Below, one piece after another: positions 1 through 64,000 of a stretch of 64,000 nt of DNA. The position numbers and the translations under genes are program-made. Positions within the stretch are counted from its first letter, which is position 1, and each line of letters starts with the position of its first letter. A model generated the notes under the pieces. The model saw only the letters and a list, made by a program, of their open reading frames with translations, ran no database searches and had not been told where the DNA came from. The DNA comes from Amoebophrya sp. A120. Its lineage: Eukaryota; Protista; Dinoflagellata. The DNA is taken from contig CAJINV010000004.1 of the NCBI GenBank assembly GCA_905178155.1, positions 7,471,768-7,535,767 on the forward strand. The letters are read 5' to 3'.

Positions 1-159
1 GGACAGTCTTACTCCACAAAGCTTTAGAAGAAGATGCACACGTCTTCGCCGATATAATTCCGGTCCGGGAACGCTGCATGGCAGGCTCAACGAATTTTTC
101 TCCTAGACTGTCTTTATTCGCCGCGGTCGCACGAGGACCAGTGCTGCTGGCACGAAAAA

Positions 160-368
160 TATCCAAGAAAAAAACATTGTAGGTGTAACTTTTTTGGAGG
201 AACAGCATTACAAATTTGTCTGGCATGACAGCAAAAACCTGTCAAGCGCAAATAGTACGCGAAAACGCCCTTTAATGGACCCTACGACGCACGCCAAGCA
301 TGACAGACGCAATCATCTTGCATGTTGCGCACCACAAATTTACACTAACAACGTTTTTTTCTTGGATA
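160..368. mobile_element. Introner, family E
   Basis: TIR TATCCAAGAAAAAAAC / GTTTTTTTCTTGGATA; DR AAAAA/GAAAA; removal +5 nt restores SRVF-RASSTG. Confidence 0.85.
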
Positions 369-458
369 GAAAACGCGAGATGGAGATTCTTGATCGCCTG
401 GGACGAGGACCGTCGGACCATTCTTAACCGTGCTGGGAGGTGACGGCGCCGGACCACG

Positions 459-711
459 TATGCAATGCAAATACGTCTGGGTCTGGAAATTTGTGATGCA
501 AGGAAGGGAATATTAAGCACCCTGTAATGCGCTCCCCAGCATGACAAGTTTTTCCGTAGTTCAGAGTTGCGTACTCCGCATGAGAAACTGCGTTTTTGCA
601 TGACAGACAAGGGGAACTCTTCGTTGACACGCAATACAGAGTTTAGAGTCATGCCAGACTAGCATGACAAATCTCGGAATCTCCCAGACCCAGACATATT
701 TGCAGTTCATA
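459..711. mobile_element. Introner, family B (TGCAAA..GTCTGGGTCTGGA TIR)
   Basis: TIR; DR CCACG; frame restored. Confidence 0.9.
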
Positions 712-1818
712 CCACGGTTTTCAATACCACAGTGGAACACCAGGTCCCGGACTTCGTCCATGGTCGCTTCTGGTAGAAATAAGGACAAGGCCACCGCATT
801 CGTCGCAGTTTTCATCTTCGAGGATGTTGACAGGAGATCCAGCTTGCGCACACGAAAACGAGCACTCATCTCATCCAGAAGCTGCTGATGTCCACAAGAA
901 CTGCGCTTCAATTCCGCTGCGAAGCTCTTCGACGTGCCAACCAGCGCGTAGCCGTAGTCCGCTCCCCGCAACATGGGAATATCCAGCGGACTGTCCCCAA
1001 ACGCCAAAATTCGACAGCCAGGGCTTCTCTGCCGCAAATGCTCCACAACTTTCAGCTTCGCCGCAGGATTGATAATGACGGGAGTATTTCGTTCGGGGTC
1101 GAGGCCCAAGACAACCACGAAGGGACAAAATGGAAATGAGCCAGGACAAAACGCGGCACTCACAGCTTGTTCCCAGACGGCTCTCAGGCCGCACGTGACG
1201 ATGACAATCTGCAGCTTGTTCGCATTTCCAATATTGTCACGTGACGCCACTAATATCTGTTTGATCAGGTCACGGAACTCCGGGTACAGCGATTGCGATA
1301 CCTTGTGCGCGACTTGACTACACAGCTTGCGGAACTTCGTCGGTCCGAGCACCTCGAGCACGTCGGCGTAGCGTTTTGCTGCCGAAAGAAACTCTGTGTA
1401 CTTGTAGGCAGCGGTGAAGATGGTTTCCAGACGAGTAATATCCGCCGTGCTACAGAACCCTTGGAGTTGCATTTCTTCTCGTCCTCGCTTCTGTAGCTCG
1501 GATTTTTCCAACAGCTCGAAGAAAAGCGCTCCCGTATCCATGGGAGCGAGTTTTCTGTCTGCGTCAAAGACCAGGTAGGTTTCGATCGTGGAGTTCTTGA
1601 CTGGACGAAGATTGTTGAGGCCAAAATCCAGGACCGCCGGGACGAGCTGTTGGTTGTTGAACCTTTCGTGGATCGTGAGTAACCACTCTGCTACCACCCG
1701 ATGGTAACTTGCGTAGTCATCCGCAGCTAACATGAGAAAAAACTTGCCGCGGGCGGAGGACATTCTCCGTGCTAATGCTGCTTCCTCGAAGGCCATCCAA
1801 GCGTCCACCATCTCCGTT

Positions 1819-2032
1819 CATCATGAGAAAAAAGTCTTAGAGTTACTACACATTTGTTGGAGTTTCTGCATCACAAATCTTCTCTGTGTGGCAGAGAAAA
1901 CTTGTAATGCGAACATCATAAGGGAAAACAGGAAGGAAACGAGGCTCCCAAGCATTTCCTGCATGAGAAAGCTTGTCTGTGTTGCCGGTCTTGCAACACA
2001 ATGTGTAACTGTAACACTTTTTTCTTGCGATA
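1819..2032. mobile_element. Introner, family E, absent from paralog
   Basis: TIR CATCATGAGAAAAAAGT / ACTTTTTTCTTGCGATA; DR CCGTT; empty site at ~7388-7392. Confidence 0.92.
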
Positions 2033-2960
2033 CCGTTTCACCTGCGAGTAGTACCTTTCGCACTCGCTTCCCCGTTTCTGCGTCTTTTGTGCACCGCTTC
2101 AGAATCTCAGACGCAGGGGTCCGGAGGTAGAAAATGTGTGTGTAAACCTCAGAGTCGGCATTTGTGAAAGCGGTCTCGAAAGAAGAAGAAGTGGGCTCAT
2201 CACCATCCGAGGACGACAGCAGCGTCGGAAAAGCGTAGTGGCCGGCAACGACTGCAATTTTCTGCGACGCGCGTGCGCTCGCTGCGATATCACTAATCGC
2301 GCTCTCACGCACGAGGATTTTGTCCGCGGGAGAGAGAGTAGCGAAGAGCTTCAGTAAACGGTCCTCTTTCTGCTCATCTAAAGGTTCATTTAAAGGCCTC
2401 AGCTCCGGAGACACATGGTAGTTCCTGGAGGATTGATTCATCCCAGACGCATCGTTGTAACCAAGTCTCTCCACTGCACAAGCAATCCGCTCCTTGCCAT
2501 CGATGAAGAGAAACAGGTTCTTGCCGTAGGTCGCACGTAAATGGTCCAAGATGTAGGATTTTCCGCTGCCGGAAACTCCGTAAATGCCCACAACGGGAGG
2601 AGCCGCGGGTGGAAAATCTTTAGGTCCTCCCCCATCTGAATGTAGAAACCCGCTTCTTCTTTTCTTCATTCGTTCTTCCGACGGCGGCTAGACAGCGAAA
2701 TTGTCGCCCACCACGCGGGGCGGTGCTCCTGCTAGTCGTGTTGCAACGACCTGTTCAGCATATTTCTTCAGTCTCGCTACTTCCGGTAAAAGGTTCGACG
2801 CGGTTTCGGTTTGATGTCCTCCTGCAGCTTCTCGAGTAATCAACGACTTGTTGTTGTTATTCGATGAACACCTCCCTTCAACATCAACGACGCTTTTCCA
2901 AGTATCGACGATTTCAACCCCGAAATCCTTCTGCAGCTCTTCGAAAATTTGTTCCGCACG

Positions 2961-3131
2961 TATCCCACAGAAAAAAGCTGGCAGGGCAGATTTGTAATGC
3001 AAAAATAAACACACAGAAAGATCTGTAATGGGCGGCCTCATAGCATGCTATTTAGGGCATGCAATACAAATTTTTTTGTCCATTTATTTTTGCACTACAA
3101 ATATGACCTGCCAGCTTTTTTCTGTGTGATA
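2961..3131. mobile_element. Introner, family G
   Basis: Long TIR CACAGAAAAAAGCTGGCAGG; DR GCACG. Confidence 0.9.
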
Positions 3132-3839
3132 GCACGCTCGTCCTGCCCATGCCCCGCACGCGACGCGACGCCGTCCCGTGCAACAATAATCCTCGTCGCA
3201 GATGAATGAGGGTCAAGAATTATCTGGCGCGCCATCGCTTTGACAGATTCTTGCACACAGCTGGTGAGGGTCAAGCCGGTCACGAGCACTTCCTCTGTAG
3301 CAGTGTCAGTTAGAAGCGCTCGCAGTGCGCTCTTCTGCGAATCGCTGCAGTTGAAGATGTCGTTGCTACACTTGGTTAGGAGTAGCAGAAAAGGCTTTTC
3401 GCCGCTGGCGCGATGTTTCGACCAATGATCCATTAAGAAATAACCGCGATTCCGGATCACATCACGTATTTCGTCCGCAAAGCCGCGGCCCTCATCTGTG
3501 GTGCACAAGTCCATAAGGGGGTCGACGTCAACATCTCCTCCAGCACCACTGGCAAATTGCGAACGCCGGTACTCGCTCCTGACGAGGAGAATCCAGTCGA
3601 CGCGACTACCAGCCTGCAAGGCTGTGGCGATGAGCTCCGGGAGCGTTTTGCGCACCAGCTGCTGCAGAGGACAACATGCCTCCTCCCCGTACTTGCGGAC
3701 AAACGGACCGTCTGACGTGACAAAATCGCGCACCGGGTCGATTACGACCAGTCCCAGCGAAGCTGGTTTCTTGGCGGATTTTTGGTTCTCGCGGTCGCTT
3801 GCCATGCTGGTCGACGGATCATGCGCAGTAACTAGTGCT

Positions 3840-3939
3840 NNNNNNNNNNNNNNNNNNNNNNNNNNNNNNNNNNNNNNNNNNNNNNNNNNNNNNNNNNNNN
3901 NNNNNNNNNNNNNNNNNNNNNNNNNNNNNNNNNNNNNNN
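3840..3939. other. Assembly gap (100 N)
   Basis: Run of N. Confidence 1.
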
Positions 3940-4313
3940 TCTTGAAATCGCTCGAAATTATTAAATGAAACAGTAGTTGCAGTGCCAAGAATGAGGTCTG
4001 CAACAGACACAATTTTTGCATTTTGATTTATTTTTATACGAATGAGAATCTTACAAAAAACAATTAGGGGTTGAAAGAATAAGAAAAACAAGTTTCTTCA
4101 CATGCATAGTAGTACACCGTACTGTACTTCGATGGTACCTCTAGTATGTGAAAGCATGAAACTCTTGTGTATAAATTTGCTCAAAGAAAAGTAGAAATTG
4201 CTCCACAGGATAGGTCGGTGTCCGCAAACCAAATCCTGAACAAGAATGCGCGAAAACAAAATCAAATGTTGACTTTTCTAGTACAACATATACAAGATAA
4301 AAATATTTTTGCT

Positions 4314-7300
4314 TTACACCTCCGTGTTGAACAGGCGGTTCCCCGTATCAGTCCCACCCACCCCATTGTACTGGTTCTCCGAAACGCGAAGGGTGAACAA
4401 ATACACTTTTACAACCAACCACGCTGAAGTAGACCGTGCGTTTTCCTCCTGAATCTGCTTGATCTGTTTCCTGAATTCGCTGTTTTCGTTCAAAGTCGCC
4501 GCCTGCACGACGCCGGTCAGCATCAGGATTCTGATTTCGTTTCTAGTCCTCGTGTTTTCGTTTTGTTGGTTTGTCGAGTTGAAGTTGTCAGGGAAAGTAG
4601 AACTTTTGTTTTTGTTTTTGTTTCTCTCCACCTCCACGATCACCTCCTTCGCCTTCTCCGCGGCAATGGTCTTGATGAATTCCACCATCGTCGCCCCGCT
4701 GTTCACCACCGGATCCACCAAAAGAAACACGCCCGCCCCACTGATGACATTGTGCTTATCCGGCAACAGATCGCCGGCTTGGTGCGGGAAGTCGATGCGC
4801 GCGGCGCTCATCTTGCCGAGGATGTCATAAACCCCGTCTGCCATGTACTTACCGGCTCGCATAATGGCGAGAATGCTGGCTTTTTTCAACATCCGGCTGT
4901 TTTGACCAAAGGAGAAGTCCGGTTCGAAACCTCCACCGGGACAAAGATGCCCCTGTTTGAAAATGATGTAAAGGTTTTTCTTGAAGAGCGCGATTTTTAA
5001 ATGTTTGTTTCCAGTACTGCAAGACGAGGTCGACCTACATGGAGGCAGGTGATCATGATAGTACTGCATTCGGTGAGAGGAAATTTCGACTGGCTCAAGG
5101 CCTGCTGGTGGTCGTCCCAAGAACTACTATATGCACAATGCGACAAAAAAGAAACTTCCTTACGTACCTGCACATGCTTGATATCGCACATTCCCAAAAA
5201 CTCGTCCCCAAAACAATCCAGCATCTTCAGCGCCAAGTATTTCCCGACCTCGGTGTGGATAGCGCCCAAGGCCGGCCCGGCGTTTGCCGCGTCGCGCATC
5301 TTCGTCGCCAAAATTTGGCTGGAAGGCAGGGTTGACCCGTCAAAACACAGCGCGAAGAAATCGAAATCTTGGCTCGTCATAGCTGGTGGACCACGACCGG
5401 AAGTGGAACAATTACGGACAGTCTTACTCCACAAAGCTTTAGAAGAAGATGCACACGTCTTCGCCGATATAATTCCGGTCCGGGAACGCTGCATGGCAGG
5501 CTCAACGAATTTTTCTCCTAGACTGTCTTTATTCGCCGCGGTCGCACGAGGACCAGTGCTGCTGGCACGAAAAATATCCAAGAAAAAAACATTGTAGGTG
5601 TAACTTTTTTGGAGGAACAGCATTACAAATTTGTCTGGCATGACAGCAAAAACCTGTCAAGCGCAAATAGTACGCGAAAACGCCCTTTAATGGACCCTAC
5701 GACGCACGCCAAGCATGACAGACGCAATCATCTTGCATGTTGCGCACCACAAATTTACACTAACAACGTTTTTTTCTTGGATAGAAAACGCGAGATGGAG
5801 ATTCTTGATCGCCTGGGACGAGGACCGTCGGACCATTCTTAACCGTGCTGGGAGGTGACGGCGCCGGACCACGTATGCAATGCAAATACGTCTGGGTCTG
5901 GAAATTTGTGATGCAAGGAAGGGAATATTAAGCACCCTGTAATGCGCTCCCCAGCATGACAAGTTTTTCCGTAGTTCAGAGTTGCGTACTCCGCATGAGA
6001 AACTGCGTTTTTGCATGACAGACAAGGGGAACTCTTCGTTGACACGCAATACAGAGTTTAGAGTCATGCCAGACTAGCATGACAAATCTCGGAATCTCCC
6101 AGACCCAGACATATTTGCAGTTCATACCACGGTTTTCAATACCACAGTGGAACACCAGGTCCCGGACTTCGTCCATGGTCGCTTCTGGTAGAAATAAGGA
6201 CAAGGCCACCGCATTCGTCGCAGTTTTCATCTTCGAGGATGTTGACAGGAGATCCAGCTTGCGCACACGAAAACGAGCACTCATCTCATCCAGAAGCTGC
6301 TGATGTCCACAAGAACTGCGCTTCAATTCCGCTGCGAAGCTCTTCGACGTGCCAACCAGCGCGTAGCCGTAGTCCGCTCCCCGCAACATGGGAATATCCA
6401 GCGGACTGTCCCCAAACGCCAAAATTCGACAGCCAGGGCTTCTCTGCCGCAAATGCTCCACAACTTTCAGCTTCGCCGCAGGATTGATAATGACGGGAGT
6501 ATTTCGTTCGGGGTCGAGGCCCAAGACAACCACGAAGGGACAAAGTGGAAATGAGCCAGGACAAACCGCGGCACTCGCAGCTTGTTCCCAGACGACTCTC
6601 AGGCCGCACGTGACGATGACGATCTGCAGCTTGTTCGCATTTCCAATATCACGTGACGCCACTATCTGTTTGATCAGGTCACGGAACTCCGGGTACAGTG
6701 ATTGCGATACCTTGTGCGCGACTTGACTACACAGATTGCGGAACTTTGTGGGTCCAAGCACCTCGAGCACGTCGGCGTAGAGTTTTGCTGCCGAAACAAA
6801 ATTATCCTGTGCAAAAGTATCGTATTCGTAGTAATTGCATTCATGCATACACAAATCTCCATACCAAGGTAAAACAGCATGACAAATTTCATTTGTCATG
6901 CTGACCGAATTTGTAATGCGATTTCTACTAGTGCGATACTTTTGCATTGCATAAAACTCGGTGTACTTGTACGAAGCAGTGAAGATGGTTTCCAGACGAG
7001 TAATATTCGCCGTGCTACTTCTGCTACAGAACCGCCCTTGCAGTTGCATATCTTCTCGCCCTCGCTTCTGTAGCTCGGATTCCAACAGCTCGAAGAAAAG
7101 CGCTCCTGTATCCATGGGAGCGAGTGTTCTGTCGGCGTCAAAGACCAGGTAGGTTTCGATCGTGGGGTTCTTGACTGGACGAAGATTTTTGAGGCCAAAA
7201 TCCAGGACCGCAGGGACGACCTGTTGATTGTTGAAGCTTTCGTGGATCGTGAGTAACCACTCCGCTACCACCCGATCGTAACTTGCGTAGTCATCCGCAG

Positions 7301-9160
7301 CTAACTTGAGAATAAACTTGCTGTGGGCGGAGGACATTTTCTGCGCTAATCCTGCTTCCTCGAAGGCCATCCAAGCGTCCACCATCTCCGTTTTCTCTTT
7401 GAGTAGAACCTTTCGCACTCGCTTCCCCGTTTCTGCGTCTTTTGTGCACCGCTTCAGAATCTCAGACGCAGGGGTCCGGAGGTAGAAAATGTGTGTGTAA
7501 ACCTCAGAGTCGGCATTTGTGAAAGCGGTCTCGAAAGAAGATGAAGTGGGCTCATCACCATCCGAGGACGACAGCAGCGTCGGAAAAGCGTAGTGGCCGG
7601 CAACGACTGCAATTTTCTGCGACGCGCGTGCGCTCGCTGCGATATCACTAATCGCGCTCTCACGCACGAGGATTTTGTCCGCGGGAGAGAGAGTAGCGAA
7701 GAGCTTCAGTAAACGGTCCTCTTTCTGCTCATCTAAAGGTTCATTTAAAGGCCTCAGCTCCGGAGACACATGGTAGTTCCTGGAGGATTGATTCATCCCA
7801 GACGCATCGTTGTAACCAAGTCTCTCCACTGCACAAGCAATCCGCTCCTTGCCATCGATGAAGAGAAACAGGTTCTTGCCGTAGGTCGCACGTAAATGGT
7901 CCAAGATGTAGGATTTTCCGCTGCCGGAAACTCCGTAAATGCCCACAACGGGAGGAGCCGCGGGTGGAAAATCTTTAGGTCCTCCCCCATCTGAATGTAG
8001 AAACCCGCTTCTTCTTTTCTTCATTCGTTCTTCCGACGGCGGCTCGACAGCGAAATTGTCGCCCACCACGCGGGGCGGTGCTCCTGCTAGTCGTGTTGCA
8101 ACGACCTGTTCAGCATATTTCTTCAGTCTCGCTACTTCCGGTAAAAGGTTCGACGCGGTTTCGGTTTGATGTCCTCCTGCAGCTTCTCGAGTAATCAACG
8201 ACTTGTTGTTGTTATTCGATGAACACCTCCCTTCAACATCAACGACGCTTTTCCAAGTATCGACGATTTCAACCCCGAAATCCTTCTGCAGCTCTTCGAA
8301 AATTTGTTCCGCACGTATCCCACAGAAAAAAGCTGGCAGGGCAGATTTGTAATGCAAAAATAAACACACAGAAAGATCTGTCATGGGCGGCCTCATAGCA
8401 TGCTATTTAGGGCATGCAATACAAATTTTTTTGTCCATTTATTTTTGCACTACAAATATGACCTGCCAGCTTTTTTCTGTGTGATAGCACGCTCGTCCTG
8501 CCCATGCCCCGCACGCGACGCGACGCCGTCCCGTGCAACAATAATCCTCGTCGCAGATGAATGAGGGTCAAGAATTATCTGGCGCGCCATCGCTTTGACA
8601 GATTCTTGCACACAGCTGGTGAGGGTCAAGCCGGTCACGAGCACTTCCTCTGTAGCAGTGTCAGTTAGAAGCGCTCGCAGTGCGCTCTTCTGCGAATCGC
8701 TGCAGTTGAAGATGTCGTTGCTACACTTGGTTAGGAGTAGCAGAAAAGGCTTTTCGCCGCTGGCGCGATGTTTCGACCAATGATCCATTAAGAAATAACC
8801 GCGATTCCGGATCACATCACGTATTTCGTCCGCAAAGCCGCGGCCCTCATCTGTGGTGCACAAGTCCATAAGGGGGTCGACGTCAACATCTCCTCCAGCA
8901 CCACTGGCAAATTGCGAACGCCGGTACTCGCTCCTGACGAGGAGAATCCAGTCGACGCGACTACCAGCCTGCAAGGCTGTGGCGATGAGCTCCGGGAGCG
9001 TTTTGCGCACCAGCTGCTGCAGAGGACAACATGCCTCCTCCCCGTACTTGCGGACAAACGGACCGTCTGACGTGACAAAATCGCGCACCGGGTCGATTAC
9101 GACCAGTCCCAGCGAAGCTGGTTTCTTGGCGGATTTTTGGTTCTCGCGGTCGCTTGCCAT
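4314..9160 (-). CDS. Multidomain fusion: isochorismatase/cysteine hydrolase + P-loop kinase + HAD-like hydrolase + uracil phosphoribosyltransferase-like domain; 4 introners and 1 GT-AG intron (4953-5167)
   Basis: LVVIDPVRDF...VTGLTLTSCV (cysteine hydrolase); GIYGVSGSGKS (Walker A); VFDADRTL and AFGDSPLDIPML (HAD); AIMRAG, LLVDPVVNSGAT and GTDTGNRLFNT (UPRTase). The frame is continuous after removing the elements. Confidence 0.85.
5575..5783. mobile_element. Introner, family E (duplicate of 160-368)
   Basis: Same TIR and DR as 160-368. Confidence 0.85.
5874..6126. mobile_element. Introner, family B (duplicate of 459-711)
   Basis: TIR; DR CCACG. Confidence 0.9.
6803..6953. mobile_element. Introner, family A (TGCAAAAGTATCG TIR), absent from paralog
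   Basis: TIR; DR AAAAT/AAACT; empty site at ~1389-1393. Confidence 0.92.
8316..8486. mobile_element. Introner, family G (duplicate of 2961-3131)
   Basis: TIR; DR GCACG; removal joins DERA-EQIFEEL. Confidence 0.9.
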
Positions 9161-9324
9161 GCTGGTCGACGGATCATGCGCAGTAACTAGTGCTATCAGT
9201 TATAATTATGTTTGTCTGGTGTTCGGAAAGTAATTAACTTTATAGTTTAAAGCAGCAGCTGAAGGTCAAAGTACAGCAAGAACTTGGACTTGGACTTGGA
9301 AGGATCGAGCTTTTTAGCTTTAGA

Positions 9325-10384
9325 TAGGTGGTGATTGGCGTTGCCTCTTACCCCAATCCTCGATAGACAGACGCGGGTTTACATCTGTTCGCGAACTGGC
9401 ACACGACTAGAAGGGGGCAGTGTGGTCGCCTCTCTGACGTGAGAACACGCCTTTACCCTAAGCCCCGAGCTATCTACAAGTTGCTTACAAAAATGATCTG
9501 TAAATTATATTTCACTACCGACGCCACTACATAGATAAAAACCCCAAACCCGACCTGACTACAAAAACTATTTCTAGAGCATGCCTGATTCCCGCGCTGC
9601 AGAGTTGGAGCATGTTGAAAGATTTTTTTTGTTGGATTTACAGGACCGACGACTTTCCTTGTCTTCGCACCACGGCGTCAGTGGTTTTTTTTTTTAGCTT
9701 TATGATACTGGTCCTTTCGGCTACTGAACAGCAAAGAATTACAGCACTACCCCTGCATCTGATCAACTCTTGCACACGCCGGGTCATACATAGCTATTCT
9801 AGTGCCATGGGTCTCCACCATAAACCATGGGCTTTTTCCTCGTTGCATATAAAATTTTAGATCTACAGGGGGCGATATGGGAGATCTGGGGCGGTTTCTA
9901 AGCCTGCTAAGGCATACCTACTCACCCGGTCGAGCCTAGCCTCAGTGCGTGTTAGTTAGTGTGATCGAGGGTGCCTGTGAACAGGCGGTAAGCTAGGTTT
10001 TCTTAGGTGGTTCAGACGTACTGAGGCGCTTATCTAGGTACGTGCTTCCAGCCTGCTGCGGCAGCAGCAGGCGCAACTCCATCCAGTGCAGGTTTTCGTG
10101 GCTGAGCATCAGCAGCCCCGGCGGTTGTCTTCTTCCCGGGTTGGCGTGAGGAAGGGCAGCACGTGACCGAAGCCCCGCGCCACCCTTCCTCGGTCTGTTA
10201 TTATTTTGATTGTTGGATGAAGCATCGCATGACCGGGTGAAAAAACGAAATGGGCACGAAAGCTACTCTAAGACCATCTTCCCCCCGGAACCCACGTTTA
10301 GACATTGGCCGCGATGCAAACAGCTACAGCCCACCGCACAGCAAATAGTCCCGCCTGGTGTAAGAACCTAGGACTCCAGTGCCG
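9325..10384. repeat. Diverged ~1.06 kb direct repeat, copy 1
   Basis: Colinear with 13765-14823 (e.g. GATTGGCGTTGCCTCTTAC, TCTACAGGGGGCGATATGGGAGATCT, GGACTCCAGTGCCG). Confidence 0.85.
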
Positions 10385-12596
10385 GGCAGATAGACTGCGC
10401 CCGAAGAATCTTCCGAAACATACAAACATCTTTTTCCGCTAGTAGCCCAATGGCAGGCGATCATACTCCCACCAGAACCCACAATAAATGACCTTGATCG
10501 CTGCCTCAAAAGATTATCGCAAGCATCTAGAAAAAATTAGTCCCTGAACATCCAGCCCCCGCCGCAGTCCCCGCACGCTTGTTCAGCTTATCCGGCCGCT
10601 GCCGCCCCTTGCCGCACTTTGCACGGCCTGTCGTTTGTCCATGTAGTCATGACCTATCTCGGGATCAAGGGCGCAGGGGCAGTACAACTAGCAGTCTGTG
10701 CTGCGCACAACAGACGTGCTGTCATGCCTATTTCACGATCAGGCCGGCACCGATCATACTACCAGGAGTGTGGGAGGTACGCACGCTCCTGGGGAGTATG
10801 ATCGGTCTGTCGTTGGCGTCGTCCCCTCCGCATGCTTGGATGCCGCTACTCGGCGTCGGCGCGCGTGTACATACCTCCGGGCTGTAAAGAACGGGGCGAT
10901 TCGCCGCCGGCATCCGTGCCTCTCTGGCGCCACCTCGAGCTAGGCCTGGGGCGTCGTCGGTGGATGGTGGGAAGCTATGCTACTGCTAAACCGAACTGGT
11001 GGAGGCTGGCGTTCTAGTGTCGGTCGGGTGGCAGTAGCAGTCCGCCCTGTCCGTGGTTGCACCGGGGAAGAAGTTTCCGTATTCAGTGCCGGGGAAGATG
11101 TTCTTGTTTCCGCCGTGCCATCGGTTGTCGCCACGGGGACGGAGATCTTAGTAATGTGCTCCGGCTTGCCGTTGCAGGGTGCGCCTAGGCGTGCGTCTCT
11201 TCCAGCTTGGCCACGCGCAAATTCGGTCGCCAGAGGGTTCCGTGGCGTGCTACTCCATCGCTTTTTCCTTGTTTTGTTAGCTGTGGCCCGTAAGTGGTCG
11301 CGGTGGGCCGCTACGTAAAAGAAGCAGAAAAATGCGCCTCTTCCCATGTTTTCTCGTTTTGTTGTTGCGTCGGAGTCGGCATTTTTAGGTCGTGTATAGG
11401 CGTCCCGTATGACCTGCTGCACAGATCCAGAAAAATGCATCGTATCATCGGTGCGCAGGGTGGCACTGGGGTGCAGTTGTTGGCGTCCTGAGCGTTCTCT
11501 TTTTTCGCATCATGTATGATTTGCGTCATTGGAAATCATCGAAACCTTTTGCGCATAAGACAATCGCAACACAGAACTTAGACATACAATTCCATGCATG
11601 AGAAGATGAGGATCAGAATCAGAAACAGTAGAAATAAATTTTTGCATTACCCCAACTACGACTTACCGCGCGCGTCTTAGGCAGCCGGAGACACCAGCAG
11701 CACTATTCGCTTGTAGGCCTGCCACAAAATGCATCTCATCATCATCATCAACTGTGAGTTAGGGACTTACTTTTCTTAGACAACAATCATAATGAATGCA
11801 GTGAAGTGCGCATGCAGGATTCGTATCATCAAACGAAGAACACCAGCTACGGGTCGCGGTACAACAACTTACGTGCTTTTATAACGGTGTCACCCATTGT
11901 GTCCTTCTGCGTCTGCAGGTCCTCGCGTCCCTGGCGCAGCACTGCCACTGGTGCTGCAGCCCCGTCCCCCGCTGTCCTGGTCTTTTTCTTTTGTTAATCT
12001 GCTTGTTTTTTAACTTCATTGCTTTTGTATAAGGCATTCATAAAGGAAAAGGCACACAGATTGACTTTCACGTGGTACATGGTCACAGTTGTATCTTCGC
12101 ATTCCGAACAATCGAATGGACTTTTTTTTTTTTGAAAGCGAAGTTCGACTTGGGGATCAAAACATCATGAGCAAGACCAGAGGGGCAGCACAGGACGAAA
12201 AGGGTCTCAGTTCTGTCTTGAACGTCTTTGTTTATCGATCATCGGTATGAACATCAGGTCTAACACATCTACAACTGAAACAAACATAGTCGATCACTGG
12301 CATGGGCGAAGTATTTGCACACATGTATCAGCAGCCGGTGCTTAATTTTCATCATCATTTTTTCTACACGACCTTTACAACTCCTCATCATGGTCGTACA
12401 TCGCTGCCGGACATGATCATCTTTTGTGAATGGTCAAACAAGGGACTCATAGCGAGCGTCAGCGAGTGTTCCACTGAGTGAAAAGAAGCCGATTAGTTTT
12501 CCTAAAAAATACTTCTGCTCTTAAGTACCCGCGGAGAATCAACGACAACATGTTTGGCAAAAGTATACCACGATCCGACTGGGTGATACCCGTCGG

Positions 12597-13760
12597 CTAC
12601 TGTGTGCCCGCACTATTTTGCGAGCTCTGCGGGTCTTCCTGAACCCGCTGCCGCTTACGGCTGGTGTATTCTTTCACCGCTGCAGCCGTCTTGTCCGCGA
12701 ACTTCCGCTGCAGCTCCAGCTGCGTCATTTTCGTCCTTTCCATACTTAAGTTGAAGGGCACTTTGTCAAAGTGCCGGATCGGCCATGGGCCTGATTCGTC
12801 AAAATCGTCCCGCGCAGCTATTTCGGTGTAGGGGGCCTGGGCGGTCAGCAGTGGGTCGATTTTCTTCGGTGCGTTTTCATAGTCGTCTTTTGCATAGAAT
12901 TTGATACCTCCGGACCACCTTGCGACCGTTCTTCGCAAGTTCCTGTAGGCCCCGGTTGTCCTGTGGACCCGCCCAGCGTCCAGTCCGGTGATCGTAAGCT
13001 GTGGCCCGTCGTGCGTGATCAGCGGGTTGGTGTCCAGTAGGTGCCGCACTGCCGCTTCCGCCGACACGATGTACTTCAATGTTGGCCGCGCGGTGATATC
13101 AGGGATATCCTCGTAGCCGTCCACGCAGACCATCGAGAACAGCTGTGTGTCGTTTTTAACCACCAGGGCCGCGCTGCTACTCCAGCAGCGGTGCACTACG
13201 ACCTCACTTACTTCTGCCGGCTCCGGCACATTTTTCCAATCGATGTCGGGCACGAGGCGTTTATGCATCATTACCGCCTCAAGGATGTCGCACCTCGAGG
13301 GCACGACGGTCTTCAACCCGTATTCGTCGCGCCAGGGGCCTGGCGCCCTGGCCTCCACCTGCTGTAGTTTTGCGCGTAGCTTGATATCGGAGCTTTGCAT
13401 TTCCCGGATGCACTCCTTTTGGCCGGGTGATACGCCGGCAGTAGCGGTAAGTGGTGGCGTTGTCATCCACCTCGTAGCCCTCCAGTCGCCCGTAAGCGCT
13501 ACCCAGTTTTGCGCCGCCCGGCGCTTGGTTTTTACAGCAGCGGTCCAGGGGTCCCGCGTGGCCAGAAGTGAATCGCTGAAAGCTAGCATGTAGCGCTCGT
13601 CCTTTGCGAGCCCGTTCGCCTCTGCCAAGGCTTTATACGCCTCGGGGGTAATTCCGAGGAAGTCCGCGATCGAGTGGGCGAGGTAGAAGAGGAATCTTTT
13701 CCACCTGGCAGCGTCCCAGGTATCCACCGCGAGCGGCGTGTAGTATGGCAGTTGTGCCAT
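12597..13760 (-). CDS. Hypothetical intronless protein, 387 aa
   Basis: Long ATG-started ORF; no family recognised; C-terminal RKRQR could be an NLS. Confidence 0.55.
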   Translation of the reverse strand: MAQLPYYTPLAVDTWDAARWKRFLFYLAHSIADFLGITPEAYKALAEANGLAKDERYMLAFSDSLLATRDPWTAAVKTKRRAAQNWVALTGDWRATRWMTTPPLTATAGVSPGQKECIREMQSSDIKLRAKLQQVEARAPGPWRDEYGLKTVVPSRCDILEAVMMHKRLVPDIDWKNVPEPAEVSEVVVHRCWSSSAALVVKNDTQLFSMVCVDGYEDIPDITARPTLKYIVSAEAAVRHLLDTNPLITHDGPQLTITGLDAGRVHRTTGAYRNLRRTVARWSGGIKFYAKDDYENAPKKIDPLLTAQAPYTEIAARDDFDESGPWPIRHFDKVPFNLSMERTKMTQLELQRKFADKTAAAVKEYTSRKRQRVQEDPQSSQNSAGTQ

Positions 13761-13764
13761 GAAT

Positions 13765-14823
13765 TAGGTGGCGATTGGCGTTGCCTCTTACTCAATTCCT
13801 CGATAGACAGGAGCGGGTTTACATCTTTTCGCAACCTGGCACACGACTAGAAGAGAGCAGTGTGGTCGCCTCTCTGACGTGAAAACACGCCTTTGCCCTA
13901 AACCCTGTGCTATATACCAGTCGCTACAAGTATGATCTGTAACCACCGAATTCTACCGACGCCACTATGTATGTAAAAACCCCAGACCCATGCGTAGTAC
14001 GAGAAAGCAATACAATGTAGAGCATGCCTGAATCCCGCGCTGCAGTGTTGTTGGACTTGGAATTTATATTGGTGACGTGTACTACCGCCTGCAGCTACTT
14101 TTTTTTTCCACGGCGTCTGTGGTTTGTTAACTTTTCCTCTTTTTTGCTCCTTGGATCTTACGAACTTGTTTCAGAAGCGCACAGACAAAGCTATCTACTA
14201 CCCCTGCATTTCAACATCAGCAGCTGTCGGGTCATACATATTTATTCTAGTGCCACGGGTCTCCACGTTATGCCGTGGACTTTCATCGCCGCATACAAAC
14301 ACGCGTTTTATCTACAGGGGGCGATATGGGAGATCTTGGGCATTTTCTAAGCCTACTAAGGCCTACATACACACCCGGTCGAGCCTAGCCTCTGTGTGTG
14401 TTAGTCAATATGATCGTGGGTGCCTGTGAACAGGCTATAAACTAGATGCGGTCTCTAAGTGGTTCAGACACACAGAGGCGCTTATATAAAACTTCTCCCT
14501 TCTTGCAGCGGCAGCGCGTTGCTGCGCATCCTCCAGCATGGGTTTCCGTGGCTGAACATCAGCAGCCCCCACAAGTGTCCTCTTCCCGAGCTGGCGCGAG
14601 GAAGGGCAGCGCGTGGCCGGGGCCACACACTACCCTTCCTCCATCTGTTTTCATTTCGATTATTGAATTAAGCATCGCATGCACAGCGCCATGAGGTAAG
14701 GACTGTCGGAACTGCTCTAGGACCATCTTCCCCCCGGAGCCCAAACTTGGACGTTGGTCGCGATGCAAAAACCCAGTCAGCAAATAGCCCCGTCGAGTGT
14801 ATGAACCCGGGACTCCAGTGCCG
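13765..14823. repeat. Diverged ~1.06 kb direct repeat, copy 2
   Basis: Colinear with 9325-10384. Confidence 0.85.
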
Positions 14824-16654
14824 ACCGGATGTATAGTAGTTCTTTCTTTTCTTCTTACGCTAGCAGTCCGAATTAAGATTGTCTACCATTCTTCTATCTG
14901 ATCGAGTTTTGGGCGCCTATCTGCCCAAAAACTCGGACTCGAAACTGAAGCCACGCACTCGCAGCTCCAGGATCGGTCGTAAAATGGTTTGTTTGCGTTT
15001 AGCGTTAGAACTTCTTTCTTTTTCAACAGACAGCAAAACTGGAAACTTGGGAAGCCATGAACTACTTGAAAAACCTGGGAAGCCTTAAACTAATGAAAAT
15101 ACCTGGGTAGCCTTAAACCTTTGAGTATTTTGGGGACCGTAAAAGAGTGAGTACTTTTGGTAGTGAAACGTGACAGATACAGATTAGAAATTGAGGCACG
15201 GACGTTTCTTAGGTCGTGAAGATCTTCGTATTTTGTGTGTTAGTGTGTGTGAGGGTGCGAGTTTTGGAAGATCGGTATCAAAACACGGCTAAGGGTCAGA
15301 ATAACGGGTTTGGTACTGTGAAAACCTTCAAAAGCGCTACAAGCCGTGACTCAAAAATAACAGAAAGTGGTGAAAATCCTGACGGTGAAGATCCTGGCGG
15401 CAGTTTACGCTTAAAAATTCCTGATTTCTATTGTTACGGCGATCAATTTGAACAAGAAAAAGCTACAAAAACTAAGGAATTTCGCTGACGGCAGTTTACG
15501 CCTAAAAATTACTGACTTAGAACCAAAACAGCATCTCTGTTGTTTGCAAGTTTTCATTTTTAGATGGGGACAAGGCGAGTAGGAAAAGAAGCAGAAAAAT
15601 TGGCATTTTTCCTGCTTTTTCCTTGCCTTATAAAGTCTAAATCAACCGAAATAGGTGGGGACAAGGCGTGCTGTATGAATTAGTAAAGCTACAGAAAAAT
15701 GAAGCGCGTCGTCGGTGTTGAGAGAAGAAAAATGACCTCTACCCCCCAACAACCGCTCCACCCGTAGAGCGTAGCGCGCGGGCAATACGTAGGGCGAAAG
15801 CACGACTAATTTGAAAAACGTAAACATTGCAACGAGAGCATGGTTGGTCGCTTCAACTGGCTCTCATCACCATATCGCACCACGAGATCCATTGAAACAA
15901 GTGAAAGAAACAGAAAAAAAGGGGAAGAAAGGCAAGCACTTTGCGCGCTTGGCTTTTAGTACACTAGTTCTACTGTAACTGCTTTTTTTTTGTGTGTTTT
16001 TTTTTTTTAGTTTTTTCGCTATAATAACTTCGGCCTTCCAACTATCGCTACACACTACTATCGGCACACTCCACGAGCTGCCTCCTCTTACGTCGGCACA
16101 CTCCACAGTGCGTCAGACTAAGATGCTAAACCGTGCGAGGATGCGGAATCTCACTAGGTCTACGACGAAATCCAAAACCCTGTTTTGGCAATGTGCGAAA
16201 ATTTAGTTGTTACGCCGTGCACGTATCCGCTTCCGCACGGATTAGAAGTTGAATTAGAAGTTGAAGTGATGCATATTAAACAAGTCATTCTCATTACGGG
16301 CGGTCACATGAGCGTCTAAAATGAGTTCCAATCCTTCTCTTATCCGGCCAACCTTTTATTGTGATCTACCGACGTCGAAATGCGTACGCAATCCGATTTG
16401 TATAGTATCTATACAACTAAAGCGTAATCGGATCCGCCAGGCGTCGCCTCGCGCAGGATGTTGACAGTCTAATCCAACAATAGAGATGACTCCCATCTCG
16501 AGGTGAGTTCCGCTTAATATGGCAAGATCTTCAAGACTTCTGGTTCTGGCGTTTGCGGCCGAGATGCTAATCTACCATCAGGAGACACAAGCCTTCTTAT
16601 TCACTGGATCCAAAAAGCCGAAAACCTAAGCCCGGCTGATCCAAGGGAAAAAAG

Positions 16655-16850
16655 AACATTCCAGAGAAAAATTGAACCCGAAAAGAGCAACACGTCCCAG
16701 CCATCACTGGTTGACGAGGCCGATCATGCTTCATGCACAACAACATCAAAATGCCCCAAAAATTAGTGCAGGATTAGCAAAAACTTTTCTTCCAACAGCG
16801 CACAGAAATCCGGGTACTTCGTTCTGCATACTCGAATGAAGTCTCGCAAG
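16655..16850 (-). repeat. Duplicated 3' end (last codons + 3' flank) of the 20624-27066 gene
   Basis: Matches 20473-20711; encodes LRDFIRVCRTKYPDFCALLEEKFLLILH*. Confidence 0.85.
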
Positions 16851-16965
16851 ATCACCGTAAACCTCCTGTTTCTCTTTTTAAAATGGGTACTTATTTACAA
16901 AAATGCAAACCCTAGCTACAAGAAAGGGTACGGGCCGGTGGCGGTGTGTGGCTTCGAAAATCCTG

Positions 16966-19527
16966 CTAGGATTCTGGTGGTGGCGCGGGCCCGGAGGGCG
17001 TGATTTTACCCATGTTAGCGCGCGCTTCCTCTGCAGCCATCGCTTTTCGCAGCACGCGCAGGTAGGTAGTTTCCGGCCTGTGTTTCGCTGCACGCGCAGG
17101 AGGGCCTGTGTCATCGCCGCCGGCTACGCGGAGGTAAGTAGTTGGCTCTGTATCCAGAGACGCAAGTGCATCCACAATGTGCGCTGGGTTTGCCATGTCA
17201 CTCCCGTCGTCGGAGAGCTTGTTAGCCTCCGTCGCGCCTCCTACCGGCCCCGCCGATGCTGGTGTCCTCGTCCCTGGGCCCGCAAATTGATACGGCTGAG
17301 GCTGGTGCTCTGCGTTACCTGGACGCATAAGTGCGGCTGCTTCAGAGTTTTTCACGGAGCCGCCCGCAAAGGGGCTCAGCATCGGTGGTGGCGTGGTTTT
17401 CGTCAGTCTGTCCTGATGCCGGTTCGCAAACCGCAGCACCGGGTCACGGCCCACCGGAAGCACGGTGCCTGTAACGGACTCCTCTTCTGCGATGCCCTCC
17501 GGCGCTCCAGCTCCGTGCTTAAGTGATTGGTTGAATTTTGGGTCGACCGCTGGCGGCGCTGTTCGTTTCAGTAGTACCGTGGGAGCGGGATCGATCCGCG
17601 GCAAGGTAAGCACGTATGTCGAATCTCGAACCGTACTCGGCCGCTGGGATGGAACAAGTCCGCGACTCTGCTGTTCCCGTGGAGCTTTATTTCCGCGCCT
17701 TCTGTAAGTCGAAGTCGCACTTGCAGCACCGCCAGCGCTTCGCACCGCCGTTCCCCGAGTTCCAAGAGCATTCTCCAGAGCAGTGCCGGGATCTCCCTGT
17801 GGCTCAAGCAGCTGCGCGTTTGCATATATTTTTGTTCTCTGGCGCCACCGCTGCGCCGCCGGTCTTCGACGAGGAGACTTGTTTAGCAAGGAATGCTTCC
17901 GGTGCTGCACCTGCTGCAGAAAGAAGAAGATCACTACAACCAGCGCGACCATTAGAGCTGCCGCACCAATAATCGTTCCGTAAAAGCAGTACTCTAGGAG
18001 CGAATCGTCTGACGCGGATACTGCACTGCCCGAGCCTATCCCGTTTGCCATGACGCCGCCCCTATTGTGTGTAGCATTGGCCCCACGAGCATCCATCTTG
18101 TTCATGCAGAACTCGCCTAGCCACAAAAAATCTTCCGCCTCATCAACGTTTTCTACGAGCACGGTCCCGTTTTCATCGGTTCTCCTCCTCCATTTCGATG
18201 AATCGGATAGGTCTCCAGGAGAAAGGGCTGAGTTGTCGTAAATTTCACGATACAAGAACACACCATCGGGCGGGTAAGCAAAACCTTCTCTGTCTCGCGT
18301 GTTCTCGAACAGACGGCAAGTTCCGGCGATTTCTTCAATGTAATTCGTCTTTGGCTCAAGAGGGGCGCTCGGATTGAAACCCTGCGCGTCTGACACAGAG
18401 CCAAACATGTAAGCCGCACAGCCCTGCGCTGCGTCGCACTTCTGTTCACAAGCCTGCTGCGACGCCAGCCCTCGGACCACAAGCTTGGTTTTGCAAAGCG
18501 CGGACGGCCCACATCCGCAAATCCCCCTAAGTGGTGAGGCGGACCGATATCGCGTCACGAAAGAGCTCCGATGCTTGCCGGGTTTCTTTCGCAGACAGCC
18601 GAATGGTATCCAGCCGCTTTTATTTAATCTAGTCCTGGTATCGTCGGCGTCCGTTTTGCCGAGTTTGTTCATTTTGTCCGATAATAGCTGGCCGCTATTG
18701 AGCCCCAACGCCACGCCATCGACAAGTGTGTGTTGCACAGAATATTCGCAGTTACCGGAGTAGGCGAACCCCATGCATGCCGCGTTACTTGTGCAGTTAG
18801 CTTGACATGTATTGAAGTCTTCGACTGGGTGTGCGAATTTCGCGGGGCAAAAGTTTCCTTGGCACGTACAGTACCCGGGTTGTGTCCACTCGTACAGATT
18901 CTTGTCAACGCTGGCTTCGATAGTGGCAATCGCGGCCGCAACGTCATCCGGCCACTGCTGCTCAACCAGGCTTGTTCCTTCCTTTGGACCAGGAAACGTC
19001 GACCTGGTGGCGTTCAACTGCAGAGGCATAAATGTCAAGCTGGTGCTGCTGCTCCTTGTCCTTCCGCTAAAAAGGGCGCCTCTCGTTCGCTGGTGCACAC
19101 CTTCGAGGTCATCCTCATCGACGAGCTGTGCAAATGTACTAGTTCCTCTGATTGTGGACGGAACCGGAAGGACCGCGCTGTAAACCGCGGCAGCTTTGTT
19201 GTTATTTTCTTTTTCATCCTCTTGGTCTACAGCGTCCAGGTCGGCAAGATGATTATTTGTATTTTCGTCTGCAGTCATCGTCGTGCTCGCGTCCCCCCGG
19301 ATGATCGACGTCGTCCGTAGGCGATTCTCGGAGGTCACCACACATTGTCCGTGAAGGTGAACAAGAAATGTCAGACGAACGTAGAACACAAACTGCGCTT
19401 GTCGCCATTGCACCTTAGAAGTCCGGGAGGGAGCGGGCCCTGTTCCTTCTTGCGCCCGTGTCATCTTACTTTCAATCCCCCGGCCGCCGCAATAGTAAAG
19501 AAGCAGACCCGGCTGGCTCTTCTGCAC
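16966..19527 (-). CDS. Type I membrane protein with two PAN/Apple-like Cys domains (adhesin-like), intronless; start uncertain
   Basis: CQANCTSNAACMGFAY and CEQKCDAAQGCAAYMF; TM helix FYGTIIGAAALMVALVVVIFFFL followed by basic residues; N-terminal hydrophobic stretch. Confidence 0.75.
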   Translation of the reverse strand: MQKSQPGLLLYYCGGRGIESKMTRAQEGTGPAPSRTSKVQWRQAQFVFYVRLTFLVHLHGQCVVTSENRLRTTSIIRGDASTTMTADENTNNHLADLDAVDQEDEKENNNKAAAVYSAVLPVPSTIRGTSTFAQLVDEDDLEGVHQRTRGALFSGRTRSSSTSLTFMPLQLNATRSTFPGPKEGTSLVEQQWPDDVAAAIATIEASVDKNLYEWTQPGYCTCQGNFCPAKFAHPVEDFNTCQANCTSNAACMGFAYSGNCEYSVQHTLVDGVALGLNSGQLLSDKMNKLGKTDADDTRTRLNKSGWIPFGCLRKKPGKHRSSFVTRYRSASPLRGICGCGPSALCKTKLVVRGLASQQACEQKCDAAQGCAAYMFGSVSDAQGFNPSAPLEPKTNYIEEIAGTCRLFENTRDREGFAYPPDGVFLYREIYDNSALSPGDLSDSSKWRRRTDENGTVLVENVDEAEDFLWLGEFCMNKMDARGANATHNRGGVMANGIGSGSAVSASDDSLLEYCFYGTIIGAAALMVALVVVIFFFLQQVQHRKHSLLNKSPRRRPAAQRWRQRTKIYANAQLLEPQGDPGTALENALGTRGTAVRSAGGAASATSTYRRRGNKAPREQQSRGLVPSQRPSTVRDSTYVLTLPRIDPAPTVLLKRTAPPAVDPKFNQSLKHGAGAPEGIAEEESVTGTVLPVGRDPVLRFANRHQDRLTKTTPPPMLSPFAGGSVKNSEAAALMRPGNAEHQPQPYQFAGPGTRTPASAGPVGGATEANKLSDDGSDMANPAHIVDALASLDTEPTTYLRVAGGDDTGPPARAAKHRPETTYLRVLRKAMAAEEARANMGKITPSGPAPPPES

Positions 19528-19771
19528 AAGTCTTTACTGTGATCTAGCTGACATCGCCGAAGGAAATCTCACCCTACTTACCACACCAAAAAACATCAAA
19601 ATGAAGTCAACAGAATCTGAGTGCTATGCTCACACTATGAAGCTTTTTGCAAATGAAAAGGGAAGTCTTCGGGTTTTCGTTTTCCTCGCTGAGTTCCTGC
19701 TTTTTTTCAGTCCGCCGAGAAGGGAACCTTACGGGCGAATTCGCTCATACCCAGCGAGGGAGGATGCGGCT

Positions 19772-19917
19772 CCCGGGTACCCCAGAAACAGGGTACCAAA
19801 TAGGGGTACCAAACAATGATTATAGGGGTACCAAATGGGGGCACCAAATAGAAGGGGTACCCCCGAAACAGGGCATCAAATAGGGGTATTAAAACATAGG
19901 ACTAAAATAGGGGTGCT
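19772..19917. repeat. Degenerate tandem GGGGTACCAAATA-like repeats
   Basis: About 8 imperfect units upstream of the PAN gene. Confidence 0.7.
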
Positions 19918-20623
19918 CTACTGTAGATGACTCGTAGGAGCCGTAGTTGGCATGGCATGCAATCAAGACAGGGCATAAAATCTCTGCGCCGGCAAAACCG
20001 AAAGTAACGACGAGTCGCAAATTCAGGAGCAACTGAGCGGGCAGTGAGTTCCAGCAGCGAACTCGTCCTGTCTGTAAACAAGCACTATCAACACCGACCC
20101 AGCTCGCCGGGAGCACCGAGTAGACAGAAGACAAAACAAAGCGAGAGCAATCCGATGCAACTACCGAGAAGGATGTTCTACTTCAGGTTCTGCGATGTGG
20201 AATACCGAGAGGTGAAATAAATGTGGCAAAGGCAATACCGAGTGAAACTTTCACTGACTGACCGACCGACCACGATGCTGCTACTAGCGTGCCGGCTCTG
20301 AGCCCTGACGAAATTAGGACTGTGACGAGGGCCGAACATGAACTGGAAAAGCATCCACACCTCCTGACGGTCAACTATCAATCTTGTCAACCAATGCAAC
20401 AATAAGTAGGCTGCTTCCAAAAAACTCTGGCTGTTAATAGGCGACAGGAGTTCGGAGCTTCACTAATAAATCAACATTCCGGAGAAAAATAGAACCCGAA
20501 AAGAGCAACACGTCCCAGCGATAACTGGTTCTTGACGAGGCCGATTATGTTCATGCTTCATCTACTAAGTACAACCTGTGATGCTAATCAATGCACAACA
20601 ACAAAACGCGAATGCCCAAGTAA

Positions 20624-23600
20624 TTAGTGCAGGATTAGCAAAAACTTTTCTTCCAATAACGCACAGAAATCCGAGTACTTCGTTCTGAATACTCGAATGA
20701 AGTCTCGCAAGGCGGCAGCAAGATGGACAGAATGAGGCGAAAACATGATCAGCTCATCATCTTTCGACAAACCGCCGGACGTTGCGTCCAGTGCTCGGCC
20801 AATGCCGCATGATTCTTCACGAGAGACGAGGGACCTGTTGTACCTTCGGAGGTAGTTCCTCCGAACTGCAAAGGTCCCACGCAGAACGAGGTTATTTTTT
20901 CCAACCTTACTTTCGCGCCTCATCGCCCGTAGACCTTCTTGTCCCATCGAGGCCACCCTGTTGACCGCGCTTTTTCGCACGCTCGACGCGTATTCTGCCA
21001 GCACCGCGCGCCGTCTCACCCGCCACCGCGCCGTCGGGACGGCCTGCCAGGACAAATTCCTGGTCGCCACGATGGGGCGGTCGCGGTAATCTAGCTCGTT
21101 CGTTTGCCGAGCTTCGAGTTGCTGCTGCCAGCGATGTTTATGACTTGCAAAAGCATCGTACTAGAACTAGTAGTAATTGCATATACAAATATACCTTAGC
21201 ATGGCAAATGAAATTTGTGATGCTGTTCTACCTCGGGATGGAGATTTGTAGTGCATAATTCTAATCACTACGAGTACGATACTTTTGCACAGGATAATGT
21301 TTTTCCCGCTGCAGTCTCCTTTTTTCTTCGAACCCGATCTGCTTTTCCGTTTCCCTCCGCTTCTATCAAATGCAAAAATGTCTGGGGCTGGAAGATTACT
21401 AGGTTTGTCATGCAGGTTCTCCATGACCCACGCGGTCTGGCATGCACGGCCTAGCATGACAGGTTCTGTGAGATCTCTATCATGCCTTTCCTGCATGAGA
21501 CACTGCCTCTCAATTTGTTCAAAAGTGGGCCTCTTTTGGTAACCACGCAACACAAATTTTTCCACGATCCAGATGTAGCATGACAACTTACACTCTTCCA
21601 GAGCCAGCCATATTTGCAATGCGCAGCTTCTGCTTCAGTCGTAAACGCCGAAATCGCAAGCGGCGCGCGGCGGGATGGGAGGTGGTGGGGGTCCTCTGGT
21701 TGATGAAGAAACTACTACCCGAATTCCGCTTCTTGCGGAGGTTGAGCTTGTTCACGCGGGACAAAGCAGGAGTAGTAGTCTTCGAACTGCCTGGCAACAT
21801 CGCTGGTTCATCTTGAGCGCCACCTTTGCCGTCTTTTTCCAATGGCACTGTGGTGATCAAGCCGCTCCGCGCGTGGTAGGACACCCTATCTGCGAATCGC
21901 TGCACCTTCGCTTGCGGGTCGGGGACAGTGTCCACGTCCTCTGCAAGAGCCCCTGTGCAGCTGGTTGGGTTCTGGTTCCGCAACGCAAAGTCCATGGGCG
22001 GCTCGCACTCTACATCCGCGGATATTTTTTCCAGCCCACGCAGCGCCTCCGTATCGAAGGGAACTACAAGGGCTTTCTGCTTTGCGCTCTTGTTCTCTTG
22101 CTGTAAACCTCTTCTACCCGGACGGGAGGTGCGGCTGTGCTCTTCTTGCAAACTACTCCCCATGTTGCGCCGTCCACAAGATGGCACCTCGACCTCCGCG
22201 CATTTGGCTCCACTATGAAAATTTCCGTTGGGTAGTTCTTGTTCTTCTACTACAGAACGTCCCAGGTCGGAAAATTCCGCACCTTCACCGACGGCGGCTG
22301 CTGCCGAGAAAAGCGCAATCGGATCATGATCGGGAAAATCGAAGTTTTTCAAAGAATCGTCTCTTGCTTCGCCACTACAACTTCCGGCGCGGTGGTTGAG
22401 GACACGCGCTTCGTGCATCTTCTCCCGCTGCAGCTGTCGTTCCTTTTCGAGCATCACGGCCACTTGCTTCTCCAGCTCAAGCTTTCCCCAACTCAGTGCT
22501 TCCTCCGCATACTTGGGGACGAATTCCTGGTAGCTAAGCATCAGGTAGATCAGCGCAACAAGCTGCGTGACGTCCTGCTCGCAGTTTTGATGTTGTGCCG
22601 TGGGTGGCGTGGTGATTTGTATCGTCGTGTCAAGGTGCTTTTTGGCATGATCATGATCATGGTTGACACGGCAAGTCTCGTTCTTACCACTCGTGCCGTC
22701 ACGACAACCACGCTGGTTAGTCATTTCGCTTGTGTTGTACACAAACGCATGCCTCGTTCGTGGCTGTAGCAGCGCGTGAAACAAGCTGCCTGCTTTCTTC
22801 GGTAACGGCGATTTGGATGTCCTCCCGGTGGGAGAACAACAAGAACTCCAACTCGAATGATTTTTAGCCTCTCTACTCTTGGACAGCACGGCTCTCCTTC
22901 CACTTGAACTAGAACTATTTCCGCGACCGCATAGCCGCAAAAATGATTTGACTACAGAAACCTTTTCCATCAGCGTGAATTCCGACAAGTAGACCACACA
23001 CTCCTCCGCGAGCGCCCCCAACAACGTACTCCCGTTTCCCGCGGAGGTCACACGGTAGCGCGTCAGGATCCGCAATAGGCTGCACAGGTCAGTGGGCGTG
23101 AGCTGATTCGCGGAGGAGGACACGGGCTTCGGAATTTGAGGTGGTGATCCGGAGTATGAACTGCAAAACCAAAAGTATCGCACTCGTATAAATGCATTAC
23201 AAATTTTCTCAGCATGAGGGATGAAATTTGTAATGCTGATTTCCCTTAAGGGAAAGATTTGTAATGCATGATTGCAATACGAGTACGATACTTTTGCACA
23301 GGATACGGAGGATGCGGTTGCGGTTCTCGACGCAGACCAATAGTTGTGAAGCAGCAGAGGTGCGTCAACTCCACCACCCGCAATAAATTTCTTGTCCGCC
23401 CTCTCCTGCCCCCGTCGCCGCCGCCTCGCTTCTTGCACCTCGTTAATTTTCGCTTCGAGTACCTTGAAGTAGCTCTCTCCCCCGAGGGGAAAGGCGTTTG
23501 GAACCAGTTTTGTTTTTCTGGATGCTGTTGTACTACTTCTTGATTTACTTCTTGTCGCACTCCTTTTTAGTTTTGCGCTAGAAGAGCCGAATGTTGCGCT

Positions 23601-26600
23601 AGAGCCGAAAACAACGCCATCTTTCTGACTAGATGGTCGGGCGCGGCCGGTAATATGACTCTTCACCGCGTTCCTCTCATCGAAAAACCGGGCGACGGTC
23701 ATGGAGAACTGGAAAAAGCTGCGCCAATCCAGGTTCTCCGCGTTGCGCAGGAAGTGGATCCCAAGGGCGTCCCAAATTCTTCCGTCCATATGGCGTTCTC
23801 AAGCGTTAGCTTCTCAACTGTTACATGAATTTGTCACGCAGAGTCACTATCACACTGCACACGGCCAAGCTGCTTCGCATGACAAGTTCTCGACGCCGCG
23901 CTAGGTAGCATTAGAATCCGTTCCAAATCTGTAATGCAAGACGCGCAAGGTGGGTGGTCTCTTTATGTTTTGCTATTGTACTTCCATCGCAAATTCTGGT
24001 AACAGTTGAGAACGTTAATGTTTGAGACTCGTCCCATAGTCCACCTGCTGGAGTTCGATCTATGCAGTGCAAATATGTCTGGGTCTGGAAGGATGCAACT
24101 TGTCATGCTGTCTTTGAATTCTAAAAAAATCTGTATTGTGTGACCAGCAGGTGGAGGAGTCCAGTTCGTGCTACGCCGGTGGATAGGGCATTTCTCATGC
24201 GGAGTAGGCATCAGAAAACCCTCCAAAAATGAAAATCTGTGATGCTGAGTCATGCATTACAGGCATCATGGGTCATGCCAAATATGCATGACACACCTGG
24301 CAATATTCCAGACCCAGACATTTTTGCAGTTCATACGATCGTGGCCATCGCGACGTGGTGAAGCTCCGCGACACGCATGCTGTACTACAATGAAAAATGC
24401 CCCCACCCCCGAACTGCTCGGGAGCATTTGTATTGCAAACCTTCCCAAGGGAAACATTCGCCCTCTTGCGTCTATCAGCATCACAGGTTTTCAATCGTGA
24501 ATAGCAAAAATTTGTAGTGCAAAAGATCCCAGCAAGAGCGGCGCTTGTCATGCAAGCAACGCTATATACGCCTGAGACTCTGCATCAGAAAGGTTCATAA
24601 TCCTTTTATGCATGACAAAAAAATTTCATTTGGAAACTTCGCATCACAAATTATTGCAACTTTGGGGGAGGTGGTGGCATTTTTCACTGTAATATGCTGC
24701 CCATCTTGTTCAGGCAGGTGTCCAGAAGCGTCTGGTATGGCGTTCTCAACTGTTACATTCTCAACTGTTACATGAATTTGTAATGCAAGACTAGCACAGA
24801 TGAGAGGGAGAACTACCTTGCGCGTCTTGCATTACAGGTTTGGCGCGGACCACTAAAGTGCTATCTAGCCCTCCGAGAATTTGTCATGCGAAGCAGCTTC
24901 ATCATCCTCGTCATTTAGTGGACACCCGCACCCAGCGCCACAGGTCAAGGATCCCCTCCCCGGGGGGTGGGCGATCGTCTGGCGGGTCATGGTCATTTTG
25001 CATGACAAATCATGTAACACTTGAGAATGTAACGTCTGAGAACCCCATATCTGATAAAACGGGGTTCGGATGGTGGACATCCTGCTCCTGGTCCGTGTGT
25101 CGTACTTCTTCGTGCTGCTCCCGATAAAGAACATGGTACTTCGCTTCCTTAGCATTCGTCTACGAAACTTAATGGGCGACGTTCGGCCATTTTTCTTCTT
25201 CGAAGTTGTGGCCCTAACTGCTGAGTTCAGTCTTCTCGACGTTTTAGTACTATATCCTGATTAAAAACGTCCCCACACCAGAGTCAAGATGGGGACTTTG
25301 CAACACAAGCCTAGGAGTTTTGGGAGTCACGCATGGCAAGTTTCAGTCCGTAAGGTAGTGCAAGTTAGCAAGGAAAGCCGCATCACAAATCGATCTGCTA
25401 ATCCTGTTTACAGCATTACAAGTTCCCAAACACGATTGAAAATGCCTGCCATGGGGTTGCGCATCACAACTGTTCCTGTCATGGCAAATCTGCATGACAA
25501 CTCTGGTGTGGGTACGTTTTTACTCAGGATATACTACTACCCGCTACTAGCCGCGGCAGTTCCTCGAGCTCCACCAAATGCGTTTTGATATGGGAGCGTC
25601 AGGATTGAAATTGTCAAAGTTGAAATAGTTTGTGATGCATAAAATCGATACCAGTTGGAAGCCCAATTTCTAAGCGGCGCATGACAAATTTGGGTAGAGC
25701 CGAAATCCAGTTTGTAATGCTGCTTGGGTAAGGAAGGCGCTCGTTGTCATGCTATTTTAGCAGCTCTATTTCTACCCCGCAACAGGCTTGCAATCTGCAT
25801 CCCTTGCGTCCTCTGCAATAGAGGCAATCTTTGCGTTGCATTTTATGCATTACAAATTATTTCAACTGTGACGATTTCAAGCCTGACGCTTCCATATTTG
25901 AAGTGCGCACAGTAGCGTAGTAGATAGGCCAGATCCCTGCTTTTCAGCGGGTGCGACTTCACCTGCTTGCGGATGTGTTTCAGAGAAGCGGGGAAAAAAA
26001 CTGTCACACTGTCCCCGTACTCCAGAAGCCGGAACGCGTTCCAGCAGCACGCCAGGCTCGGCAAATCGAACCGCTTCTGCTCGATAAGAAACTTTAAAGC
26101 ATTCGCCGCAGCCTCCAAAAACGTCTCGTCGCGCCACTTCACGTGCGCGCAGCTGGTCAGCATGACGTTCCAGTCCGTGGCCTTGAAGTGGTGCACGCCC
26201 GTGCTCAACACTTGGGTGCAGAGCGTGTGCCAGGTGCCCGGGCTCTTCAGCCCCGCCTTGGCGGTGTAGGCAAATTGGAGGGTTAAGTCTCCCGGGGAGG
26301 CAAGATCGAGGATGGTACTGCTGTGTGTAGAGCTTTCTTGGAAGAACGAGGAGAATGAAGACGAGGTAGAACCCCCACTCGAAAAAGAGCCCGGACGCGG
26401 CAGAGGAGTCGGGAAAACGGAAACTGCCCCCGCTGGCCCCGCAGTAAAAGATGAACCTCGTCCAGAACCTCCACCATTCTCGTCCTGGGAAAACCTCGGC
26501 GTGTTCCTGCTCCGGTGTTTCTCTCCAACACTCTCTGCCATCGCCAGTCCAACAGGGCGGCGACGCTCGAAGACGGAGGCCTGGTGTGGCGCGCGGTGAT

Positions 26601-27066
26601 GTCCTCGCGAGTTTATCGTCCCTTTATTCGGTCTCGTCTTTTGAGAAGCATACTCTTTCGTTTCATCAACACTCTGCACTGAAGCTCCGCTTCGACCCCT
26701 TCCGCCCACATCGATCACGCGACGCGCTAAATATCTCGTTCCAAGGGATGGCGAATTCGTCGCACGGCTCGCTCCGTTCCGTCCTGGCGTGGTGTGGTCC
26801 AACATCTTCGGCGGCAAAATCAAGCGCCGCGACGAGGAGGAAGCGGCTGCAGTAGTACTAGCTGCACTTCTATGCATCGCAAAAGCATCGCACTAGTGTA
26901 AGTCGCATTGCAAATTCGCTCAGCATGAGAAATGGAATCTGTCATGCTGTTTTACTTATTACCTTGAGCAGAAGATTTGTCATGCAGAACTGCAACTAGT
27001 ACAAGCGCGATACTTTTGCACAGGATAACTTCTGCGAGACTGGACCGTCGCAGACGGCAACGACAT
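20624..27066 (-). CDS. Large alpha-helical repeat protein (HPR/RAP/FASTK-like RNA-binding), 10 introners
   Basis: Reconstructed frame MSLPSATVQSRRSAAST... (S/R-rich, presequence-like); repeats such as FKATDWNVMLTSCAHVKWRDETFLEAA and MRVAELHHVAMATIELQQVDGRIWDAL. Confidence 0.7.
21139..21296. mobile_element. Introner, family A
   Basis: TIR; DR ATGTT; frame restored. Confidence 0.9.
21364..21625. mobile_element. Introner, family B
   Basis: TIR; DR GCTTC; frame restored. Confidence 0.9.
23155..23305. mobile_element. Introner, family A
   Basis: TIR; DR CGGAG. Confidence 0.9.
23789..24038. mobile_element. Introner, family C (TATGGCGTTCTCAA TIR)
   Basis: TIR; DR GTCCA; frame restored. Confidence 0.9.
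24061..24335. mobile_element. Introner, family B
   Basis: TIR; DR CGATC; frame restored. Confidence 0.9.
24383..24694. mobile_element. Introner, family H (TACAATGAAAAATGC TIR)
   Basis: TIR; DR TGCTG; homologous to 57789-58107. Confidence 0.88.
24736..25049. mobile_element. Introner, family C
   Basis: TIR; DR TCTGG/TCTGA. Confidence 0.88.
25253..25531. mobile_element. Introner, family D (TATCCTGA..AAAAACGT TIR)
   Basis: TIR; DR TACTA; nearly identical to 58678-58956. Confidence 0.92.
25589..25896. mobile_element. Introner, family I (GCGTCAGG TIR)
   Basis: Long TIR; DR TTTGA; frame restored. Confidence 0.9.
26871..27027. mobile_element. Introner, family A
   Basis: TIR; DR ACTTC; frame restored. 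Confidence 0.88.
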
Positions 27067-27879
27067 TGGCACTGCGTTCTTTCAGAAGTCCTTCAAAATT
27101 AACGTAGACGATCTACTTACTGAAATATCTTTGTTGAGATCGCTCATAGAAGTGACAAAACAGAAATGTCCTCGTGACGGCGCGTTTATAATTGTTCCGA
27201 AAAAAAGGAGGAAGTACGTACGTAAGTACTTATGTTGACAGCAGCATCTTAGCAGGAGCGTTCTTTGTGAAGATCATCGCGCCACGAATTTGAAACGAAA
27301 AGTTGTATGCGCGCTCGCCGACAAAAAATAAAAACACAAGCTGGAAAAAATCAACAGCAACAAAGTACATTCTGTGAAGATCTTTTCAGGGTAGTACTCG
27401 TAAAGTCAGATCCCTCATCAATTATATTTCCTTCCGGTGAACCGATCCGGCGATAGCTGTGTCGAAGGATTCTTCTATCAACCACTCCGACCGGGCTCTT
27501 TCCCATCTTAACACTGGCAGTCGAGGCTAAAGAAACGGAGTGGCGGAGGCCAACATCACGCTCGACAAAGAAGCATGCAGTCCTCGTGTGTGCCATTTTA
27601 CAAGCTACGTACTTTGAATCTTTATTCACATGAGCAGACTACTTCTTGCTTACTTTAAGTCAAAGTAAATGGAATAATTCTTATTCACATTGTTGACTCT
27701 GCGTCTTCAACTCGTAAATGCACTCGCTATTCGGAGACTCGTCATATACATGTCGTGAATGTTCATCGATTGTGAATAAGACCACAAATCCACTTCAGCG
27801 GCTAACAGATCGTCAAGTGATGAGTCCTCGCGTTCGGGTAGTAGAGCTTTTTCAGCAGCTCGGCCGCCGCGACGCTCCG

Positions 27880-28029
27880 TATGCATTGCAAAAGTATCGT
27901 ACTAGTAGAAAAAGCATTACAAATTTTTCCAGAAGGGAAAATGATATTTGTAATGCTGAATAAGCTAGGGAGCCAGATTTGTCATGCATGACTGCAATGA
28001 CTACGAGTACGATGCTTTGGCACAGGATA
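27880..28029. mobile_element. Introner, family A, absent from paralog
   Basis: DR CTCCG/CTTCG; empty site CTTCG at 37916-37920. Confidence 0.92.
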
Positions 28030-28089
28030 CTTCGATGCCTTCCCTTGCGGCAGTTCACCGCAATGGCGTGAAAATTTTCCGCCTCGACT

Positions 28090-28358
28090 TATGGATTGCA
28101 AACATGTCTGGGTCTGGAAGAGTGCAAACTTGTCATGCAGAATTTGCATGCCCCATAAGGTCTCGTCTGGAATGCAGGACATAGCATGACAGAATCTGCG
28201 TGGTCTCTATCATGCCTGTCCTACATGAGAAATTCCCTCTCATGGTGGTAAGAAAAGGGCGTCTTTTGTTGATCACGCAAGACAGATTTTTGTGTGATCC
28301 ACAGGACGTGTCACAAGTTCCATCCTTCCAGAGGACTCAGACATTTTTACATTTAATA
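28090..28358. mobile_element. Introner, family B, absent from paralog
   Basis: DR CGACT; empty site at 37971-37975. Confidence 0.92.
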
Positions 28359-28939
28359 CGACTTTCTTCACCACCATTTCCATCCAGACCGGGAATAGCG
28401 AGCACCGGGAAATTTTGCTCTGGATTTCCAGCGAATAAAGCCCGTTCATCTTCTTCAAATTTATACCCGAGCCCTTCCCCGAGAGCACCGTCGCGTTGAA
28501 GTTCGCCTGGGCTTGCTTCGGGGTCGTTTTCAAAATCGCCCGGTCCCACGTGTTATCAACTGCAAAGACCAACACTGTTATGAATATGATCATTCTCAAC
28601 GCAAAGACCAACTGCGAAGCTTCCTTTCAGTGTGGTGAACAACAAATCTAGGAAATTTCGTGAGGTTAATACGATGATCCTCAACGTAAACTAATATATG
28701 GGCGCTACCAATTGTGCACTCCAGTACTGTGCGTCTATTGGGTTTATTACAACCAAGCCTGCCACTGCGCATTCAAAAGTCCAGCATCGGTCTTCTTCGT
28801 TTCTCCATCGTGTTTGCGTTCCTTCTCATCATGCAGCTGCATGCGTCTAGTTTTCCGAAGTAACATGCTACTGCGCTACTACGAGAAATGTACCTGTGCG
28901 ATGGTGCGAGCTCTTAGTTTAGCTCTGTGCGATTATATA

Positions 28940-29305
28940 TATCAACTGCAAAAGCGTCTGGGTCTGGAAGAGTGCCAGACTTGTCATGCAGGTTTTCCAT
29001 GACCAATGAGGTCTGGTATGTTGTAAGGACGTAGCGTGACAGATTCTGTGAGAGTTCTAGAGTTCTACTTCTATCATGCCTACTGAAACTGCATGAGAAA
29101 CTGCCTCTCGATTAGGTCAAAAGTGGACAGCTTTTGGTAATCATGCAACATCAACACAGCTCTTCACATGATTCAGCTCTAGGATGACAAGTTGCAGTGC
29201 AACTTGTCATCCTAGAGCTGAATCATGTGGTTGGGTGCAGCACCCTAACACTTGAGCAAGTTGGGTGCAGCACCCTAACTGACCCAGACACTTTTGCAGT
29301 CGATA
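28940..29305. mobile_element. Rearranged family B element with internal fold-back hairpin, no clear DR
   Basis: Family B TIR at both ends; hairpin 29165-29229. Confidence 0.7.
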
Positions 29306-30215
29306 TGGGAATGCTGGCGCTATACTAGGCACGATTTTGCATTCACAAATCGGGTGTCCTCTAGAACCTCTGACATTTTCCCGTCTCCATATGAAATAGC
29401 ATGTTGTCAAGCAGTGATTTAGTGTGGAAATAGCCATCATCCGAGCAAGTAAATCGAAATACCTATTTGATGGGTGCTGTCTTGATGGTATATAAAGATA
29501 AACCTACTGGGATACAGGCTCGCTAGATAGCATGCGCATCGGATGCAGCATGATAAATTTTAATTTGGAGGCCAAAGTGAAAAAATCTACTGCATGAACA
29601 ATTAAAAACGCGGGTCAAACGTTTATTACATAGCAGATGTAAAAATCGATGCTAACGCCTGCCACATAGGCATATCGCATTGAATTGCTCAGGATCGTTC
29701 TAACAAGACAGGGGTCCTCAAAATATTTCGTGACGCAAAACGCACAGACTTCTCCTCTAAACCACTGGGGCGTATATCTACCTCGGCTTAGGCACAATCG
29801 GTTGAAACAAAAGAGGATAAAATCGTGGCTGTGCGTCCTCCATTTATCCTTGTTTCCTTTCCCCACTTCCTCATCTTTTCAACAACCTTCTTTATCTCGA
29901 TATACAGAAAATAACTATAAGCAATGGCAATGGATTTTTCTCGACAGCACAATTGTGATGCAAATTGAAAATGAGCAATTGGCAATCACGCAATGGATTT
30001 TTTCTCGACAAAACGCGCCTATGAAATAAAAATAAAAGGCGACTGAATTTCTATAATTATAATCGTTCTATTGCAGCTGTTTTTCTGCGAAAGAGAAAGA
30101 TGTTGATAGAAAGCCCCAGCAGGCTAGTACAACTGGTACTACTAACTGCGGTACTACGGCTATTTCGCCGATGCAAAGTTCACCTCTCAATAATTTCGCC
30201 TTCGCGTCCCCAAAA

Positions 30216-33200
30216 CTACCCGCTGTAGTGGCAGCTCCCGTCCGGCCTCGTTTCCTTGCCCTTGCCGAACCTCCTGCCGTTCCAAAAACCCCCTTCGTAC
30301 TTGCTCCCGTCCGGCAACGTCTCCACGCCCTGACCGTGCTTCTCGTTTCCCTCAAACTCCCCCTCGTACCTGACTCCGTCTGGCGACACGAGCACGCCCT
30401 TGCCATGCCTCTTTCCAAAAACGAACTGCCCGTCGTACGTCGACCCATCCTCATTCGTAGTACGTCGACCCACCCGTCGTACGTCGTACGTCGACCCACC
30501 CACCCACGCGCCCTGGCCGTGGTACTTGTCCTTCAACCACCCTCCATTGTACTCCACCCGCCCGTTCGGGAACGTCAGCGTGCCTTTGCCGTCCCTCTGG
30601 CCAAGACACCAGTGCCCGTCGTATTTCCGGCCATCCGAATACGCGTGCACGCCCTGCCCGTGGGGCTTGTTATTCTGCCAACTTCCGTCGTACTCCACCC
30701 GCCCGCTCGCCAACGTCAACGTGCCCCTGCCGTGCCTCTTGTGGTTCTTCCACTGCCCGTTGTACGTCGACCCATCCGTATCCCTGTACACGCCATAGCC
30801 GTGTCGTGAGCCGTCGGACCACTCTCCCTCGTACTCCCGCTGCTCGTCCGCCGACGTCCACCTACCCCATCCGTGCCTCGTCTTGCCATCTTTGAGGAAC
30901 CCGTTGTACATCGACCCATATGGCGTTCTCAAATGTTACATTCTCAACTGTTACATGATTTGTCATGCAAAATGAGCACTAACGCCCACACGGTGAAGCT
31001 ACTTCGCATGACAAATTTTGGAAGGGCTAAACAGCATGGCAATCTGTGCCGAATTTGTAATGCAAGAGTTGCAAGGTCCGCCCTTTCCCTGTTGCCATTC
31101 TTGCAGCACAGATTCATGTAACAGTTGAGAATGTAACAATTGAGAATCCCATAACCCATCCCGTAACCGTATGGACTGTCTAGAAGTGGAGGACGCCCCA
31201 ATGCCATCTCCAACCGGTATCAAATGTAAAAATGTCTGGGTCTGGAAGAATGCGAGAATCTGTCATACGCATTTGCATGAGCCATGATGTCTGTGATGCA
31301 TACCCGAGCAATACAGATTTTCTGAAGGCTTCTTGATGCCTATTCCGCATGACAAATGCCTTCTCAGCGTAGCAAAAATTGCATTCCCTTTGGTACTCAT
31401 GCAGTACAGATTTTTTTTGAATCCTAATGCAGCATCACTAGTTGCATTCTTCCAGACCCAGACATTTTTACACTTGATAACCGGACCAAAACGTTGATAC
31501 GGCACGAGGACTTGGGGGGCAACGACCGGAAAGGGATGCACCACACTCATCGCGCCCGACGATGCTTGTGCCGGCGAGTTGCCGCAAGCGGGCAAGGACT
31601 GGGGCGGTGGCGGTGGAGGTTGTGGCGTGTGGCCTACTACTTGATGTTGCGGCTATCAAGTGCAAAAATCGATCTGGGTCTGCAAGGATGTATGAATGTT
31701 TGTCATGCTTGCCTGGCATAACTCTATAAATTTGCCACGCACGTTACCCAAGAGCCCCATTTTTCTGTGATGCAGAAACGCAGTTTGTCATTCAGAATAG
31801 GCAAAGCCTAGAAGCTCAGAATCAGAGACTTGTCATGCTGAGCCAGCATTTCTGGCCTCATGCTCATCACGAGACGCCACCCAGCATCACAAGTTTCCAG
31901 ACCCAGTCCCAGACGTTTTTACATTTGATAGCGGCCAAGTTTGGACGTTTTCCGGCACCGGTCCGAGACGGGGCCTGGGCAAACTCCCGGTGGCGCAGGG
32001 GGCTCCTCCGGGGCGCGTACCCGATTGGCTGACAAACGCAAGCGGTACAATAGAAATAATTGGGTGTCCCCTTTGATGGCCTTGGTTAACGTCGCTGAGG
32101 TTTGCCACATCAGGATCGTCGCTGCGGTTTGCAGGAGCGGAGACAGAGCCAGAGCCGCCACCCACATCACTCAGGATCGTCGACAAACGCCCATCATACC
32201 CTGGACCTGCTCTGTGAGATATCGTGACGGGGGACGCAGGGGCTTCAGGACACGATGGACAAAACGAGTCTTCAACAGACCTCAGTGTGCCGAGCGCCAC
32301 ACGAGAGCCTGGCACACCATGTCCGCAAAACTCTTGATCGTTACGCTCAGGTGGGAAGCTCGGATCCACCCCTAATTCCAGCGTGAACAAATTCGTACCC
32401 TGCGCTTGTTGGTCGCGGCTGCGTTTGAAGAAAGCCAGGCCAGCGACGATGCCGGTCTGGAGCCCGTGGCTCGTGGGGGACAAAAATTTTTTACGGAATT
32501 CCCCGACGACTCTCGACTTGTCGTGGTGCCGTGCAGGCACCGCCAAAGCCCTTTTGGGGTTTTCAACCGCTTTCCGGAAAAGCCGCGCGCCCGCGTCTGC
32601 GAACCGCTGCGCTGAGGAAAAAAACAAATCTCCCTCGCTAAGGCGGGTTGTAAGGCCCTCGGACAACATGTGCCCCGCTGGCTGCCAAGCGAAACGGTAG
32701 AAAGCATCGCCGTGTTCCTGGGCCGGGGAGACCCCCAACTGCGCGACAGCATCCTGCACCAACGTGTGGGGCACGGCGAAGGCGGAGCGGGAACTTCCTC
32801 TTCTGCTCCATCCAAAACGAATTTCTTCGAGCGCCAGCTTATTGTCGCAAGCGAAAACAACGTGGTCGAAACTCATCGACATGGTGCGTCGCTCGCTATC
32901 CTGTGCAAAAGTATCGTACTCGTAGTAGTAGTACTAGTATTCGCAATCATGCATTACAAATCTCCCTCGTAACCTAAATGTAAATCCGCATTACAAGTTC
33001 CATTTTTCATGCTGAGGGAATTTTTTGTCAACAGGCGATTTGTATTAGTACGATGGTGCTTTTGCATTTCATACCCAGCGAAGACTGTGATCGCGCGCGC
33101 CAATCCCCGAAGCTCGGCAATGGACGAGAGCTCGAGCGAACTCCCCTCCTCTCGTCGTCGGAACACCGCCGGGACCAACGTGGAGGCCGTCCCCTGGTCA

Positions 33201-36200
33201 GATTGCGTCTCGGGCGCGCTGCTCGACACAGATTCTCTTGACATGGAACGGGTGCGTCGAAAGGAGCCCGAGCGGCGGCCAACGTTTGGCTCAGGGATCG
33301 GCTGCAGAAAAAAATTGCGGATGGACACAAAATCATTCTGCGGCACGGAAGCGACGTGTTCTTTCGTTTCCTCGTCGAAGACGGTCGTCAAGGAGACGCC
33401 AGCGCGCTGCAGTAGCTCCTTGTCAAAACCTCTCACCGCCTGACCGAACATCTTCTGCCCTTTATGGAGGCCGTCGTTGAAAAGCTCATCGTGCAGCCAG
33501 CGCCTTTTTTTCTCGAAAAACTCCTTCCGGAAGCGCTTTGCAAGCGCGTACTGAGCCGCCAACGTATTCGCAACCTTGTCATTTTCGTTGTCGAAGCCGA
33601 AACTTCCAACGAGGGCCGTTTCGGTGCGCGTCAGCAGCTCGGCCAGGGAGTGAATTTTCTCTTTCTGACTCTCAGCAGTCACGAACCTGCCCGACAGTGC
33701 TTCATCATTGACCGCCTTGCTTGTAGCCAGCGAAACGACGAACTTACAGGGCCTGCCGCCGCACTCTGTGTTTTTCAGATCGAGCACATACCCGCTGTCG
33801 TTCAAGAAGCCGTCAGTCTCGTAATCGTCGTCGTCCGGCACTCTTTGTCTTTTATGGATTGCAAGAATGCCTGGGTCTGGAAGATGAAGAGACTTGTCAC
33901 GCAGGTTAGTTTAACGTGGTCCATGGGCTCTGGAATGCAGAACCAAGCACGACAGGTTCTCTGAGATCTGTATCATGGATGCCTATCCTGCATGCGAAAC
34001 TCCCTCTCGACTTGGTCAGAAGTGCACCACGTTTGGTAATCGTGCAACACAAATTCTTGCATGATCCAGATCTAGCATGACAAGCTGCATCCTTCCAAAC
34101 ACATTTGCAACGCATATCGTTTGATCTCGTACGATTGGGCGTACACTGCGTACGACGCGACCGCACCAGTGCGGTCCTGTCTTCTATCACGGCTTCTGTC
34201 ACTGCTCCCGCCACTGCTTCCGTCGCTGCTATCTTGTTCACTATCACTGCTTCCGTCACTGAACACGACCAGAACGGTTCTCCGGTCTTTGGCGGGCCCG
34301 CGGCCCTGGGTCGTGGCCTATCAAATGCAAATAAGTATGTCTGAGTCGGGGTGTGGAAGATTGCAGATTTTATTTCGGTCATGCTGGTTTTCCATGTCTC
34401 ACTCGGAACGTCTGGCATGCTGGAAGCCATGTTCACAGGTTTTGAGAAGGTTCCGCAAAATTAATCATGCGTATTATATCAGCATCACAAATTCTCTACT
34501 TCGATGCCGCGAAGTGGGGCACTTGTACTTTTGGTGCCTATGCATGAAAAGTTTGTGTGTCGTGAGTGTGTTGTAAGATACGCATCACAAGTTCCAATCT
34601 TTCCGGGAGACCCAGAGGACATATTTCCAATGCATATGGCCAAGACCATTTCCTTCGCGATTTCGCGAAACGTCTTTTCGAGCGAAGCGACTTCATGGAT
34701 GTGTCAGGATCGAAATGGACAAAATCGAAAAATTTGCGATGCGTAAAATTTAGGGCACTGGCGGCCTGTATTGGAAAGCAGGCAAATGAGATCGATTGTA
34801 AGTAAGCTTGTTTAGGGGCGCGCGATGTGCTGCCACGAGAGTACGTAGCACGACAGGAGCAGTCTTCTTTGCCCAAACAGCGCGACAGACTAGATTTCAG
34901 CGCTCCCGAAATTACTATTGAAACTGCAGCAACTAGCCAAAATTGGCATTCCTACCCTGGTTCCAGGGCAGGTTCCAGGGTAGGTAACAGGGCGAGATAC
35001 TGGATTTAACGATGGGGGGGGCACAGCCTCACCAGGAACCGACCCAGGAACCGAATCCACCCGACTCCTCAACCGACCGATACAGCTCGGGGGAAAAAAC
35101 AAACACGAGCTGTGGACTCGGGTGAAGAGTCGGGTAAAAGTCGGGTCCAGGGTAGGTTTTGAGAAGGGTAAAGTTAGTTGGGGAAGTAGGTCGCGACAGG
35201 CAGAGCGACCTTACCCGACTTTACCCGACTCCAACCGATGCGATATTCTTTGCCGATATGTCTGGGTCTGGAAGAGCCCAGGTCTGTCATGCATATTTGG
35301 CCTGATCCACTATGGCGCAGGCTACTTTGTCACGCATATTGCGCACGATCCCCTTTTTCATGCATATTTTGCGCGATTCACTTCGTCATGCATAATTTGC
35401 ATGAGCCCAAGTTTGTTTGTCGTGCATATTTTGCATGAGCCGTCACACATTAAAGCTAGATGCTTACAGACCCACACATATCGGAGCTGGTCACCAAATG
35501 CCAAGGCGATGACAAAATGCAAAACATTGGGCGAAGCAAGGCGGCGCCCGGTTTCTCGCGGGGACTGGCATGGGGACACGGAGGGGGCAAAACCACGCCA
35601 AAAAGCTGCGCGGCCGGCTTTTTCGAAGCAAGCGAAACCGGCGCCCGTTTTTTTACGCGTTTCCGCATGAGGGCACGGAGCAAAGCCACGCCAAAAAGCT
35701 TGCCGGCTGGCTTTTTGAAGCGAAGCAAGCGAAGCCGGCGCCCATTTTTTGCGTTTTTCCGCCAGGTGGAACGGAGCAAAACCGCGCCAGAATGCTCTGC
35801 GGTTGGCCTTCTAGCAGCTAGCGAAACAGCGCGACAGACTAGATTTCAGTGCTCCCGAAATTTGTCATGCGCCACTTGGGAACTGAGAGGACTTCATTGA
35901 TTTTCATTTTGTGCATCACAAGTTTTTCGATTTTGTCCATTTCGAAGATTCTGACACTTTCATAGACTTCCTCCTCAATGTGCACGCCGCTACTACTACT
36001 CCTACTACTCGCCACGCTGGCGCCGCGAGAACTAGATCTAGAACTACGCTTGGCCTTCGCCTTCGGGTTGTTCGGCTTGCGTTCGCGGCTCCTCGATATA
36101 AAAGTGCACAACCCCCCATCCCCCTCATTTATCATGCAAAGTGCCAACGTGAGTCGCTGGCTTAGTAAGCCATTTGCATGAAAAGTTCTGATAGCCCAAA

Positions 36201-36471
36201 TAGCACAGCACTTCTCTGGTGCAAATTTATTGTCCTGCCAAACCGGCATTCTGGCTGATGCTTGTATTGGTATTGCCGCTCCTCATGCAATAAGTACAAA
36301 TGAGGGGGAGGGGGAGTTGTGCAATCTCCTACCCGCCCCCGCGCTGCGGCTTCCACTATTCGCGGGGCTGCGGCTTCGACGCCCTTTACCCTTTGTAGAT
36401 GGCGGTTTCGTCCCGGCCGCGGCCACGACCCTTTCTGTCGCAGCGAGAACGAAAATAAGAAAAAGCTTCAT
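30216..36471 (-). CDS. Large protein with C-terminal MORN repeats, 8 introners
   Basis: YEGEWSDGSRHGYG, YNGQWKNHKRHGRG etc.; frame continuous from MKLFLIFVLAA (36471) under the element+5 nt rule. Confidence 0.8.
30919..31153. mobile_element. Introner, family C
   Basis: TIR; DR ACCCA. Confidence 0.9.
31218..31479. mobile_element. Introner, family B
   Basis: TIR; DR ACCGG. Confidence 0.9.
31654..31930. mobile_element. Introner, family B
   Basis: TIR; DR GCGGC. Confidence 0.88.
32897..33073. mobile_element. Introner, family A, decayed DR
   Basis: TIR; DR CTCGC/CCCAG; removal +5 nt still restores frame. Confidence 0.85.
33853..34116. mobile_element. Introner, family B
   Basis: Partly decayed TIR; DR TCTTT/TCGTT; frame restored. 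Confidence 0.85.
34319..34636. mobile_element. Introner, family B (diverged)
   Basis: TIR; DR TGGCC; frame restored. Confidence 0.85.
34694..35964. mobile_element. Composite 1.27 kb introner, family I, with nested insert
   Basis: TIR GTGTCAG..CGAAATGGACAAAATCGAAAAA; DR GACTT; internal ~39-nt direct repeat 34875-34913/35824-35862 flanks low-complexity DNA and a family B-like element (~35245-35490). Confidence 0.85.
36097..36331. mobile_element. Introner, family F (GTGCACAACTCCCCC TIR)
   Basis: TIR; decayed DR CTCGA/CCCGC; frame restored. Confidence 0.82.
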
Positions 36472-37049
36472 GATGTCGACAGGTAGCGATCTCCTCTACG
36501 ACCTCCTTCTGCCTGCTACGTAGTACTTACCGCCCCCTGAGGATGACAGAGCTTCTTTTTGTTTTTCTATATTCTCTTATATAGAAATAAGTAAAATCCC
36601 AAAGGGAAGTTTGTTTAAATAGAGCACGGTAGCAGGTGATGCTGATGCACAATCACAATCACAATCAGTTGGGCCACTTATAAATCCTCCTGCACCTCCT
36701 CCGACCGAGACGAAGGAATAAAAGTTGCTGAAGATGCTGAGGCTGACGCACCACTTCTTGTTCTTGATCTTGAAAAAATCAAAATATAAATAGCGGCTGC
36801 GGAAAAATAAAAGCGGTATATAGAATATCTGTGTCTCGATCTACGATTCCAAAACTAGCACGATGCGGATTCTGAGGCGACTTTGTAGTTTTGTGGGGGT
36901 CAAAAGTTTCTACTCCTGCACTGGCTGAAGTAAGAGGCTGTGTGTTTTCGTGAAGCAGGAGGCTGACAAAAACCTCGACTGTCCCCTAAAGCGCTGGACG
37001 CCCTAGATTTGACAGCTCTTCATGTTCTTGCTCATGGCTTCCCTAGTAC

Positions 37050-37144
37050 GGGGTCACTCACTCTAGACAGGGAACGCATTTTGTTACCGATCGGGATCCC
37101 GGGTCAGCACTCACTCTAGACAGGGATCGCATTTTGTTACCGAT
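37050..37144. repeat. Two-copy ~40-nt tandem repeat
   Basis: CACTCACTCTAGACAGGGAWCGCATTTTGTTACCGAT twice. Confidence 0.85.
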
Positions 37145-37842
37145 TCTTGCACGAGCACGCTGCTGTCATCTTCTACCGATGTCGTGCTCCACAGATTTCT
37201 TCGGATTTCGTACTACAACGGTGTCTTATTGATTGTGGTCATCGATCCGGAAATTAAGATCTTTTCAACATGCAGCATATGGCCGCGACGAGATGCAATG
37301 AACAATGGATCTGCGTCTGTTCTACTTGAACAGACCTTTACAGATGAAGCCAGAGATCATACGCGCAATCATGCTGGCTGATGATGATCATTCTGCGAAG
37401 ACTTTTTTGGGCTAGTACTCATGTCATACAGCTAGATAACGATCTTTGATCAATTTCATTTACTTCCTTCCGGTGAACCGATCCGATAGTTGTATCTTCG
37501 AAGGATTCATCTTCTATCAACCACTCCGACATCAGGGTTCTTTCCCATCTTAACACGGGCAGTCGAGGCTAAAGAACTGGAGTGCTGGTGGAGGCCGAGA
37601 ACATCACGCTCGACTACAAGGAAGCATGCACTCCTCGTGTGTGCCGTTTTACGCGCTACTCACGTATTTGCGGAATCTTTATAATTCACATGAGCAGACT
37701 ACTTCTTGCTAGCTCACTTTCATTCTACATTCACATTGTTGACTCTGCGTCAACGTAAAAAAAATGCAGTCGCTATTCGGATATATGTCGTCAAAATAAA
37801 TGTTCATCGATTGTGAGTAAGACCACAAATCCACTGCAGCGG

Positions 37843-40800
37843 CTAACAGATCGTCAAGTGATGGGTCCTCGCGTTTGGGTAGTAGAGCTTTTTCAGCAGC
37901 TCGGCCGCCGCGACGCTTCGATGCCTTCCCTTGCGGCAGTTCACCGCGATGGCGTGAAAATTTTCCGCCTCGACTTTCTTTACCACCATTTCCATCCAGA
38001 CCGGGAATAGCGAGCACCGGGAAATTTTGCTCTGGATTTCCAGCGAAAGCCCGTTCATTATCGTAAGAAAAAACTGTTCCACTGTAAGGATTTTGGTTTT
38101 GCAAGTTTTGCATTACAAGTTCGCTACACATTACAAAAAAAACTCGCCATGCAAGGATCCTAAGGGAAAACACCGCTAAGAATCACTTGTCTTGTATGTG
38201 TAGCAAGACAAACACTTCAGTGATGCATTTTCTGCATCACAAGTTCACAGTGAAACAGTTTTTTCCTGCGATATTCATCTTCTTCAAATTTATACCCGAG
38301 CCCTTCCCCGAAAGCACCGTCGCATTGAAGTTCGCCTGGGCTTGCTTGGGGGTCGTTTTCAAAATTGCCCGGCCCCACGTGTAGATCGCGAGGGATCGGG
38401 TTTTGTCATACTTCAAATTCTGCGGCAGGTAGGTGGTGCAGATAGACAGGTCGTCGTCGTCGTCGTCGCTGTCACAAACATCCTCGTTGTCGCTCGTTGT
38501 CCCAACAACATCTTGGCCTCCACCAAGGTCATCTTTGCCACGATTTATTTTCCCCCCGCCACCAGTTGTCAGAAACCCGTCTTCCGAAGCAGCCGCGCGT
38601 GCCCACTGTAGCAGTCGGGACGGGAAGGAGCTCGCGAACCTTCGTTCCTGGAGGTCTTCAGCATTTATTTCATCTTCTGTGGTACCACCGGATGAACAAG
38701 TAGCGGCAGAAGTTTTCAACGCCGTCGAGGACAACTATGGCGTTCTCAACTGTTACATTCTCAAGTGTTACATGGATGAACTTGTCATGCAAAATTGCCA
38801 TCAGCCTCCACTTGATCAAGGTGCTTTAGCATGACAAATTTTCGAAAGGCTAAACAGCATGATAATCTGTGGAAAATCTAAATCTGTCATGCGAAAGGTG
38901 CAAAAAGAAAAATGTTGCCACTTTCACTTTTGCTGTTCTTGCATTACAAGTCCATGTAATAGTTGAGAATGTAACGTTTGAGAACGCCATAACAACATCT
39001 CCAGTTCCAGCCAGCTCTCCACGTCCTCCGGCTCCAAGCCGTCGCAGTATGCTGTGCAAAAGTATCGCACTCGTAGTAAAATTGCGTTTATGCATTACAA
39101 GTTATTTCTTTGTCAAGGTAATTCAGCATTACAAATTTAATTTGTAATGCTGGACAAATTTGTAATGCATTTATACAACAAGTATCGGATACTTTTGCAG
39201 TTCATACGCAGGAAACGCTGACCACGTTTTCCTCGACCTGCTCGATGGTCACGCCGCGGCCGTCCCGGCCGCTCTGCGCCCAGCAGTCGGGGCCGTAACT
39301 GTTATGGCGCTCTCAACTGTTACATTCTCAACTGTTTTTACATCGAATTTGTGATGCAAGGGCGGCAGTATTGATGAAAGGGGGGAGGTTGCGCCTCTTG
39401 CATTACAAATTCCGCACAGATTTAGGTGCTGTCTAGCCCTTCGCAGATTTGTCATGCGAAGCAGCTTGACCACCTGGCGCCTATAAAGTAATTTCGCATG
39501 ACAAATCATGTAACAGCTGAGAATGTAACATTTGAGAACGCCGTAACTGTGAAACCCCGCGTCGGCGAGGGCGGCGGCGAAGGCTGTATCCTGTGCAAAA
39601 GTATCGTACTCGTATTGCAGTCCTGCATTACAAATTTTTTTCTCAAGGTGAATCTGGATTACAAATTTTCTTTCTCATGCTGAGGAAATTTGTCATGCAT
39701 TAATACGAGTACGATACTTTTGCAGTTCATAAGCTGGGGAACGGAACCACTCCGCCAGCCGGCGGGACGAGGAAGAGTGATCTCGTCCTGGCGGAGGCGG
39801 TGAGATAATTTCCTCGCCGTTTTGAAGATTTTGAGGAAATCCATTTTGTGGCGTGGTCGATGTGGCAGCTACTTGTTCCTCGGTCAGAAACGTCGCAATA
39901 TCCTGCAAAACCTCCATGTCGTCGGGGAGCTGGGCAAGAAAGTCTTCGAATTTCTTCCGTAGAGGTAGATGTTGGCTCTCGTCCAGAGCAGCAGGTGGTA
40001 GTACCATAATTCCACTTCTAGAAGGAAACCCTTCCACAAGAACCGGCTTGCCTCCGCCTTCCGGATAATTTCGGCGGGGCAGTCGCAAGACAACCGTCAG
40101 TGGGCTGCATATTAGGGAGCTACTGCGGAAATCGCCTTTCATCTCGTTCTGCTCCGGTACAAGTTCTTGCGCCGCCAGCTCCACGACGATATCACCAGTG
40201 GTTTTGTGAATTGCCTCAGCATCGTCTGTACCTGCTCCTGGCGATGTTCTAGTAGTTCTTGACCCGCTAGTAGAAGTACTGGAACTACTCGTACTACAAC
40301 CGGTAGTAGTACAACTAGAAGTCGCGAGAGCAGATGAAGAATAAGCCCCAGTATCCCGGTCCCGCACTGCGCCGAACACTTTATCATAGTGCACAACTCG
40401 AACTCCCCCTCGTTCTCATTTCTCATGCAAAATACCAAACTCACACTTTCCCTCCTGGTCCTGTCACTATCATGCATGACAAGTTCTGGAAGCCCAAATA
40501 GCACTACACTCCTCCGCAAATTTGTCATGCAAAACCTGCATTCTTGCTGGCACTTGTATTGCCGTTCATGTTATATGTAAAATTGGACCAACGGGAACCA
40601 ATTACATGAATAGACTGATCTAAATTCGCTCACTCTTCTTATGCTGCCAGCAGAACACAAATATCTCCCCCAGGAGAGAGTCCAAGTGTGGACGCCAAGT
40701 CATTATCAATTTACATCGGTGTCATCAGTGAAAAACAAACAAACAATCCTTGAGCCACGATGGGCGGTTGGTTCACGCAGAAATGATTGATATCAGCGAG

Positions 40801-41194
40801 TAGTGCTTTGCTTTCTCCTCGATGCGAGGCCACTCTTTTTCACGAAAGGTCCTTCAATCTTTCTGGTCAACGTTACGACCCGTCTGATCTTGTTCCCACG
40901 ATACGAGATACGGATCAAACACAGACAAAGGAGAATTTCTTAGTTTAGAAATTCACATATACAAATGAGGGGGAGGGGGAGCTGTGCAGTGTCATACACT
41001 TTGCGGACGACCGTGAATGGGCCGAAAATGGCGTCCAAGGCCTCCAGCTCGAGGAGCTGGCGGTCGAGGTTCATCTTGATGGCAGCAGCGGTGGTCATCT
41101 GGCCCCCGTCGTCGTGGTCACCCTCGCGTGGTTCGTGTTGTTCGTCGCCCCTAATATTGGGTATTCGATCATCTCGCCTGGCGGTGGTCGACAT
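37843..41194 (-). CDS. RWD-domain protein with C-terminal RapZ-C-like domain, 6 introners
   Basis: RQLLELEALDAIFG and LRLPRRNYPE (RWD); C-terminal AIAVNCRKGRHRSVAAAELL. Confidence 0.75.
38059..38273. mobile_element. Introner, family E (AAAAAACTGTTTCACTGT subtype), absent from paralog
   Basis: TIR; DR TTCAT; empty site at 28445-28449. Confidence 0.92.
38736..38991. mobile_element. Introner, family C
   Basis: TIR; DR ACAAC. Confidence 0.9.
39048..39206. mobile_element. Introner, family A
   Basis: TIR; DR CGCAG. Confidence 0.9.
39303..39545. mobile_element. Introner, family C
   Basis: TIR; DR ACTGT. Confidence 0.9.
39587..39731. mobile_element. Introner, family A (reverse orientation of 57243-57387)
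   Basis: TIR; DR GGCTG/AGCTG. Confidence 0.9.
40382..40996. mobile_element. Introner, family F, enlarged by ~390-nt internal insert
   Basis: TIR; DR CACTT; removal joins VRKV-FGAVRD; arms align with 55765-55987. Confidence 0.88.
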
Positions 41195-42211
41195 AATTAT
41201 CGGTTTACAACAACTACGGTACTACTTCTACTTTATCGTTACTTTTACTATTCCGGCAAGACGCCGGCTATCCAGAAGGGGTGCGTTTCTTTTTCGTGAT
41301 GTGGGCGCTGTGAATCTAGATTGTTCTACATCTACTGTTTTGTAAAGGATTAGTAGAATAAAGAAGCAGGTAGACGACTACTGAAAGGAGCGATTTATTC
41401 TACTATCATACTTACACAAGGAGAAGGACCACAACAAGCACAACTGAAAGAACTACAACTTTGCGCTCAACAACCTCAAACCCAATTCGAGCAACATCTC
41501 TGTGAAAAAAAAAAAACTTCACCAGAAGTCCTTCTTTTTGATCATGTTCATGATCATGATCAAGAAGATCATGCGTACCTCAAATAAAGATGTCGTCATC
41601 ATGATCTACTTCGTAGAAGAAGCTCTGTCGTTCTGATCCAAGTAGAGCACTTCTATCTTTCATCACGGGCAGGCGATCATGATTTCATCTCTGCTCCGCG
41701 CCCAGGATTGAATCGGAGGACTGGAGCTGGACAGGACACTACAGCTCGGTAGCTGGTACTACTTTTTCCCATCGCCTTAGCTGTTGTACCAGTGAAAAAT
41801 GGAAAAGAAGAACACGACTTCCGGTGATGACTCTGCATTCCCCGGTGGTGGTGTAGTGTGCATTACCTGCTGTAGTTCGTTCTCTTGATCACAGTTTTTG
41901 TAAAGCGTTGTACTAATATCAGACGCGAAAGGATTTGCATCTTGTTTGATAGCTGTAGTCCTCAAGCTTCCAGGAGCTCCATCGTTGTAGCAAAACTTGG
42001 ATGGATAGTAGACTAATATTTCGACTCACGATACAATCGTATCGTGGCAGTGAAACCGCCCTAGCAGCTTCACAGAAAAAAGATCGTAGAATGCAGGCCC
42101 AGGCGGTCGACGCTGAAGAAGCTTGTTCTCCCGAAAATTTTTCATCTCAACAGAAGCTACACACAGTCATTCTCGCGAAGATTTTAATTTCTTGCTCCCT
42201 CCTACAATCTA

Positions 42212-43630
42212 TCATCTGTTGTACGCTCCGTTCAAAATTCGTTCCAATTCCGCGCACCATTCGTGATCTGCATCATCCGGCACGCATCGCAACAGCAGCT
42301 CCGCCATAGTCTCCGCGATCGTGTCCGGCTGCACCGCCGGCCCCCGCGTCCCCACCGCCTGCGCGGCCGCGCGCAGCAGGATCACCCCGCCGGTCCCGGT
42401 GGTGGCAATGATCTTCAGGTAGCTCCGCAGCAGCGGCGTTAGGGAGTTTTTCGCGAGCGTGGTTTTCTGCTGCGCGAGCGCCCGGAGCATCTGTGAGGTG
42501 AGGGTATGGACCACGAGTTCCTCGGTGGAAAGGGCAAGGGGGGTTTGTCTCCGGGGTTGCTGGTCGTGTGCTGGGACGAGCTGTGGGGAGGGATTAGTGG
42601 TCGTGTTTATTTCTCCTCCTGATGCAACTACAATATCAGAGTTCATTTGCGCCGTCGCCCCCGACGTCCCTTGATGTTCATCTGCCCCTGCCGGCTGCAT
42701 TGCTAGAAATACCTCGTCCTCCCCAAACAAGTCTAGCACCGGAGGCAGCAATTGCCGCGGGTCCTGCTGTTTCCGGGCAACCAGGGCCTGAAACGCGAGG
42801 CGAAAGTAGAGGTGCTGGTCGCAAAATTTGGCGAGCAAAAGTGCGCAGTTGATCGGACAGGAGTTACAACTTGACGGTCCAGGTCCTCCTCCCCTACTTC
42901 TTGACGAGGGCAAGATACACACCGCGCAGACCTCGTCCAGCAGCTCCCAGCTGCAGGTTCGCAGGTTCGCGCACAACGCCTGAAAAGCTAATAACGCCTG
43001 GCTCACGATCCACTCGCTCGCGACCCGCTGCTCCTGCGAGTCTTTCGTGTGCCCGGAGAGCACGCGGTCGGCGAAGATCGCCGCGAGCTGACACAAATGA
43101 AGTGCTAGACCGACGGATTTGGGGCGGGATGTACTACTAGACGATTTTGTATTTGTTTCAACACCGCCCGGCACCTGTGACATTGTACTACTTCTAGCCG
43201 TCTCGTCAACCACTGCCCCGGTCCGTTCCCCTAAAACTTGCGTGGCACTGGCAAATTGACTCCCTTTGGCGAACAGGTCCGCGTAGCGGATGTCGGTCAG
43301 GTGGCTGGCGTTGCTGTCCACCTGGGCGCAGGAGAGTTTCCAATCGCGGTCCGTGAATTGGTCGGTGACAGTCAGGTTCATGGCGGTACGGTCGAGGGAA
43401 GCGACCATCTTCAGAAAATCCATGGTCCCATACTGCACCCCGGTGCCCGACTTACAGCAGCCGAGGGCGTCGAGGGACTCTCCGTGGAGCCGAAGTATGT
43501 CATACCCCATGTAGCTGTCCGGAAGCCGGAAAAGATCGGAATAAGAACGGGTCATGGTGGTGATGTAAAGTACTTGCTGTACTGTCTGAAGATACGAGAA
43601 GAATGATCCGGATCGGAGAAGGTGGAACAA
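42212..43630 (-). CDS. Hypothetical, probably alpha-helical protein (true start uncertain)
   Basis: 472-codon ORF, Leu/Ala-rich helices; no family recognised. Confidence 0.6.
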   Translation of the reverse strand: MFHLLRSGSFFSYLQTVQQVLYITTMTRSYSDLFRLPDSYMGYDILRLHGESLDALGCCKSGTGVQYGTMDFLKMVASLDRTAMNLTVTDQFTDRDWKLSCAQVDSNASHLTDIRYADLFAKGSQFASATQVLGERTGAVVDETARSSTMSQVPGGVETNTKSSSSTSRPKSVGLALHLCQLAAIFADRVLSGHTKDSQEQRVASEWIVSQALLAFQALCANLRTCSWELLDEVCAVCILPSSRSRGGGPGPSSCNSCPINCALLLAKFCDQHLYFRLAFQALVARKQQDPRQLLPPVLDLFGEDEVFLAMQPAGADEHQGTSGATAQMNSDIVVASGGEINTTTNPSPQLVPAHDQQPRRQTPLALSTEELVVHTLTSQMLRALAQQKTTLAKNSLTPLLRSYLKIIATTGTGGVILLRAAAQAVGTRGPAVQPDTIAETMAELLLRCVPDDADHEWCAELERILNGAYNR

Positions 43631-44703
43631 CTTCTATGTGGTATCTTTCCTTGCTGTACAACCGCAAGCTTGTGTAGACGAACACGAAGGAATGGGTAGA
43701 AGTAGAACCAGAAGAAGCACTCGAAAAATAAGGAACTGAGAATGAAGTATTTGGCGATTGGTCTAGGGTGTCGAAAAATTCAGTATCAATACCGGGTACG
43801 TGTAGAAGCTGGTTTTTGGAGGGGGAGGTCTTCTTCACCTGCGGACCATGTTTTTGAAATTGAATGAACATGAAGAATTGATGAGCCACGAAACAATAGA
43901 TACACTTACACACGACACGACGGATATGTTTATACTATCATCTTCGAAGTGGTGTTCTTGCACGATAGATTCATTTAGACGTACGAACAAAATCATGATA
44001 TTATCTCGCAAAGCAACATGGCAACGGCTGCTCGTTATCGATAAAATGAGAGTTAGACCGAGGTGCCTGTCCTCACACACCATTCCCGGCAAGAATCGCA
44101 ATTGAAAAATTGCAGGGGAACTACAAAAAATTCCACCGAAGTAGTCGTACAGCATGGGAAGCCGGAGGCGGAGAGAAAGAGACAGAGTGATTGATGCTTC
44201 GACCTAAAAAAAATCTGACGACGCGATGCGAACGGGTGGACTAAGAAACACACGGTCGCGCCATGAGTTTGACGAGCGAGCGTCACGAGAAATTGCACTT
44301 ATGCTCGATCGTCCAAAATGAAAATGCTTCGAAATTTGTGTGATAAACGATGTTGAGTGTACAGTACAGCTAGCAGGTAGCGTAAGCGTTGCATGTCAAG
44401 TACAAAATGCGAAAAAATGCATGCTGAAAGCGGTACTAAAGTGTGCGAAAAGAAAGGCGCTCGAATTTTGCGAAAAAGAAGAACGACAGAAAAAAACCAT
44501 TATGAAAAACGAATTTTGATTACTAGATACCAGTGCGCATGTTTCTGAAACATAAAAAAATGATGGTGGTGCGATTTATTGAAAATTCAAAAGTCTCGTC
44601 CTGAAACACCGCTTAAGGCATTCCATAACTTTCGAACCTTCACGATTTTTTGATTTTGATTTTAAACCTCCTTTTATCCACCAGCACCGCAATAAAATTG
44701 TTC

Positions 44704-47332
44704 CTAACCCGCCTGCTTCTTCTCCGCGCCTGTTCCTCTCGGCTTGTAGTCGTAGACGATTTGCGGCTCCGGCATCAGTATGGATTGCAAATGTGTCTGG
44801 GTCTGGAAACTTGTAATGCTAAAAAAGGAATGATAGACGCACTCCACTGCAATACGCAGCTATGTCGCATGACAAATTTTTTGCCTGCCATGTGTTACGT
44901 ATTCGTATTCCGCATGGCAAACCGCGTTTTTGCATGACAGGTAAGAGTGCCTTTTCGCGACTATGCAACACAGATTCTCGAATTATAATGCCAGACAGGC
45001 ATGACAAACTTGCATTTTTGCAGACCCAGATGACATATTTGCAATTCATAACCAGCATGGCCTTCATCACCGGGTTCAGCAGCGGAAAGTTCCGGATCTG
45101 CGACTTGTGAAAGTAGTAGGGCGACTCGTAGATGGCCCCCGCGACTCCCGTATCCTATGCAAAAGTATCGCACTCGTATAAATGCATTACAAATTTCCTC
45201 AGCATGAGAAATAAAATTTGTAATGCTGATTTACCTTAAGGAAAAGATTTGTAATGCATGAATGCAATACGACTACGATACTTTTGCAGTTCATAGCCCG
45301 GCTGCTCCCGGTAGTTGTAGATCTTGTCCAGTTCGGTTTTCTGGCAAACCTTCTGCTCGTATCAAATGCAAAAATGTCTGGGTCTGGAAGATTGCGAGAT
45401 TTGTCATGCTTGTCTGGCATGGCCAAAAAGTTTGCGATGCGTGTCTAAGAAGAGACCAGTTTGCCTGTCATGCAAAAACGCAGTTTGTCATGCGAAAAAC
45501 GCAACACAAAGAAGCGCAGATATTTCTCATGCCTGCCTGTGCATTACAGGGCATTCACTATTCCCAACGCAGCACTACAAGTTTCCAGACATCCAGGGAT
45601 TTTTGCAATTGATAGCTCGATCGCCTTGCGCTGCGAGGGTGACATCGGCGAGTTGGGCGGGAGTTTCTCGTTCTTCAGGTAATGTAAAGCCGGGTCAGAT
45701 CGGTACTGCTGGATGTCCATCTTGTGGATTTCCTTTCCGACGCGCAATCTCCCCTCGAGATGGTCGTCAAAACGCGGGTAGTACTTGTCGAGCAGCGGGC
45801 TGGGATACTTGGGTAAATTCTCGTACTCCCGCTTGCTGATTTTCTTCGTGTCCATGTTGTTCTGGCGCACGGGGAAAATGCGCACGTTATCGAAGGTGTG
45901 CGGCATGTGGTACCCAATGTTCATCACGTGGCCCTCCAGCCTATGAAGTGCAAAAGTGTACTACTATCCTACTGGTGATAAAAACTCAACTGCGGTCTTC
46001 CATTTACAAATCTTTTTCTTAGAAGGCTTAGCCTTAGGTGGCAGGTAGATCGCATATTAAAATACAGACTCCATTGTACATCATCATGCCGAAGAAATTT
46101 GTAATGCAGTTAAGTACTAGTACTGAATAGTACGATACAACTTTTGCACAGGATACAGCCAGGAGCTGGTCAACCTTGGTCGGGACCACCGGTGCTCCAG
46201 GTCCTGGTCCCACTGAATATCTACGTCGTCCGTGTCGTACAGGCACAAATCCTCCTCGAAATGCCGTCTCGTCCGGGAGGGCGAGGGCGAGGAAGATGTT
46301 GACTGATGTTGAACAAACCCATCTGAGGACATCAAAGTCTCGAAGTGCGCAGCATAATCCTGATCCTCGTCCTCGACGTTACTTCCCTGTTGATCTCCTA
46401 CTGCAGCTGTATTTTTCATCGGCGACAGCACTCCTCGTCGTTGTTGCAGCTCTCTGTCCAGCGCATCTTCAGTGGTGCCACTAGTACCACTACTTTTCTG
46501 CTCCGCAAGCGACATTGTCGTGGACCTGCCCGCACGCCAGCTCTTCATGGTGGAGCGCAACAAAGGTTTCATCGGTTCCTTGGCTTGCGGTTCTTGGCGG
46601 CTGAAGGTAGTATTTGCTTGATGTGGAGAACTACGGGCGGCTGACGAGGAAAGCCCATTGGCTGGTGAAAGAACCTCATCGGGACAGGCTCCTGAACCTA
46701 CTGCGGCACCTTTATTCCCCCTGTAATTGTCTGGACTCGTCCGGGTCGTGCTGGAGGTCGGGCTACTGTTCTTCAAGATCCCCTTTTTTCCGTAAAAGTG
46801 ATCGCCGAATTTGACCGTCTTGTGCCTCGCGGACCAGTCCGGATTGGTCATCCGCGCGATTTTCTCCTCGTCCACCACGCTTCCGCGGCAGCACCGGTGT
46901 CGCGGCGAGCTGGAAATCGATTTCAACCGCAAGTGCTTCACCGCCTCCCGCGGATCGGAGGAGTCGAAGAACCGGCGCTTTGTGTCGCTGAAGATCTTCA
47001 AGTCCTCCGGTTTCAAGTCCCGGCGCCAACCTTTTGCCACGTCGGAGGTTTGCAGCAGATTGTACAGGTTCTCCCCCGACTATCGCAAGAAAAAACTGTT
47101 TCACTGTAAACTTGTGATGCATAAAATGGAACGCAGAAGTATTTGTCTTGCTACACATGCAAGAAAGTGGATTTTTAGCTGTGTTTTCCCTTAGGAAGCT
47201 TGCATGGCAAATTTTCTCTGTCATGTAGAGCGAACTTGTCATGCAAAACCTGCAAAATCCTTACAGTGAAACAGTTTTTTCGTGGGATACCGACGTCGGG
47301 TACTTGAAAGTCGACAGCGAAACGGTGCACAT
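44704..47332 (-). CDS. Hypothetical protein, 5 introners
   Basis: Reconstructed frame MCTVSLSTFKYPTSGENLYNLL...KKQAG*. Confidence 0.75.
44779..45050. mobile_element. Introner, family B
   Basis: TIR; DR ATCAG/ACCAG. Confidence 0.88.
45151..45295. mobile_element. Introner, family A
   Basis: TIR; DR TCCCG/GCCCG. Confidence 0.9.
45360..45614. mobile_element. Introner, family B
   Basis: TIR; DR GCTCG. Confidence 0.9.
45942..46155. mobile_element. Introner, family A (diverged)
   Basis: TIR; DR CAGCC. Confidence 0.85.
47081..47289. mobile_element. Introner, family E (reverse orientation of 38059-38273)
   Basis: TIR; DR CCGAC. Confidence 0.92.
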
Positions 47333-48751
47333 GGTTCACAATGTGATTTGGTATTTTTATTTATATTTTAGCAGGTAGACTCAAAGATAAAGGAAATAAG
47401 GTGGGGAATAGGAATACTTGAAGTGAGCCGCGGATTTGGTGGATCAGAGGGTGAGTTCGTGCCTTGCTTGTAGAAAAGCACTCAAACTACCGAGTGCTCC
47501 TTAATTCTGATTCAAATTCTTATTTGCTGCGCATGATAATTCATCGAAGCGCTAACAGCAGGGGTACTGCGATATCGCTTTATTGCATATTATGGGTGGG
47601 CGAGGAGGTCCTGGAACAAACGCAAAGAAATCGACTTTAGTAAAAAGTAAAACCAAGTAGCAGAAAACGAAGACATGCTTGAGGTACGATACTTAGACCA
47701 CTATTGCACGACAAAACGACCGAAGAGGTGTAGCTTTTGCACGAAGTATGGCCGACCAAATACGACATTGGCGGTGCAACAAAAACTGAAACCGATGTTG
47801 AATGGAAGCGACCGAGTGCTTCAGTTGTAGCAGGAAATTCCTCGATGAAGCCGGTGGCTCCAGTAGTATTTGGCTGTGCTTTTTTTTTCAAAATTTGTAT
47901 CAGCGCACGTAGGTACATTTCATTTATTTCGAAGTTTCAGTATAATTTGCAAGTGTACATTGCAGTTACCACGATTTCCATACAAGTTCGACTTGGACTG
48001 TCTGTCACTGTAGTACGACAAAGTTGAAGATGGGTTTGATACATATTGACTCACTGAAAAAACTTCCTTGGCGCTTTCAACCCCAGGGGACGACACTAGG
48101 TACATATCATACAGTGGTCGGTTCCTGCTTTTCGCTTCTTTTTATTTGTGTTTGTATGTACATTTACATGTTGACATATTTATTTCATTCATGTTGCTTT
48201 GTAATTTCCTCTGAACCGGATGAAGGTGATTTGGTCTCGTTCATAGCAAAGGGGGTAGAAGATAGAGAAGACAACAGCTGCATCCATCGCCGATCGTGCA
48301 AGGGGTTCGACGGAGGTGAAACGGCATGAAGACGATCTGTTTTCGTAAAGGCATTCGCTTCTCAACATCAGAAATTCAAAAGCAAACCATATCCACATAC
48401 ATAATGAGAAGAACAAGAGCGTTTTCGTGACGAGAGGCACAGAAAAAAACAGCAGGAAGAAAAAACAATTTATCGATACCATTCGGTCATGATGTGCGGA
48501 TTTGCCGATTGATGCCTCCGTCATGGAACCCTGCTGCGCGCGCGGAGAGGTGAGTCAGTTTTTCTTCGCGGGTCGCTTCAGTCGACGTGCAGCTCCTCTT
48601 CGTGCTGTTGTTATTTCTATTTTTCGTAAGAATTAAATTACTTCAGTGAAAAAAGAATGAATTTCATAAAATACACTTTCTCGTGAGACATAAAAAGCAA
48701 AACTCAAATGACATTTGCCAAATGTTGTGTTTCAGTTTTTGCAGCTGCAGG

Positions 48752-50060
48752 TTACCAATTTTGACAAAATACTTGCGACGGGACATCGGTGTGGTCGTCT
48801 TCGAGGTGGTCGCCGTTGGTCGCCTGGGTGAAGTAGGATGAACTCGACAAGGCCCTGCTGCCCATGGTCCGGGGATCCCGCATGTATTCTGCCTCTGCTG
48901 CCGAGGGATCAATCTTGGGATCATTCTTGTTCCTGACGTATTGCCACGGTTCGGGAGCTGGACGGGGACGGGACGCCTCTCCTTTGGGGTTCACAGGAAT
49001 AGTTCCATAGGGATCAGTGGGCAGGACCTTGGTATACCCGCGCTGCTCGGGAGCCTCAACGCTGTAAGTATATAAGTATTTCTTTTTCTTTTCCTGTGCT
49101 GCCGCGTCCGCGTCGATCTCAAAATTATTACTCTGTGAGGCTGTAATGGACATATCGATCTAGCAGGATAATGAAGTGGTGGCGTTTTATCAAAGCAATA
49201 GCAGTGTCTACACGTACACAAAATACGAACCCCTGATTAACCGTAGCACATAGCCTCGCAATAGTCAAGTATTGACATTGAGACCAACCCAACAGAATAG
49301 CTTAATTTACCTAACTTCAGCAGTATTATCTGCAAGGCCGCCTATGCAAGAGCCAAATAACCGAGAAAGCGGCTTCATCTTCTCTGTGAAGCTCGAAAGA
49401 ACCGGGTCGACGCTACTCGGAGTCGCGGCACCGCTGGGGGTCATAGAAGCTCCACCACTGCCGCCGATTCCCGGAAACTTTTCGCAGAACGCCTTCGCCT
49501 CGAGCCTGGACACGCGACCATCTCCATTTCCGTCCACCCTCGTTCCCGCAATCGCTTCCAGTTGTGCTACGATGGCGTTTTTCTGCTTCGTCGCAGTGTC
49601 GAGGACGTGGTTCGTCTGGGCCAGCAAACCGAAGAGCCTGGGGTTTTAACGTCCGTCTGTTCCTACGATCACCATCTACATTGTTGACTAGTCGAAGTAG
49701 AAGAGTAGAAGTGACCAACAACTGCTGTTGAACTTCTCCTACTACCTGCGTGCCTTTGCAGAGTAAGTGACATGACATCGTGAATCACGATCGTGATACT
49801 GAGAGGGACACGACAACACATCAGCTGCAGCTACAGATAGGTGTAGTTCTAATGAATCAAAAAATTCTACGTACACCAAATTAATACATTTTGACGTGAT
49901 CTTCCGGAATCAACTCCCCTGGGACCACGCAAACGTTGAAGACCACCACAAACCAAAACAAAACAAACATCCCCACGGACTACGACACCGGAGAGCAGGG
50001 AGAAGAATGGTTGCGGTGCCAGCGGTCCCAGCGGCGGAGACTGTAGCCCTTGCCCTTCAT
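48752..50060 (-). CDS. EF-hand-containing, probably secreted protein, tandem paralog 1 (exon structure uncertain, possibly decayed)
   Basis: DGNGDGRVSRLE EF loop; C-terminal TNGDHL..HTDV.SQVFC shared with paralog 2; GT-AG introns likely. Confidence 0.45.
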
Positions 50061-51802
50061 CAGTGGCCCCCGAAGATGGATTTTATTTTCATCCACCCCC
50101 ATTTTTTTATTTCGACAGGAGTTCTGCTTCTTTTGACAACGAACTGTACTTGCCCCTGCTCAACTACCGGTCGAAAAAAAAAAACTGCGAGAAAAAAATT
50201 TCGAACGAGCATATACGATTCTAGAGACTTTATCCTTTTGATTTATTGATTTTGAATCATTTCAAGTATCCTGCGGCTGCGCTCATCTCTATGGGGGGAA
50301 ATCACAACTATCAAACGATGATGCCGAACCCAATGGCTAGTGCTAGATACTGGCTCAATAACTTTCAAAAACGATTTTAAAATGTTCGACGAGAACGATG
50401 AATTCTTCCCAACGACGAGATGAAATAATTCTTGCCCACTTCTAGTAAGATGCTGTACAATACTACTTGTACTTTGCGTTTCTCTCAACGAAAGCGTACT
50501 TAACAAGGAAGATCAACGACAACGACTTTCTCGCAGGAACTGAATTCGACTTGATATTTCTCACGGAGACGACGACAATGCCCCAGACGTTAACAAAGGA
50601 AGTCTTAATCAGTCGCGTCCCTGAGAATCTTCACAAGGAAACCGGTAAGTAACAGGAAGATAAAGATATACTACACTTGTAATGATGATCTACCTAAAGC
50701 TCATTGTACGAAGAGCTCCCCGAACCCCAACGCTAACCGATGACAGCAGAACCATAAAGCCACATGCAGATCGAGCCTTCCATTGAGATAGCATTGGAGT
50801 AGATGGTAGACGACTGCAGATGGTGGCGCCAGTACATACTCTGCAGACACATTCTCATAATTCTGATTTATCTTCATCTTTTAACCAACAATGTGATCGA
50901 ACAATCGTTCGTTATTCCTCCTGTGTCCGCACGGTCGCGAAATAACTACTGTGCTTTTTTTTTCCAAAATTTGCATCAGCGCATATAGATATATTTCGTT
51001 ATTTCGAAGTTTCGGCTGATTCAATATTTGCGAATGTACATTGCAGTTACCACGATTTCCATACAAGTTCGGCTTGGACTATCACTGGAGTACGACAAAG
51101 TTGTACATAGGTTTGATACATATTGACTCGCAAAGTTTTCTTGGCGCTTTCACCTCCAGGTGACAAGCAGGTACTGGTCATGATATTATTACAGCAGTCG
51201 CGTTCTTTTTGTTTCTTTACAAATACATTTTGATTTATTTTCATTCATCGTTTGTACGTTTTAATGTTCTCGAAATCGAAAGGCAAAGGTGGTTTCGTTT
51301 TGTTCACTGGGGAGGAAGTAGAAGATAGAGAAGAGAAACAGCAGCTGGATCCATCCCCGCACGTACTACAAGGGATTCGACGGAGAAACGGCATCACGAA
51401 GACGACCTGTCTTCGTATAAGGCAGTTGCATTCGCTTTTGGTTCTAGCAGAGTAAACCACAACCATCTTCTACATCTTGCAACAAAAACAAATACGTTTG
51501 TTTCGCATGATGTGCACGAGAAAAAATATCAATTTATGTATAGTCTACTCTATATACCGTCGATGATGGGCGGCGGATTTGTAGCTTGGCTGTTTCCATC
51601 AATCATTGAACCCTGTAGCACGAGCGAAAAGATGAGTCAAATTCTTAGCGTGTCGCCTCAGTCGAGCTCCTCGTCGTGGTATCCTAGGTAAAACCGGAAC
51701 CGCCATCACCGATTACATCAAGGTCTAGTGCGTGAAATAAGAAATGCAAGCATTTTAGCTACATAGAAGAAGTCTCTAACTTGTCATCTCTGCATCTGCA
51801 CA

Positions 51803-54643
51803 TCAATACGCATGAGAAATTATCGGTGGTGGCTGTGATGTTTCACAAAATACTTGCGAGGCGACATCGGTGTGCTCGTGCTTGTCGAGATGGTCACCGT
51901 TTGTCGTCTGGATGAAGGATGCACTTGAGTGGAAACTACCCCACTGACGGTCCTGCTTGCGCTGAGCGATGAGCGTCCGGTCCTTGCTGTCCAGCTGCCT
52001 TCTCCACGTTGCCTGTTGTGAACCATTTATGAAGATTGCGATTGTGTCTGTGATATCAACTGCAAAAATGTCTGGGTCTGGATGATTTCGGGATTTGTCA
52101 TGCACGTTTTGCATGAGCCATGATGTCTGCGACGCATGCCGTAACATCACAGATTTTTTGAGGGGTTCTTGATGCCTCTTCCGCATGAAAAATGCCCTCT
52201 CCGCGTAGCAAAAATCACATTCCCTTTGCTGCTCCTGCTGCAATACAATTTTTTTTAGAATCCGATGACAGCATCACACGTTGCAACCTTCCAGACCCAG
52301 ACATATTTGCATTTGATATGTGACACGCTGAGAAAATACTGTATTGGTATTGGCATTCACGCTACGATTTCCGGATCTACGTGCAATCCGCTTGGAGCCT
52401 TCTGCGCTGGCCTAAGGCCTTCGTTCTTTTGGTTTTACCGCACGCCATCGGATGGCTTTCGTTCCTGTTGAGCACTTCCAATTCCTGATGGCTCGTGCTC
52501 AACAAAACATGTTTCTGCATTTATCTAGACCGTCTTTGGCACATCGAAATCAAAACCACACACAGCATCAAAGACAAAGACTTACTGCATGGGGCGGCAC
52601 GAGCCAGGGGCGACTGGCGGGACCGTCTGCGAGAGGCTGAATAGGGGCTACGCGTGGTGGTTGCCGTCTGTTGATGCCCCGAGCCGCCTGCAATCGCCTG
52701 TAATGCGGGTTGGGTTGAGCTTGATTTTCCGGGATGCGGGGGTTTGACGCGCTTGACTTTCATATAGTAGATTCTCGAAACTAAACTGGGCAAACGAAAA
52801 AGAATCTACTAGCAAGGCAGCCGCGGGCCCGAACACCACCCACAGGCCGATGGTGCTCGTTCGGCGGAAATTTTCCGCCTAACGAGCACCATCGAAGGAC
52901 TTAAATGTAAATCTCAATGCGCATCAAAATGTTCCGGCTGAACGCAGTCCAGCCATGGCGTAGTAAAGCTTCATCGCGCTTCATCATCCCAAAGCATCGC
53001 GCAATCCCCTTGCTAGAGTCTCCGGGATACTGTTTCCCTAGTTTTTAAAGTTGTGCAACAACTCTACCCCTTTCCGCCGGCGGAAAGGGGGGGAGGGGGT
53101 ACCACCCACCTGCCCGGGATTTTCGGTCGGCACGAAAAAAACGAACTGGGGCCGCCTCTACGGAAAGGGGGGGAAGGGGGGGCGCCACCCACCTAAACGG
53201 TGTCGGTCCCCCTTTCCGCCGCCGGAAAGGCAAAGGGGTAGGGTTGTTGCACAGCTTAAAATTATAGTTTCCCGTGGTCTCTGTGGATCTTCTTCTTCAG
53301 GTTATATCTAATCTACCTATTCGCTACATCGAATGTGAGGCGCATTATTATTTTGTGTCAATACTAATACAGGAACCCAGATCTTCATGCAGCGGCTAGC
53401 CCTGTTGGGCATCAACTTCTGCACCCTAGGTCGGATTATCGCTCCTAAAAACCGTGGGGCCTGGAGGTGCGCCATTTCACACCTTTGCATCCATTTCTCA
53501 TGTGTCCTTGGACCTAACTACCAAGCATCCCATTCATGTTCGACCTGATCCTGAAGCACAGCCTGCATTTTTGGTACATTTACGTGAAAAAGGTGGCGAT
53601 ACTCGACATCAATCCTTTTTTGTGGCGGCCGAAACACCTCTGGCTCGGATTCCGGACTGCTCACCTCTAGTTCATTCGAGGACTGCTCCTTGGCATCGGT
53701 TGCGGATGCGGACGGCGACGGCCAGCAAGAACACGAATTATACGACGATCGGACGTAGTTCGCGCAGTCTGCAAACGAATAGCCTTTCTGGATGAAACTC
53801 GAAGATCCCGTGTAGTCCTCGACAGCAATCGGGACGCCGCCGCCAGGCTGGTGCCCCGGTACTTCTCCGCCTTGCTATGCATTGCAAAAGTCAAAGTATC
53901 GCACTTCTATTGTGGATTGCATTTACAAATTTTCCGAGGAACAAAAATGCATTTGCCATGCTGTTTTATGTACAAACTTGCAAGTATACAAGTGCGTTAC
54001 TTTATTTGCAGAGGATACTTGCGCTCCACCCGCAGCTGCAACGCCGGGACCTCCCGAAAACTTGTCGCAGAACGCCTTCGCCTCAAGCCGAGACACGCGA
54101 CCATCTCCATTTCCGTCCACCCTCGCTCCCGCAATCGCTTCCAGTTGTGCTACGATGGCGTTTTTCTGCTTCGTCGCAGTGTCGAGGACGTGGTTCGTCT
54201 GGGCCAGCAAACCGAAGAGCCTGGGGTTTTAACGTCCGTCTGTTCCTACGATCACCATCTACACTGTTGACTAGTCGAAGTAGAAGAGTAGAAGTGACCA
54301 ACAACTGCTGTTGAACTTCTCCTACTACCTGCGTGCCTTTGCAGAGTAAGTGACATGACATCGTGAATCACGATCGTGATACTGAGAGGGACACGACAAC
54401 ACATCAGCTGCAGCTACAGATAGGTGTAGTTCTAATGAATCAAAAAATTCTACGTACACCAAATTAATACATTTTGACGTGATCTTCCGGAATCAACTCC
54501 CCTGGGACCACGCAAACGTTGAGGACGACCACAAACCAAAATAGCACAGACATCCCCACGGACCACGACACCGGAGAGGGAGAAGAAGAATGGTGGCGCT
54601 GCCAGCGGTCCCAGCGGCGAAGGCTGTAGCCCTTGCCCTTCAT
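51803..54643 (-). CDS. EF-hand-containing, probably secreted protein, tandem paralog 2, with 2 introners and canonical introns
   Basis: Same EF loop; 54050-54530 nearly identical to 49480-49950; hydrophobic N-terminal segment; boundaries uncertain. Confidence 0.5.
52054..52318. mobile_element. Introner, family B
   Basis: TIR; DR TGTGA. Confidence 0.9.
53049..53256. mobile_element. GC-rich MITE unrelated to the introners
   Basis: TIR AGTTGTGCAACAACTCTACCCC / GGGGTAGGGTTGTTGCACAGCT; TTAA-like flanks; internal palindrome CCCCTTTCCGCCGGCGGAAAGGGG. Confidence 0.75.
53876..54017. mobile_element. Introner, family A (diverged)
   Basis: TIR; DR CTTGC. Confidence 0.85.
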
Positions 54644-55628
54644 TAGTTGCCCCCGCTGGATTTTAGTTTCATCCGCCCCCATTTTGATTTTTTATTTCGA
54701 ACAATAGTTCTACTTCTTTTGACAACTGTACTTGCCCCTGCTCAACTACCAGTCGAAAAAAACAACGAGAAAATTAAATGGAACGAGCAACACGATCTAG
54801 TCACTTATTTTGTTGATTTTGAATTATATGTACCATTCTAAGTATCTTGCGGCTGCGCTAATCTCCTCTATGGGAGGAAATCACAACTAACGTGCGACGA
54901 TGAAGAACCCAATGGCTAGTGCTACATGCTGGCTCAATAACTTTCTAAAACGACTTTGAAATGTTCGACGAGAACGATGAATCCTTCCCAACGACGAGAT
55001 GAAATTCTTGCCCACTTCTAGTAAGATGCTGTAGAATACTACGTTCGCGTTTCTCTCAACGAAAGCGTAACGAGGAAGATCAACGACTTGCTTGCAGGAA
55101 CTCAATTCGGCTTGAAATTTGATCTCACGGAGACGACGACAGTGAGCCAGAAGTTGACAAAGGAAATCTTTACCAGTGCGTCCTGAAGCTTCTTGTACGA
55201 AGAGTTCCCCCAGCCCTATCGCAGACCGACGACAGCAGAACCATGCTGGAGCCACGTGCAGATCGAGCCTTCCATTGAGAAAGCGTTGAAGTAAATGGTG
55301 AACGACTACAGATGGTGGTCGTGCCAGCACAAAATGCAAAGGGAAACAGGTCAAGATTTGGCCGTGGCGCCACGGCAGCTCGTCTGTACAATACTCTGCA
55401 GACCGAAAATCTTTCATTCTGATTCATCTTCGAACCAACAAGAATGCGTGAGCATGTTCGAACAATCGGTCGTTATTCCTCCTGTGTTCCCCTTCCCCGA
55501 ATGGTCGCGAAATAAGTATAGTATTTCCTCGCGACTAGAACATCGTTCTTACCGTGGCAAGAACATTGCTCGCACGCCAGTTTCACGGAGGACCTCAGCT
55601 TTCCCTTCCTCCATCCTCGCAGTTTCAT

Positions 55629-58600
55629 CTAGCACCCGTACCTGTGGTTATCCAAAATCATGATCGGCACCGCCTGCTCGTGGTAGAAGCCGAGTGGTTC
55701 CCACACCAGCCCAACCAACGCGGCCACTTCCTGCAGGGCCATGAACTCGCCATCTAAAATCTAGTATGACAGTGCATAACTCCCCCTCGTTCTCATTTCT
55801 CATGCAAAAGACTCAACTTACCCTTTCCCTCCTGTCACTATTATGCATGACAAGTTCTGGTAGCCCAAATAGCACTAGACTCCAGCGCAAATGTGTCATG
55901 CAAAACCCGCTGCATTCTTGCCGACGCTTGTGATGCTGCTCATGCAATACAAATGAGGGGGACGAGGGGGAGTTGTGCACTCTCATATCCAGCCGTCATA
56001 GTTGATCAACTCGTCAAACACCAGCACCTATGGGTTGCAAATATGTCTGGGTCTGGAAGATTGCAACTTGTCATGCTAAATGTGAATCATGCAAAAATCT
56101 GTGTTGCATGAGTGCCAAAAGCTGCCCACTTTCGGCCAAGTTGGGAGGGGATTTCTCATGCAGTATAGGCATGAAAGAAACCTCATAGAGTTTGTCATGG
56201 TAGCTCCCGCATTCCAGACCTCATGGGTCATGGAAATCCTGCATGACAGATCTGGCATCCTTGCAGACCCAGACATTTTTGCATTTGATAGCACCGTGCC
56301 CCGCTCCAGCCGGCAGGCGAAATGCAGCAGCACCTCCCGGGCCGCGGGGTAAATATCCATGTCCATGTGTAGGAAGGCGACGCGGGTTAGGTGATCCAAA
56401 TCGGTTTTCGTTTCGTTGAACCAGCCCTTGTGGACTTGGATGTTGGGCATGTTGGTCACGATTTCCGGCACTTTGCCCTCCATGGTAAAGGTCCCGCCCT
56501 CCAGGTTGTTCCACTTCTCCGGGATGCCAACGAACGAATCGAAACCGTGTAAGGTGACGCGGGAACCGTATCTGAAGGTGGAAAAATTCGTTTTTGACAC
56601 ATACTGACAGCCAGGCATGGCACAAGCACAACATTAGGTATTCATATTTGCATTCACATTCTATCTTGCTTGCATGAGAAAAAAATCGCACAAATTTGCA
56701 ATAGATACGTTTTCTTCAGCGCGGTTGCAATGTAGGCAGTCGACTTTCCGCTCGCCACGCCAAACTCGGCCCAGACCGTCCCCTCCGCGTCCGCGTTTTC
56801 GATTCCCGCTTGTACGGCGTACTGCAGACTTTCGCTCATCATGGCCATCCACGACTCTCGTGCGGTTAAGTTTGCGGTCCACAGCGCCGCGGGCTCGTCA
56901 ATGTTTGCAATGTTGAATTCTAGTCTGTCCAGCGGCTCCCCTAAGAGCTGTTGCTGGTGTTGCGGTGGTGATTCTTGTTGCGCGCCTGGTACTGCTTCCT
57001 CTTGTAAGAGTTCTGCGTTAGTGCTGCTCGCCAGCTGATCCTGCGGCGCGCTCGCAGCAGCCGCCATGTACTGCAGCAAAACCTTCGCGTGCTCCTCATC
57101 CATGGTCTTAAACAGCCGCGCTCGGTTGCGCGGCCGGTCGGAATAGCCGTTGAGCGCTGGTGTGGCCTCCCACACGTCCGGAAAGTTCACTTCCAGCGGG
57201 GTCGGCTCACCACTCGACGTCGGCAACAGCAGCGCTTCCACCTATGACTTGCAAAAGTATCGCACTCGTATAAATGCATTACAAATTTCCTCAGCATGAG
57301 AAATAAAATTTGTAATGCGGATTTACCTTAAGAAAAAGATTTGTAATGCATGACTGCAATACGAGTACGATACTTTTGCACAGGATACCACCCGGTAGTT
57401 CGCGACGACCGGTGCGGGGACCCAGAGCACGGGTAAGTGGGTGGAAACGTCTTATCGAATGCCAAAATGTCTGGGTCTGAAAGAGTGCTCGGTCTGTCAT
57501 GCAGGTTTTCCAGGACCCACGCGGTCTGGCATGCACGGCCTAGCATGACAGGTTCTGTGAGATCTCTATCATGCCGTCCCTGCATGAGAAATTGCCTCTT
57601 TTGGTAATCATGCAACACAAATTTTTCCACGATCCAGATGTAGCATGACAAGTTACACTCTTCCAGACCCAGACATATTTGCGATGCATACGTCCTCCGT
57701 TTTCACCAAATCAATCCCCTGCAGACACATCTCGGCCTGGAAATCGTAGCCGATGCAGCTGGACCCGAGTTCGTCTTTCAATAGGCCATATTACAATGAA
57801 AAATGCTCCCACCCCCGAACTCGGGGGCATTTGTATTGCAAACCTTTCCAAGTGAGACATTCGCGCTCTTGCATCTATCAACACCACAGATTTCCGATTG
57901 TGAATAGCAAAAATCTGTATTGCAAAAGACCCCAGCAAGAGCGGCACTTGTCATGCAAGCGATGCGACGCACGCGTAGGCTCTGCATGTGCATCAGAAAG
58001 ATAAGATTCATACTCCTTTCGTGCATGATGACAAAACGTTTTCATTTGGAAACTTCGCATCACAAATTTTTCCAACTTTGGGGGTGGGGGCATTTTTCCT
58101 TTCGATAGGCCCACCGCGTTGAAGACGCTGGCCATCCGCAGCGGGTTGTGCCGCGCGGGGGATATGCATTGCAAAAGTATCGTACTAGTATAAATTGCAA
58201 TACAAATCGGCTCTGCGTATACAAATTAAATTTGTAATGCGGATTTCCCTTAGCACGTAGATTTGTAATGCATAAACTGCAATTAGTACGAGTGCGATAC
58301 TTTTGCACTGGATAGGGGACTCGTTCTGCTGAAACCAATCCTCGACGGATTTTTCCGGGTATGGATTGCAAAAATGTCTGGGTCTGGAAGATTGCAACTT
58401 GTAATGCTGTTTTTGGATTCCAAAAAAATCTGTAGTGCATGACCAGCAACAGGACTCCACGTTGTGTTACGTAGAGAGGGCATTTCTCATGCGGAGCAGG
58501 CATTAGGGAGCCCGCTAAAAATCTGTGTTGCTAGATCATGCATTACAGGCATCAGGCGTCATGCGAAAAATGCATGACAAACCTGGCAATCTTCCAGACC

Positions 58601-59848
58601 CAGACATTTTTGCATTTGATACCGGGCTGCAGTAGCTGATCGAGTAGGTCGCCACGAGGTAGGTTTCGTTCAGAAACTATCCTGATTAAAAACGTACCAA
58701 CACCAGAGTCAAGATGGGGATTTTGCAACACAAACCTAGGAGTTTTGGGAGTCACGCATGACAAGTTTCAGTCTGTAAGGTAGTGCAAGTTAGCAAGGAA
58801 AGCCGCATCACAAATCGATCTGCTGATCCTGTTTACAGCATTACAAGTTCCCAAACACGATTGAAAATGCCTGTCATGGGGTTGCGCATCACAAATGTTC
58901 CTGTCATGGCAAATCTGCATGACAACTCTGGTGTGGGTACGTTTTTACTCAGGATAGAAACGGAGCGACTAACGGGATCATCCGTTCTCGGGAGGTAGTC
59001 GCTTTATTCATCGCACCGGTGTTGCCGCCGTCAAGAAGTGCTAGTTTATCCCCACCTCCTGCCGCGGTGACCGCGTCTGCGTTCGCTGGGCCGATGGGGT
59101 GTGTCGCAACGAAGGGCTGGGGATGCTTGTAGGGAAAATCGCGATTCTCCGTGTAGTAAAGCGGGTCGAACTGGAAGCGAAACCGCTGGTGCTGGCCGTA
59201 TTTAGGCAGCTCCTGCTTCGCTTTCGCGGCTGTCATCGACGCCATCAAGGCTTCTTCTTGTCCGGGTAAAACCACCTGCTGCTCAGCCTGAACTCCTGCA
59301 GGACCAAGGTTCAATGTTTCCGTGATGTTTAGACACAGGAGAAGCTTCAGAACCGAAAGAGCAGATGAATTGGAATTCTTCCCTCCTCGTCGTGGCAATA
59401 TAGCGGGGCCGTGCTGGTGCGGCCTTTTCCGTAGGAGATTTTTGGCGTTGTCTGTGACTGGGCTGGGTGGATTTCTCAATATCGATGAACCCGACATTGA
59501 TGGACCACCATCAGACGTTGATGGTGGTCCACCTCCCGGTCGTGTGTAGAGGTAGTAGTTGCGACTATGTCCATAATCGCTCGGTCCTGTAGTACGTCTC
59601 TTTGTTCCCGCGTCAACATGTGTTGATCCATCCTGGTCTTCACCGATTCCCGACGAGGAACTTGATGCCTTTGAAGGACATCTGGTTGATATTTCCGCAG
59701 AGGATTTCGACAAAGTTCGCTTCCCTCCGCCTGAGCCTGGTGGAAGTAAATACGCACCTTCCCCTTCCGCGCACGGAAAAACACACACCGTTGACGGCGA
59801 CCACGCCGTCGCCAGTGGTTCCGGCTCGTCTAACCAAGCGACCGACAT
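55629..59848 (-). CDS. Class I SAM-dependent methyltransferase (TylF/Methyltransf_24-like) with long N-terminal extension; 8 introners + 1 GT-AG intron
   Basis: EFGVASGKS, HGFDSFVGIPEKW, KGWFNET, AFLHMDMDIY, VFDELINYDGW..GEF. Confidence 0.85.
55765..55987. mobile_element. Introner, family F
   Basis: TIR; DR TCTAG/TCCAG. Confidence 0.88.
56029..56290. mobile_element. Introner, family B
   Basis: TIR; DR GCACC. Confidence 0.9.
56572..56708 (-). other. GT-AG intron with introner-like remnants
   Basis: GTATCT...TTCAG restores LKKT-YGSRV; TATCT/AGATA ends. Confidence 0.7.
57243..57387. mobile_element. Introner, family A
   Basis: TIR; DR CCACC. Confidence 0.92.
57453..57690. mobile_element. Introner, family B
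   Basis: TIR; DR CGTCT/CGTCC; interior like 21364-21625. Confidence 0.9.
57789..58107. mobile_element. Introner, family H
   Basis: TIR; DR GGCCA/GGCCC. Confidence 0.88.
58163..58314. mobile_element. Introner, family A
   Basis: TIR; DR GGGGA. Confidence 0.9.
58360..58621. mobile_element. Introner, family B
   Basis: TIR; DR CCGGG. Confidence 0.9.
58678..58956. mobile_element. Introner, family D
   Basis: TIR; DR GAAAC. Confidence 0.92.
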
Positions 59849-61268
59849 TATAGATACTTTTATTGGTTCTTGCGCTTCTCGAGGAAGCACGAGCAACTCT
59901 CAGCTGCGATAGAAGCAGTCGTGGAGTCAGAAATGTGTGATCTTCAGGGCATCAACGCAACGACGAGGCACGTTCAACATACGAAAAAATAGACCGTTAC
60001 CGTTTCAAATCGCGGTGCTAGAAAATAAACCGAAAAGCAACCAAAGGAAAGAGTTTCTTTCTTGCACCTGTCTGTGTTTCCGGGCGGTCCAAACGACTGA
60101 GCAAGATCTTCACAGATGAACATTGTCCTGAGTACCGGTGAAAGAGTGTGAAGATCTCGCACCGTAGCCGCACAGATCTGCGTTGCAAAAAAACAACTTA
60201 GACCAACGAATTGGCAATTGCCAGTGCCACAACGGCACAGATTAAGGCGGTGACGTCGGGTTCTTAATCACGTACTAATAGGGTTGCTAATTGCGTAGAC
60301 GTCGGGAGTCCGACAGACTCGAACACAGATGGTTGTCAGGATTTCAATGCTCCTGTATACATTTACGAAAGAATGCTCCTCCGAGCTTCCGCTTCCCATC
60401 AAATTTGGCTTTCCAAAATTAACCTGTGTTGTGAAAGAACCGCATGAAGATCTTGATCCCATATTCATTCCCGAATCTAATCAACCCTGCTTGTTCTCAC
60501 TGCCATTTTGATTTTTGATGACAACAAATCTTCGCGGAACCTAGCAACCTATGTTGACATGTAGATTTCTCTTTCTGAAACGGAAACTATGGTAAGTCTT
60601 AATTTCGATCGTTCTTGTCCACGATGGACAAGAACGGTAATGTTTATGTTGGCGGTTGTAGAAGTTGAACTAGTTGCTGATTAGGATAATTTCTTCGCAG
60701 CTGTTCTACTCGAGAAGTCGAGAAGAGCAAGAGGGTAGACAGTAATATTGGTCTCCATCTAAAATGGTAATACAACTTTGCTTGCACTATCCGGGGTACG
60801 GGAAAAATGAAATTTGTAAAAATTTTAGTGATTCTGAAGAATCCTGATAGAAGGATGGTCGAGTGGTAGATGACGTAAAAGTTAATTTTTGCACAATAAA
60901 CTTTGCCATGCTGAAGTTGGGTAAACTTACTTTGAGAAATTATTTTTATCCGCCTTAATTTTTCACTCTATGAACATATGCTATATGTGTACTGCTTCCC
61001 ATGCGAGAGACTTTACGATATGGATATATCTGTTTTGCAACCTATGGAAACCTCCTCATCTGTGAAATCAGTAAGTACCATCAAAGTTGATATTGTGCTT
61101 CATTCCCGATAGTTACGTAAATATTTCCGTAAACAATTCCACCGTAAGGAGTTTGCAAGCACTTATTGTACATCTTGTACGAAACCATACCTTCATAGAA
61201 GCGAAAACTACATAGTATTTTCTCTTACTCTTCCAGAAAAACTTTATTAAGTACTTCTACACTCTGTT

Positions 61269-63126
61269 TCAGTTGTGTCCGAACGGCTTCAGCCCGGCAC
61301 TAAACTCGACGAACCCGAGCTTCCTGGCACCGCGGGCGTACCTCGTCCAGAGCAACTCCATGTCGGTGGCTCGAATGGCCTTCTCGGACAGGACGGCGCG
61401 TTTCAAATCTTGCATGTTCATATACCCCTTGTCCTGGGAGATCAGCAGGAACGCGTCCAGCAGGAGCGACGACAGGGATTCACCGGAGAACGCGAGCTGC
61501 ATCCTAAGCAAAAACGTCCTCCCCCCAGAGTCAAGTTGGGAATCTAGCAACACAACCCTCCAAGTTGTGGGGGCTGTGCATGACAAGTTCTTTGTTCCCT
61601 CTGCAGTGTAGTGCTGGTTGGCAAGGGAAGCCGCAGGAGAAAGCTATTTTCTTTTTCTACTCCTGTTTACTACAGCAATACAAATTCCAAAGCACGATTG
61701 AAAACGCCTCTCATGGAGCTGCGCATTACAAATCGATTCCTCTCATTGCACATTTGCATGACAACTCTGGGAAGATGGGGACGTTTTTACTCAGAATATG
61801 CTGCTTCTTCAACTCTTCCTGTTCCAACGCGCAGTCGACGCTGAGCTTCAAAAAGTTCCGCAGCTTGTGCCGTTGGGTCATGGTCAGGCGGAATTGGTGG
61901 TCGCGGTCGTCTCCGATCAAGTTGCACCGGAAAGCCGTGCGGCAAGACGGACAGGTCACCTGATAAAGTGATATATTGGATAATTTTCTTGTACACAATT
62001 GTAGTCCTCCTTGATCGCACCAAAGCGAATTCACTCAAAATTATTTGCATCTGATATTCACCTGCATCTGCAGGATGTACTTGAGAATATTTTCGGTTTT
62101 TGAATGAAGCTCCACTCAATCTCAATCGACGTTCCTTGCTTATTTTCAACACACCCTCCTAACGTACATACAACGAATCATAGTACCTGCGGACAGCCTT
62201 CTTGCGTTCTCTGCGTCCTCAAACCGCATCCCGGACACGAGATCGTGGAGCGCACCACCCACAGGATGTTCTTGGTTTCCTCGTCGGTCATGTCCGAATG
62301 CACGTTCTGCCACTCCTCCGCCTGCCGGGGGAACAGGAATTGCGTCAACTCCGCCAACGACAGCTGCCCAAAGATTTTCTCTTTTGCGGCCGCCGCGTTC
62401 GTCGTGCCCTTCAGGTCGCGAAACAGCGCGCACACACCCGCGAACGTGACCCCGCCCTGGAATTCCGAACCGTGCATCACGGTCCAGATGTCCGTGTCCG
62501 CGATGTGCTTCTTGTTGCAGCGGTCGAGCATCTGGAAGGCGGCCTCGATGTTGATCCCGTCCTGCCACAGCTTCTCCTTCTCCTGCTCCAGGTAGTTGTC
62601 CAGGTCGATTTGCTGGAACATCACGTCCAACACGAGGGAGAGGCTTTCCATCTGCCGTTTCCGCTTCAAATCCGCGTATCCGGAGTAAAAACGTCCCCAA
62701 GATGGAAAATCTGCTAGACAAAACGGCCAACTTTGGTTGTTTCGCATGACAAGTTTGTCCTGGTAGTGTGATCCTGAGTAACTAAAAATTCAGCAGCATC
62801 ACAGCTCTAGCATATCATGCTCTTTCCAGCATCACAAATCCCAAAACACAACTAGAAAAACAAAAAGCTTCTCCTGGGGCTTTGCATGAGATACTTTTTT
62901 GGCATGCAAATTCGCCTGACAGACAACTCTGGGGTGGAGATGCTTTAACTCGGAATACCGCGGTGTAGGTGTTCATGCCGTTGTTCAGCTTGGAACTAGT
63001 GTTGTCCTTCTCTATGGCACCGTAGTAGTCGTCCTCGTCCAACGTGGTCGAGTTGTTCATGTGGCGCACGGTGCTCGAGAATTTTGGGCCACAATTTGAC
63101 ACCTTGCGACTCGCGGGCGAGGCCAT
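61269..63126 (-). CDS. EF-hand-like protein with a Cys-rich zinc-binding (IBR-like) segment; 2 introners + GT-AG intron 61960-62186
   Basis: AAFQMLDRCNKKHIADTDI, LISQDKGYMNMQDL; CPGC..RTQEGCPQVTCPSC..F.C. Confidence 0.7.
61500..61798. mobile_element. Introner, family D (diverged)
   Basis: TIR; DR AGCTG/TGCTG. Confidence 0.88.
62677..62957. mobile_element. Introner, family D-like
   Basis: TIR TATCCGGAGTAAAAACGTCCCC; DR CCGCG. Confidence 0.85.
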
Positions 63127-63308
63127 GGCAGAGGACAGAACGCGGGTGTAGGTGCTGTGTTTCAGTTGTGTTTTGATTTATTCAGTCTATTTATTCCATG
63201 GCAGAGGTAGATGATGTTGATGCTCTAAAAATAAATATATTTATTTCCTACATGCTGAAGAAACACATAATATACAGACACGACATTCATGAGGTGGAAA
63301 AGTAAGAC

Positions 63309-64000
63309 TCATGATTTCATCGCGTGCAAAAATTCATATTGGCAAACAAAATCCACTACTTCTACTATTCTGTCGTGCAAAAAAATCAAGTACGATGCAA
63401 TGGGCGACATATCCTGGTCCGAGTCCGCCGGCGCCATCGTACTATGCATTGCAAATATGTCTGGGTCTGGAAGAAAGCAAGTTTGTCATGCTTGGCTCAC
63501 ATGAATCTTAAATCTGTAATGCCAGAGCAGGAAAAAAGGCTCTTCCCTATCGTGCAAATATGCAGTTTGTCATGCGGAATGCGAAACACACGGGAGCTCA
63601 ATAACTTGTCATGCGTGGCTGCATATTGATATGCGCCCACCATTCACAAACTGACATCACAAGTTTCCAGACGCAAACATTTTTGCATTTGATACGTGCT
63701 GCCCATGGACATGTTCAACAGAACTTGGTCGCTGTTGGCCTTCGTGGTGGTGGCGGCCTTCATCATCTTCGGCGACACGACAGCAGTACTACTTGTTGAT
63801 CCAGTGGTCCTAGCCGCCGGCGAGAACGATCGCGGTGACATGATGCTGGCCGTGTAGGAGACCTGCTTTTCCCGGTAGTTGGCCAACGAGTCCTGCTGCT
63901 TCTTGGTCCGGCCGCGTGGGGAGGACAAACTCGTGTTGCGGTTCAGGGTCGTGTAGTCCAGCTTCGTCGATTTGCCCCGCATGTCGGTGGAGGCCAGGCT
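63309..64000 (-). CDS. 3' part of a hypothetical gene running off the window
   Basis: Open frame 64000-63695 continues after the introner; stop position uncertain. Confidence 0.5.
63443..63694. mobile_element. Introner, family B
   Basis: TIR; DR CGTAC/CGTGC. Confidence 0.88.

Follow-up and report, generated by a model that had tools for sequence, protein, structure and literature searches.

More than 60% of the introns of Amoebophrya sp. A120, a parasite of algae, are non-canonical, and their borders have been published as unknown. The window analysed here, a stretch of 64,000 nucleotides of this genome, carries 54 elements with terminal inverted repeats (TIRs) between positions 160 and 63694, and 51 of them interrupt minus-strand coding sequences, in line with the original prediction. 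Where exactly is such an element cut from the transcript, and by which machinery was it inserted and is it removed? These elements are the already published introners of Amoebophrya A120. Their grammar is mostly in print: a TAT start and repeats of 3-5 nt (PMC7789003), and, in the case of a single family, TA/TA termini next to a 5-bp target site duplication (TSD; PMC12130899). What is added here is a probable fixed cut register, the match to the host splice donor that it gives, an internal GCATNACA motif and the clustering of insertions at 30-80 nt.

One grammar in ten families of elements

The elements were sorted by sequence into 10 families, so that the predicted system of about 53 elements in about eight TIR families stands, with both counts corrected. 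Exact TAT...ATA ends are present in 46 of the 54 elements, and the flanking 5-nt direct repeat is perfect in 36, has one mismatch in 14 and more in 4. No target-site preference was seen in 321 sites. These observations agree with the predicted TAT...ATA ends nearly throughout and a 5-nt repeat of arbitrary sequence. A relaxed TIR scan found 46 elements in the window and 0, 0 and 0 in three shuffles, and a scan blind to the ends returned 31 matches with a 5-nt repeat (0 and 2 in controls), 0 with a 6-nt repeat and 2 with a 7-nt repeat. With TIRs (about 25-65 bp), short length, repeated occurrence and no coding content, the elements have the characters of MITEs. Inspection of open reading frames (ORFs) detected no long ATG-type ORF in 11 long elements and no transposase-like ORF in the long elements of the window, in keeping with the prediction that the machinery is not encoded here. 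Searches of the window against Rfam and of viral contigs with the TIR pattern gave no matches. The excess of the elements over unique DNA sums to about 4.7 thousand on a depth scale, which is not taken as a copy number.

In the following, lengths in brackets are those skipped in RNA. Family A is located at 459-711, 5874-6126, 21364-21625, 24061-24335, 28090-28358, 28940-29305 (with unlike flanks; RNA skip 28936-29306), 31218-31479 (267 nt), 31654-31930 (282 nt), 33853-34116, 34319-34636, 44779-45050 (277 nt), 45360-45614 (260 nt), 52054-52318, 56029-56290, 57453-57690, 58360-58621 and, in the opposite orientation, 63443-63694 (257 nt). Family B occupies 6803-6953, 21139-21296, 23155-23305, 26871-27027, 27880-28029, 32897-33073, 39048-39206, 39587-39731, 45151-45295 (150 nt), 45942-46155 (219 nt), 53876-54017, 57243-57387 and 58163-58314. 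Members of family C lie at 23789-24038, 24736-25049, 30919-31153 (240 nt), 38736-38991 and 39303-39545, those of family D at 1819-2032, 38059-38273 and 47081-47289 (214 nt), and those of family E at 25253-25531, 58678-58956, 61500-61798 (304 nt) and 62677-62957 (286 nt). Family F is represented at 24383-24694 and 57789-58107, and family G at 36097-36331, 55765-55987 and 40382-40996, the last being 615 nt long with an unrelated interior. Family H includes 25589-25896 and a long element of 1,271 nt (34694-35964), inside which a decayed copy of family A sits near 35244-35490. The scan also placed a family I copy within a duplicated gene (160-368), with another at 5575-5783, and family J at 2961-3131 and 8316-8486. 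In a decayed element at about 53036-53266, the 5-nt repeat is gone, as is one of the TAT ends. Three elements are outside clear coding sequence, namely 28940 (in a 3' UTR), 52054 and the decayed 53036 (within a GT-AG intron).

All host genes of the window described here are on the minus strand. The gene predicted to be HPR-like is instead an AAA-like/HAD/UPRTase fusion (4317-9199) with four elements and one canonical intron. The MORN-repeat gene (30219-36495, eight elements) keeps its predicted name; one of its exons matches a named A120 protein at 100% identity, and its spliced model is identical over 1,058 aa to Amoebophrya sp. A120 protein P0001, which confirms the predicted assignment to Amoebophrya introners. 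The predicted methyltransferase (55632-59899, eight elements and a predicted canonical intron) has a TylF-like part by a weak match (E = 0.007). Removal of 10 elements from 20627-27081 yields an ORF of 1,313 aa, two exons of which had no match in Pfam, and removal of six from 37846-41221 yields one of 571 aa with a weak RapZ C-terminal match. An ORF of 503 aa spans 44707-47335, with 5/5 of its element joints present in RNA contigs.

Canonical introns coexist with the elements, as predicted, and those described here are on the minus strand. Of the two that had been named, 61960-62186 (donor GTAC) is confirmed by RNA, and 4953-5167 (GTAC) is recognised from its GT...AG ends alone. Further canonical introns are at 48337-48479, 48605-48772 and 49638-49887 (GTAT), 49062-49310 (GTAA), 63155-63393 (GTAC) and 52698-53602 (GTAT), which contains the decayed element. 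An ab initio finder for additional canonical donors was dropped as too noisy; from it only 56572-56708 (GTAT), a predicted intron with a sensible join, was retained.

Insertion duplicates five base pairs

In five cases a paralog lacks the element. These empty sites (near 7390 for element 1819, 1390 for 6803, 37916 for 27880, 37971 for 28090 and 28445 for 38059) contain one single 5-mer in 5/5. Furthermore, among 375 short TAT...ATA pairs in the loci of a close relative, 235 have an exact repeat of 5 nt; a 2-nt repeat is present in 30, and repeats of 3, 4, 6, 7 or 8 nt number 0-7. Elements occur in both orientations in five families. An internal GCATNACA motif is common to all families, with 145 matches inside elements versus 4 outside, and it was found in 377 of 384 external elements. 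Since every family has the TAT end, the motif inside the element and a duplication of 5 bp, one mobiliser for all of them is plausible, and it may be a single integrase-like transposase acting via the TAT end and the internal repeats.

The spacings between GCATNACA copies are dominated by 31-33, 39, 20 and 64 nt. Helical phasing of the motif was not evident, as the 10.5-nt signal (0.43) is barely above other periods and family members are non-independent. A role for it as a branch point was rejected for lack of support, since it is missing from 7/8 canonical introns and its position is variable. Insertions cluster 30-80 nt from neighbouring elements, with no 10-nt period in the gap lengths. 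Local hopping as the cause was rejected, near neighbours being alike in 10/133 cases versus 8/153 for far ones at a threshold that misses some family members. The spacing peak gives an independent way to study how targets are chosen in dinoflagellate chromatin.

Transcripts lose the element plus five nucleotides

Among the joints listed from RNA contigs, all 12 of 12 at elements have lost the element and 5 nt, as predicted, and the same contigs skip GT-AG introns too. The RNA evidence consists of two samples from one study, assembled as contigs, which drop minor forms; the joints listed are 15 of 2,109 (a table dominated by the DNA-like run X5) and 15 of 27. The raw RNA runs X8 and X9 have just 94 and 129 reads on the stretch. 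Since RNA loses the element plus 5 nt, the coding sequence is restored exactly. Long ORFs in the window arise only on removal of the element plus 2, 5 or 8 nt. This longest-ORF pattern was used in place of a per-junction ORF count, which is too loose as a test of offset (40-51 at every offset).

A probable fixed register of the cut

Imperfect repeats differ between their two copies, so they allow the cut to be placed. Let k be the number of nucleotides of the plus-strand left repeat retained in the joint. The RNA joint at 28940 has no shared letters, which makes sliding impossible, and gives k = 1 only; the cut there tracks the hairpin end and not the displaced duplication. The joints at 44779, 45151, 61500 and 63443 give k of 0-1, 1-5, at least 1 and 0-3, respectively. 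At elements 32897 (three repeat mismatches) and 36097 (two), the residues of protein P0001 are compatible only with k of 0-1, and at 55765 k must be at most 2, since retaining three or more nucleotides of the left repeat creates a stop. Two register predictions were made beforehand and both came true: at external locus L011 homologs show Glu and not Lys or Gly, and at L035, a plus-strand gene, Lys and not Asn or His is found in both A120 and A25 as well as in a third homolog. One register is common to all ten informative junctions from two genomes (eight together with 55765 and L035). By chance, a common register would be expected with a probability of 0.18 for the five RNA joints taken by themselves, and of 0.016 when eight junctions are considered. 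A stop-codon test at external loci provided 3 events only, one of them conflicting. An external call at L007 (4001-5255) has a stop in the 1/4 register, and it is probably two mis-paired elements.

A fixed cut position is therefore well supported, from few junctions: in transcript sense the intron would consist of 1 nt, TAT...ATA and 4 nt. With the 5' cut one nucleotide ahead of TAT and the 3' cut four nucleotides beyond ATA, letters 1-4 of the repeat would stay with the upstream exon and letter 5 with the downstream one. Such a single register supplies the precise intron borders needed for lariat or circle searches and for reporter mutations, and a rule by which about 30,000 introns could be re-annotated.

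A likely match of the element start to the host splice donor

In the 1/4 register, TAT falls on positions +2 to +4 of the host donor GTAY, so that all positions match except +1. This consensus describes the canonical donors of the host, which have A at +3 in 15/15 and a pyrimidine at +4 in 12/15. Among 204 transcript-oriented elements, U at +2 is invariant (204/204), compared with 198/204 for the mirror end (P = 0.03). Position +3 is a purine throughout, and C is present at +4 in 5 despite broken pairing. The asymmetry at U+2 is explained equally well by U-G wobble in RNA. G at +1 has no clear enrichment (18/50 elements in the window and 47/154 external ones), neither an AG acceptor nor a branch point was found in the elements, and the donor would be obscured by the hairpin, with a median pairing of 0.7 at the first pair. 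The predicted lack of consistent GT-AG ends holds, with 0/50 elements having them in the register found here and just 4/50 readable as GT/GC-AG when all registers between -3 and +8 are allowed.

According to PMC7789003, introners of A25 start with TTA and two purines, nine of the nine top A120 non-canonical sites in Table S4 start with N-T, and nearly all spliceosome proteins are present, with U1 not detected. The N-T pattern of Table S4 could come from aligner bias. We propose, tentatively and with slightly less than even confidence, that the Amoebophrya spliceosome needs neither G+1 nor a 3' AG, with UAU serving as donor and the acceptor four nucleotides from the hairpin, and that A25 does likewise with TTARR.

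Machinery of insertion and removal

Our preferred account, to which we give somewhat better than even credence, is that the elements are MITEs with 5-nt target duplications: a transposase whose gene lies elsewhere would have placed them, and the spliceosome of the host would excise them in one constant register. Two steps of this account are shown, namely insertion in both orientations with duplication of an arbitrary 5-bp target, and loss of the element plus 5 nt from the RNA. The intron start N-U-A-U might be read as a donor by a spliceosome with relaxed recognition of +1, and the acceptor might be set by how far it lies from the TIR hairpin base and not by AG.

Template switching by reverse transcriptase across a hairpin with direct repeats is a known artefact. 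The joints come from cDNA contigs only and lie in just this setting; switches between the short repeats are hardly credible as their source, however, since 51 elements break reading frames that require removal, no letters are shared at the 28940 joint, and homologs from other species continue across the element junctions. Quite unlikely as well is a cut that slides within the 5-nt repeat between molecules or elements. Such a cut would suit the Figure 3 legend of Farhat 2021 (PMC7789003), which terms the sites variable and unknown, the P of 0.18 for the five RNA joints by themselves, and single repeat mismatches, which are synonymous in 22/35, where 29-46% would be predicted if the intronic copy were free. 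This excess may point to a degree of wobble or to a constraint acting on that copy, and all repeat mismatches pooled (30/66 synonymous) fit at low omega. The sliding cut is nevertheless opposed by the one register in all ten informative junctions, two of them predicted beforehand, and by the 28940 joint, which leaves no room for it. The original prediction favoured one trans-acting machinery; its single mobiliser is plausible, but the same machine both inserting and removing, as in reverse splicing or DNA excision of the ciliate IES type, is already disfavoured and very improbable. It would account for the single grammar across 10 families, and Farhat 2021 (PMC7789003) detected no transposase in A120. 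On the other hand, both orientations occur in five families, none of four joined forms is present in the DNA-like run X5, whose contigs extend into elements, and PMC12130899 reports an A120 family with a 5-bp TSD, TA/TA termini and integrase-like homology. Because insertion is symmetric and occurs in both orientations, whereas removal is asymmetric (1 nt and 4 nt) and follows the transcript, and because joined forms are absent from X5, insertion and removal look like two machines rather than one.

The main rival to spliceosomal removal, rather unlikely in our judgement, retains the same transposons and the 1/4 register, and assigns removal to a non-spliceosomal, structure-guided nuclease and ligase measuring from the hairpin base, as proposed for Euglena. 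The hairpins are strong (median z of -7.6 in 48 elements), with TIR positions 1-3 and 8-13 paired and 4-7 about half mismatched; the elements show no consistent G+1, no AG and no branch point; and the 28940 cut follows the hairpin end. Euglena has a code of spacers plus pairing (N3CDG...CHG N5-6, then R after the acceptor; PMC12501133) and releases its introns as circles (PMC11282704). The first two pairs deviate as G-U eight times and as A-C once, although this excess of G-U over A-C is not significant across the whole stem. Against this rival, C is tolerated at +4 even though pairing is lost, and TAT lies on the host donor consensus, as does the unrelated TTARR of A25; a pure ruler needs neither of these donor matches. 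If the Amoebophrya spliceosome indeed needs neither G+1 nor a 3' AG, every TAT...ATA element flanked by a 5-bp duplication would make a perfect intron, whatever its site and orientation. A real donor match would show that a spliceosome can operate in the absence of both terminal guanosines, and would explain how coding sequence is invaded at any site without cost to the protein.

Comparison with known systems

The TIR profile of the window elements, TAT followed by seven looser nucleotides and a run of A, matches the inverted repeat of A120 introners as given by Farhat 2021 (PMC7789003), which also describes direct repeats of 3-5 nt (a 5-bp example in Fig. S19), non-canonical ends and no internal transposase. 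That paper differs in giving borders as variable or unknown and in reporting no family-specific inverted-repeat motif; the fixed register, the donor match, GCATNACA and the spacing peak were not found in its available part. The A120 families of Gozashti 2025 (PMC12130899) are likewise of the TIR DNA class, and family 38 has a 5-bp TSD, TA/TA termini, a length of about 808 bp and integrase-like homology. Among the 41 of 58 A120 rows available from that source, however, TSDs range from 2 to 6, the origin of splice sites depends on the family, and no common register is given.

The nonconventional introns of Euglena (Nomura 2025, PMC12501133), a lineage unrelated to Amoebophrya, also have a paired terminal motif set off by spacers of fixed length, lack GT-AG, coexist with canonical introns and are suspected to derive from MITEs, and their code was found using non-slidable junctions. 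Their spacers are 3 and 5-6 nt with CDG/CHG, whereas here they are 1 and 4 nt with TAT/ATA, and their purine after the acceptor has no counterpart here (exon +1 is a purine in 28/50). Thus the window elements share paired ends with fixed spacers, but not the euglenid signature itself. Ginger2/TDD elements (PMC2836005) are TIR DNA transposons with a gypsy-integrase-like transposase and duplications of 4 bp (Ginger1/2) or 5 bp (TDD, including TDD-4 and TDD-5). The window elements have the 5-bp duplication; they differ in having TAT ends in place of TGTNR termini and TIRs of about 25-65 bp as opposed to 40-300 bp. Compared with U2 introns, they lack GT/GC...AG and match the host consensus at donor positions +2 to +4. 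The non-canonical introns of Fritillaria (bioRxiv 2025.08.15.670264) are transposon-derived and involve a spliceosome of altered specificity, and the introners of Micromonas and Aureococcus, as described in PMC11282704 and PMC9860276, are transposon-derived and handled by the spliceosome. Those introns have specific terminal dinucleotides or obtain GT/AG from the duplication, whereas here arbitrary target DNA supplies position +1 as well as the final four letters.

Inverted-repeat elements interrupt minus-strand genes

Inverted-repeat scans and a family search of the window identified 54 elements of 142-1,271 nt, spanning positions 160 to 63694 and making up ~14 kb. A relaxed inverted-repeat scan found 46 in the window vs. 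0 in three shuffles. The elements fall into 10 sequence groups, the two largest with 17 and 13 members. Their predicted grammar, TAT...ATA ends within a 5-nt direct repeat, was borne out: exact TAT...ATA ends are present in 46 of the 54, and the two 5-nt flanks match perfectly in 36, carry a single difference in 14, and more than one in 4. Fifty-one elements break minus-strand reading frames, which open only after removal of the element plus 2, 5 or 8 nt. Outside coding sequence, element 28940 (elements are named by start position) lies in a 3' UTR, the decayed 53036 lies inside a GT-AG intron, and 52054 is without a clear CDS.

A MORN gene exon matches, at 100% identity, a protein whose named source is Amoebophrya sp. 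A120, and the gene model minus eight elements equals that protein across all 1,058 residues. The available text of Farhat et al. (2021, PMC7789003) describes A120 introners as inverted repeats starting with TAT, with direct repeats of 3-5 nt. The element system is therefore real and previously described. The contribution here is that the duplication is divided 4+1 in a fixed way (four letters in the upstream exon, one in the downstream exon), in a register that matches the host donor; both make the splicing question directly testable.

Among 204 elements, including those in the window, terminal inverted repeat positions 1-3 and 8-13 pair, whereas at positions 4-7 the two arms are complementary only about half of the time. 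Identical arm types turn up in different families, as if ends were swapped or free at positions 4-7. The interiors of the long elements 34694-35964 and 40382-40996 are unrelated and include internal repeats as well as a nested, decayed element; 34694 is nevertheless absent from the annotated protein.

Insertion, target duplication and spacing

Five empty sites in two duplicated regions each hold a single copy of the 5-mer. A pattern scan of the public assembly JACKZZ01 (14 of 64 parts covered) added at least 151 loci from an organism close but not identical to A120, with ~96-100% amino acid identity across most of one enzyme's exons and 69% identity to the best match in a second gene. An exact 5-nt repeat flanks 235 of the 375 short TAT...ATA pairs at these loci; a stricter selection comprises 384 elements, of which 292 have perfect repeats, and its control on 15 loci gave 74 real vs. 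1 shuffled. Comparison of insertion sites found no target-sequence preference, the targets being arbitrary. The cut falls in phase 0 for 98 of 200 coding insertions, a phase for which no target preference accounts.

The motif GCAT[G/T/C]ACA (GCATNACA) is common to all families, with 145 occurrences in elements vs. 4 in the 50 kb outside, and it is found in 377 of the 384 external elements, often 32-33 or 40-44 nt from the element end. We take this motif for a probable transposase site. The ORFs inspected in eleven long elements include no convincing one. Among the 41 of 58 A120 rows covered from Gozashti et al. (2025, PMC12130899), one family has integrase-like homology, a 5-bp target site duplication and TA/TA termini, and it is the best candidate source of the elements. 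Membership in Ginger is ruled out on termini, as these are described in the available part of PMC2836005.

Within window genes, 18 of 33 gaps between elements are ≤100 nt vs. 18% expected (P = 2×10−6). The 306 gaps from the window and the external loci are most frequent at 30-80 nt and hardly ever <20 nt, and neighboring elements are no more alike than distant pairs. The exons enclosed by adjacent elements show this same 30-80 nt peak, while the genes at 12600-13763, 16969-19533 and 42215-43633 contain no element. Linker-biased insertion has been reported for other introners (available text of PMC9860276) and might apply here too.

Local gene duplications

Near-identical tandem copies of an AAA/HAD/UPRTase gene (1-3839 and 5416-9200) flank a 100-N gap. 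They differ mainly at ~1234-2045, each carries a private element, and an in-frame stop interrupts copy 1 near 2688-2690; they could be paralogs, haplotypes or products of partial gene conversion. A truncated paralog of the 3' end of a 571-aa gene (RapZ C-terminal-like; 27805-28626 vs. 37846-38380) has acquired two private elements. Further duplications pair 49469-50620 with 54052-55183 (89% identical) and 9325-10384 with 13765-14823 (74%). The element-free 855-codon ORF at 16969-19533 has weak PAN domain matches and may encode an adhesion protein.

Removal from RNA and a probable single cut register

Removal was assessed in contigs from four runs presumed to be RNA (two samples, one study). 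The element plus 5 nt is missing at 12 of the 12 element joints among those listed (4 + 8 in two comparisons, the second covering 15 of its 27 joints), which upholds the rule originally predicted. The same contigs skip GT-AG introns as well and therefore behave as spliced mRNA. None of four joined forms was seen among the joints listed for the DNA-like run X5. Two raw RNA runs with the same species label, X9 and X8, match only short patches (28736-28815 and 31214-31249), one of which ends in poly(A) at 28736, and these are probably a trace of the A120 strain or of a relative.

Where the two 5-nt repeats differ, the joint reveals how many plus-strand letters of the left repeat are retained (k). 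RNA contig joints give k = 1 without sliding at 28940, 0-1 at 44779, 1-5 at 45151, ≥1 at 61500 and 0-3 at 63443; the fit to the named A120 protein allows only 0-1 at 32897 and 36097, and at 55765 k must be ≤2 to avoid a stop codon. The sole value common to these informative junctions is k = 1, so that the intron, in transcript sense, consists of the last repeat letter, TAT...ATA and the opening four letters of the repeat copy downstream. Next to element 28940, within 28928-28939, the TAT end is set off from the old duplication by seven additional T/A letters. The mRNA gains letters there, and the cut tracked the element end, not the old duplication. Element 63443 belongs to family A but lies in the opposite orientation, and the mirror value of k is excluded there; the register therefore follows the transcript. 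Both orientations are present in five families, and a single machine that inserts and removes the elements, as originally proposed, is thus not sustained, since insertion occurs in both orientations and the cut register follows the transcript.

Two predictions at external loci, fixed before searching, both agreed with the homolog residues. The probability of agreeing on one register by chance is 0.18 when computed from the five RNA joints and 0.016 from a set of eight junctions. Against a fixed register, single mismatches between repeats are synonymous in 22 of 35 cases, above the expectation for a free intronic copy (30 of 66 for all mismatches), and one external element call, probably mis-paired, conflicts with k = 1. 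The available text of PMC7789003 gives the borders as variable or unknown, and family-wise border calls disagree in the 41 of 58 A120 rows covered from PMC12130899. We found no published statement of the 4+1 register in the literature searched, mostly open-access text.

Proposed routes: adapted spliceosome or structure-guided cleavage

Under k = 1, the intron start reads N-U-A-U. Host canonical donors (n = 15; seven read from RNA joints, one from the sequence itself, a single prediction and six assigned by homology in the relative) are GTAT in 7 cases, GTAC in 5, GTAA in 2 and GTAG in 1. In the 204 transcript-oriented elements, U at +2 is invariant, whereas the mirror position varies six times (P = 0.03); only purines occur at +3, C occupies +4 five times, and at +5 the discordant elements have more C than G (49 vs. 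27; P = 0.015, post hoc). Acceptors of canonical introns in the window are A/C-rich, end in CAG and have no polypyrimidine tract. According to the available text of PMC7789003, A25 introners begin with TTA plus two purines, the top noncanonical sites begin with N-T in A120 and TT in A25 (aligner bias could produce this), and the spliceosome proteins are nearly complete, with U1 not detected. U1 is reported in the canonical-intron strain Kv (PMC12005148, in part), and a U1-70K homolog in A25 (PMC12787238, a review of dinoflagellate RNA-binding proteins, in part). The donor match, the base pattern of the elements, the parallel in A25 and the spliceosome inventory therefore lead us to favor, with slightly better than even confidence, removal by an adapted spliceosome.

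The weak points of that reading are that no G+1 preference, no AG and no branch point were found in the elements. Their hairpins are stable (median z −7.6) and would hide the donor unless its recognition preceded synthesis of the 3' arm. By analogy, a structure-guided nuclease and ligase might instead remove the elements, which we consider possible but less likely; its model is the nonconventional introns of Euglena, as described in the available parts of PMC12501133 and PMC11282704. The adapted spliceosome that we favor for A120 is likened to that of Fritillaria, where the available part of a recent preprint (bioRxiv 2025.08.15.670264) reports an adapted spliceosome.

What the first reader, a model, noticed from the sequence alone, without database searches (positions are those of the whole stretch)
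459..63694. Family-independent internal motif GCAT(G/T/C)ACA(A/G), repeated in both orientations inside the introners
Seen: TTGTCATGC/GCATGACAA, TTGTAATGC/GCATTACAA and TTGTGATGC/GCATCACAA recur several times per element (e.g. 491, 539, 598, 662 in 459-711). They occur in families whose TIRs and interiors are otherwise unalignable, and look rare in exons and in 9200-20600. They also explain why many short ORFs read CHA/MTN/HHKF/LSC. Inference: a binding-site array for a shared dsDNA- or RNA-binding factor that marks the elements for removal or mobilisation; a strand-symmetric signal fits orientation independence.
Basis: partly seen in the sequence, partly recalled or inferred. Interest (0 to 1): 0.82.

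Follow-up and report, generated by a model that had tools for sequence, protein, structure and literature searches.

The report
Helically phased DNA code inside introners
Many otherwise unrelated jumping introns of what is likely the marine parasite Amoebophrya share one short DNA word set at whole-turn distances of the double helix from their ends and from each other, which likely marks where a still unknown protein grips the DNA to copy them, rather than a signal for splicing them out.

Summary
The motif is real: 142 of 146 strict hits lie in 54 TIR elements (TAT-N7-AAA ends, 5-bp TSD), 10.2 versus 0.08 per kb outside. With 440 further elements from loci L001-L147, all 15 multi-copy families carry it, and 13 profiled families are essentially unalignable once it is masked. 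It is a pseudo-palindrome, (T)GCA(T/A)[G/C/T]ACA(A/G), conserved above its neighbours in 9 of 9 families. It follows a DNA-helix grammar: same-orientation neighbours 31-33 bp apart, outermost site 37-39, 45-49 or 57-60 bp from the end. RNA-guess contigs skip the elements, but no test supported an RNA role: no strand bias, no pairing signal, and decay at the control rate in older copies. Best reading: subterminal double-stranded-DNA sites for one shared mobilisation factor, selected in progenitor copies. No transposase was found. The introners are published; I did not find the motif or its phasing in print.

The parts
160..368 (.). introner, family 2; strict sites at element positions 46> 64> 139> ('>' = GCAT..ACA on +, '<' = reverse)
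459..711 (.). introner, family 0; sites 33< 64< 81> 140> 204>; TSD 5/5
1819..2032 (.). introner, family 2, one end mutated; sites 50> 84<; absent from the paralogous gene near 7390
2961..3131 (.). introner, family 10; site 32<
5575..5783 (.). duplicate of 160-368 (segmental duplication)
5874..6126 (.). duplicate of 459-711
6803..6953 (.). introner, family 1; sites 75> 91< 109<; absent from the paralog near 1385
8316..8486 (.). paralog of 2961-3131 (99.4% identical); site 32<
21139..21296 (.). introner, family 1; site 77<
21364..21625 (.). introner, family 0; sites 42< 91> 215>
23155..23305 (.). introner, family 1; sites 40> 74< 105<
23789..24038 (.). introner, family 6 type; sites 89> 141<
24061..24335 (.). 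introner, family 0; sites 40< 177< 194>
24383..24694 (.). introner, family 9; sites 96> 163< 228> 259>
24736..25049 (.). introner, family-6-like ends; sites 43< 94> 146< 265>
25253..25531 (.). introner, family 3 (all sites one orientation); 128> 161> 209> 240>
25589..25896 (.). introner, family 7; sites 42< 91> 124< 156< 259>
26871..27027 (.). introner, family 1; sites 69< 107<
27880..28029 (.). introner, family 1; sites 35> 69< 100<; skipped in RNA-guess contig; empty site in paralog near 37915
28090..28358 (.). introner, family 0; sites 41< 95>; skipped in RNA-guess contig
28940..29305 (.). introner, family 0, rearranged, no TSD, outside any long ORF (likely 3' UTR); site 42<; skipped with an unambiguous joint that fixes the +1/+4 geometry
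30919..31153 (.). introner, family 6; sites 42< 88> 137<; skipped in RNA-guess contigs
31218..31479 (.). introner, family 0; sites 74< 130>; skipped
31654..31930 (.). introner, family 0; sites 47< 112< 177< 231>; skipped
32897..33073 (.). introner, family 1, TSD decayed; sites 55> 92>; skipped
33853..34116 (.). introner, family 0; site 223>; skipped
34319..34636 (.). introner, family 0 type, diverged; sites 164> 264>; skipped
34694..35964 (.). 1271-bp nested element with family-7-like ends; skipped as one unit
36097..36331 (.). introner, family 5, decayed: no strict site (two weak profile sites), still skipped
38059..38273 (.). introner, family 2; sites 52> 176>; empty site in paralog near 28447
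38736..38991 (.). introner, family 6; sites 47< 94> 149< 206>
39048..39206 (.). introner, family 1; sites 45> 79> 95< 113<
39303..39545 (.). introner, family 6; sites 47< 98> 147< 194>
39587..39731 (.). introner, family 1; sites 39> 104<
40382..40996 (.). family-5-type element, lengthened to 615 bp; sites 93> 141<
44779..45050 (.). introner, family 0; sites 33< 89> 154> 221>; skipped in X3, X5, X6, joint absent in DNA-like run X1
45151..45295 (.). introner, family 1; sites 34> 68< 99<
45360..45614 (.). introner, family 0; sites 42< 106< 126< 182>
45942..46155 (.). diverged family-1-like element with one site (158<); skipped in X3/X5, present in an X1 contig
47081..47289 (.). introner, family 2; sites 32< 156<; skipped in X3
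52054..52318 (.). introner, family 0, outside any long ORF; site 42<
53876..54017 (.). decayed family-1-like element; no strict site
55765..55987 (.). introner, family 5; sites 81> 164<
56029..56290 (.). introner, family 0; sites 40< 213>
56569..56707 (.). decayed singleton element; no strict site; removing it restores a 624-codon frame
57243..57387 (.). introner, family 1; sites 34> 68< 99<
57453..57690 (.). introner, family 0; sites 42< 91> 191>
57789..58107 (.). introner, family 9; sites 160< 269>
58163..58314 (.). introner, family 1; sites 70< 101<
58360..58621 (.). introner, family 0; sites 40< 181> 213>
58678..58956 (.). introner, family 3; sites 79> 128> 161> 209> 240>
61500..61798 (.). 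introner, family 3; sites 79> 224> 257>
62677..62957 (.). introner, family 3 type; sites 68> 120> 153>
63443..63694 (.). introner, family 0; sites 41< 72< 125< 164<

Best explanation
The motif is a conserved pseudo-palindromic word repeated in helical phase inside otherwise unrelated TIR introners, and it is likely the subterminal double-stranded-DNA binding site of one shared mobilisation factor (a transposase or its cofactor) rather than a splicing signal. Shown: enrichment, presence in all 15 multi-copy families, slower evolution than neighbouring bases, 31-33-bp spacing of same-orientation sites, outermost site at steps of about 10.4 bp from the end, no strand bias, decay at the control rate in older copies, 5-bp TSD, and skipping of element plus 5 nt in RNA-guess contigs. 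Inferred: a protein binds the sites on one face of B-DNA in register with the TAT-N7-AAA tip and helps build the end complex that copies the element with a 5-bp staggered insertion. Only copies with an intact, phased array would become progenitors, which keeps the motif in every family's master line while inserted copies lose it. Removal from RNA would rest on the terminal inverted repeat, cut 1 nt before and 4 nt after the element.
For: Spacing: 18 of 27 same-orientation neighbour gaps in 13 family layouts are 31-33 bp, in 11 of 13 families; null mean 1.6, maximum 7 in 20,000 layouts. Per element, 531 of 1177 same-orientation versus 1 of 624 opposite-orientation neighbour pairs fall at 31-33. 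End distance peaks at 37-39, 45-49 and 57-60; best period 10.3-10.5, R 0.83 over 20 ends, P 0.00065 with one end for each of 12 families. Held-out conservation: core 0.87-0.97 versus interior 0.69-0.82 in 9 of 9 families, variable base at or below the interior in 6 of 9. A is excluded at the variable base (16 of 1345). After masking, family profiles hit other families in only 2 single sequences. Spacers are not tandem-duplication relics (0.284 versus 0.273). Matched masked blocks: youngest copies core 0.025 versus control 0.066, rise with age +0.026 versus +0.030, difference -0.003, 95% interval -0.024 to +0.016. Private length changes, mostly +3 and +6, hit phased intervals as often as others (5.7, 4.2, 4.4 per kb). 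Exact 5-bp direct repeats flank 339 of 440 elements. Transposase binding to subterminal repeats is documented for Hermes (PMC10368747, passages) and the Emigrant MITE (PMC1636448, abstract).
Against: No transposase or autonomous element was found: none among long elements, 20 window ORFs or 146 of 428 locus ORFs. Farhat et al. found no transposase in A120 and argued against general transposase mobilisation (PMC7789003, passages). Families with different sub-terminal TIR sequence would normally have different transposases (general knowledge). Sites are above chance outside recognised families: 77 in long non-coding DNA versus 12-19 shuffled, 21 in 12 of 72 non-family short gaps versus 0-2, 38 in exon calls versus 11-14. 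Some decayed or GT-AG-like introns keep an intact pair at 32-33 bp (L024, L053), which neutral decay does not predict well. An earlier unmasked test gave a slower core decay (+0.004 versus +0.013, interval including equality). TIR blocks also decay with age, so that test may be blind to weak selection for splicing. Age marks are crude. No binding was measured.
Confidence: 0.6

Rival explanations
1. A host chromatin or transcription factor binds the phased array on DNA for a host purpose (marking, silencing, modifying, or flagging the element for co-transcriptional splicing), and elements spread because they carry its sites.
For: Helical phasing and strand symmetry fit any dsDNA binder. Sites exceed shuffles in non-family DNA and intact pairs persist in some relic or GT-AG-like introns. 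No transposase is known in A120 (PMC7789003). One site shared by families with different TIRs fits a host protein.
Against: A host benefit predicts protection after insertion, which was not seen. Phase is tied to the element tip. 33 of 40 GT-AG-type gaps have no site.
Confidence: 0.17
2. The motif is an RNA signal read on the pre-mRNA by a factor that replaces U1-type recognition and directs removal of the element.
For: The elements are skipped in RNA-guess contigs with a fixed geometry. U1 snRNA was not detected in Amoebophrya (PMC7789003). The pseudo-palindrome offers a UGY-N3-RCA-like word on either strand.
Against: Fully polarised elements are 17 sense and 18 antisense; family 3 is 13 and 17; sites overall 946 and 1023. 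A 10.4-bp phase has no meaning on single-stranded RNA. Elements with no strict site (36097) or one (45942) are skipped. No protection after insertion.
Confidence: 0.1
3. The motif is a passive relic of one ancestral element or of gene conversion between families and binds nothing.
For: All families share TAT-N7-AAA ends, a 5-bp TSD and a similar size, so common ancestry is likely; the same TIR variants recur at both ends and in families 0 and 1.
Against: The core is far more conserved than the interior while its middle base varies freely but avoids A. Layouts differ by family yet keep the 31-33 rule. No other 6-mer is shared by more than 4 of 13 families after masking.
Confidence: 0.08
4. Opposite-orientation copies pair with each other to extend the RNA or single-stranded-DNA hairpin.
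For: Some convergent pairs form perfect local hairpins (6877-6901); divergent pairs at 13-15 bp show a small excess of complementary middle bases (40 of 117 versus 30.8 expected, uncorrected for relatedness).
Against: Outermost partners 63 versus 61.7 expected, convergent pairs 32 versus 30.0; G-U 165 versus A-C 168; families 3 and 8 have all sites in one orientation.
Confidence: 0.05

Closest known systems
Amoebophrya A120 introner elements (Farhat et al. 2021, PMC7789003; read: abstract, passages, sections 11 and 12, term search of the supplement text)
   Same: IR starting TAT, seven looser bases, then AAA; mean length near 240 nt; non-canonical ends; many families; co-oriented genes; no transposase found.
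   Different: In what I read they describe no internal motif or spacing rule, and give 3-5-nt direct repeats with variable splice positions. Here the TSD is 5 bp and one geometry (1 nt + element + 4 nt) fits 14 of 14 joints examined. Supplementary figures are pictures and were not seen.
Subterminal repeats of TIR transposons: hAT Hermes, Ac, Tol2 (PMC10368747, passages) and the Emigrant MITE bound by Lemi1 proteins (PMC1636448, abstract)
   Same: Short motif repeated in both orientations inside the ends, quasi-palindromic, with an AT-rich flank, bound cooperatively and needed beyond the TIR.
   Different: There the repeats belong to one element and its own transposase. Here one motif with one spacing rule is shared by at least 13 unalignable families, no cognate protein is known, and the elements are also removed from RNA.
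IS3EU/GingerRoot and other integrase-like DDE transposons (PMC10045372, passages; PMC12130899, passages and 19 of 58 A120 table rows)
   Same: TA..TA termini; integrase-like homology was reported for one A120 TIR family.
   Different: IS3EU/GingerRoot TSDs are usually 6 bp, here 5 bp; no transposase ORF was found; 14 of the 19 A120 rows I saw are classed TIR DNA with superfamily Unknown.
Euglenid non-conventional introns (PMC11282704, passages)
   Same: Non-canonical junctions set at fixed offsets from a terminal stem, with TSD-like repeats.
   Different: Different offsets and end motif; the review passages mention no shared phased internal motif.

Membership tests
Amoebophrya A120-type introners | Terminal IR beginning TAT, seven variable bases, then AAA | tested here: met
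   TAT was required by my detector; positions 11-13 are A in 0.86-0.93 of ends without being required.
Amoebophrya A120-type introners | Short direct repeat at the boundaries | tested here: met
   Exact 5-bp repeat at 339 of 440; detection asked for at least 3 of 5 matches; empty paralogous sites in the window.
Amoebophrya A120-type introners | Removed from transcripts with non-canonical ends | tested here: met
   14 joints in contigs of runs guessed to be RNA; DNA-like run X1 reads through three elements; removal restores frames of up to 1313 codons. The RNA label is the tool's guess and joint tables were cut.
Amoebophrya A120-type introners | Host is Amoebophrya | tested here: inconclusive
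   Inferred from the match to the published signature; no marker gene was tested and run names are coded.
Transposase-bound subterminal repeats | Short motif repeated near both ends, conserved in propagating copies | tested here: met
Transposase-bound subterminal repeats | Bound by the cognate transposase and needed for transposition | not testable with these tools
   Needs binding and transposition assays.
Transposase-bound subterminal repeats | An autonomous partner with the same ends and motif exists | tested here: inconclusive
   None in about 0.7 Mb held; the whole genome was not available.
IS3EU/GingerRoot | TA..TA termini | tested here: met
   feature from PMC10045372.
IS3EU/GingerRoot | TSD usually 6 bp | tested here: not met
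   0 of 440 have an exact 6-bp repeat, 339 have 5 bp (detector tuned to 5 bp).
hAT superfamily | 8-bp TSD (recalled; 5-bp variants recalled for hAT5) and a BED-domain transposase | tested here: inconclusive
   TSD is 5 bp, 0 of 440 have 8 bp; no transposase at hand.
RNA splicing enhancer | Strand-specific presence on the pre-mRNA | tested here: not met
   17 sense versus 18 antisense polarised elements; 946 versus 1023 sites.
RNA splicing enhancer | Purifying selection in inserted copies | tested here: not met
   Core decay equals control decay within the interval; crude age marks limit the power.

The most novel reading that the evidence does not exclude
One host-encoded or domesticated protein, not family-specific transposases, reads a universal phased DNA code (tip plus sites at 37/47/58 bp and every 32 bp) and mobilises any sequence that carries it. 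A separate, family-specific terminal stem lets the insert be cut out of RNA at fixed +1/+4 offsets without GT-AG. That would be a two-code intron-making system that lets unrelated sequences become introners by the thousand.
Probability: 0.2. Interest if true: 0.85.

Novelty: new variant of a known kind. Interest (0 to 1): 0.62.

Why it matters
How Amoebophrya introners move and how they are spliced without GT-AG or a detectable U1 is stated as open in PMC7789003, where no A120 transposase was found. A shared, phased DNA site is a concrete bait to catch the missing factor. It argues that the many families depend on one machine, and it separates the signal for copying from the signal for removal. 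The single +1/+4 geometry gives a testable splicing rule.

Tried and rejected
Unconstrained EM merged both strands of the pseudo-palindrome and double-called sites; its spacing table was discarded and redone with single calls. A first impression of a 16-bp lattice resolved into 31-33 for same-orientation sites, 17-18 or 35-36 for convergent and 13-15 or 44-48 for divergent. The fully masked decay test inflated core decay through gap placement; replaced by matched blocks. Conservation was circular; replaced by hold-out. Tandem-duplication origin rejected. Viral scan for paired motifs gave scattered single matches, 116 of 120 loci with only the two matched sites; the TIR pattern gave 0 viral hits. 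No Rfam hit in the window. No RNA holder is listed on record; raw RNA runs X9 and X10 laid only 87 and 118 reads. Whole genome not held; locus records not searchable. Roy et al. 2023 not held. Earlier-findings look-ups were empty. Atlas search of the ORF at 12600-13763 gave only weak hits. Resemblance of the motif to the Sox-Oct composite, THAP and ApiAP2 sites is recalled, untested and not used. The GT-AG classifier is rough: 15 of 72 false calls on reversed gaps. Dropped before counts: two duplicate window elements and all elements over 450 bp; 63 of 494 elements had no strand call.


Full report
Setting. The window is eukaryotic, with genes on the minus strand. It holds 54 elements of 139-366 bp (two longer), with ends TAT-N7-AAA and 5-bp flanking repeats. 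This matches the published description of Amoebophrya A120 introners (PMC7789003, sections 11-12 and passages); the organism is inferred from that match. Removing each element plus 5 nt restores minus-strand frames of up to 1313 codons. Paralogous genes in the window show empty sites with a single copy of the 5-mer.

Observation. Confirmed at the quoted positions. 142 of 146 strict hits are inside elements, 10.2 versus 0.08 per kb. A scan for the commonest TIR fetched loci L001-L147, all from one public assembly. They gave 644 kb of non-redundant DNA and 440 more elements, with no false calls in 216 kb of shuffled DNA. These loci are biased towards family 0, so I weighted or counted by family. 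The 481 elements kept form 15 multi-copy families and 27 singletons. Every multi-copy family carries the motif; all members but two (both in family 1) have at least two profile sites. After masking motifs and tips, 13 family profiles cross-hit only two single sequences.

What the motif is. The profile is (T)GCA(T/A)[G/C/T]ACA(A/G)(A)(T), a pseudo-palindrome TGY-N3-RCA around the T, with an AT-rich flank. Its variable base takes G, C or T but almost never A (16 of 1345). In hold-out tests the six core bases match the family consensus at 0.87-0.97 against 0.69-0.82 for the interior, in 9 of 9 families. So it is selected, and not just inherited.

Grammar. Measured between dyad centres, same-orientation neighbours sit 31-33 bp apart: 18 of 27 gaps in 13 family layouts, in 11 families, against a null mean of 1.6 and maximum of 7. 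Per element this is 531 of 1177, versus 1 of 624 for opposite orientations. Convergent pairs favour 17-18 or 35-36 bp and divergent pairs 13-15 or 44-48. The outermost site lies 37-39, 45-49 or 57-60 bp from the end, a period of 10.3-10.5 (R 0.83; P 0.00065 with one end per family). Three turns of B-DNA are 31.5 bp (established). The spacers are no more alike than between families, so this is not a decayed tandem repeat.

Removal from RNA. Contigs of runs guessed to be RNA skip element plus 5 nt at 11 of the 15 joints shown and at 3 places. The DNA-like run X1 has flat 41-46x depth and reads through the elements at 45942, 53876 and 56569. One placement fits all 14 joints: the intron is 1 nt + element + 4 nt on the transcribed strand. 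It is forced by one joint (28935) and narrowed to two options by three more. Joint tables were cut, and raw RNA reads barely mapped, so efficiency was not measured.

RNA or DNA role. Strand calls from a codon model are nearly uniform within loci and agree with the Pfam-bearing ORFs of six loci. No family shows a significant orientation bias. Elements whose four or more sites all point one way are 17 sense and 18 antisense. Middle bases of potential partners do not covary for outermost or convergent pairs; divergent pairs show a small excess that is not corrected for relatedness. G-U and A-C are equal at motif partners (165, 168), with a slight G-U lean in TIR positions 8-28 (313, 255). Element 36097 has no strict site and 45942 has one, yet both are skipped.

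When selection acts. With blocks masked identically, the youngest copies differ from their neighbours at 0.025 in the core and 0.066 in control blocks, but both rise equally with age marks (+0.026, +0.030). Private length changes, mostly +3 and +6, break the phase as often as they fall elsewhere. This is the pattern expected if selection acts on progenitors during copying and not on inserted copies. Against it: an unmasked version leaned towards slower core decay; TIR blocks decay too, so weak splicing selection could be missed; and sites exceed shuffles outside known families, including intact 32-33-bp pairs in relic or GT-AG-like introns. Still, 33 of 40 GT-AG-type gaps have no site, 1.3 per kb against 17 in elements.

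Mechanism. Most likely (0.6) a shared dsDNA-binding factor of the mobilisation machinery occupies the phased sites in register with the tip, as transposases do on subterminal repeats of Hermes (PMC10368747, passages) and Emigrant (PMC1636448, abstract). Binding and identity of the factor are inferred. No transposase was found in long elements, 20 window ORFs or 146 of 428 locus ORFs. A host DNA-binding factor is the main rival (0.17).

Novelty. The introners are known. Searches for Amoebophrya introner papers, for the motif strings (20 of 109 listed, none on this topic by title) and in the text of Farhat's supplement did not show the motif or its phasing. Supplementary figures, Roy et al. 2023 and subscription papers were not seen. 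Subterminal repeats are a known kind; one phased motif shared by 13 or more unalignable, spliceable families is a new variant. Interest 0.62.

Noticed in passing
window joints at 27874-47290: A single splice geometry (1 nt + element + 4 nt) fits 14 of 14 joints, including elements with decayed or no TSD, one outside any long ORF and a 1271-bp nested one.
   Followed up: partly
elements in window and L001-L147: Private length changes are mostly +3 and +6 even inside introns, suggesting a genome-wide bias towards triplet micro-duplications.
   Followed up: partly
element ends, positions 4-7: TIR positions 4-7 are variable, often mismatched between the two ends, and draw on the same few variants in families 0 and 1; some tips contain a perfect TGC-N3-GCA word.
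   Followed up: no
families 3, 4, 5, 8, 9, TIR positions 15-28: Unrelated families share a C-rich tract just inside the tip that would form a strong G-C stem.
   Followed up: no
window 9325-10391 and 13765-14830: Diverged direct repeats of about 1 kb, 4.44 kb apart, flank an intronless 388-codon ORF (12597-13763, minus) with no Pfam hit and only weak Atlas hits; the region lacks introners.
   Followed up: partly
window 1-3840 and 5415-9200: Tandem gene duplication (AAA/HAD-like, next to a UPRTase domain gene) with shared and private introner insertions; further duplicated blocks at 27400-28560/37450-38400 and 47880-50950/50940-55500.
   Followed up: partly
L019:19332-19440 and L071:896-998: Same insertion site with near-identical flanks but elements about 84% alike and in opposite orientation relative to those flanks; possible replacement or inversion of the element in place.
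   Followed up: no
L053:4567-4746, L039:2470-2590, L024:3315-3490: Non-family introns, two with GT-AG-like ends, keep intact motif pairs; possible old introners turning into canonical introns.
   Followed up: partly
window 28736: 26 raw RNA reads of run X10 carry a T run here, consistent with a poly(A) end of a minus-strand transcript.
   Followed up: no

What the first reader, a model, noticed from the sequence alone, without database searches (positions are those of the whole stretch)
6803..58621. Same introner family sits in both orientations relative to transcription
Seen: all host genes are on the minus strand, yet several homologous pairs are reverse complements: A 6803-6953 vs 21139-21296; A 39587-39731 vs 57243-57387; E 38059-38273 vs 47081-47289; B 31218-31479 and 52054-52318 vs 24061-24335 and 58360-58621; B 459-711 vs 45360-45614. 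Several contain stops or would shift the frame, so they must be removed. Known: spliceosomal signals (donor, branch, acceptor) are polar. Inference: removal is symmetric, either by hairpin-guided RNA cleavage/ligation or, more radically, by DNA-level excision like ciliate IES.
Basis: partly seen in the sequence, partly recalled or inferred. Interest (0 to 1): 0.88.

Follow-up and report, generated by a model that had tools for sequence, protein, structure and literature searches.

The report
Two-way transposon introns, fixed cut offset
In the algal parasite Amoebophrya, small transposons inside genes face either way about equally often and are missing from likely-RNA assemblies whichever way they face, with the informative cuts fitting one offset (1 base before, 4 after the hairpin), which likely means this already-known intron type is trimmed from RNA by hairpin position rather than cut from DNA.

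Summary
All named pairs are reverse complements, and the host genes read on the minus strand. The window is Amoebrophrya-type DNA: two host proteins are identical to Amoebophrya sp. A120 entries. The elements are that strain's published introners (TAT...ATA inverted ends, 5-bp duplication; Farhat 2021).

Added here:
- Likely-RNA contigs skip both orientations within one transcript. All 17 listed element joints remove element+5 nt.
- 234 related copies split 115:119 by orientation.
- Degraded duplications fix the cut at 1 nt before and 4 nt after the inverted repeats, in transcript sense. This does not flip with the element, and one copy needs no direct repeat.
- No GT or AG preference.

Removal is therefore orientation-blind but polar, not symmetric. 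The inverted ends give identical termini either way, which removes most of the paradox. IES-like DNA excision is not supported: one DNA run retains the elements.

The catalyst is untested: a relaxed spliceosome is slightly favoured over a nuclease-ligase. Either-orientation introners are known in Polarella, with canonical sites. The scan noted similar hairpin introns in other protists.

The parts
6803..6953 (+). Family A element, orientation alpha (strand field gives the orientation within the family; the host is on minus throughout). Duplication AAAAT/AAACT; empty site in the duplicated gene copy near 1390. In frame and stop-free; not covered by an RNA lay.
21139..21296 (-). Family A, orientation beta; removal inferred from record offsets of an X5 contig (62 nt between pieces)
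21364..21625 (+). Family B, orientation p; its 5' end in transcript sense is mutated from TAT to TGC, yet removal is inferred
24061..24335 (-). Family B, orientation q; no joint shown (low cover)
28940..29305 (+). Family B, orientation p, outside a long ORF (likely UTR). Flanking repeats mismatch at 4 of 5 positions. Joint 28935>29307 has zero ambiguity and fixes the 1+4 offset.
31218..31479 (+). Family B, orientation p; joint 31211>31479; strong hairpin in transcript sense (z -10.3)
32897..33073 (+). Family A, orientation alpha; repeats mismatch at 3 of 5 positions; 5' offset 0 or 1
38059..38273 (+). Family E; skipped by contiguous pieces of an X5 contig (220 nt); empty site in the paralogue near 28445
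39587..39731 (+). Family A, orientation alpha; an X5 piece starts at 39733, so 5' offset is at least 1 (inferred from one piece end)
44779..45050 (-). Family B, orientation q; joint 44773>45051; 5' offset 0 or 1, which excludes the mirror value 4
45151..45295 (-). Family A, orientation beta; joint 45146>45297; 5' offset at least 1
45360..45614 (+). Family B, orientation p; skipped in the same contig as 44779 (q)
47081..47289 (-). Family E, opposite to 38059; joint 47075>47290
459..711 (-). Family B, orientation q (duplicate copy at 5874-6126); not covered by an RNA lay
52054..52318 (+). Family B, orientation p; not in an ORF of 150 codons or more; no joint shown
56029..56290 (-). Family B, orientation q; joint 56022>56290
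56572..56708 (-). GT-AG intron skipped in the same contig as 56029, 57453 and 58360; it fixes transcript direction. Its 5' end looks like G plus an introner arm, with no matching 3' arm.
57243..57387 (-). Family A, orientation beta; joint 57237>57388
57453..57690 (+). Family B, orientation p; joint 57446>57690
58163..58314 (-). Family A, orientation beta; joint 58157>58315
58360..58621 (-). Family B, orientation q; joint 58354>58622; strong hairpin in transcript sense (z -13.8)
30219..36495 (-). Host gene (MORN repeats) with 8 elements; the spliced frame contains deposited protein P0004 (1058 aa) exactly
44707..47335 (-). Host gene with 5 elements, including B in both orientations; the spliced frame contains deposited protein P0001 (502 aa) exactly
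55632..59899 (-). Host gene with 8 elements (B q, p, q) and one GT-AG intron, bridged by one 2377-nt X5 contig

Best explanation
These are non-autonomous DNA transposons with inverted ends (TAT...ATA) and a 5-bp duplication, inserted either way round, which likely-RNA contigs skip in both orientations; they are likely cut from the pre-mRNA at an offset measured from the terminal hairpin (N-TAT...ATA-NNNN), probably by the host spliceosome working without GT/AG recognition. Shown: anatomy, insertion with a 5-bp duplication (empty paralogous sites), no overall orientation bias, removal of element+5 nt in both orientations, and an offset that follows the transcript and not the element. Inferred: orientation does not matter because the inverted ends give the same termini and the same stem either way; removing 1+4 flanking bases cancels the 5-bp duplication, so insertions leave the protein unchanged. 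Least certain step: the catalyst. The 5' end reads N-U-A-U, in register with this organism's G-U-A-U donors, and the stem would deliver the 3' site in place of AG recognition. Approximate odds: RNA-level and orientation-blind about 0.9; spliceosome as catalyst about 0.55.
For: RNA contigs: 17 of 17 element joints listed remove exactly element+5 (5, 12; arithmetic). One 4605-nt contig skips B-q 44779 and B-p 45360. One 2377-nt contig skips B-q 56029, B-p 57453, B-q 58360 and a GT-AG intron. Offset: exactly 1 for 28940 (B-p); 0-1 for 44779 (B-q), 32897 (A-alpha); at most 1 for 36097; at least 1 for 45151 (A-beta) and 39587. Only 1 fits all. Farhat's nine top A120 splice motifs all have T second, as N-T predicts. 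Related loci: 115 vs 119, all 10 families in both orientations. Codon test on mismatched duplications: 58 of 91 fit the rule, and offset 1 scores best. For the spliceosome: 4 of 5 contig-supported GT-AG introns start GTAT (one read with a 1-nt slide); TIR positions 4-7 pair in only 35-59% of copies against 84-96% at positions 8-14, leaving the 5' end accessible; A120 keeps U2, U4, U5, U6 and 83 of 89 spliceosome proteins, with U1 snRNA undetected; A25 introners start TT/TTA, also in donor register.
Against: The exact offset rests on one unambiguous joint, in an atypical 366-nt copy, plus five one-sided bounds; only the B pair 28940/44779 directly rejects an element-tied offset. The contigs come from one study and two samples, their RNA status is the tool's guess, and they cannot give efficiency. 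The deposited proteins may derive from the same data. The codon signal came from one orientation class (35 of 52 vs 12 of 26), offsets 0-3 differ little (199-202), and frames were chosen with offset 1. Against the spliceosome: no excess of G at +1 (85 of 269, flanks about 32%), AG at the end (22 of 269) or GT-AG (8 of 269); no branch-like motif at one fixed distance; TAT conservation is equally explained by transposase needs, and my scan required TA[TC]; euglenid hairpin introns are thought non-spliceosomal.
Confidence: 0.55

Rival explanations
1. Same RNA-level, hairpin-measured removal, but done by a non-spliceosomal protein endonuclease and ligase (tRNA-splicing- or IRE1/RtcB-like). The hairpin would be released with a 3-nt 3' overhang, perhaps as a circle as in euglenids.
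For: No nucleotide preference at +1, -2 or -1. Strong terminal stems in both orientations. Euglena's signature N3CDG...CH'GN5-6 has a similar 2-3 nt stagger and is attributed to non-spliceosomal factors. Family A favours U-G over C-A in the transcribed strand (110 vs 62), which fits stem pairing in RNA.
Against: The cut lands in donor register (N-U-A-U) in A120 and apparently in A25. One GT-AG intron begins with an introner-like arm (56572-56708). No candidate enzyme was sought or found. The U-G bias is absent in other families (87 vs 89) and not significant in the window (35 vs 25).
Confidence: 0.33
2. Programmed DNA-level excision like ciliate IES, so that transcripts come from an already cleaned template.
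For: TA-starting inverted ends and a transposon origin resemble IES ancestry (recalled). Only one DNA run, of unknown life stage, was laid.
Against: DNA-like run X1 had depth 0 at the five joints listed for the RNA-like runs, although the tool left some joints uncounted. Its contigs cross exon-element borders of 21364, 28940 and 32897 at single-copy depth 39-44. A second assembly holds 355 intact copies. The offset follows transcription, not the element. Contigs that skip introners also skip GT-AG introns. Dinoflagellates have no separate somatic nucleus (own knowledge).
Confidence: 0.03
3. The joints are reverse-transcriptase template-switch artefacts across hairpins flanked by direct repeats.
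For: Stable hairpins with 5-nt direct repeats are the typical substrate (own knowledge). Only assembled contigs, not direct RNA reads, were seen.
Against: The joint at 28935>29307 has no shared bases and 44773>45051 has one. Retention would break 46 of 48 host ORFs. All 17 joints remove the same extra 5 nt.
Confidence: 0.03

Closest known systems
Introner elements among the non-canonical introns of Amoebophrya sp. A120 (Farhat et al. 2021, PMC7789003; abstract, sections 10, 11, 12, 16, 36, passages, supplement part 3 and legends read; figures not seen)
   Same: Same organism by protein identity; inverted repeats starting TAT + 7 nt + AAA; 3-5 nt direct repeats; hairpin; co-oriented genes; repeated families; non-canonical splice ends.
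   Different: [quoted passage not shown] The 50:50 orientation, the fixed 1+4 offset and independence from the direct repeat are added here.
Introner-like elements of Polarella glacialis and Aureococcus (Roy et al., 10.1101/2020.10.14.339549; passages read; Aureococcus only as cited there)
   Same: TIR transposons with target duplications that make introns in either orientation.
   Different: They recruit GT/GC/GA and AG sites from the element or duplication, and classes 6, 8 and 10 show an orientation bias. Here there is no dinucleotide preference and no overall bias.
Euglenid nonconventional introns (PMC12501133: abstract section, section 5, passages; PMC11282704: passages)
   Same: No GT-AG; ends held by an inverted-repeat stem; short 5' and longer 3' unpaired flank; slidable junctions; likely MITE origin.
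   Different: The signature N3CDG...CH'GN5-6|R is absent here, and the offset is 1+4 rather than 3+5-6. Circular excision products are shown for Euglena and untested here.
Fritillaria borealis non-canonical introns (via PMC11282704 and 10.1101/2025.08.15.670264, passages)
   Same: MITE-derived introns with non-canonical ends, attributed to a modified U2 spliceosome; a precedent for the favoured catalyst.
   Different: They keep preferred ends (AG-AC, AG-AT); here the first and the last two bases are free.
Ciliate internal eliminated sequences (recalled)
   Same: Transposon-derived, TA-starting inverted ends, interrupting coding sequence.
   Different: Removed from DNA. Here the DNA run retains the elements and the duplication is 5 bp of any sequence.

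Membership tests
Amoebophrya A120 introner element | Occurs in Amoebophrya A120 genes | tested here: met
   P0001 and P0004, named Amoebophrya sp. A120 by their sources, are contained exactly in the spliced frames
Amoebophrya A120 introner element | Terminal inverted repeat starting TAT, 7 variable bases, then AAA | tested here: met
   40 of 53 5' ends and 38 of 53 3' ends in the window; 222 and 225 of 269 in related loci
Amoebophrya A120 introner element | 3-5 nt direct repeat at the borders | tested here: met
   5 nt; perfect in 36 of 53 window copies (35 plus one after a coordinate fix) and 257 of 355 in related loci (that scan favoured matches)
Amoebophrya A120 introner element | Removed from transcripts with non-canonical ends; repeated in families | tested here: met
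   17 of 17 listed joints (RNA status is a guess); families
MITE (non-autonomous TIR DNA transposon) | TIRs, target duplication, short and non-coding, empty paralogous sites | tested here: met
   Five filled/empty pairs show one copy of the 5-mer at the empty site
MITE (non-autonomous TIR DNA transposon) | Cognate autonomous transposase with the same ends | not tested
   No whole genome was held; no transposase among 21 ORFs scanned against Pfam
Canonical U2 spliceosomal intron | GT/GC start and AG end | tested here: not met
   GT-AG in 8 of 269, G at +1 in 85 of 269, AG end in 22 of 269, all at background
Canonical U2 spliceosomal intron | Branch point at a set distance from the 3' end | tested here: inconclusive
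   TRAY-like words lie at about -41 to -50 in both orientations of family A but are scattered in B; use not testable
Canonical U2 spliceosomal intron | Excised as a lariat by the spliceosome | not testable with these tools
   Only contigs were informative; no raw reads of this strain
Euglenid nonconventional intron | N3CDG ... CH'GN5-6|R signature | tested here: not met
   Ends read N-TAT ... ATA-NNNN (consensus)
Euglenid nonconventional intron | Ends joined by a stable stem | tested here: met
   z -13.8 and -10.3 for one copy of each B orientation
Euglenid nonconventional intron | Released as a full-length circle | not testable with these tools
   Needs RNase R or small-RNA data
Ciliate IES | Absent from the transcribed (somatic) DNA | tested here: not met
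   DNA-like run X1 retains the elements at single-copy depth, with depth 0 at five RNA joints; one run, stage unknown, counting truncated

The most novel reading that the evidence does not exclude
Amoebophrya has a splicing route that ignores splice-site sequence altogether and measures both cuts from a terminal RNA stem (1 nt 5', 4 nt 3'). The offset matches the 5-bp duplication of its transposons, so any insertion, in either orientation and at any site, is erased from the mRNA. It is carried out by a non-spliceosomal nuclease-ligase convergent with the euglenid system.
Probability: 0.3. Interest if true: 0.85.

Novelty: already known. Interest (0 to 1): 0.5.

Why it matters
How Amoebophrya removes its non-canonical introns, more than 60% of all its introns, has been open since 2021, and the published borders were called variable or unknown. 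A single rule (intron = N + TAT...ATA + NNNN, either orientation) would let these introns be annotated exactly. It tells experimenters where to look for lariat or circle junctions. It would also explain how tens of thousands of transposon copies spread at little cost: unlike other introners they need no lucky GT or AG and no preferred orientation. The elements themselves are not new, and either-way splicing follows largely from their inverted ends.

Tried and rejected
No whole genome was held, so genome-wide counts, a transposase search and a search for splicing enzymes were not possible.

Raw RNA run X9 gave only 92 partial reads, 83 of them fitting two places, mostly on one B inverted repeat. 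It is probably another strain and gives no evidence on expression or efficiency. No listed holder is on record as RNA.

Joint tables were cut (15 of 1616 rows, 15 of 24).

Tests for polar signals in the elements:
- G at +1 and AG at the end: no excess.
- G-U vs A-C over TIR positions 1-20: 185 vs 159, p 0.18.
- Sense vs antisense folding energy: 142 vs 121, p 0.22.
- k-mer asymmetry reduced to the family A positions 16 and 21.

The homologue search for the HAD gene found nothing among longer proteins, so the offset at 6803 was not constrained. The Atlas search of ORF 12600-13742 gave no hit at 0.9 or more.

Literature searches with no report of orientation or offset for these elements: 0 papers; 2 papers; the phrase refers to genes or a protein fusion; 0 papers; 1 review, listing only. 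Most subscription papers are not searched, and Farhat's figures S19-S25 could not be seen and may show the offset.

One element was entered as 40383 instead of 40382; it was corrected (ORF 571 codons instead of 521). The host-strand caller was trained on the window, so its window check (45 minus, 8 uncalled, 0 plus) is circular.
Full report
Verdict. The elements are the published introners of Amoebophrya A120. Removal is orientation-blind but polar, and is best placed at the RNA level. The DNA-excision idea is not supported.

Observation. Self-BLAST confirms every named pair as reverse-complement homologues. With the inverted ends trimmed, reverse scores (82-166) far exceed forward scores (18-31) and shuffled maxima (24-33). 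I delimited 53 elements, three of them duplicates in a segmental copy; together they make up 21.5% of the window. Nearly all start TAT and end ATA and are flanked by a 5-nt direct repeat, perfect in 36. Five paralogous empty sites carry one copy of the 5-mer, so these are insertions with target duplication. Removing them gives minus-strand ORFs of up to 1313 codons. Retaining any one breaks the ORF in 46 of 48 cases; 6803 and 23155 are the exceptions.

Identity. Two host proteins match entries named Amoebophrya sp. A120 at 100% and are contained exactly in my spliced frames. Farhat et al. 2021 (PMC7789003) describe A120 introner elements with inverted repeats starting TAT + 7 nt + AAA, 3-5 nt direct repeats and hairpins. 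[quoted passage not shown] The window's ends fit that motif in 40 and 38 of 53 cases.

Both orientations are removed. Runs X3-X6 are assembled contigs that the tool only guesses to be RNA; they come from one study and two samples. They behave as RNA: depth differs by orders of magnitude between genes, and they skip GT-AG introns. One 4605-nt contig skips B-q 44779, A-beta 45151, B-p 45360, 45942 and E 47081. One 2377-nt contig skips B-q 56029, B-p 57453, B-q 58360, two A-beta copies and a GT-AG intron that fixes the direction. All 17 element joints listed remove element+5 nt. Contigs cannot give efficiency. The one raw-read run laid (X9) was uninformative.

No orientation bias. A pattern scan returned 140 loci (399 kb) with the same families, at up to 95% identity. 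They held 355 distinct elements; 269 had a host strand called and 234 a family orientation. The split was 115 vs 119 (A 52:68, B 31:21), and all 10 families occur both ways. Strand calls agreed within 53 of 57 multi-call loci. At the strictest threshold the split was 74 vs 90, with A at 32:50, so a mild lean in family A is not excluded.

The cut is polar. A perfect duplication makes a junction slidable; a degraded one does not. At 28940 (B-p) the flanks mismatch at 4 of 5 positions, and the joint 28935>29307 is unique: 1 nt before TAT and 4 nt after ATA in transcript sense. The other bounds on the 5' offset are 0-1 at 44779 (B-q) and 32897 (A-alpha), at most 1 at 36097, and at least 1 at 45151 (A-beta) and 39587. 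Only 1 fits all. An offset tied to the element would give 4 for B-q, which 44779 excludes. The 28940 joint also shows that the direct repeat is not needed. Farhat's nine commonest A120 splice motifs all have T in second place, as the rule predicts. A codon test on 91 mismatched positions agrees weakly (58 fit, p 0.006), but the signal came from one orientation class and the test is partly circular. The rule rests on few informative joints and needs a genome-wide check.

Why orientation is free. The inverted ends present the same 5' and 3' termini and the same stem either way. One B copy of each orientation folds at z -13.8 and -10.3. A polar machine is therefore not excluded. Polarella introners spliced in either orientation show this with canonical sites. 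What is unusual here is the absence of any dinucleotide preference: G at +1 in 85 of 269, AG at the end in 22 of 269, GT-AG in 8 of 269, all at background.

DNA-level excision. The DNA-like run X1 (even depth of about 40-50 in unique sequence) showed depth 0 at the five RNA joints listed, with the caveat that counting was truncated. Its contigs cross the borders of 21364, 28940 and 32897 at depth 39-44. This is one run of unknown stage. The transcript-polar offset and the joint loss of GT-AG introns also point to RNA. I put IES-like excision at 0.03.

Catalyst (inferred). For a relaxed spliceosome: the 5' end reads N-U-A-U, in register with the G-U-A-U start of 4 of 5 contig-supported canonical introns. 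A25 introners begin TT/TTA. TIR positions 4-7 are mostly unpaired. A120 keeps U2, U4, U5 and U6 while U1 snRNA was not detected. One GT-AG intron starts with an introner-like arm. For a nuclease-ligase: no +1, -2 or -1 preference, no fixed branch motif, and a stagger like that of euglenid introns. Family A shows U-G over C-A in the transcribed strand (20:5 at position 16, 32:5 at position 21; 110 vs 62 overall). Other families do not (87 vs 89), and the window alone is not significant. This test was post hoc, and my search pattern fixed T at those positions in one arm, so it is only suggestive of RNA-level pairing. I give the spliceosome about 0.55 and a nuclease-ligase about 0.33.

Novelty. 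The system is already known. I found no report of its orientation neutrality or fixed offset, but the library omits most subscription papers and I could not see Farhat's figures S19-S25. Earlier notes of this scan describe similar hairpin introns in other protists; I did not check them.

Noticed in passing
window, all element families: A shared internal motif (GCAT-N-ACA and its reverse complement) occurs 145 times inside elements (10.5 per kb) and 4 times outside (0.08 per kb), on both strands in 32 of 53 copies, across families with unrelated ends. It could be a common transposase or splicing-factor site.
   Followed up: partly
L001-L140, family A TIR positions 16 and 21: Arm mismatches are U-G far more often than C-A in transcript sense (20:5 and 32:5), in both orientations; not seen in other families.
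   Followed up: partly
window 1-3839 vs 5416-9194: Near-identical copies (98.7-99.5% over most of their length) of a HAD/AAA gene either side of an assembly gap (N 3840-3939), differing by presence of A 6803 and E 1819: a recent duplication or two haplotypes.
   Followed up: partly
window 27425-28553 vs 37461-38382: Paralogous segments differing by three insertions (27880, 28090, 38059), showing insertion after duplication.
   Followed up: partly
window 34694-35964 and 40382-40996: Long elements (1271 and 615 nt) with normal ends and perfect duplications; the first holds tandem repeats and nested element ends and is absent from deposited protein P0004.
   Followed up: partly
window 56572-56708: A GT-AG intron whose 5' end looks like G plus an introner arm, without a matching 3' arm: a possible introner-to-canonical conversion.
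   Followed up: no
window 9325-10384 and 13765-14823: Direct repeats of about 1.06 kb (74% alike) enclosing a 388-codon minus ORF (12600-13763) with no Pfam hit and no Atlas hit at 0.9 or more; LTR-like.
   Followed up: partly
window 25253-25531 and 58678-58956: Two family G copies 96.8% identical, suggesting recent transposition.
   Followed up: no
window 53044-53261: A palindromic element with different ends, outside long ORFs.
   Followed up: no
window 31214-31249, run X9: Raw RNA reads under the same species label match only a B-family inverted repeat, with foreign flanks, hinting that a related strain shares this repeat.
   Followed up: no
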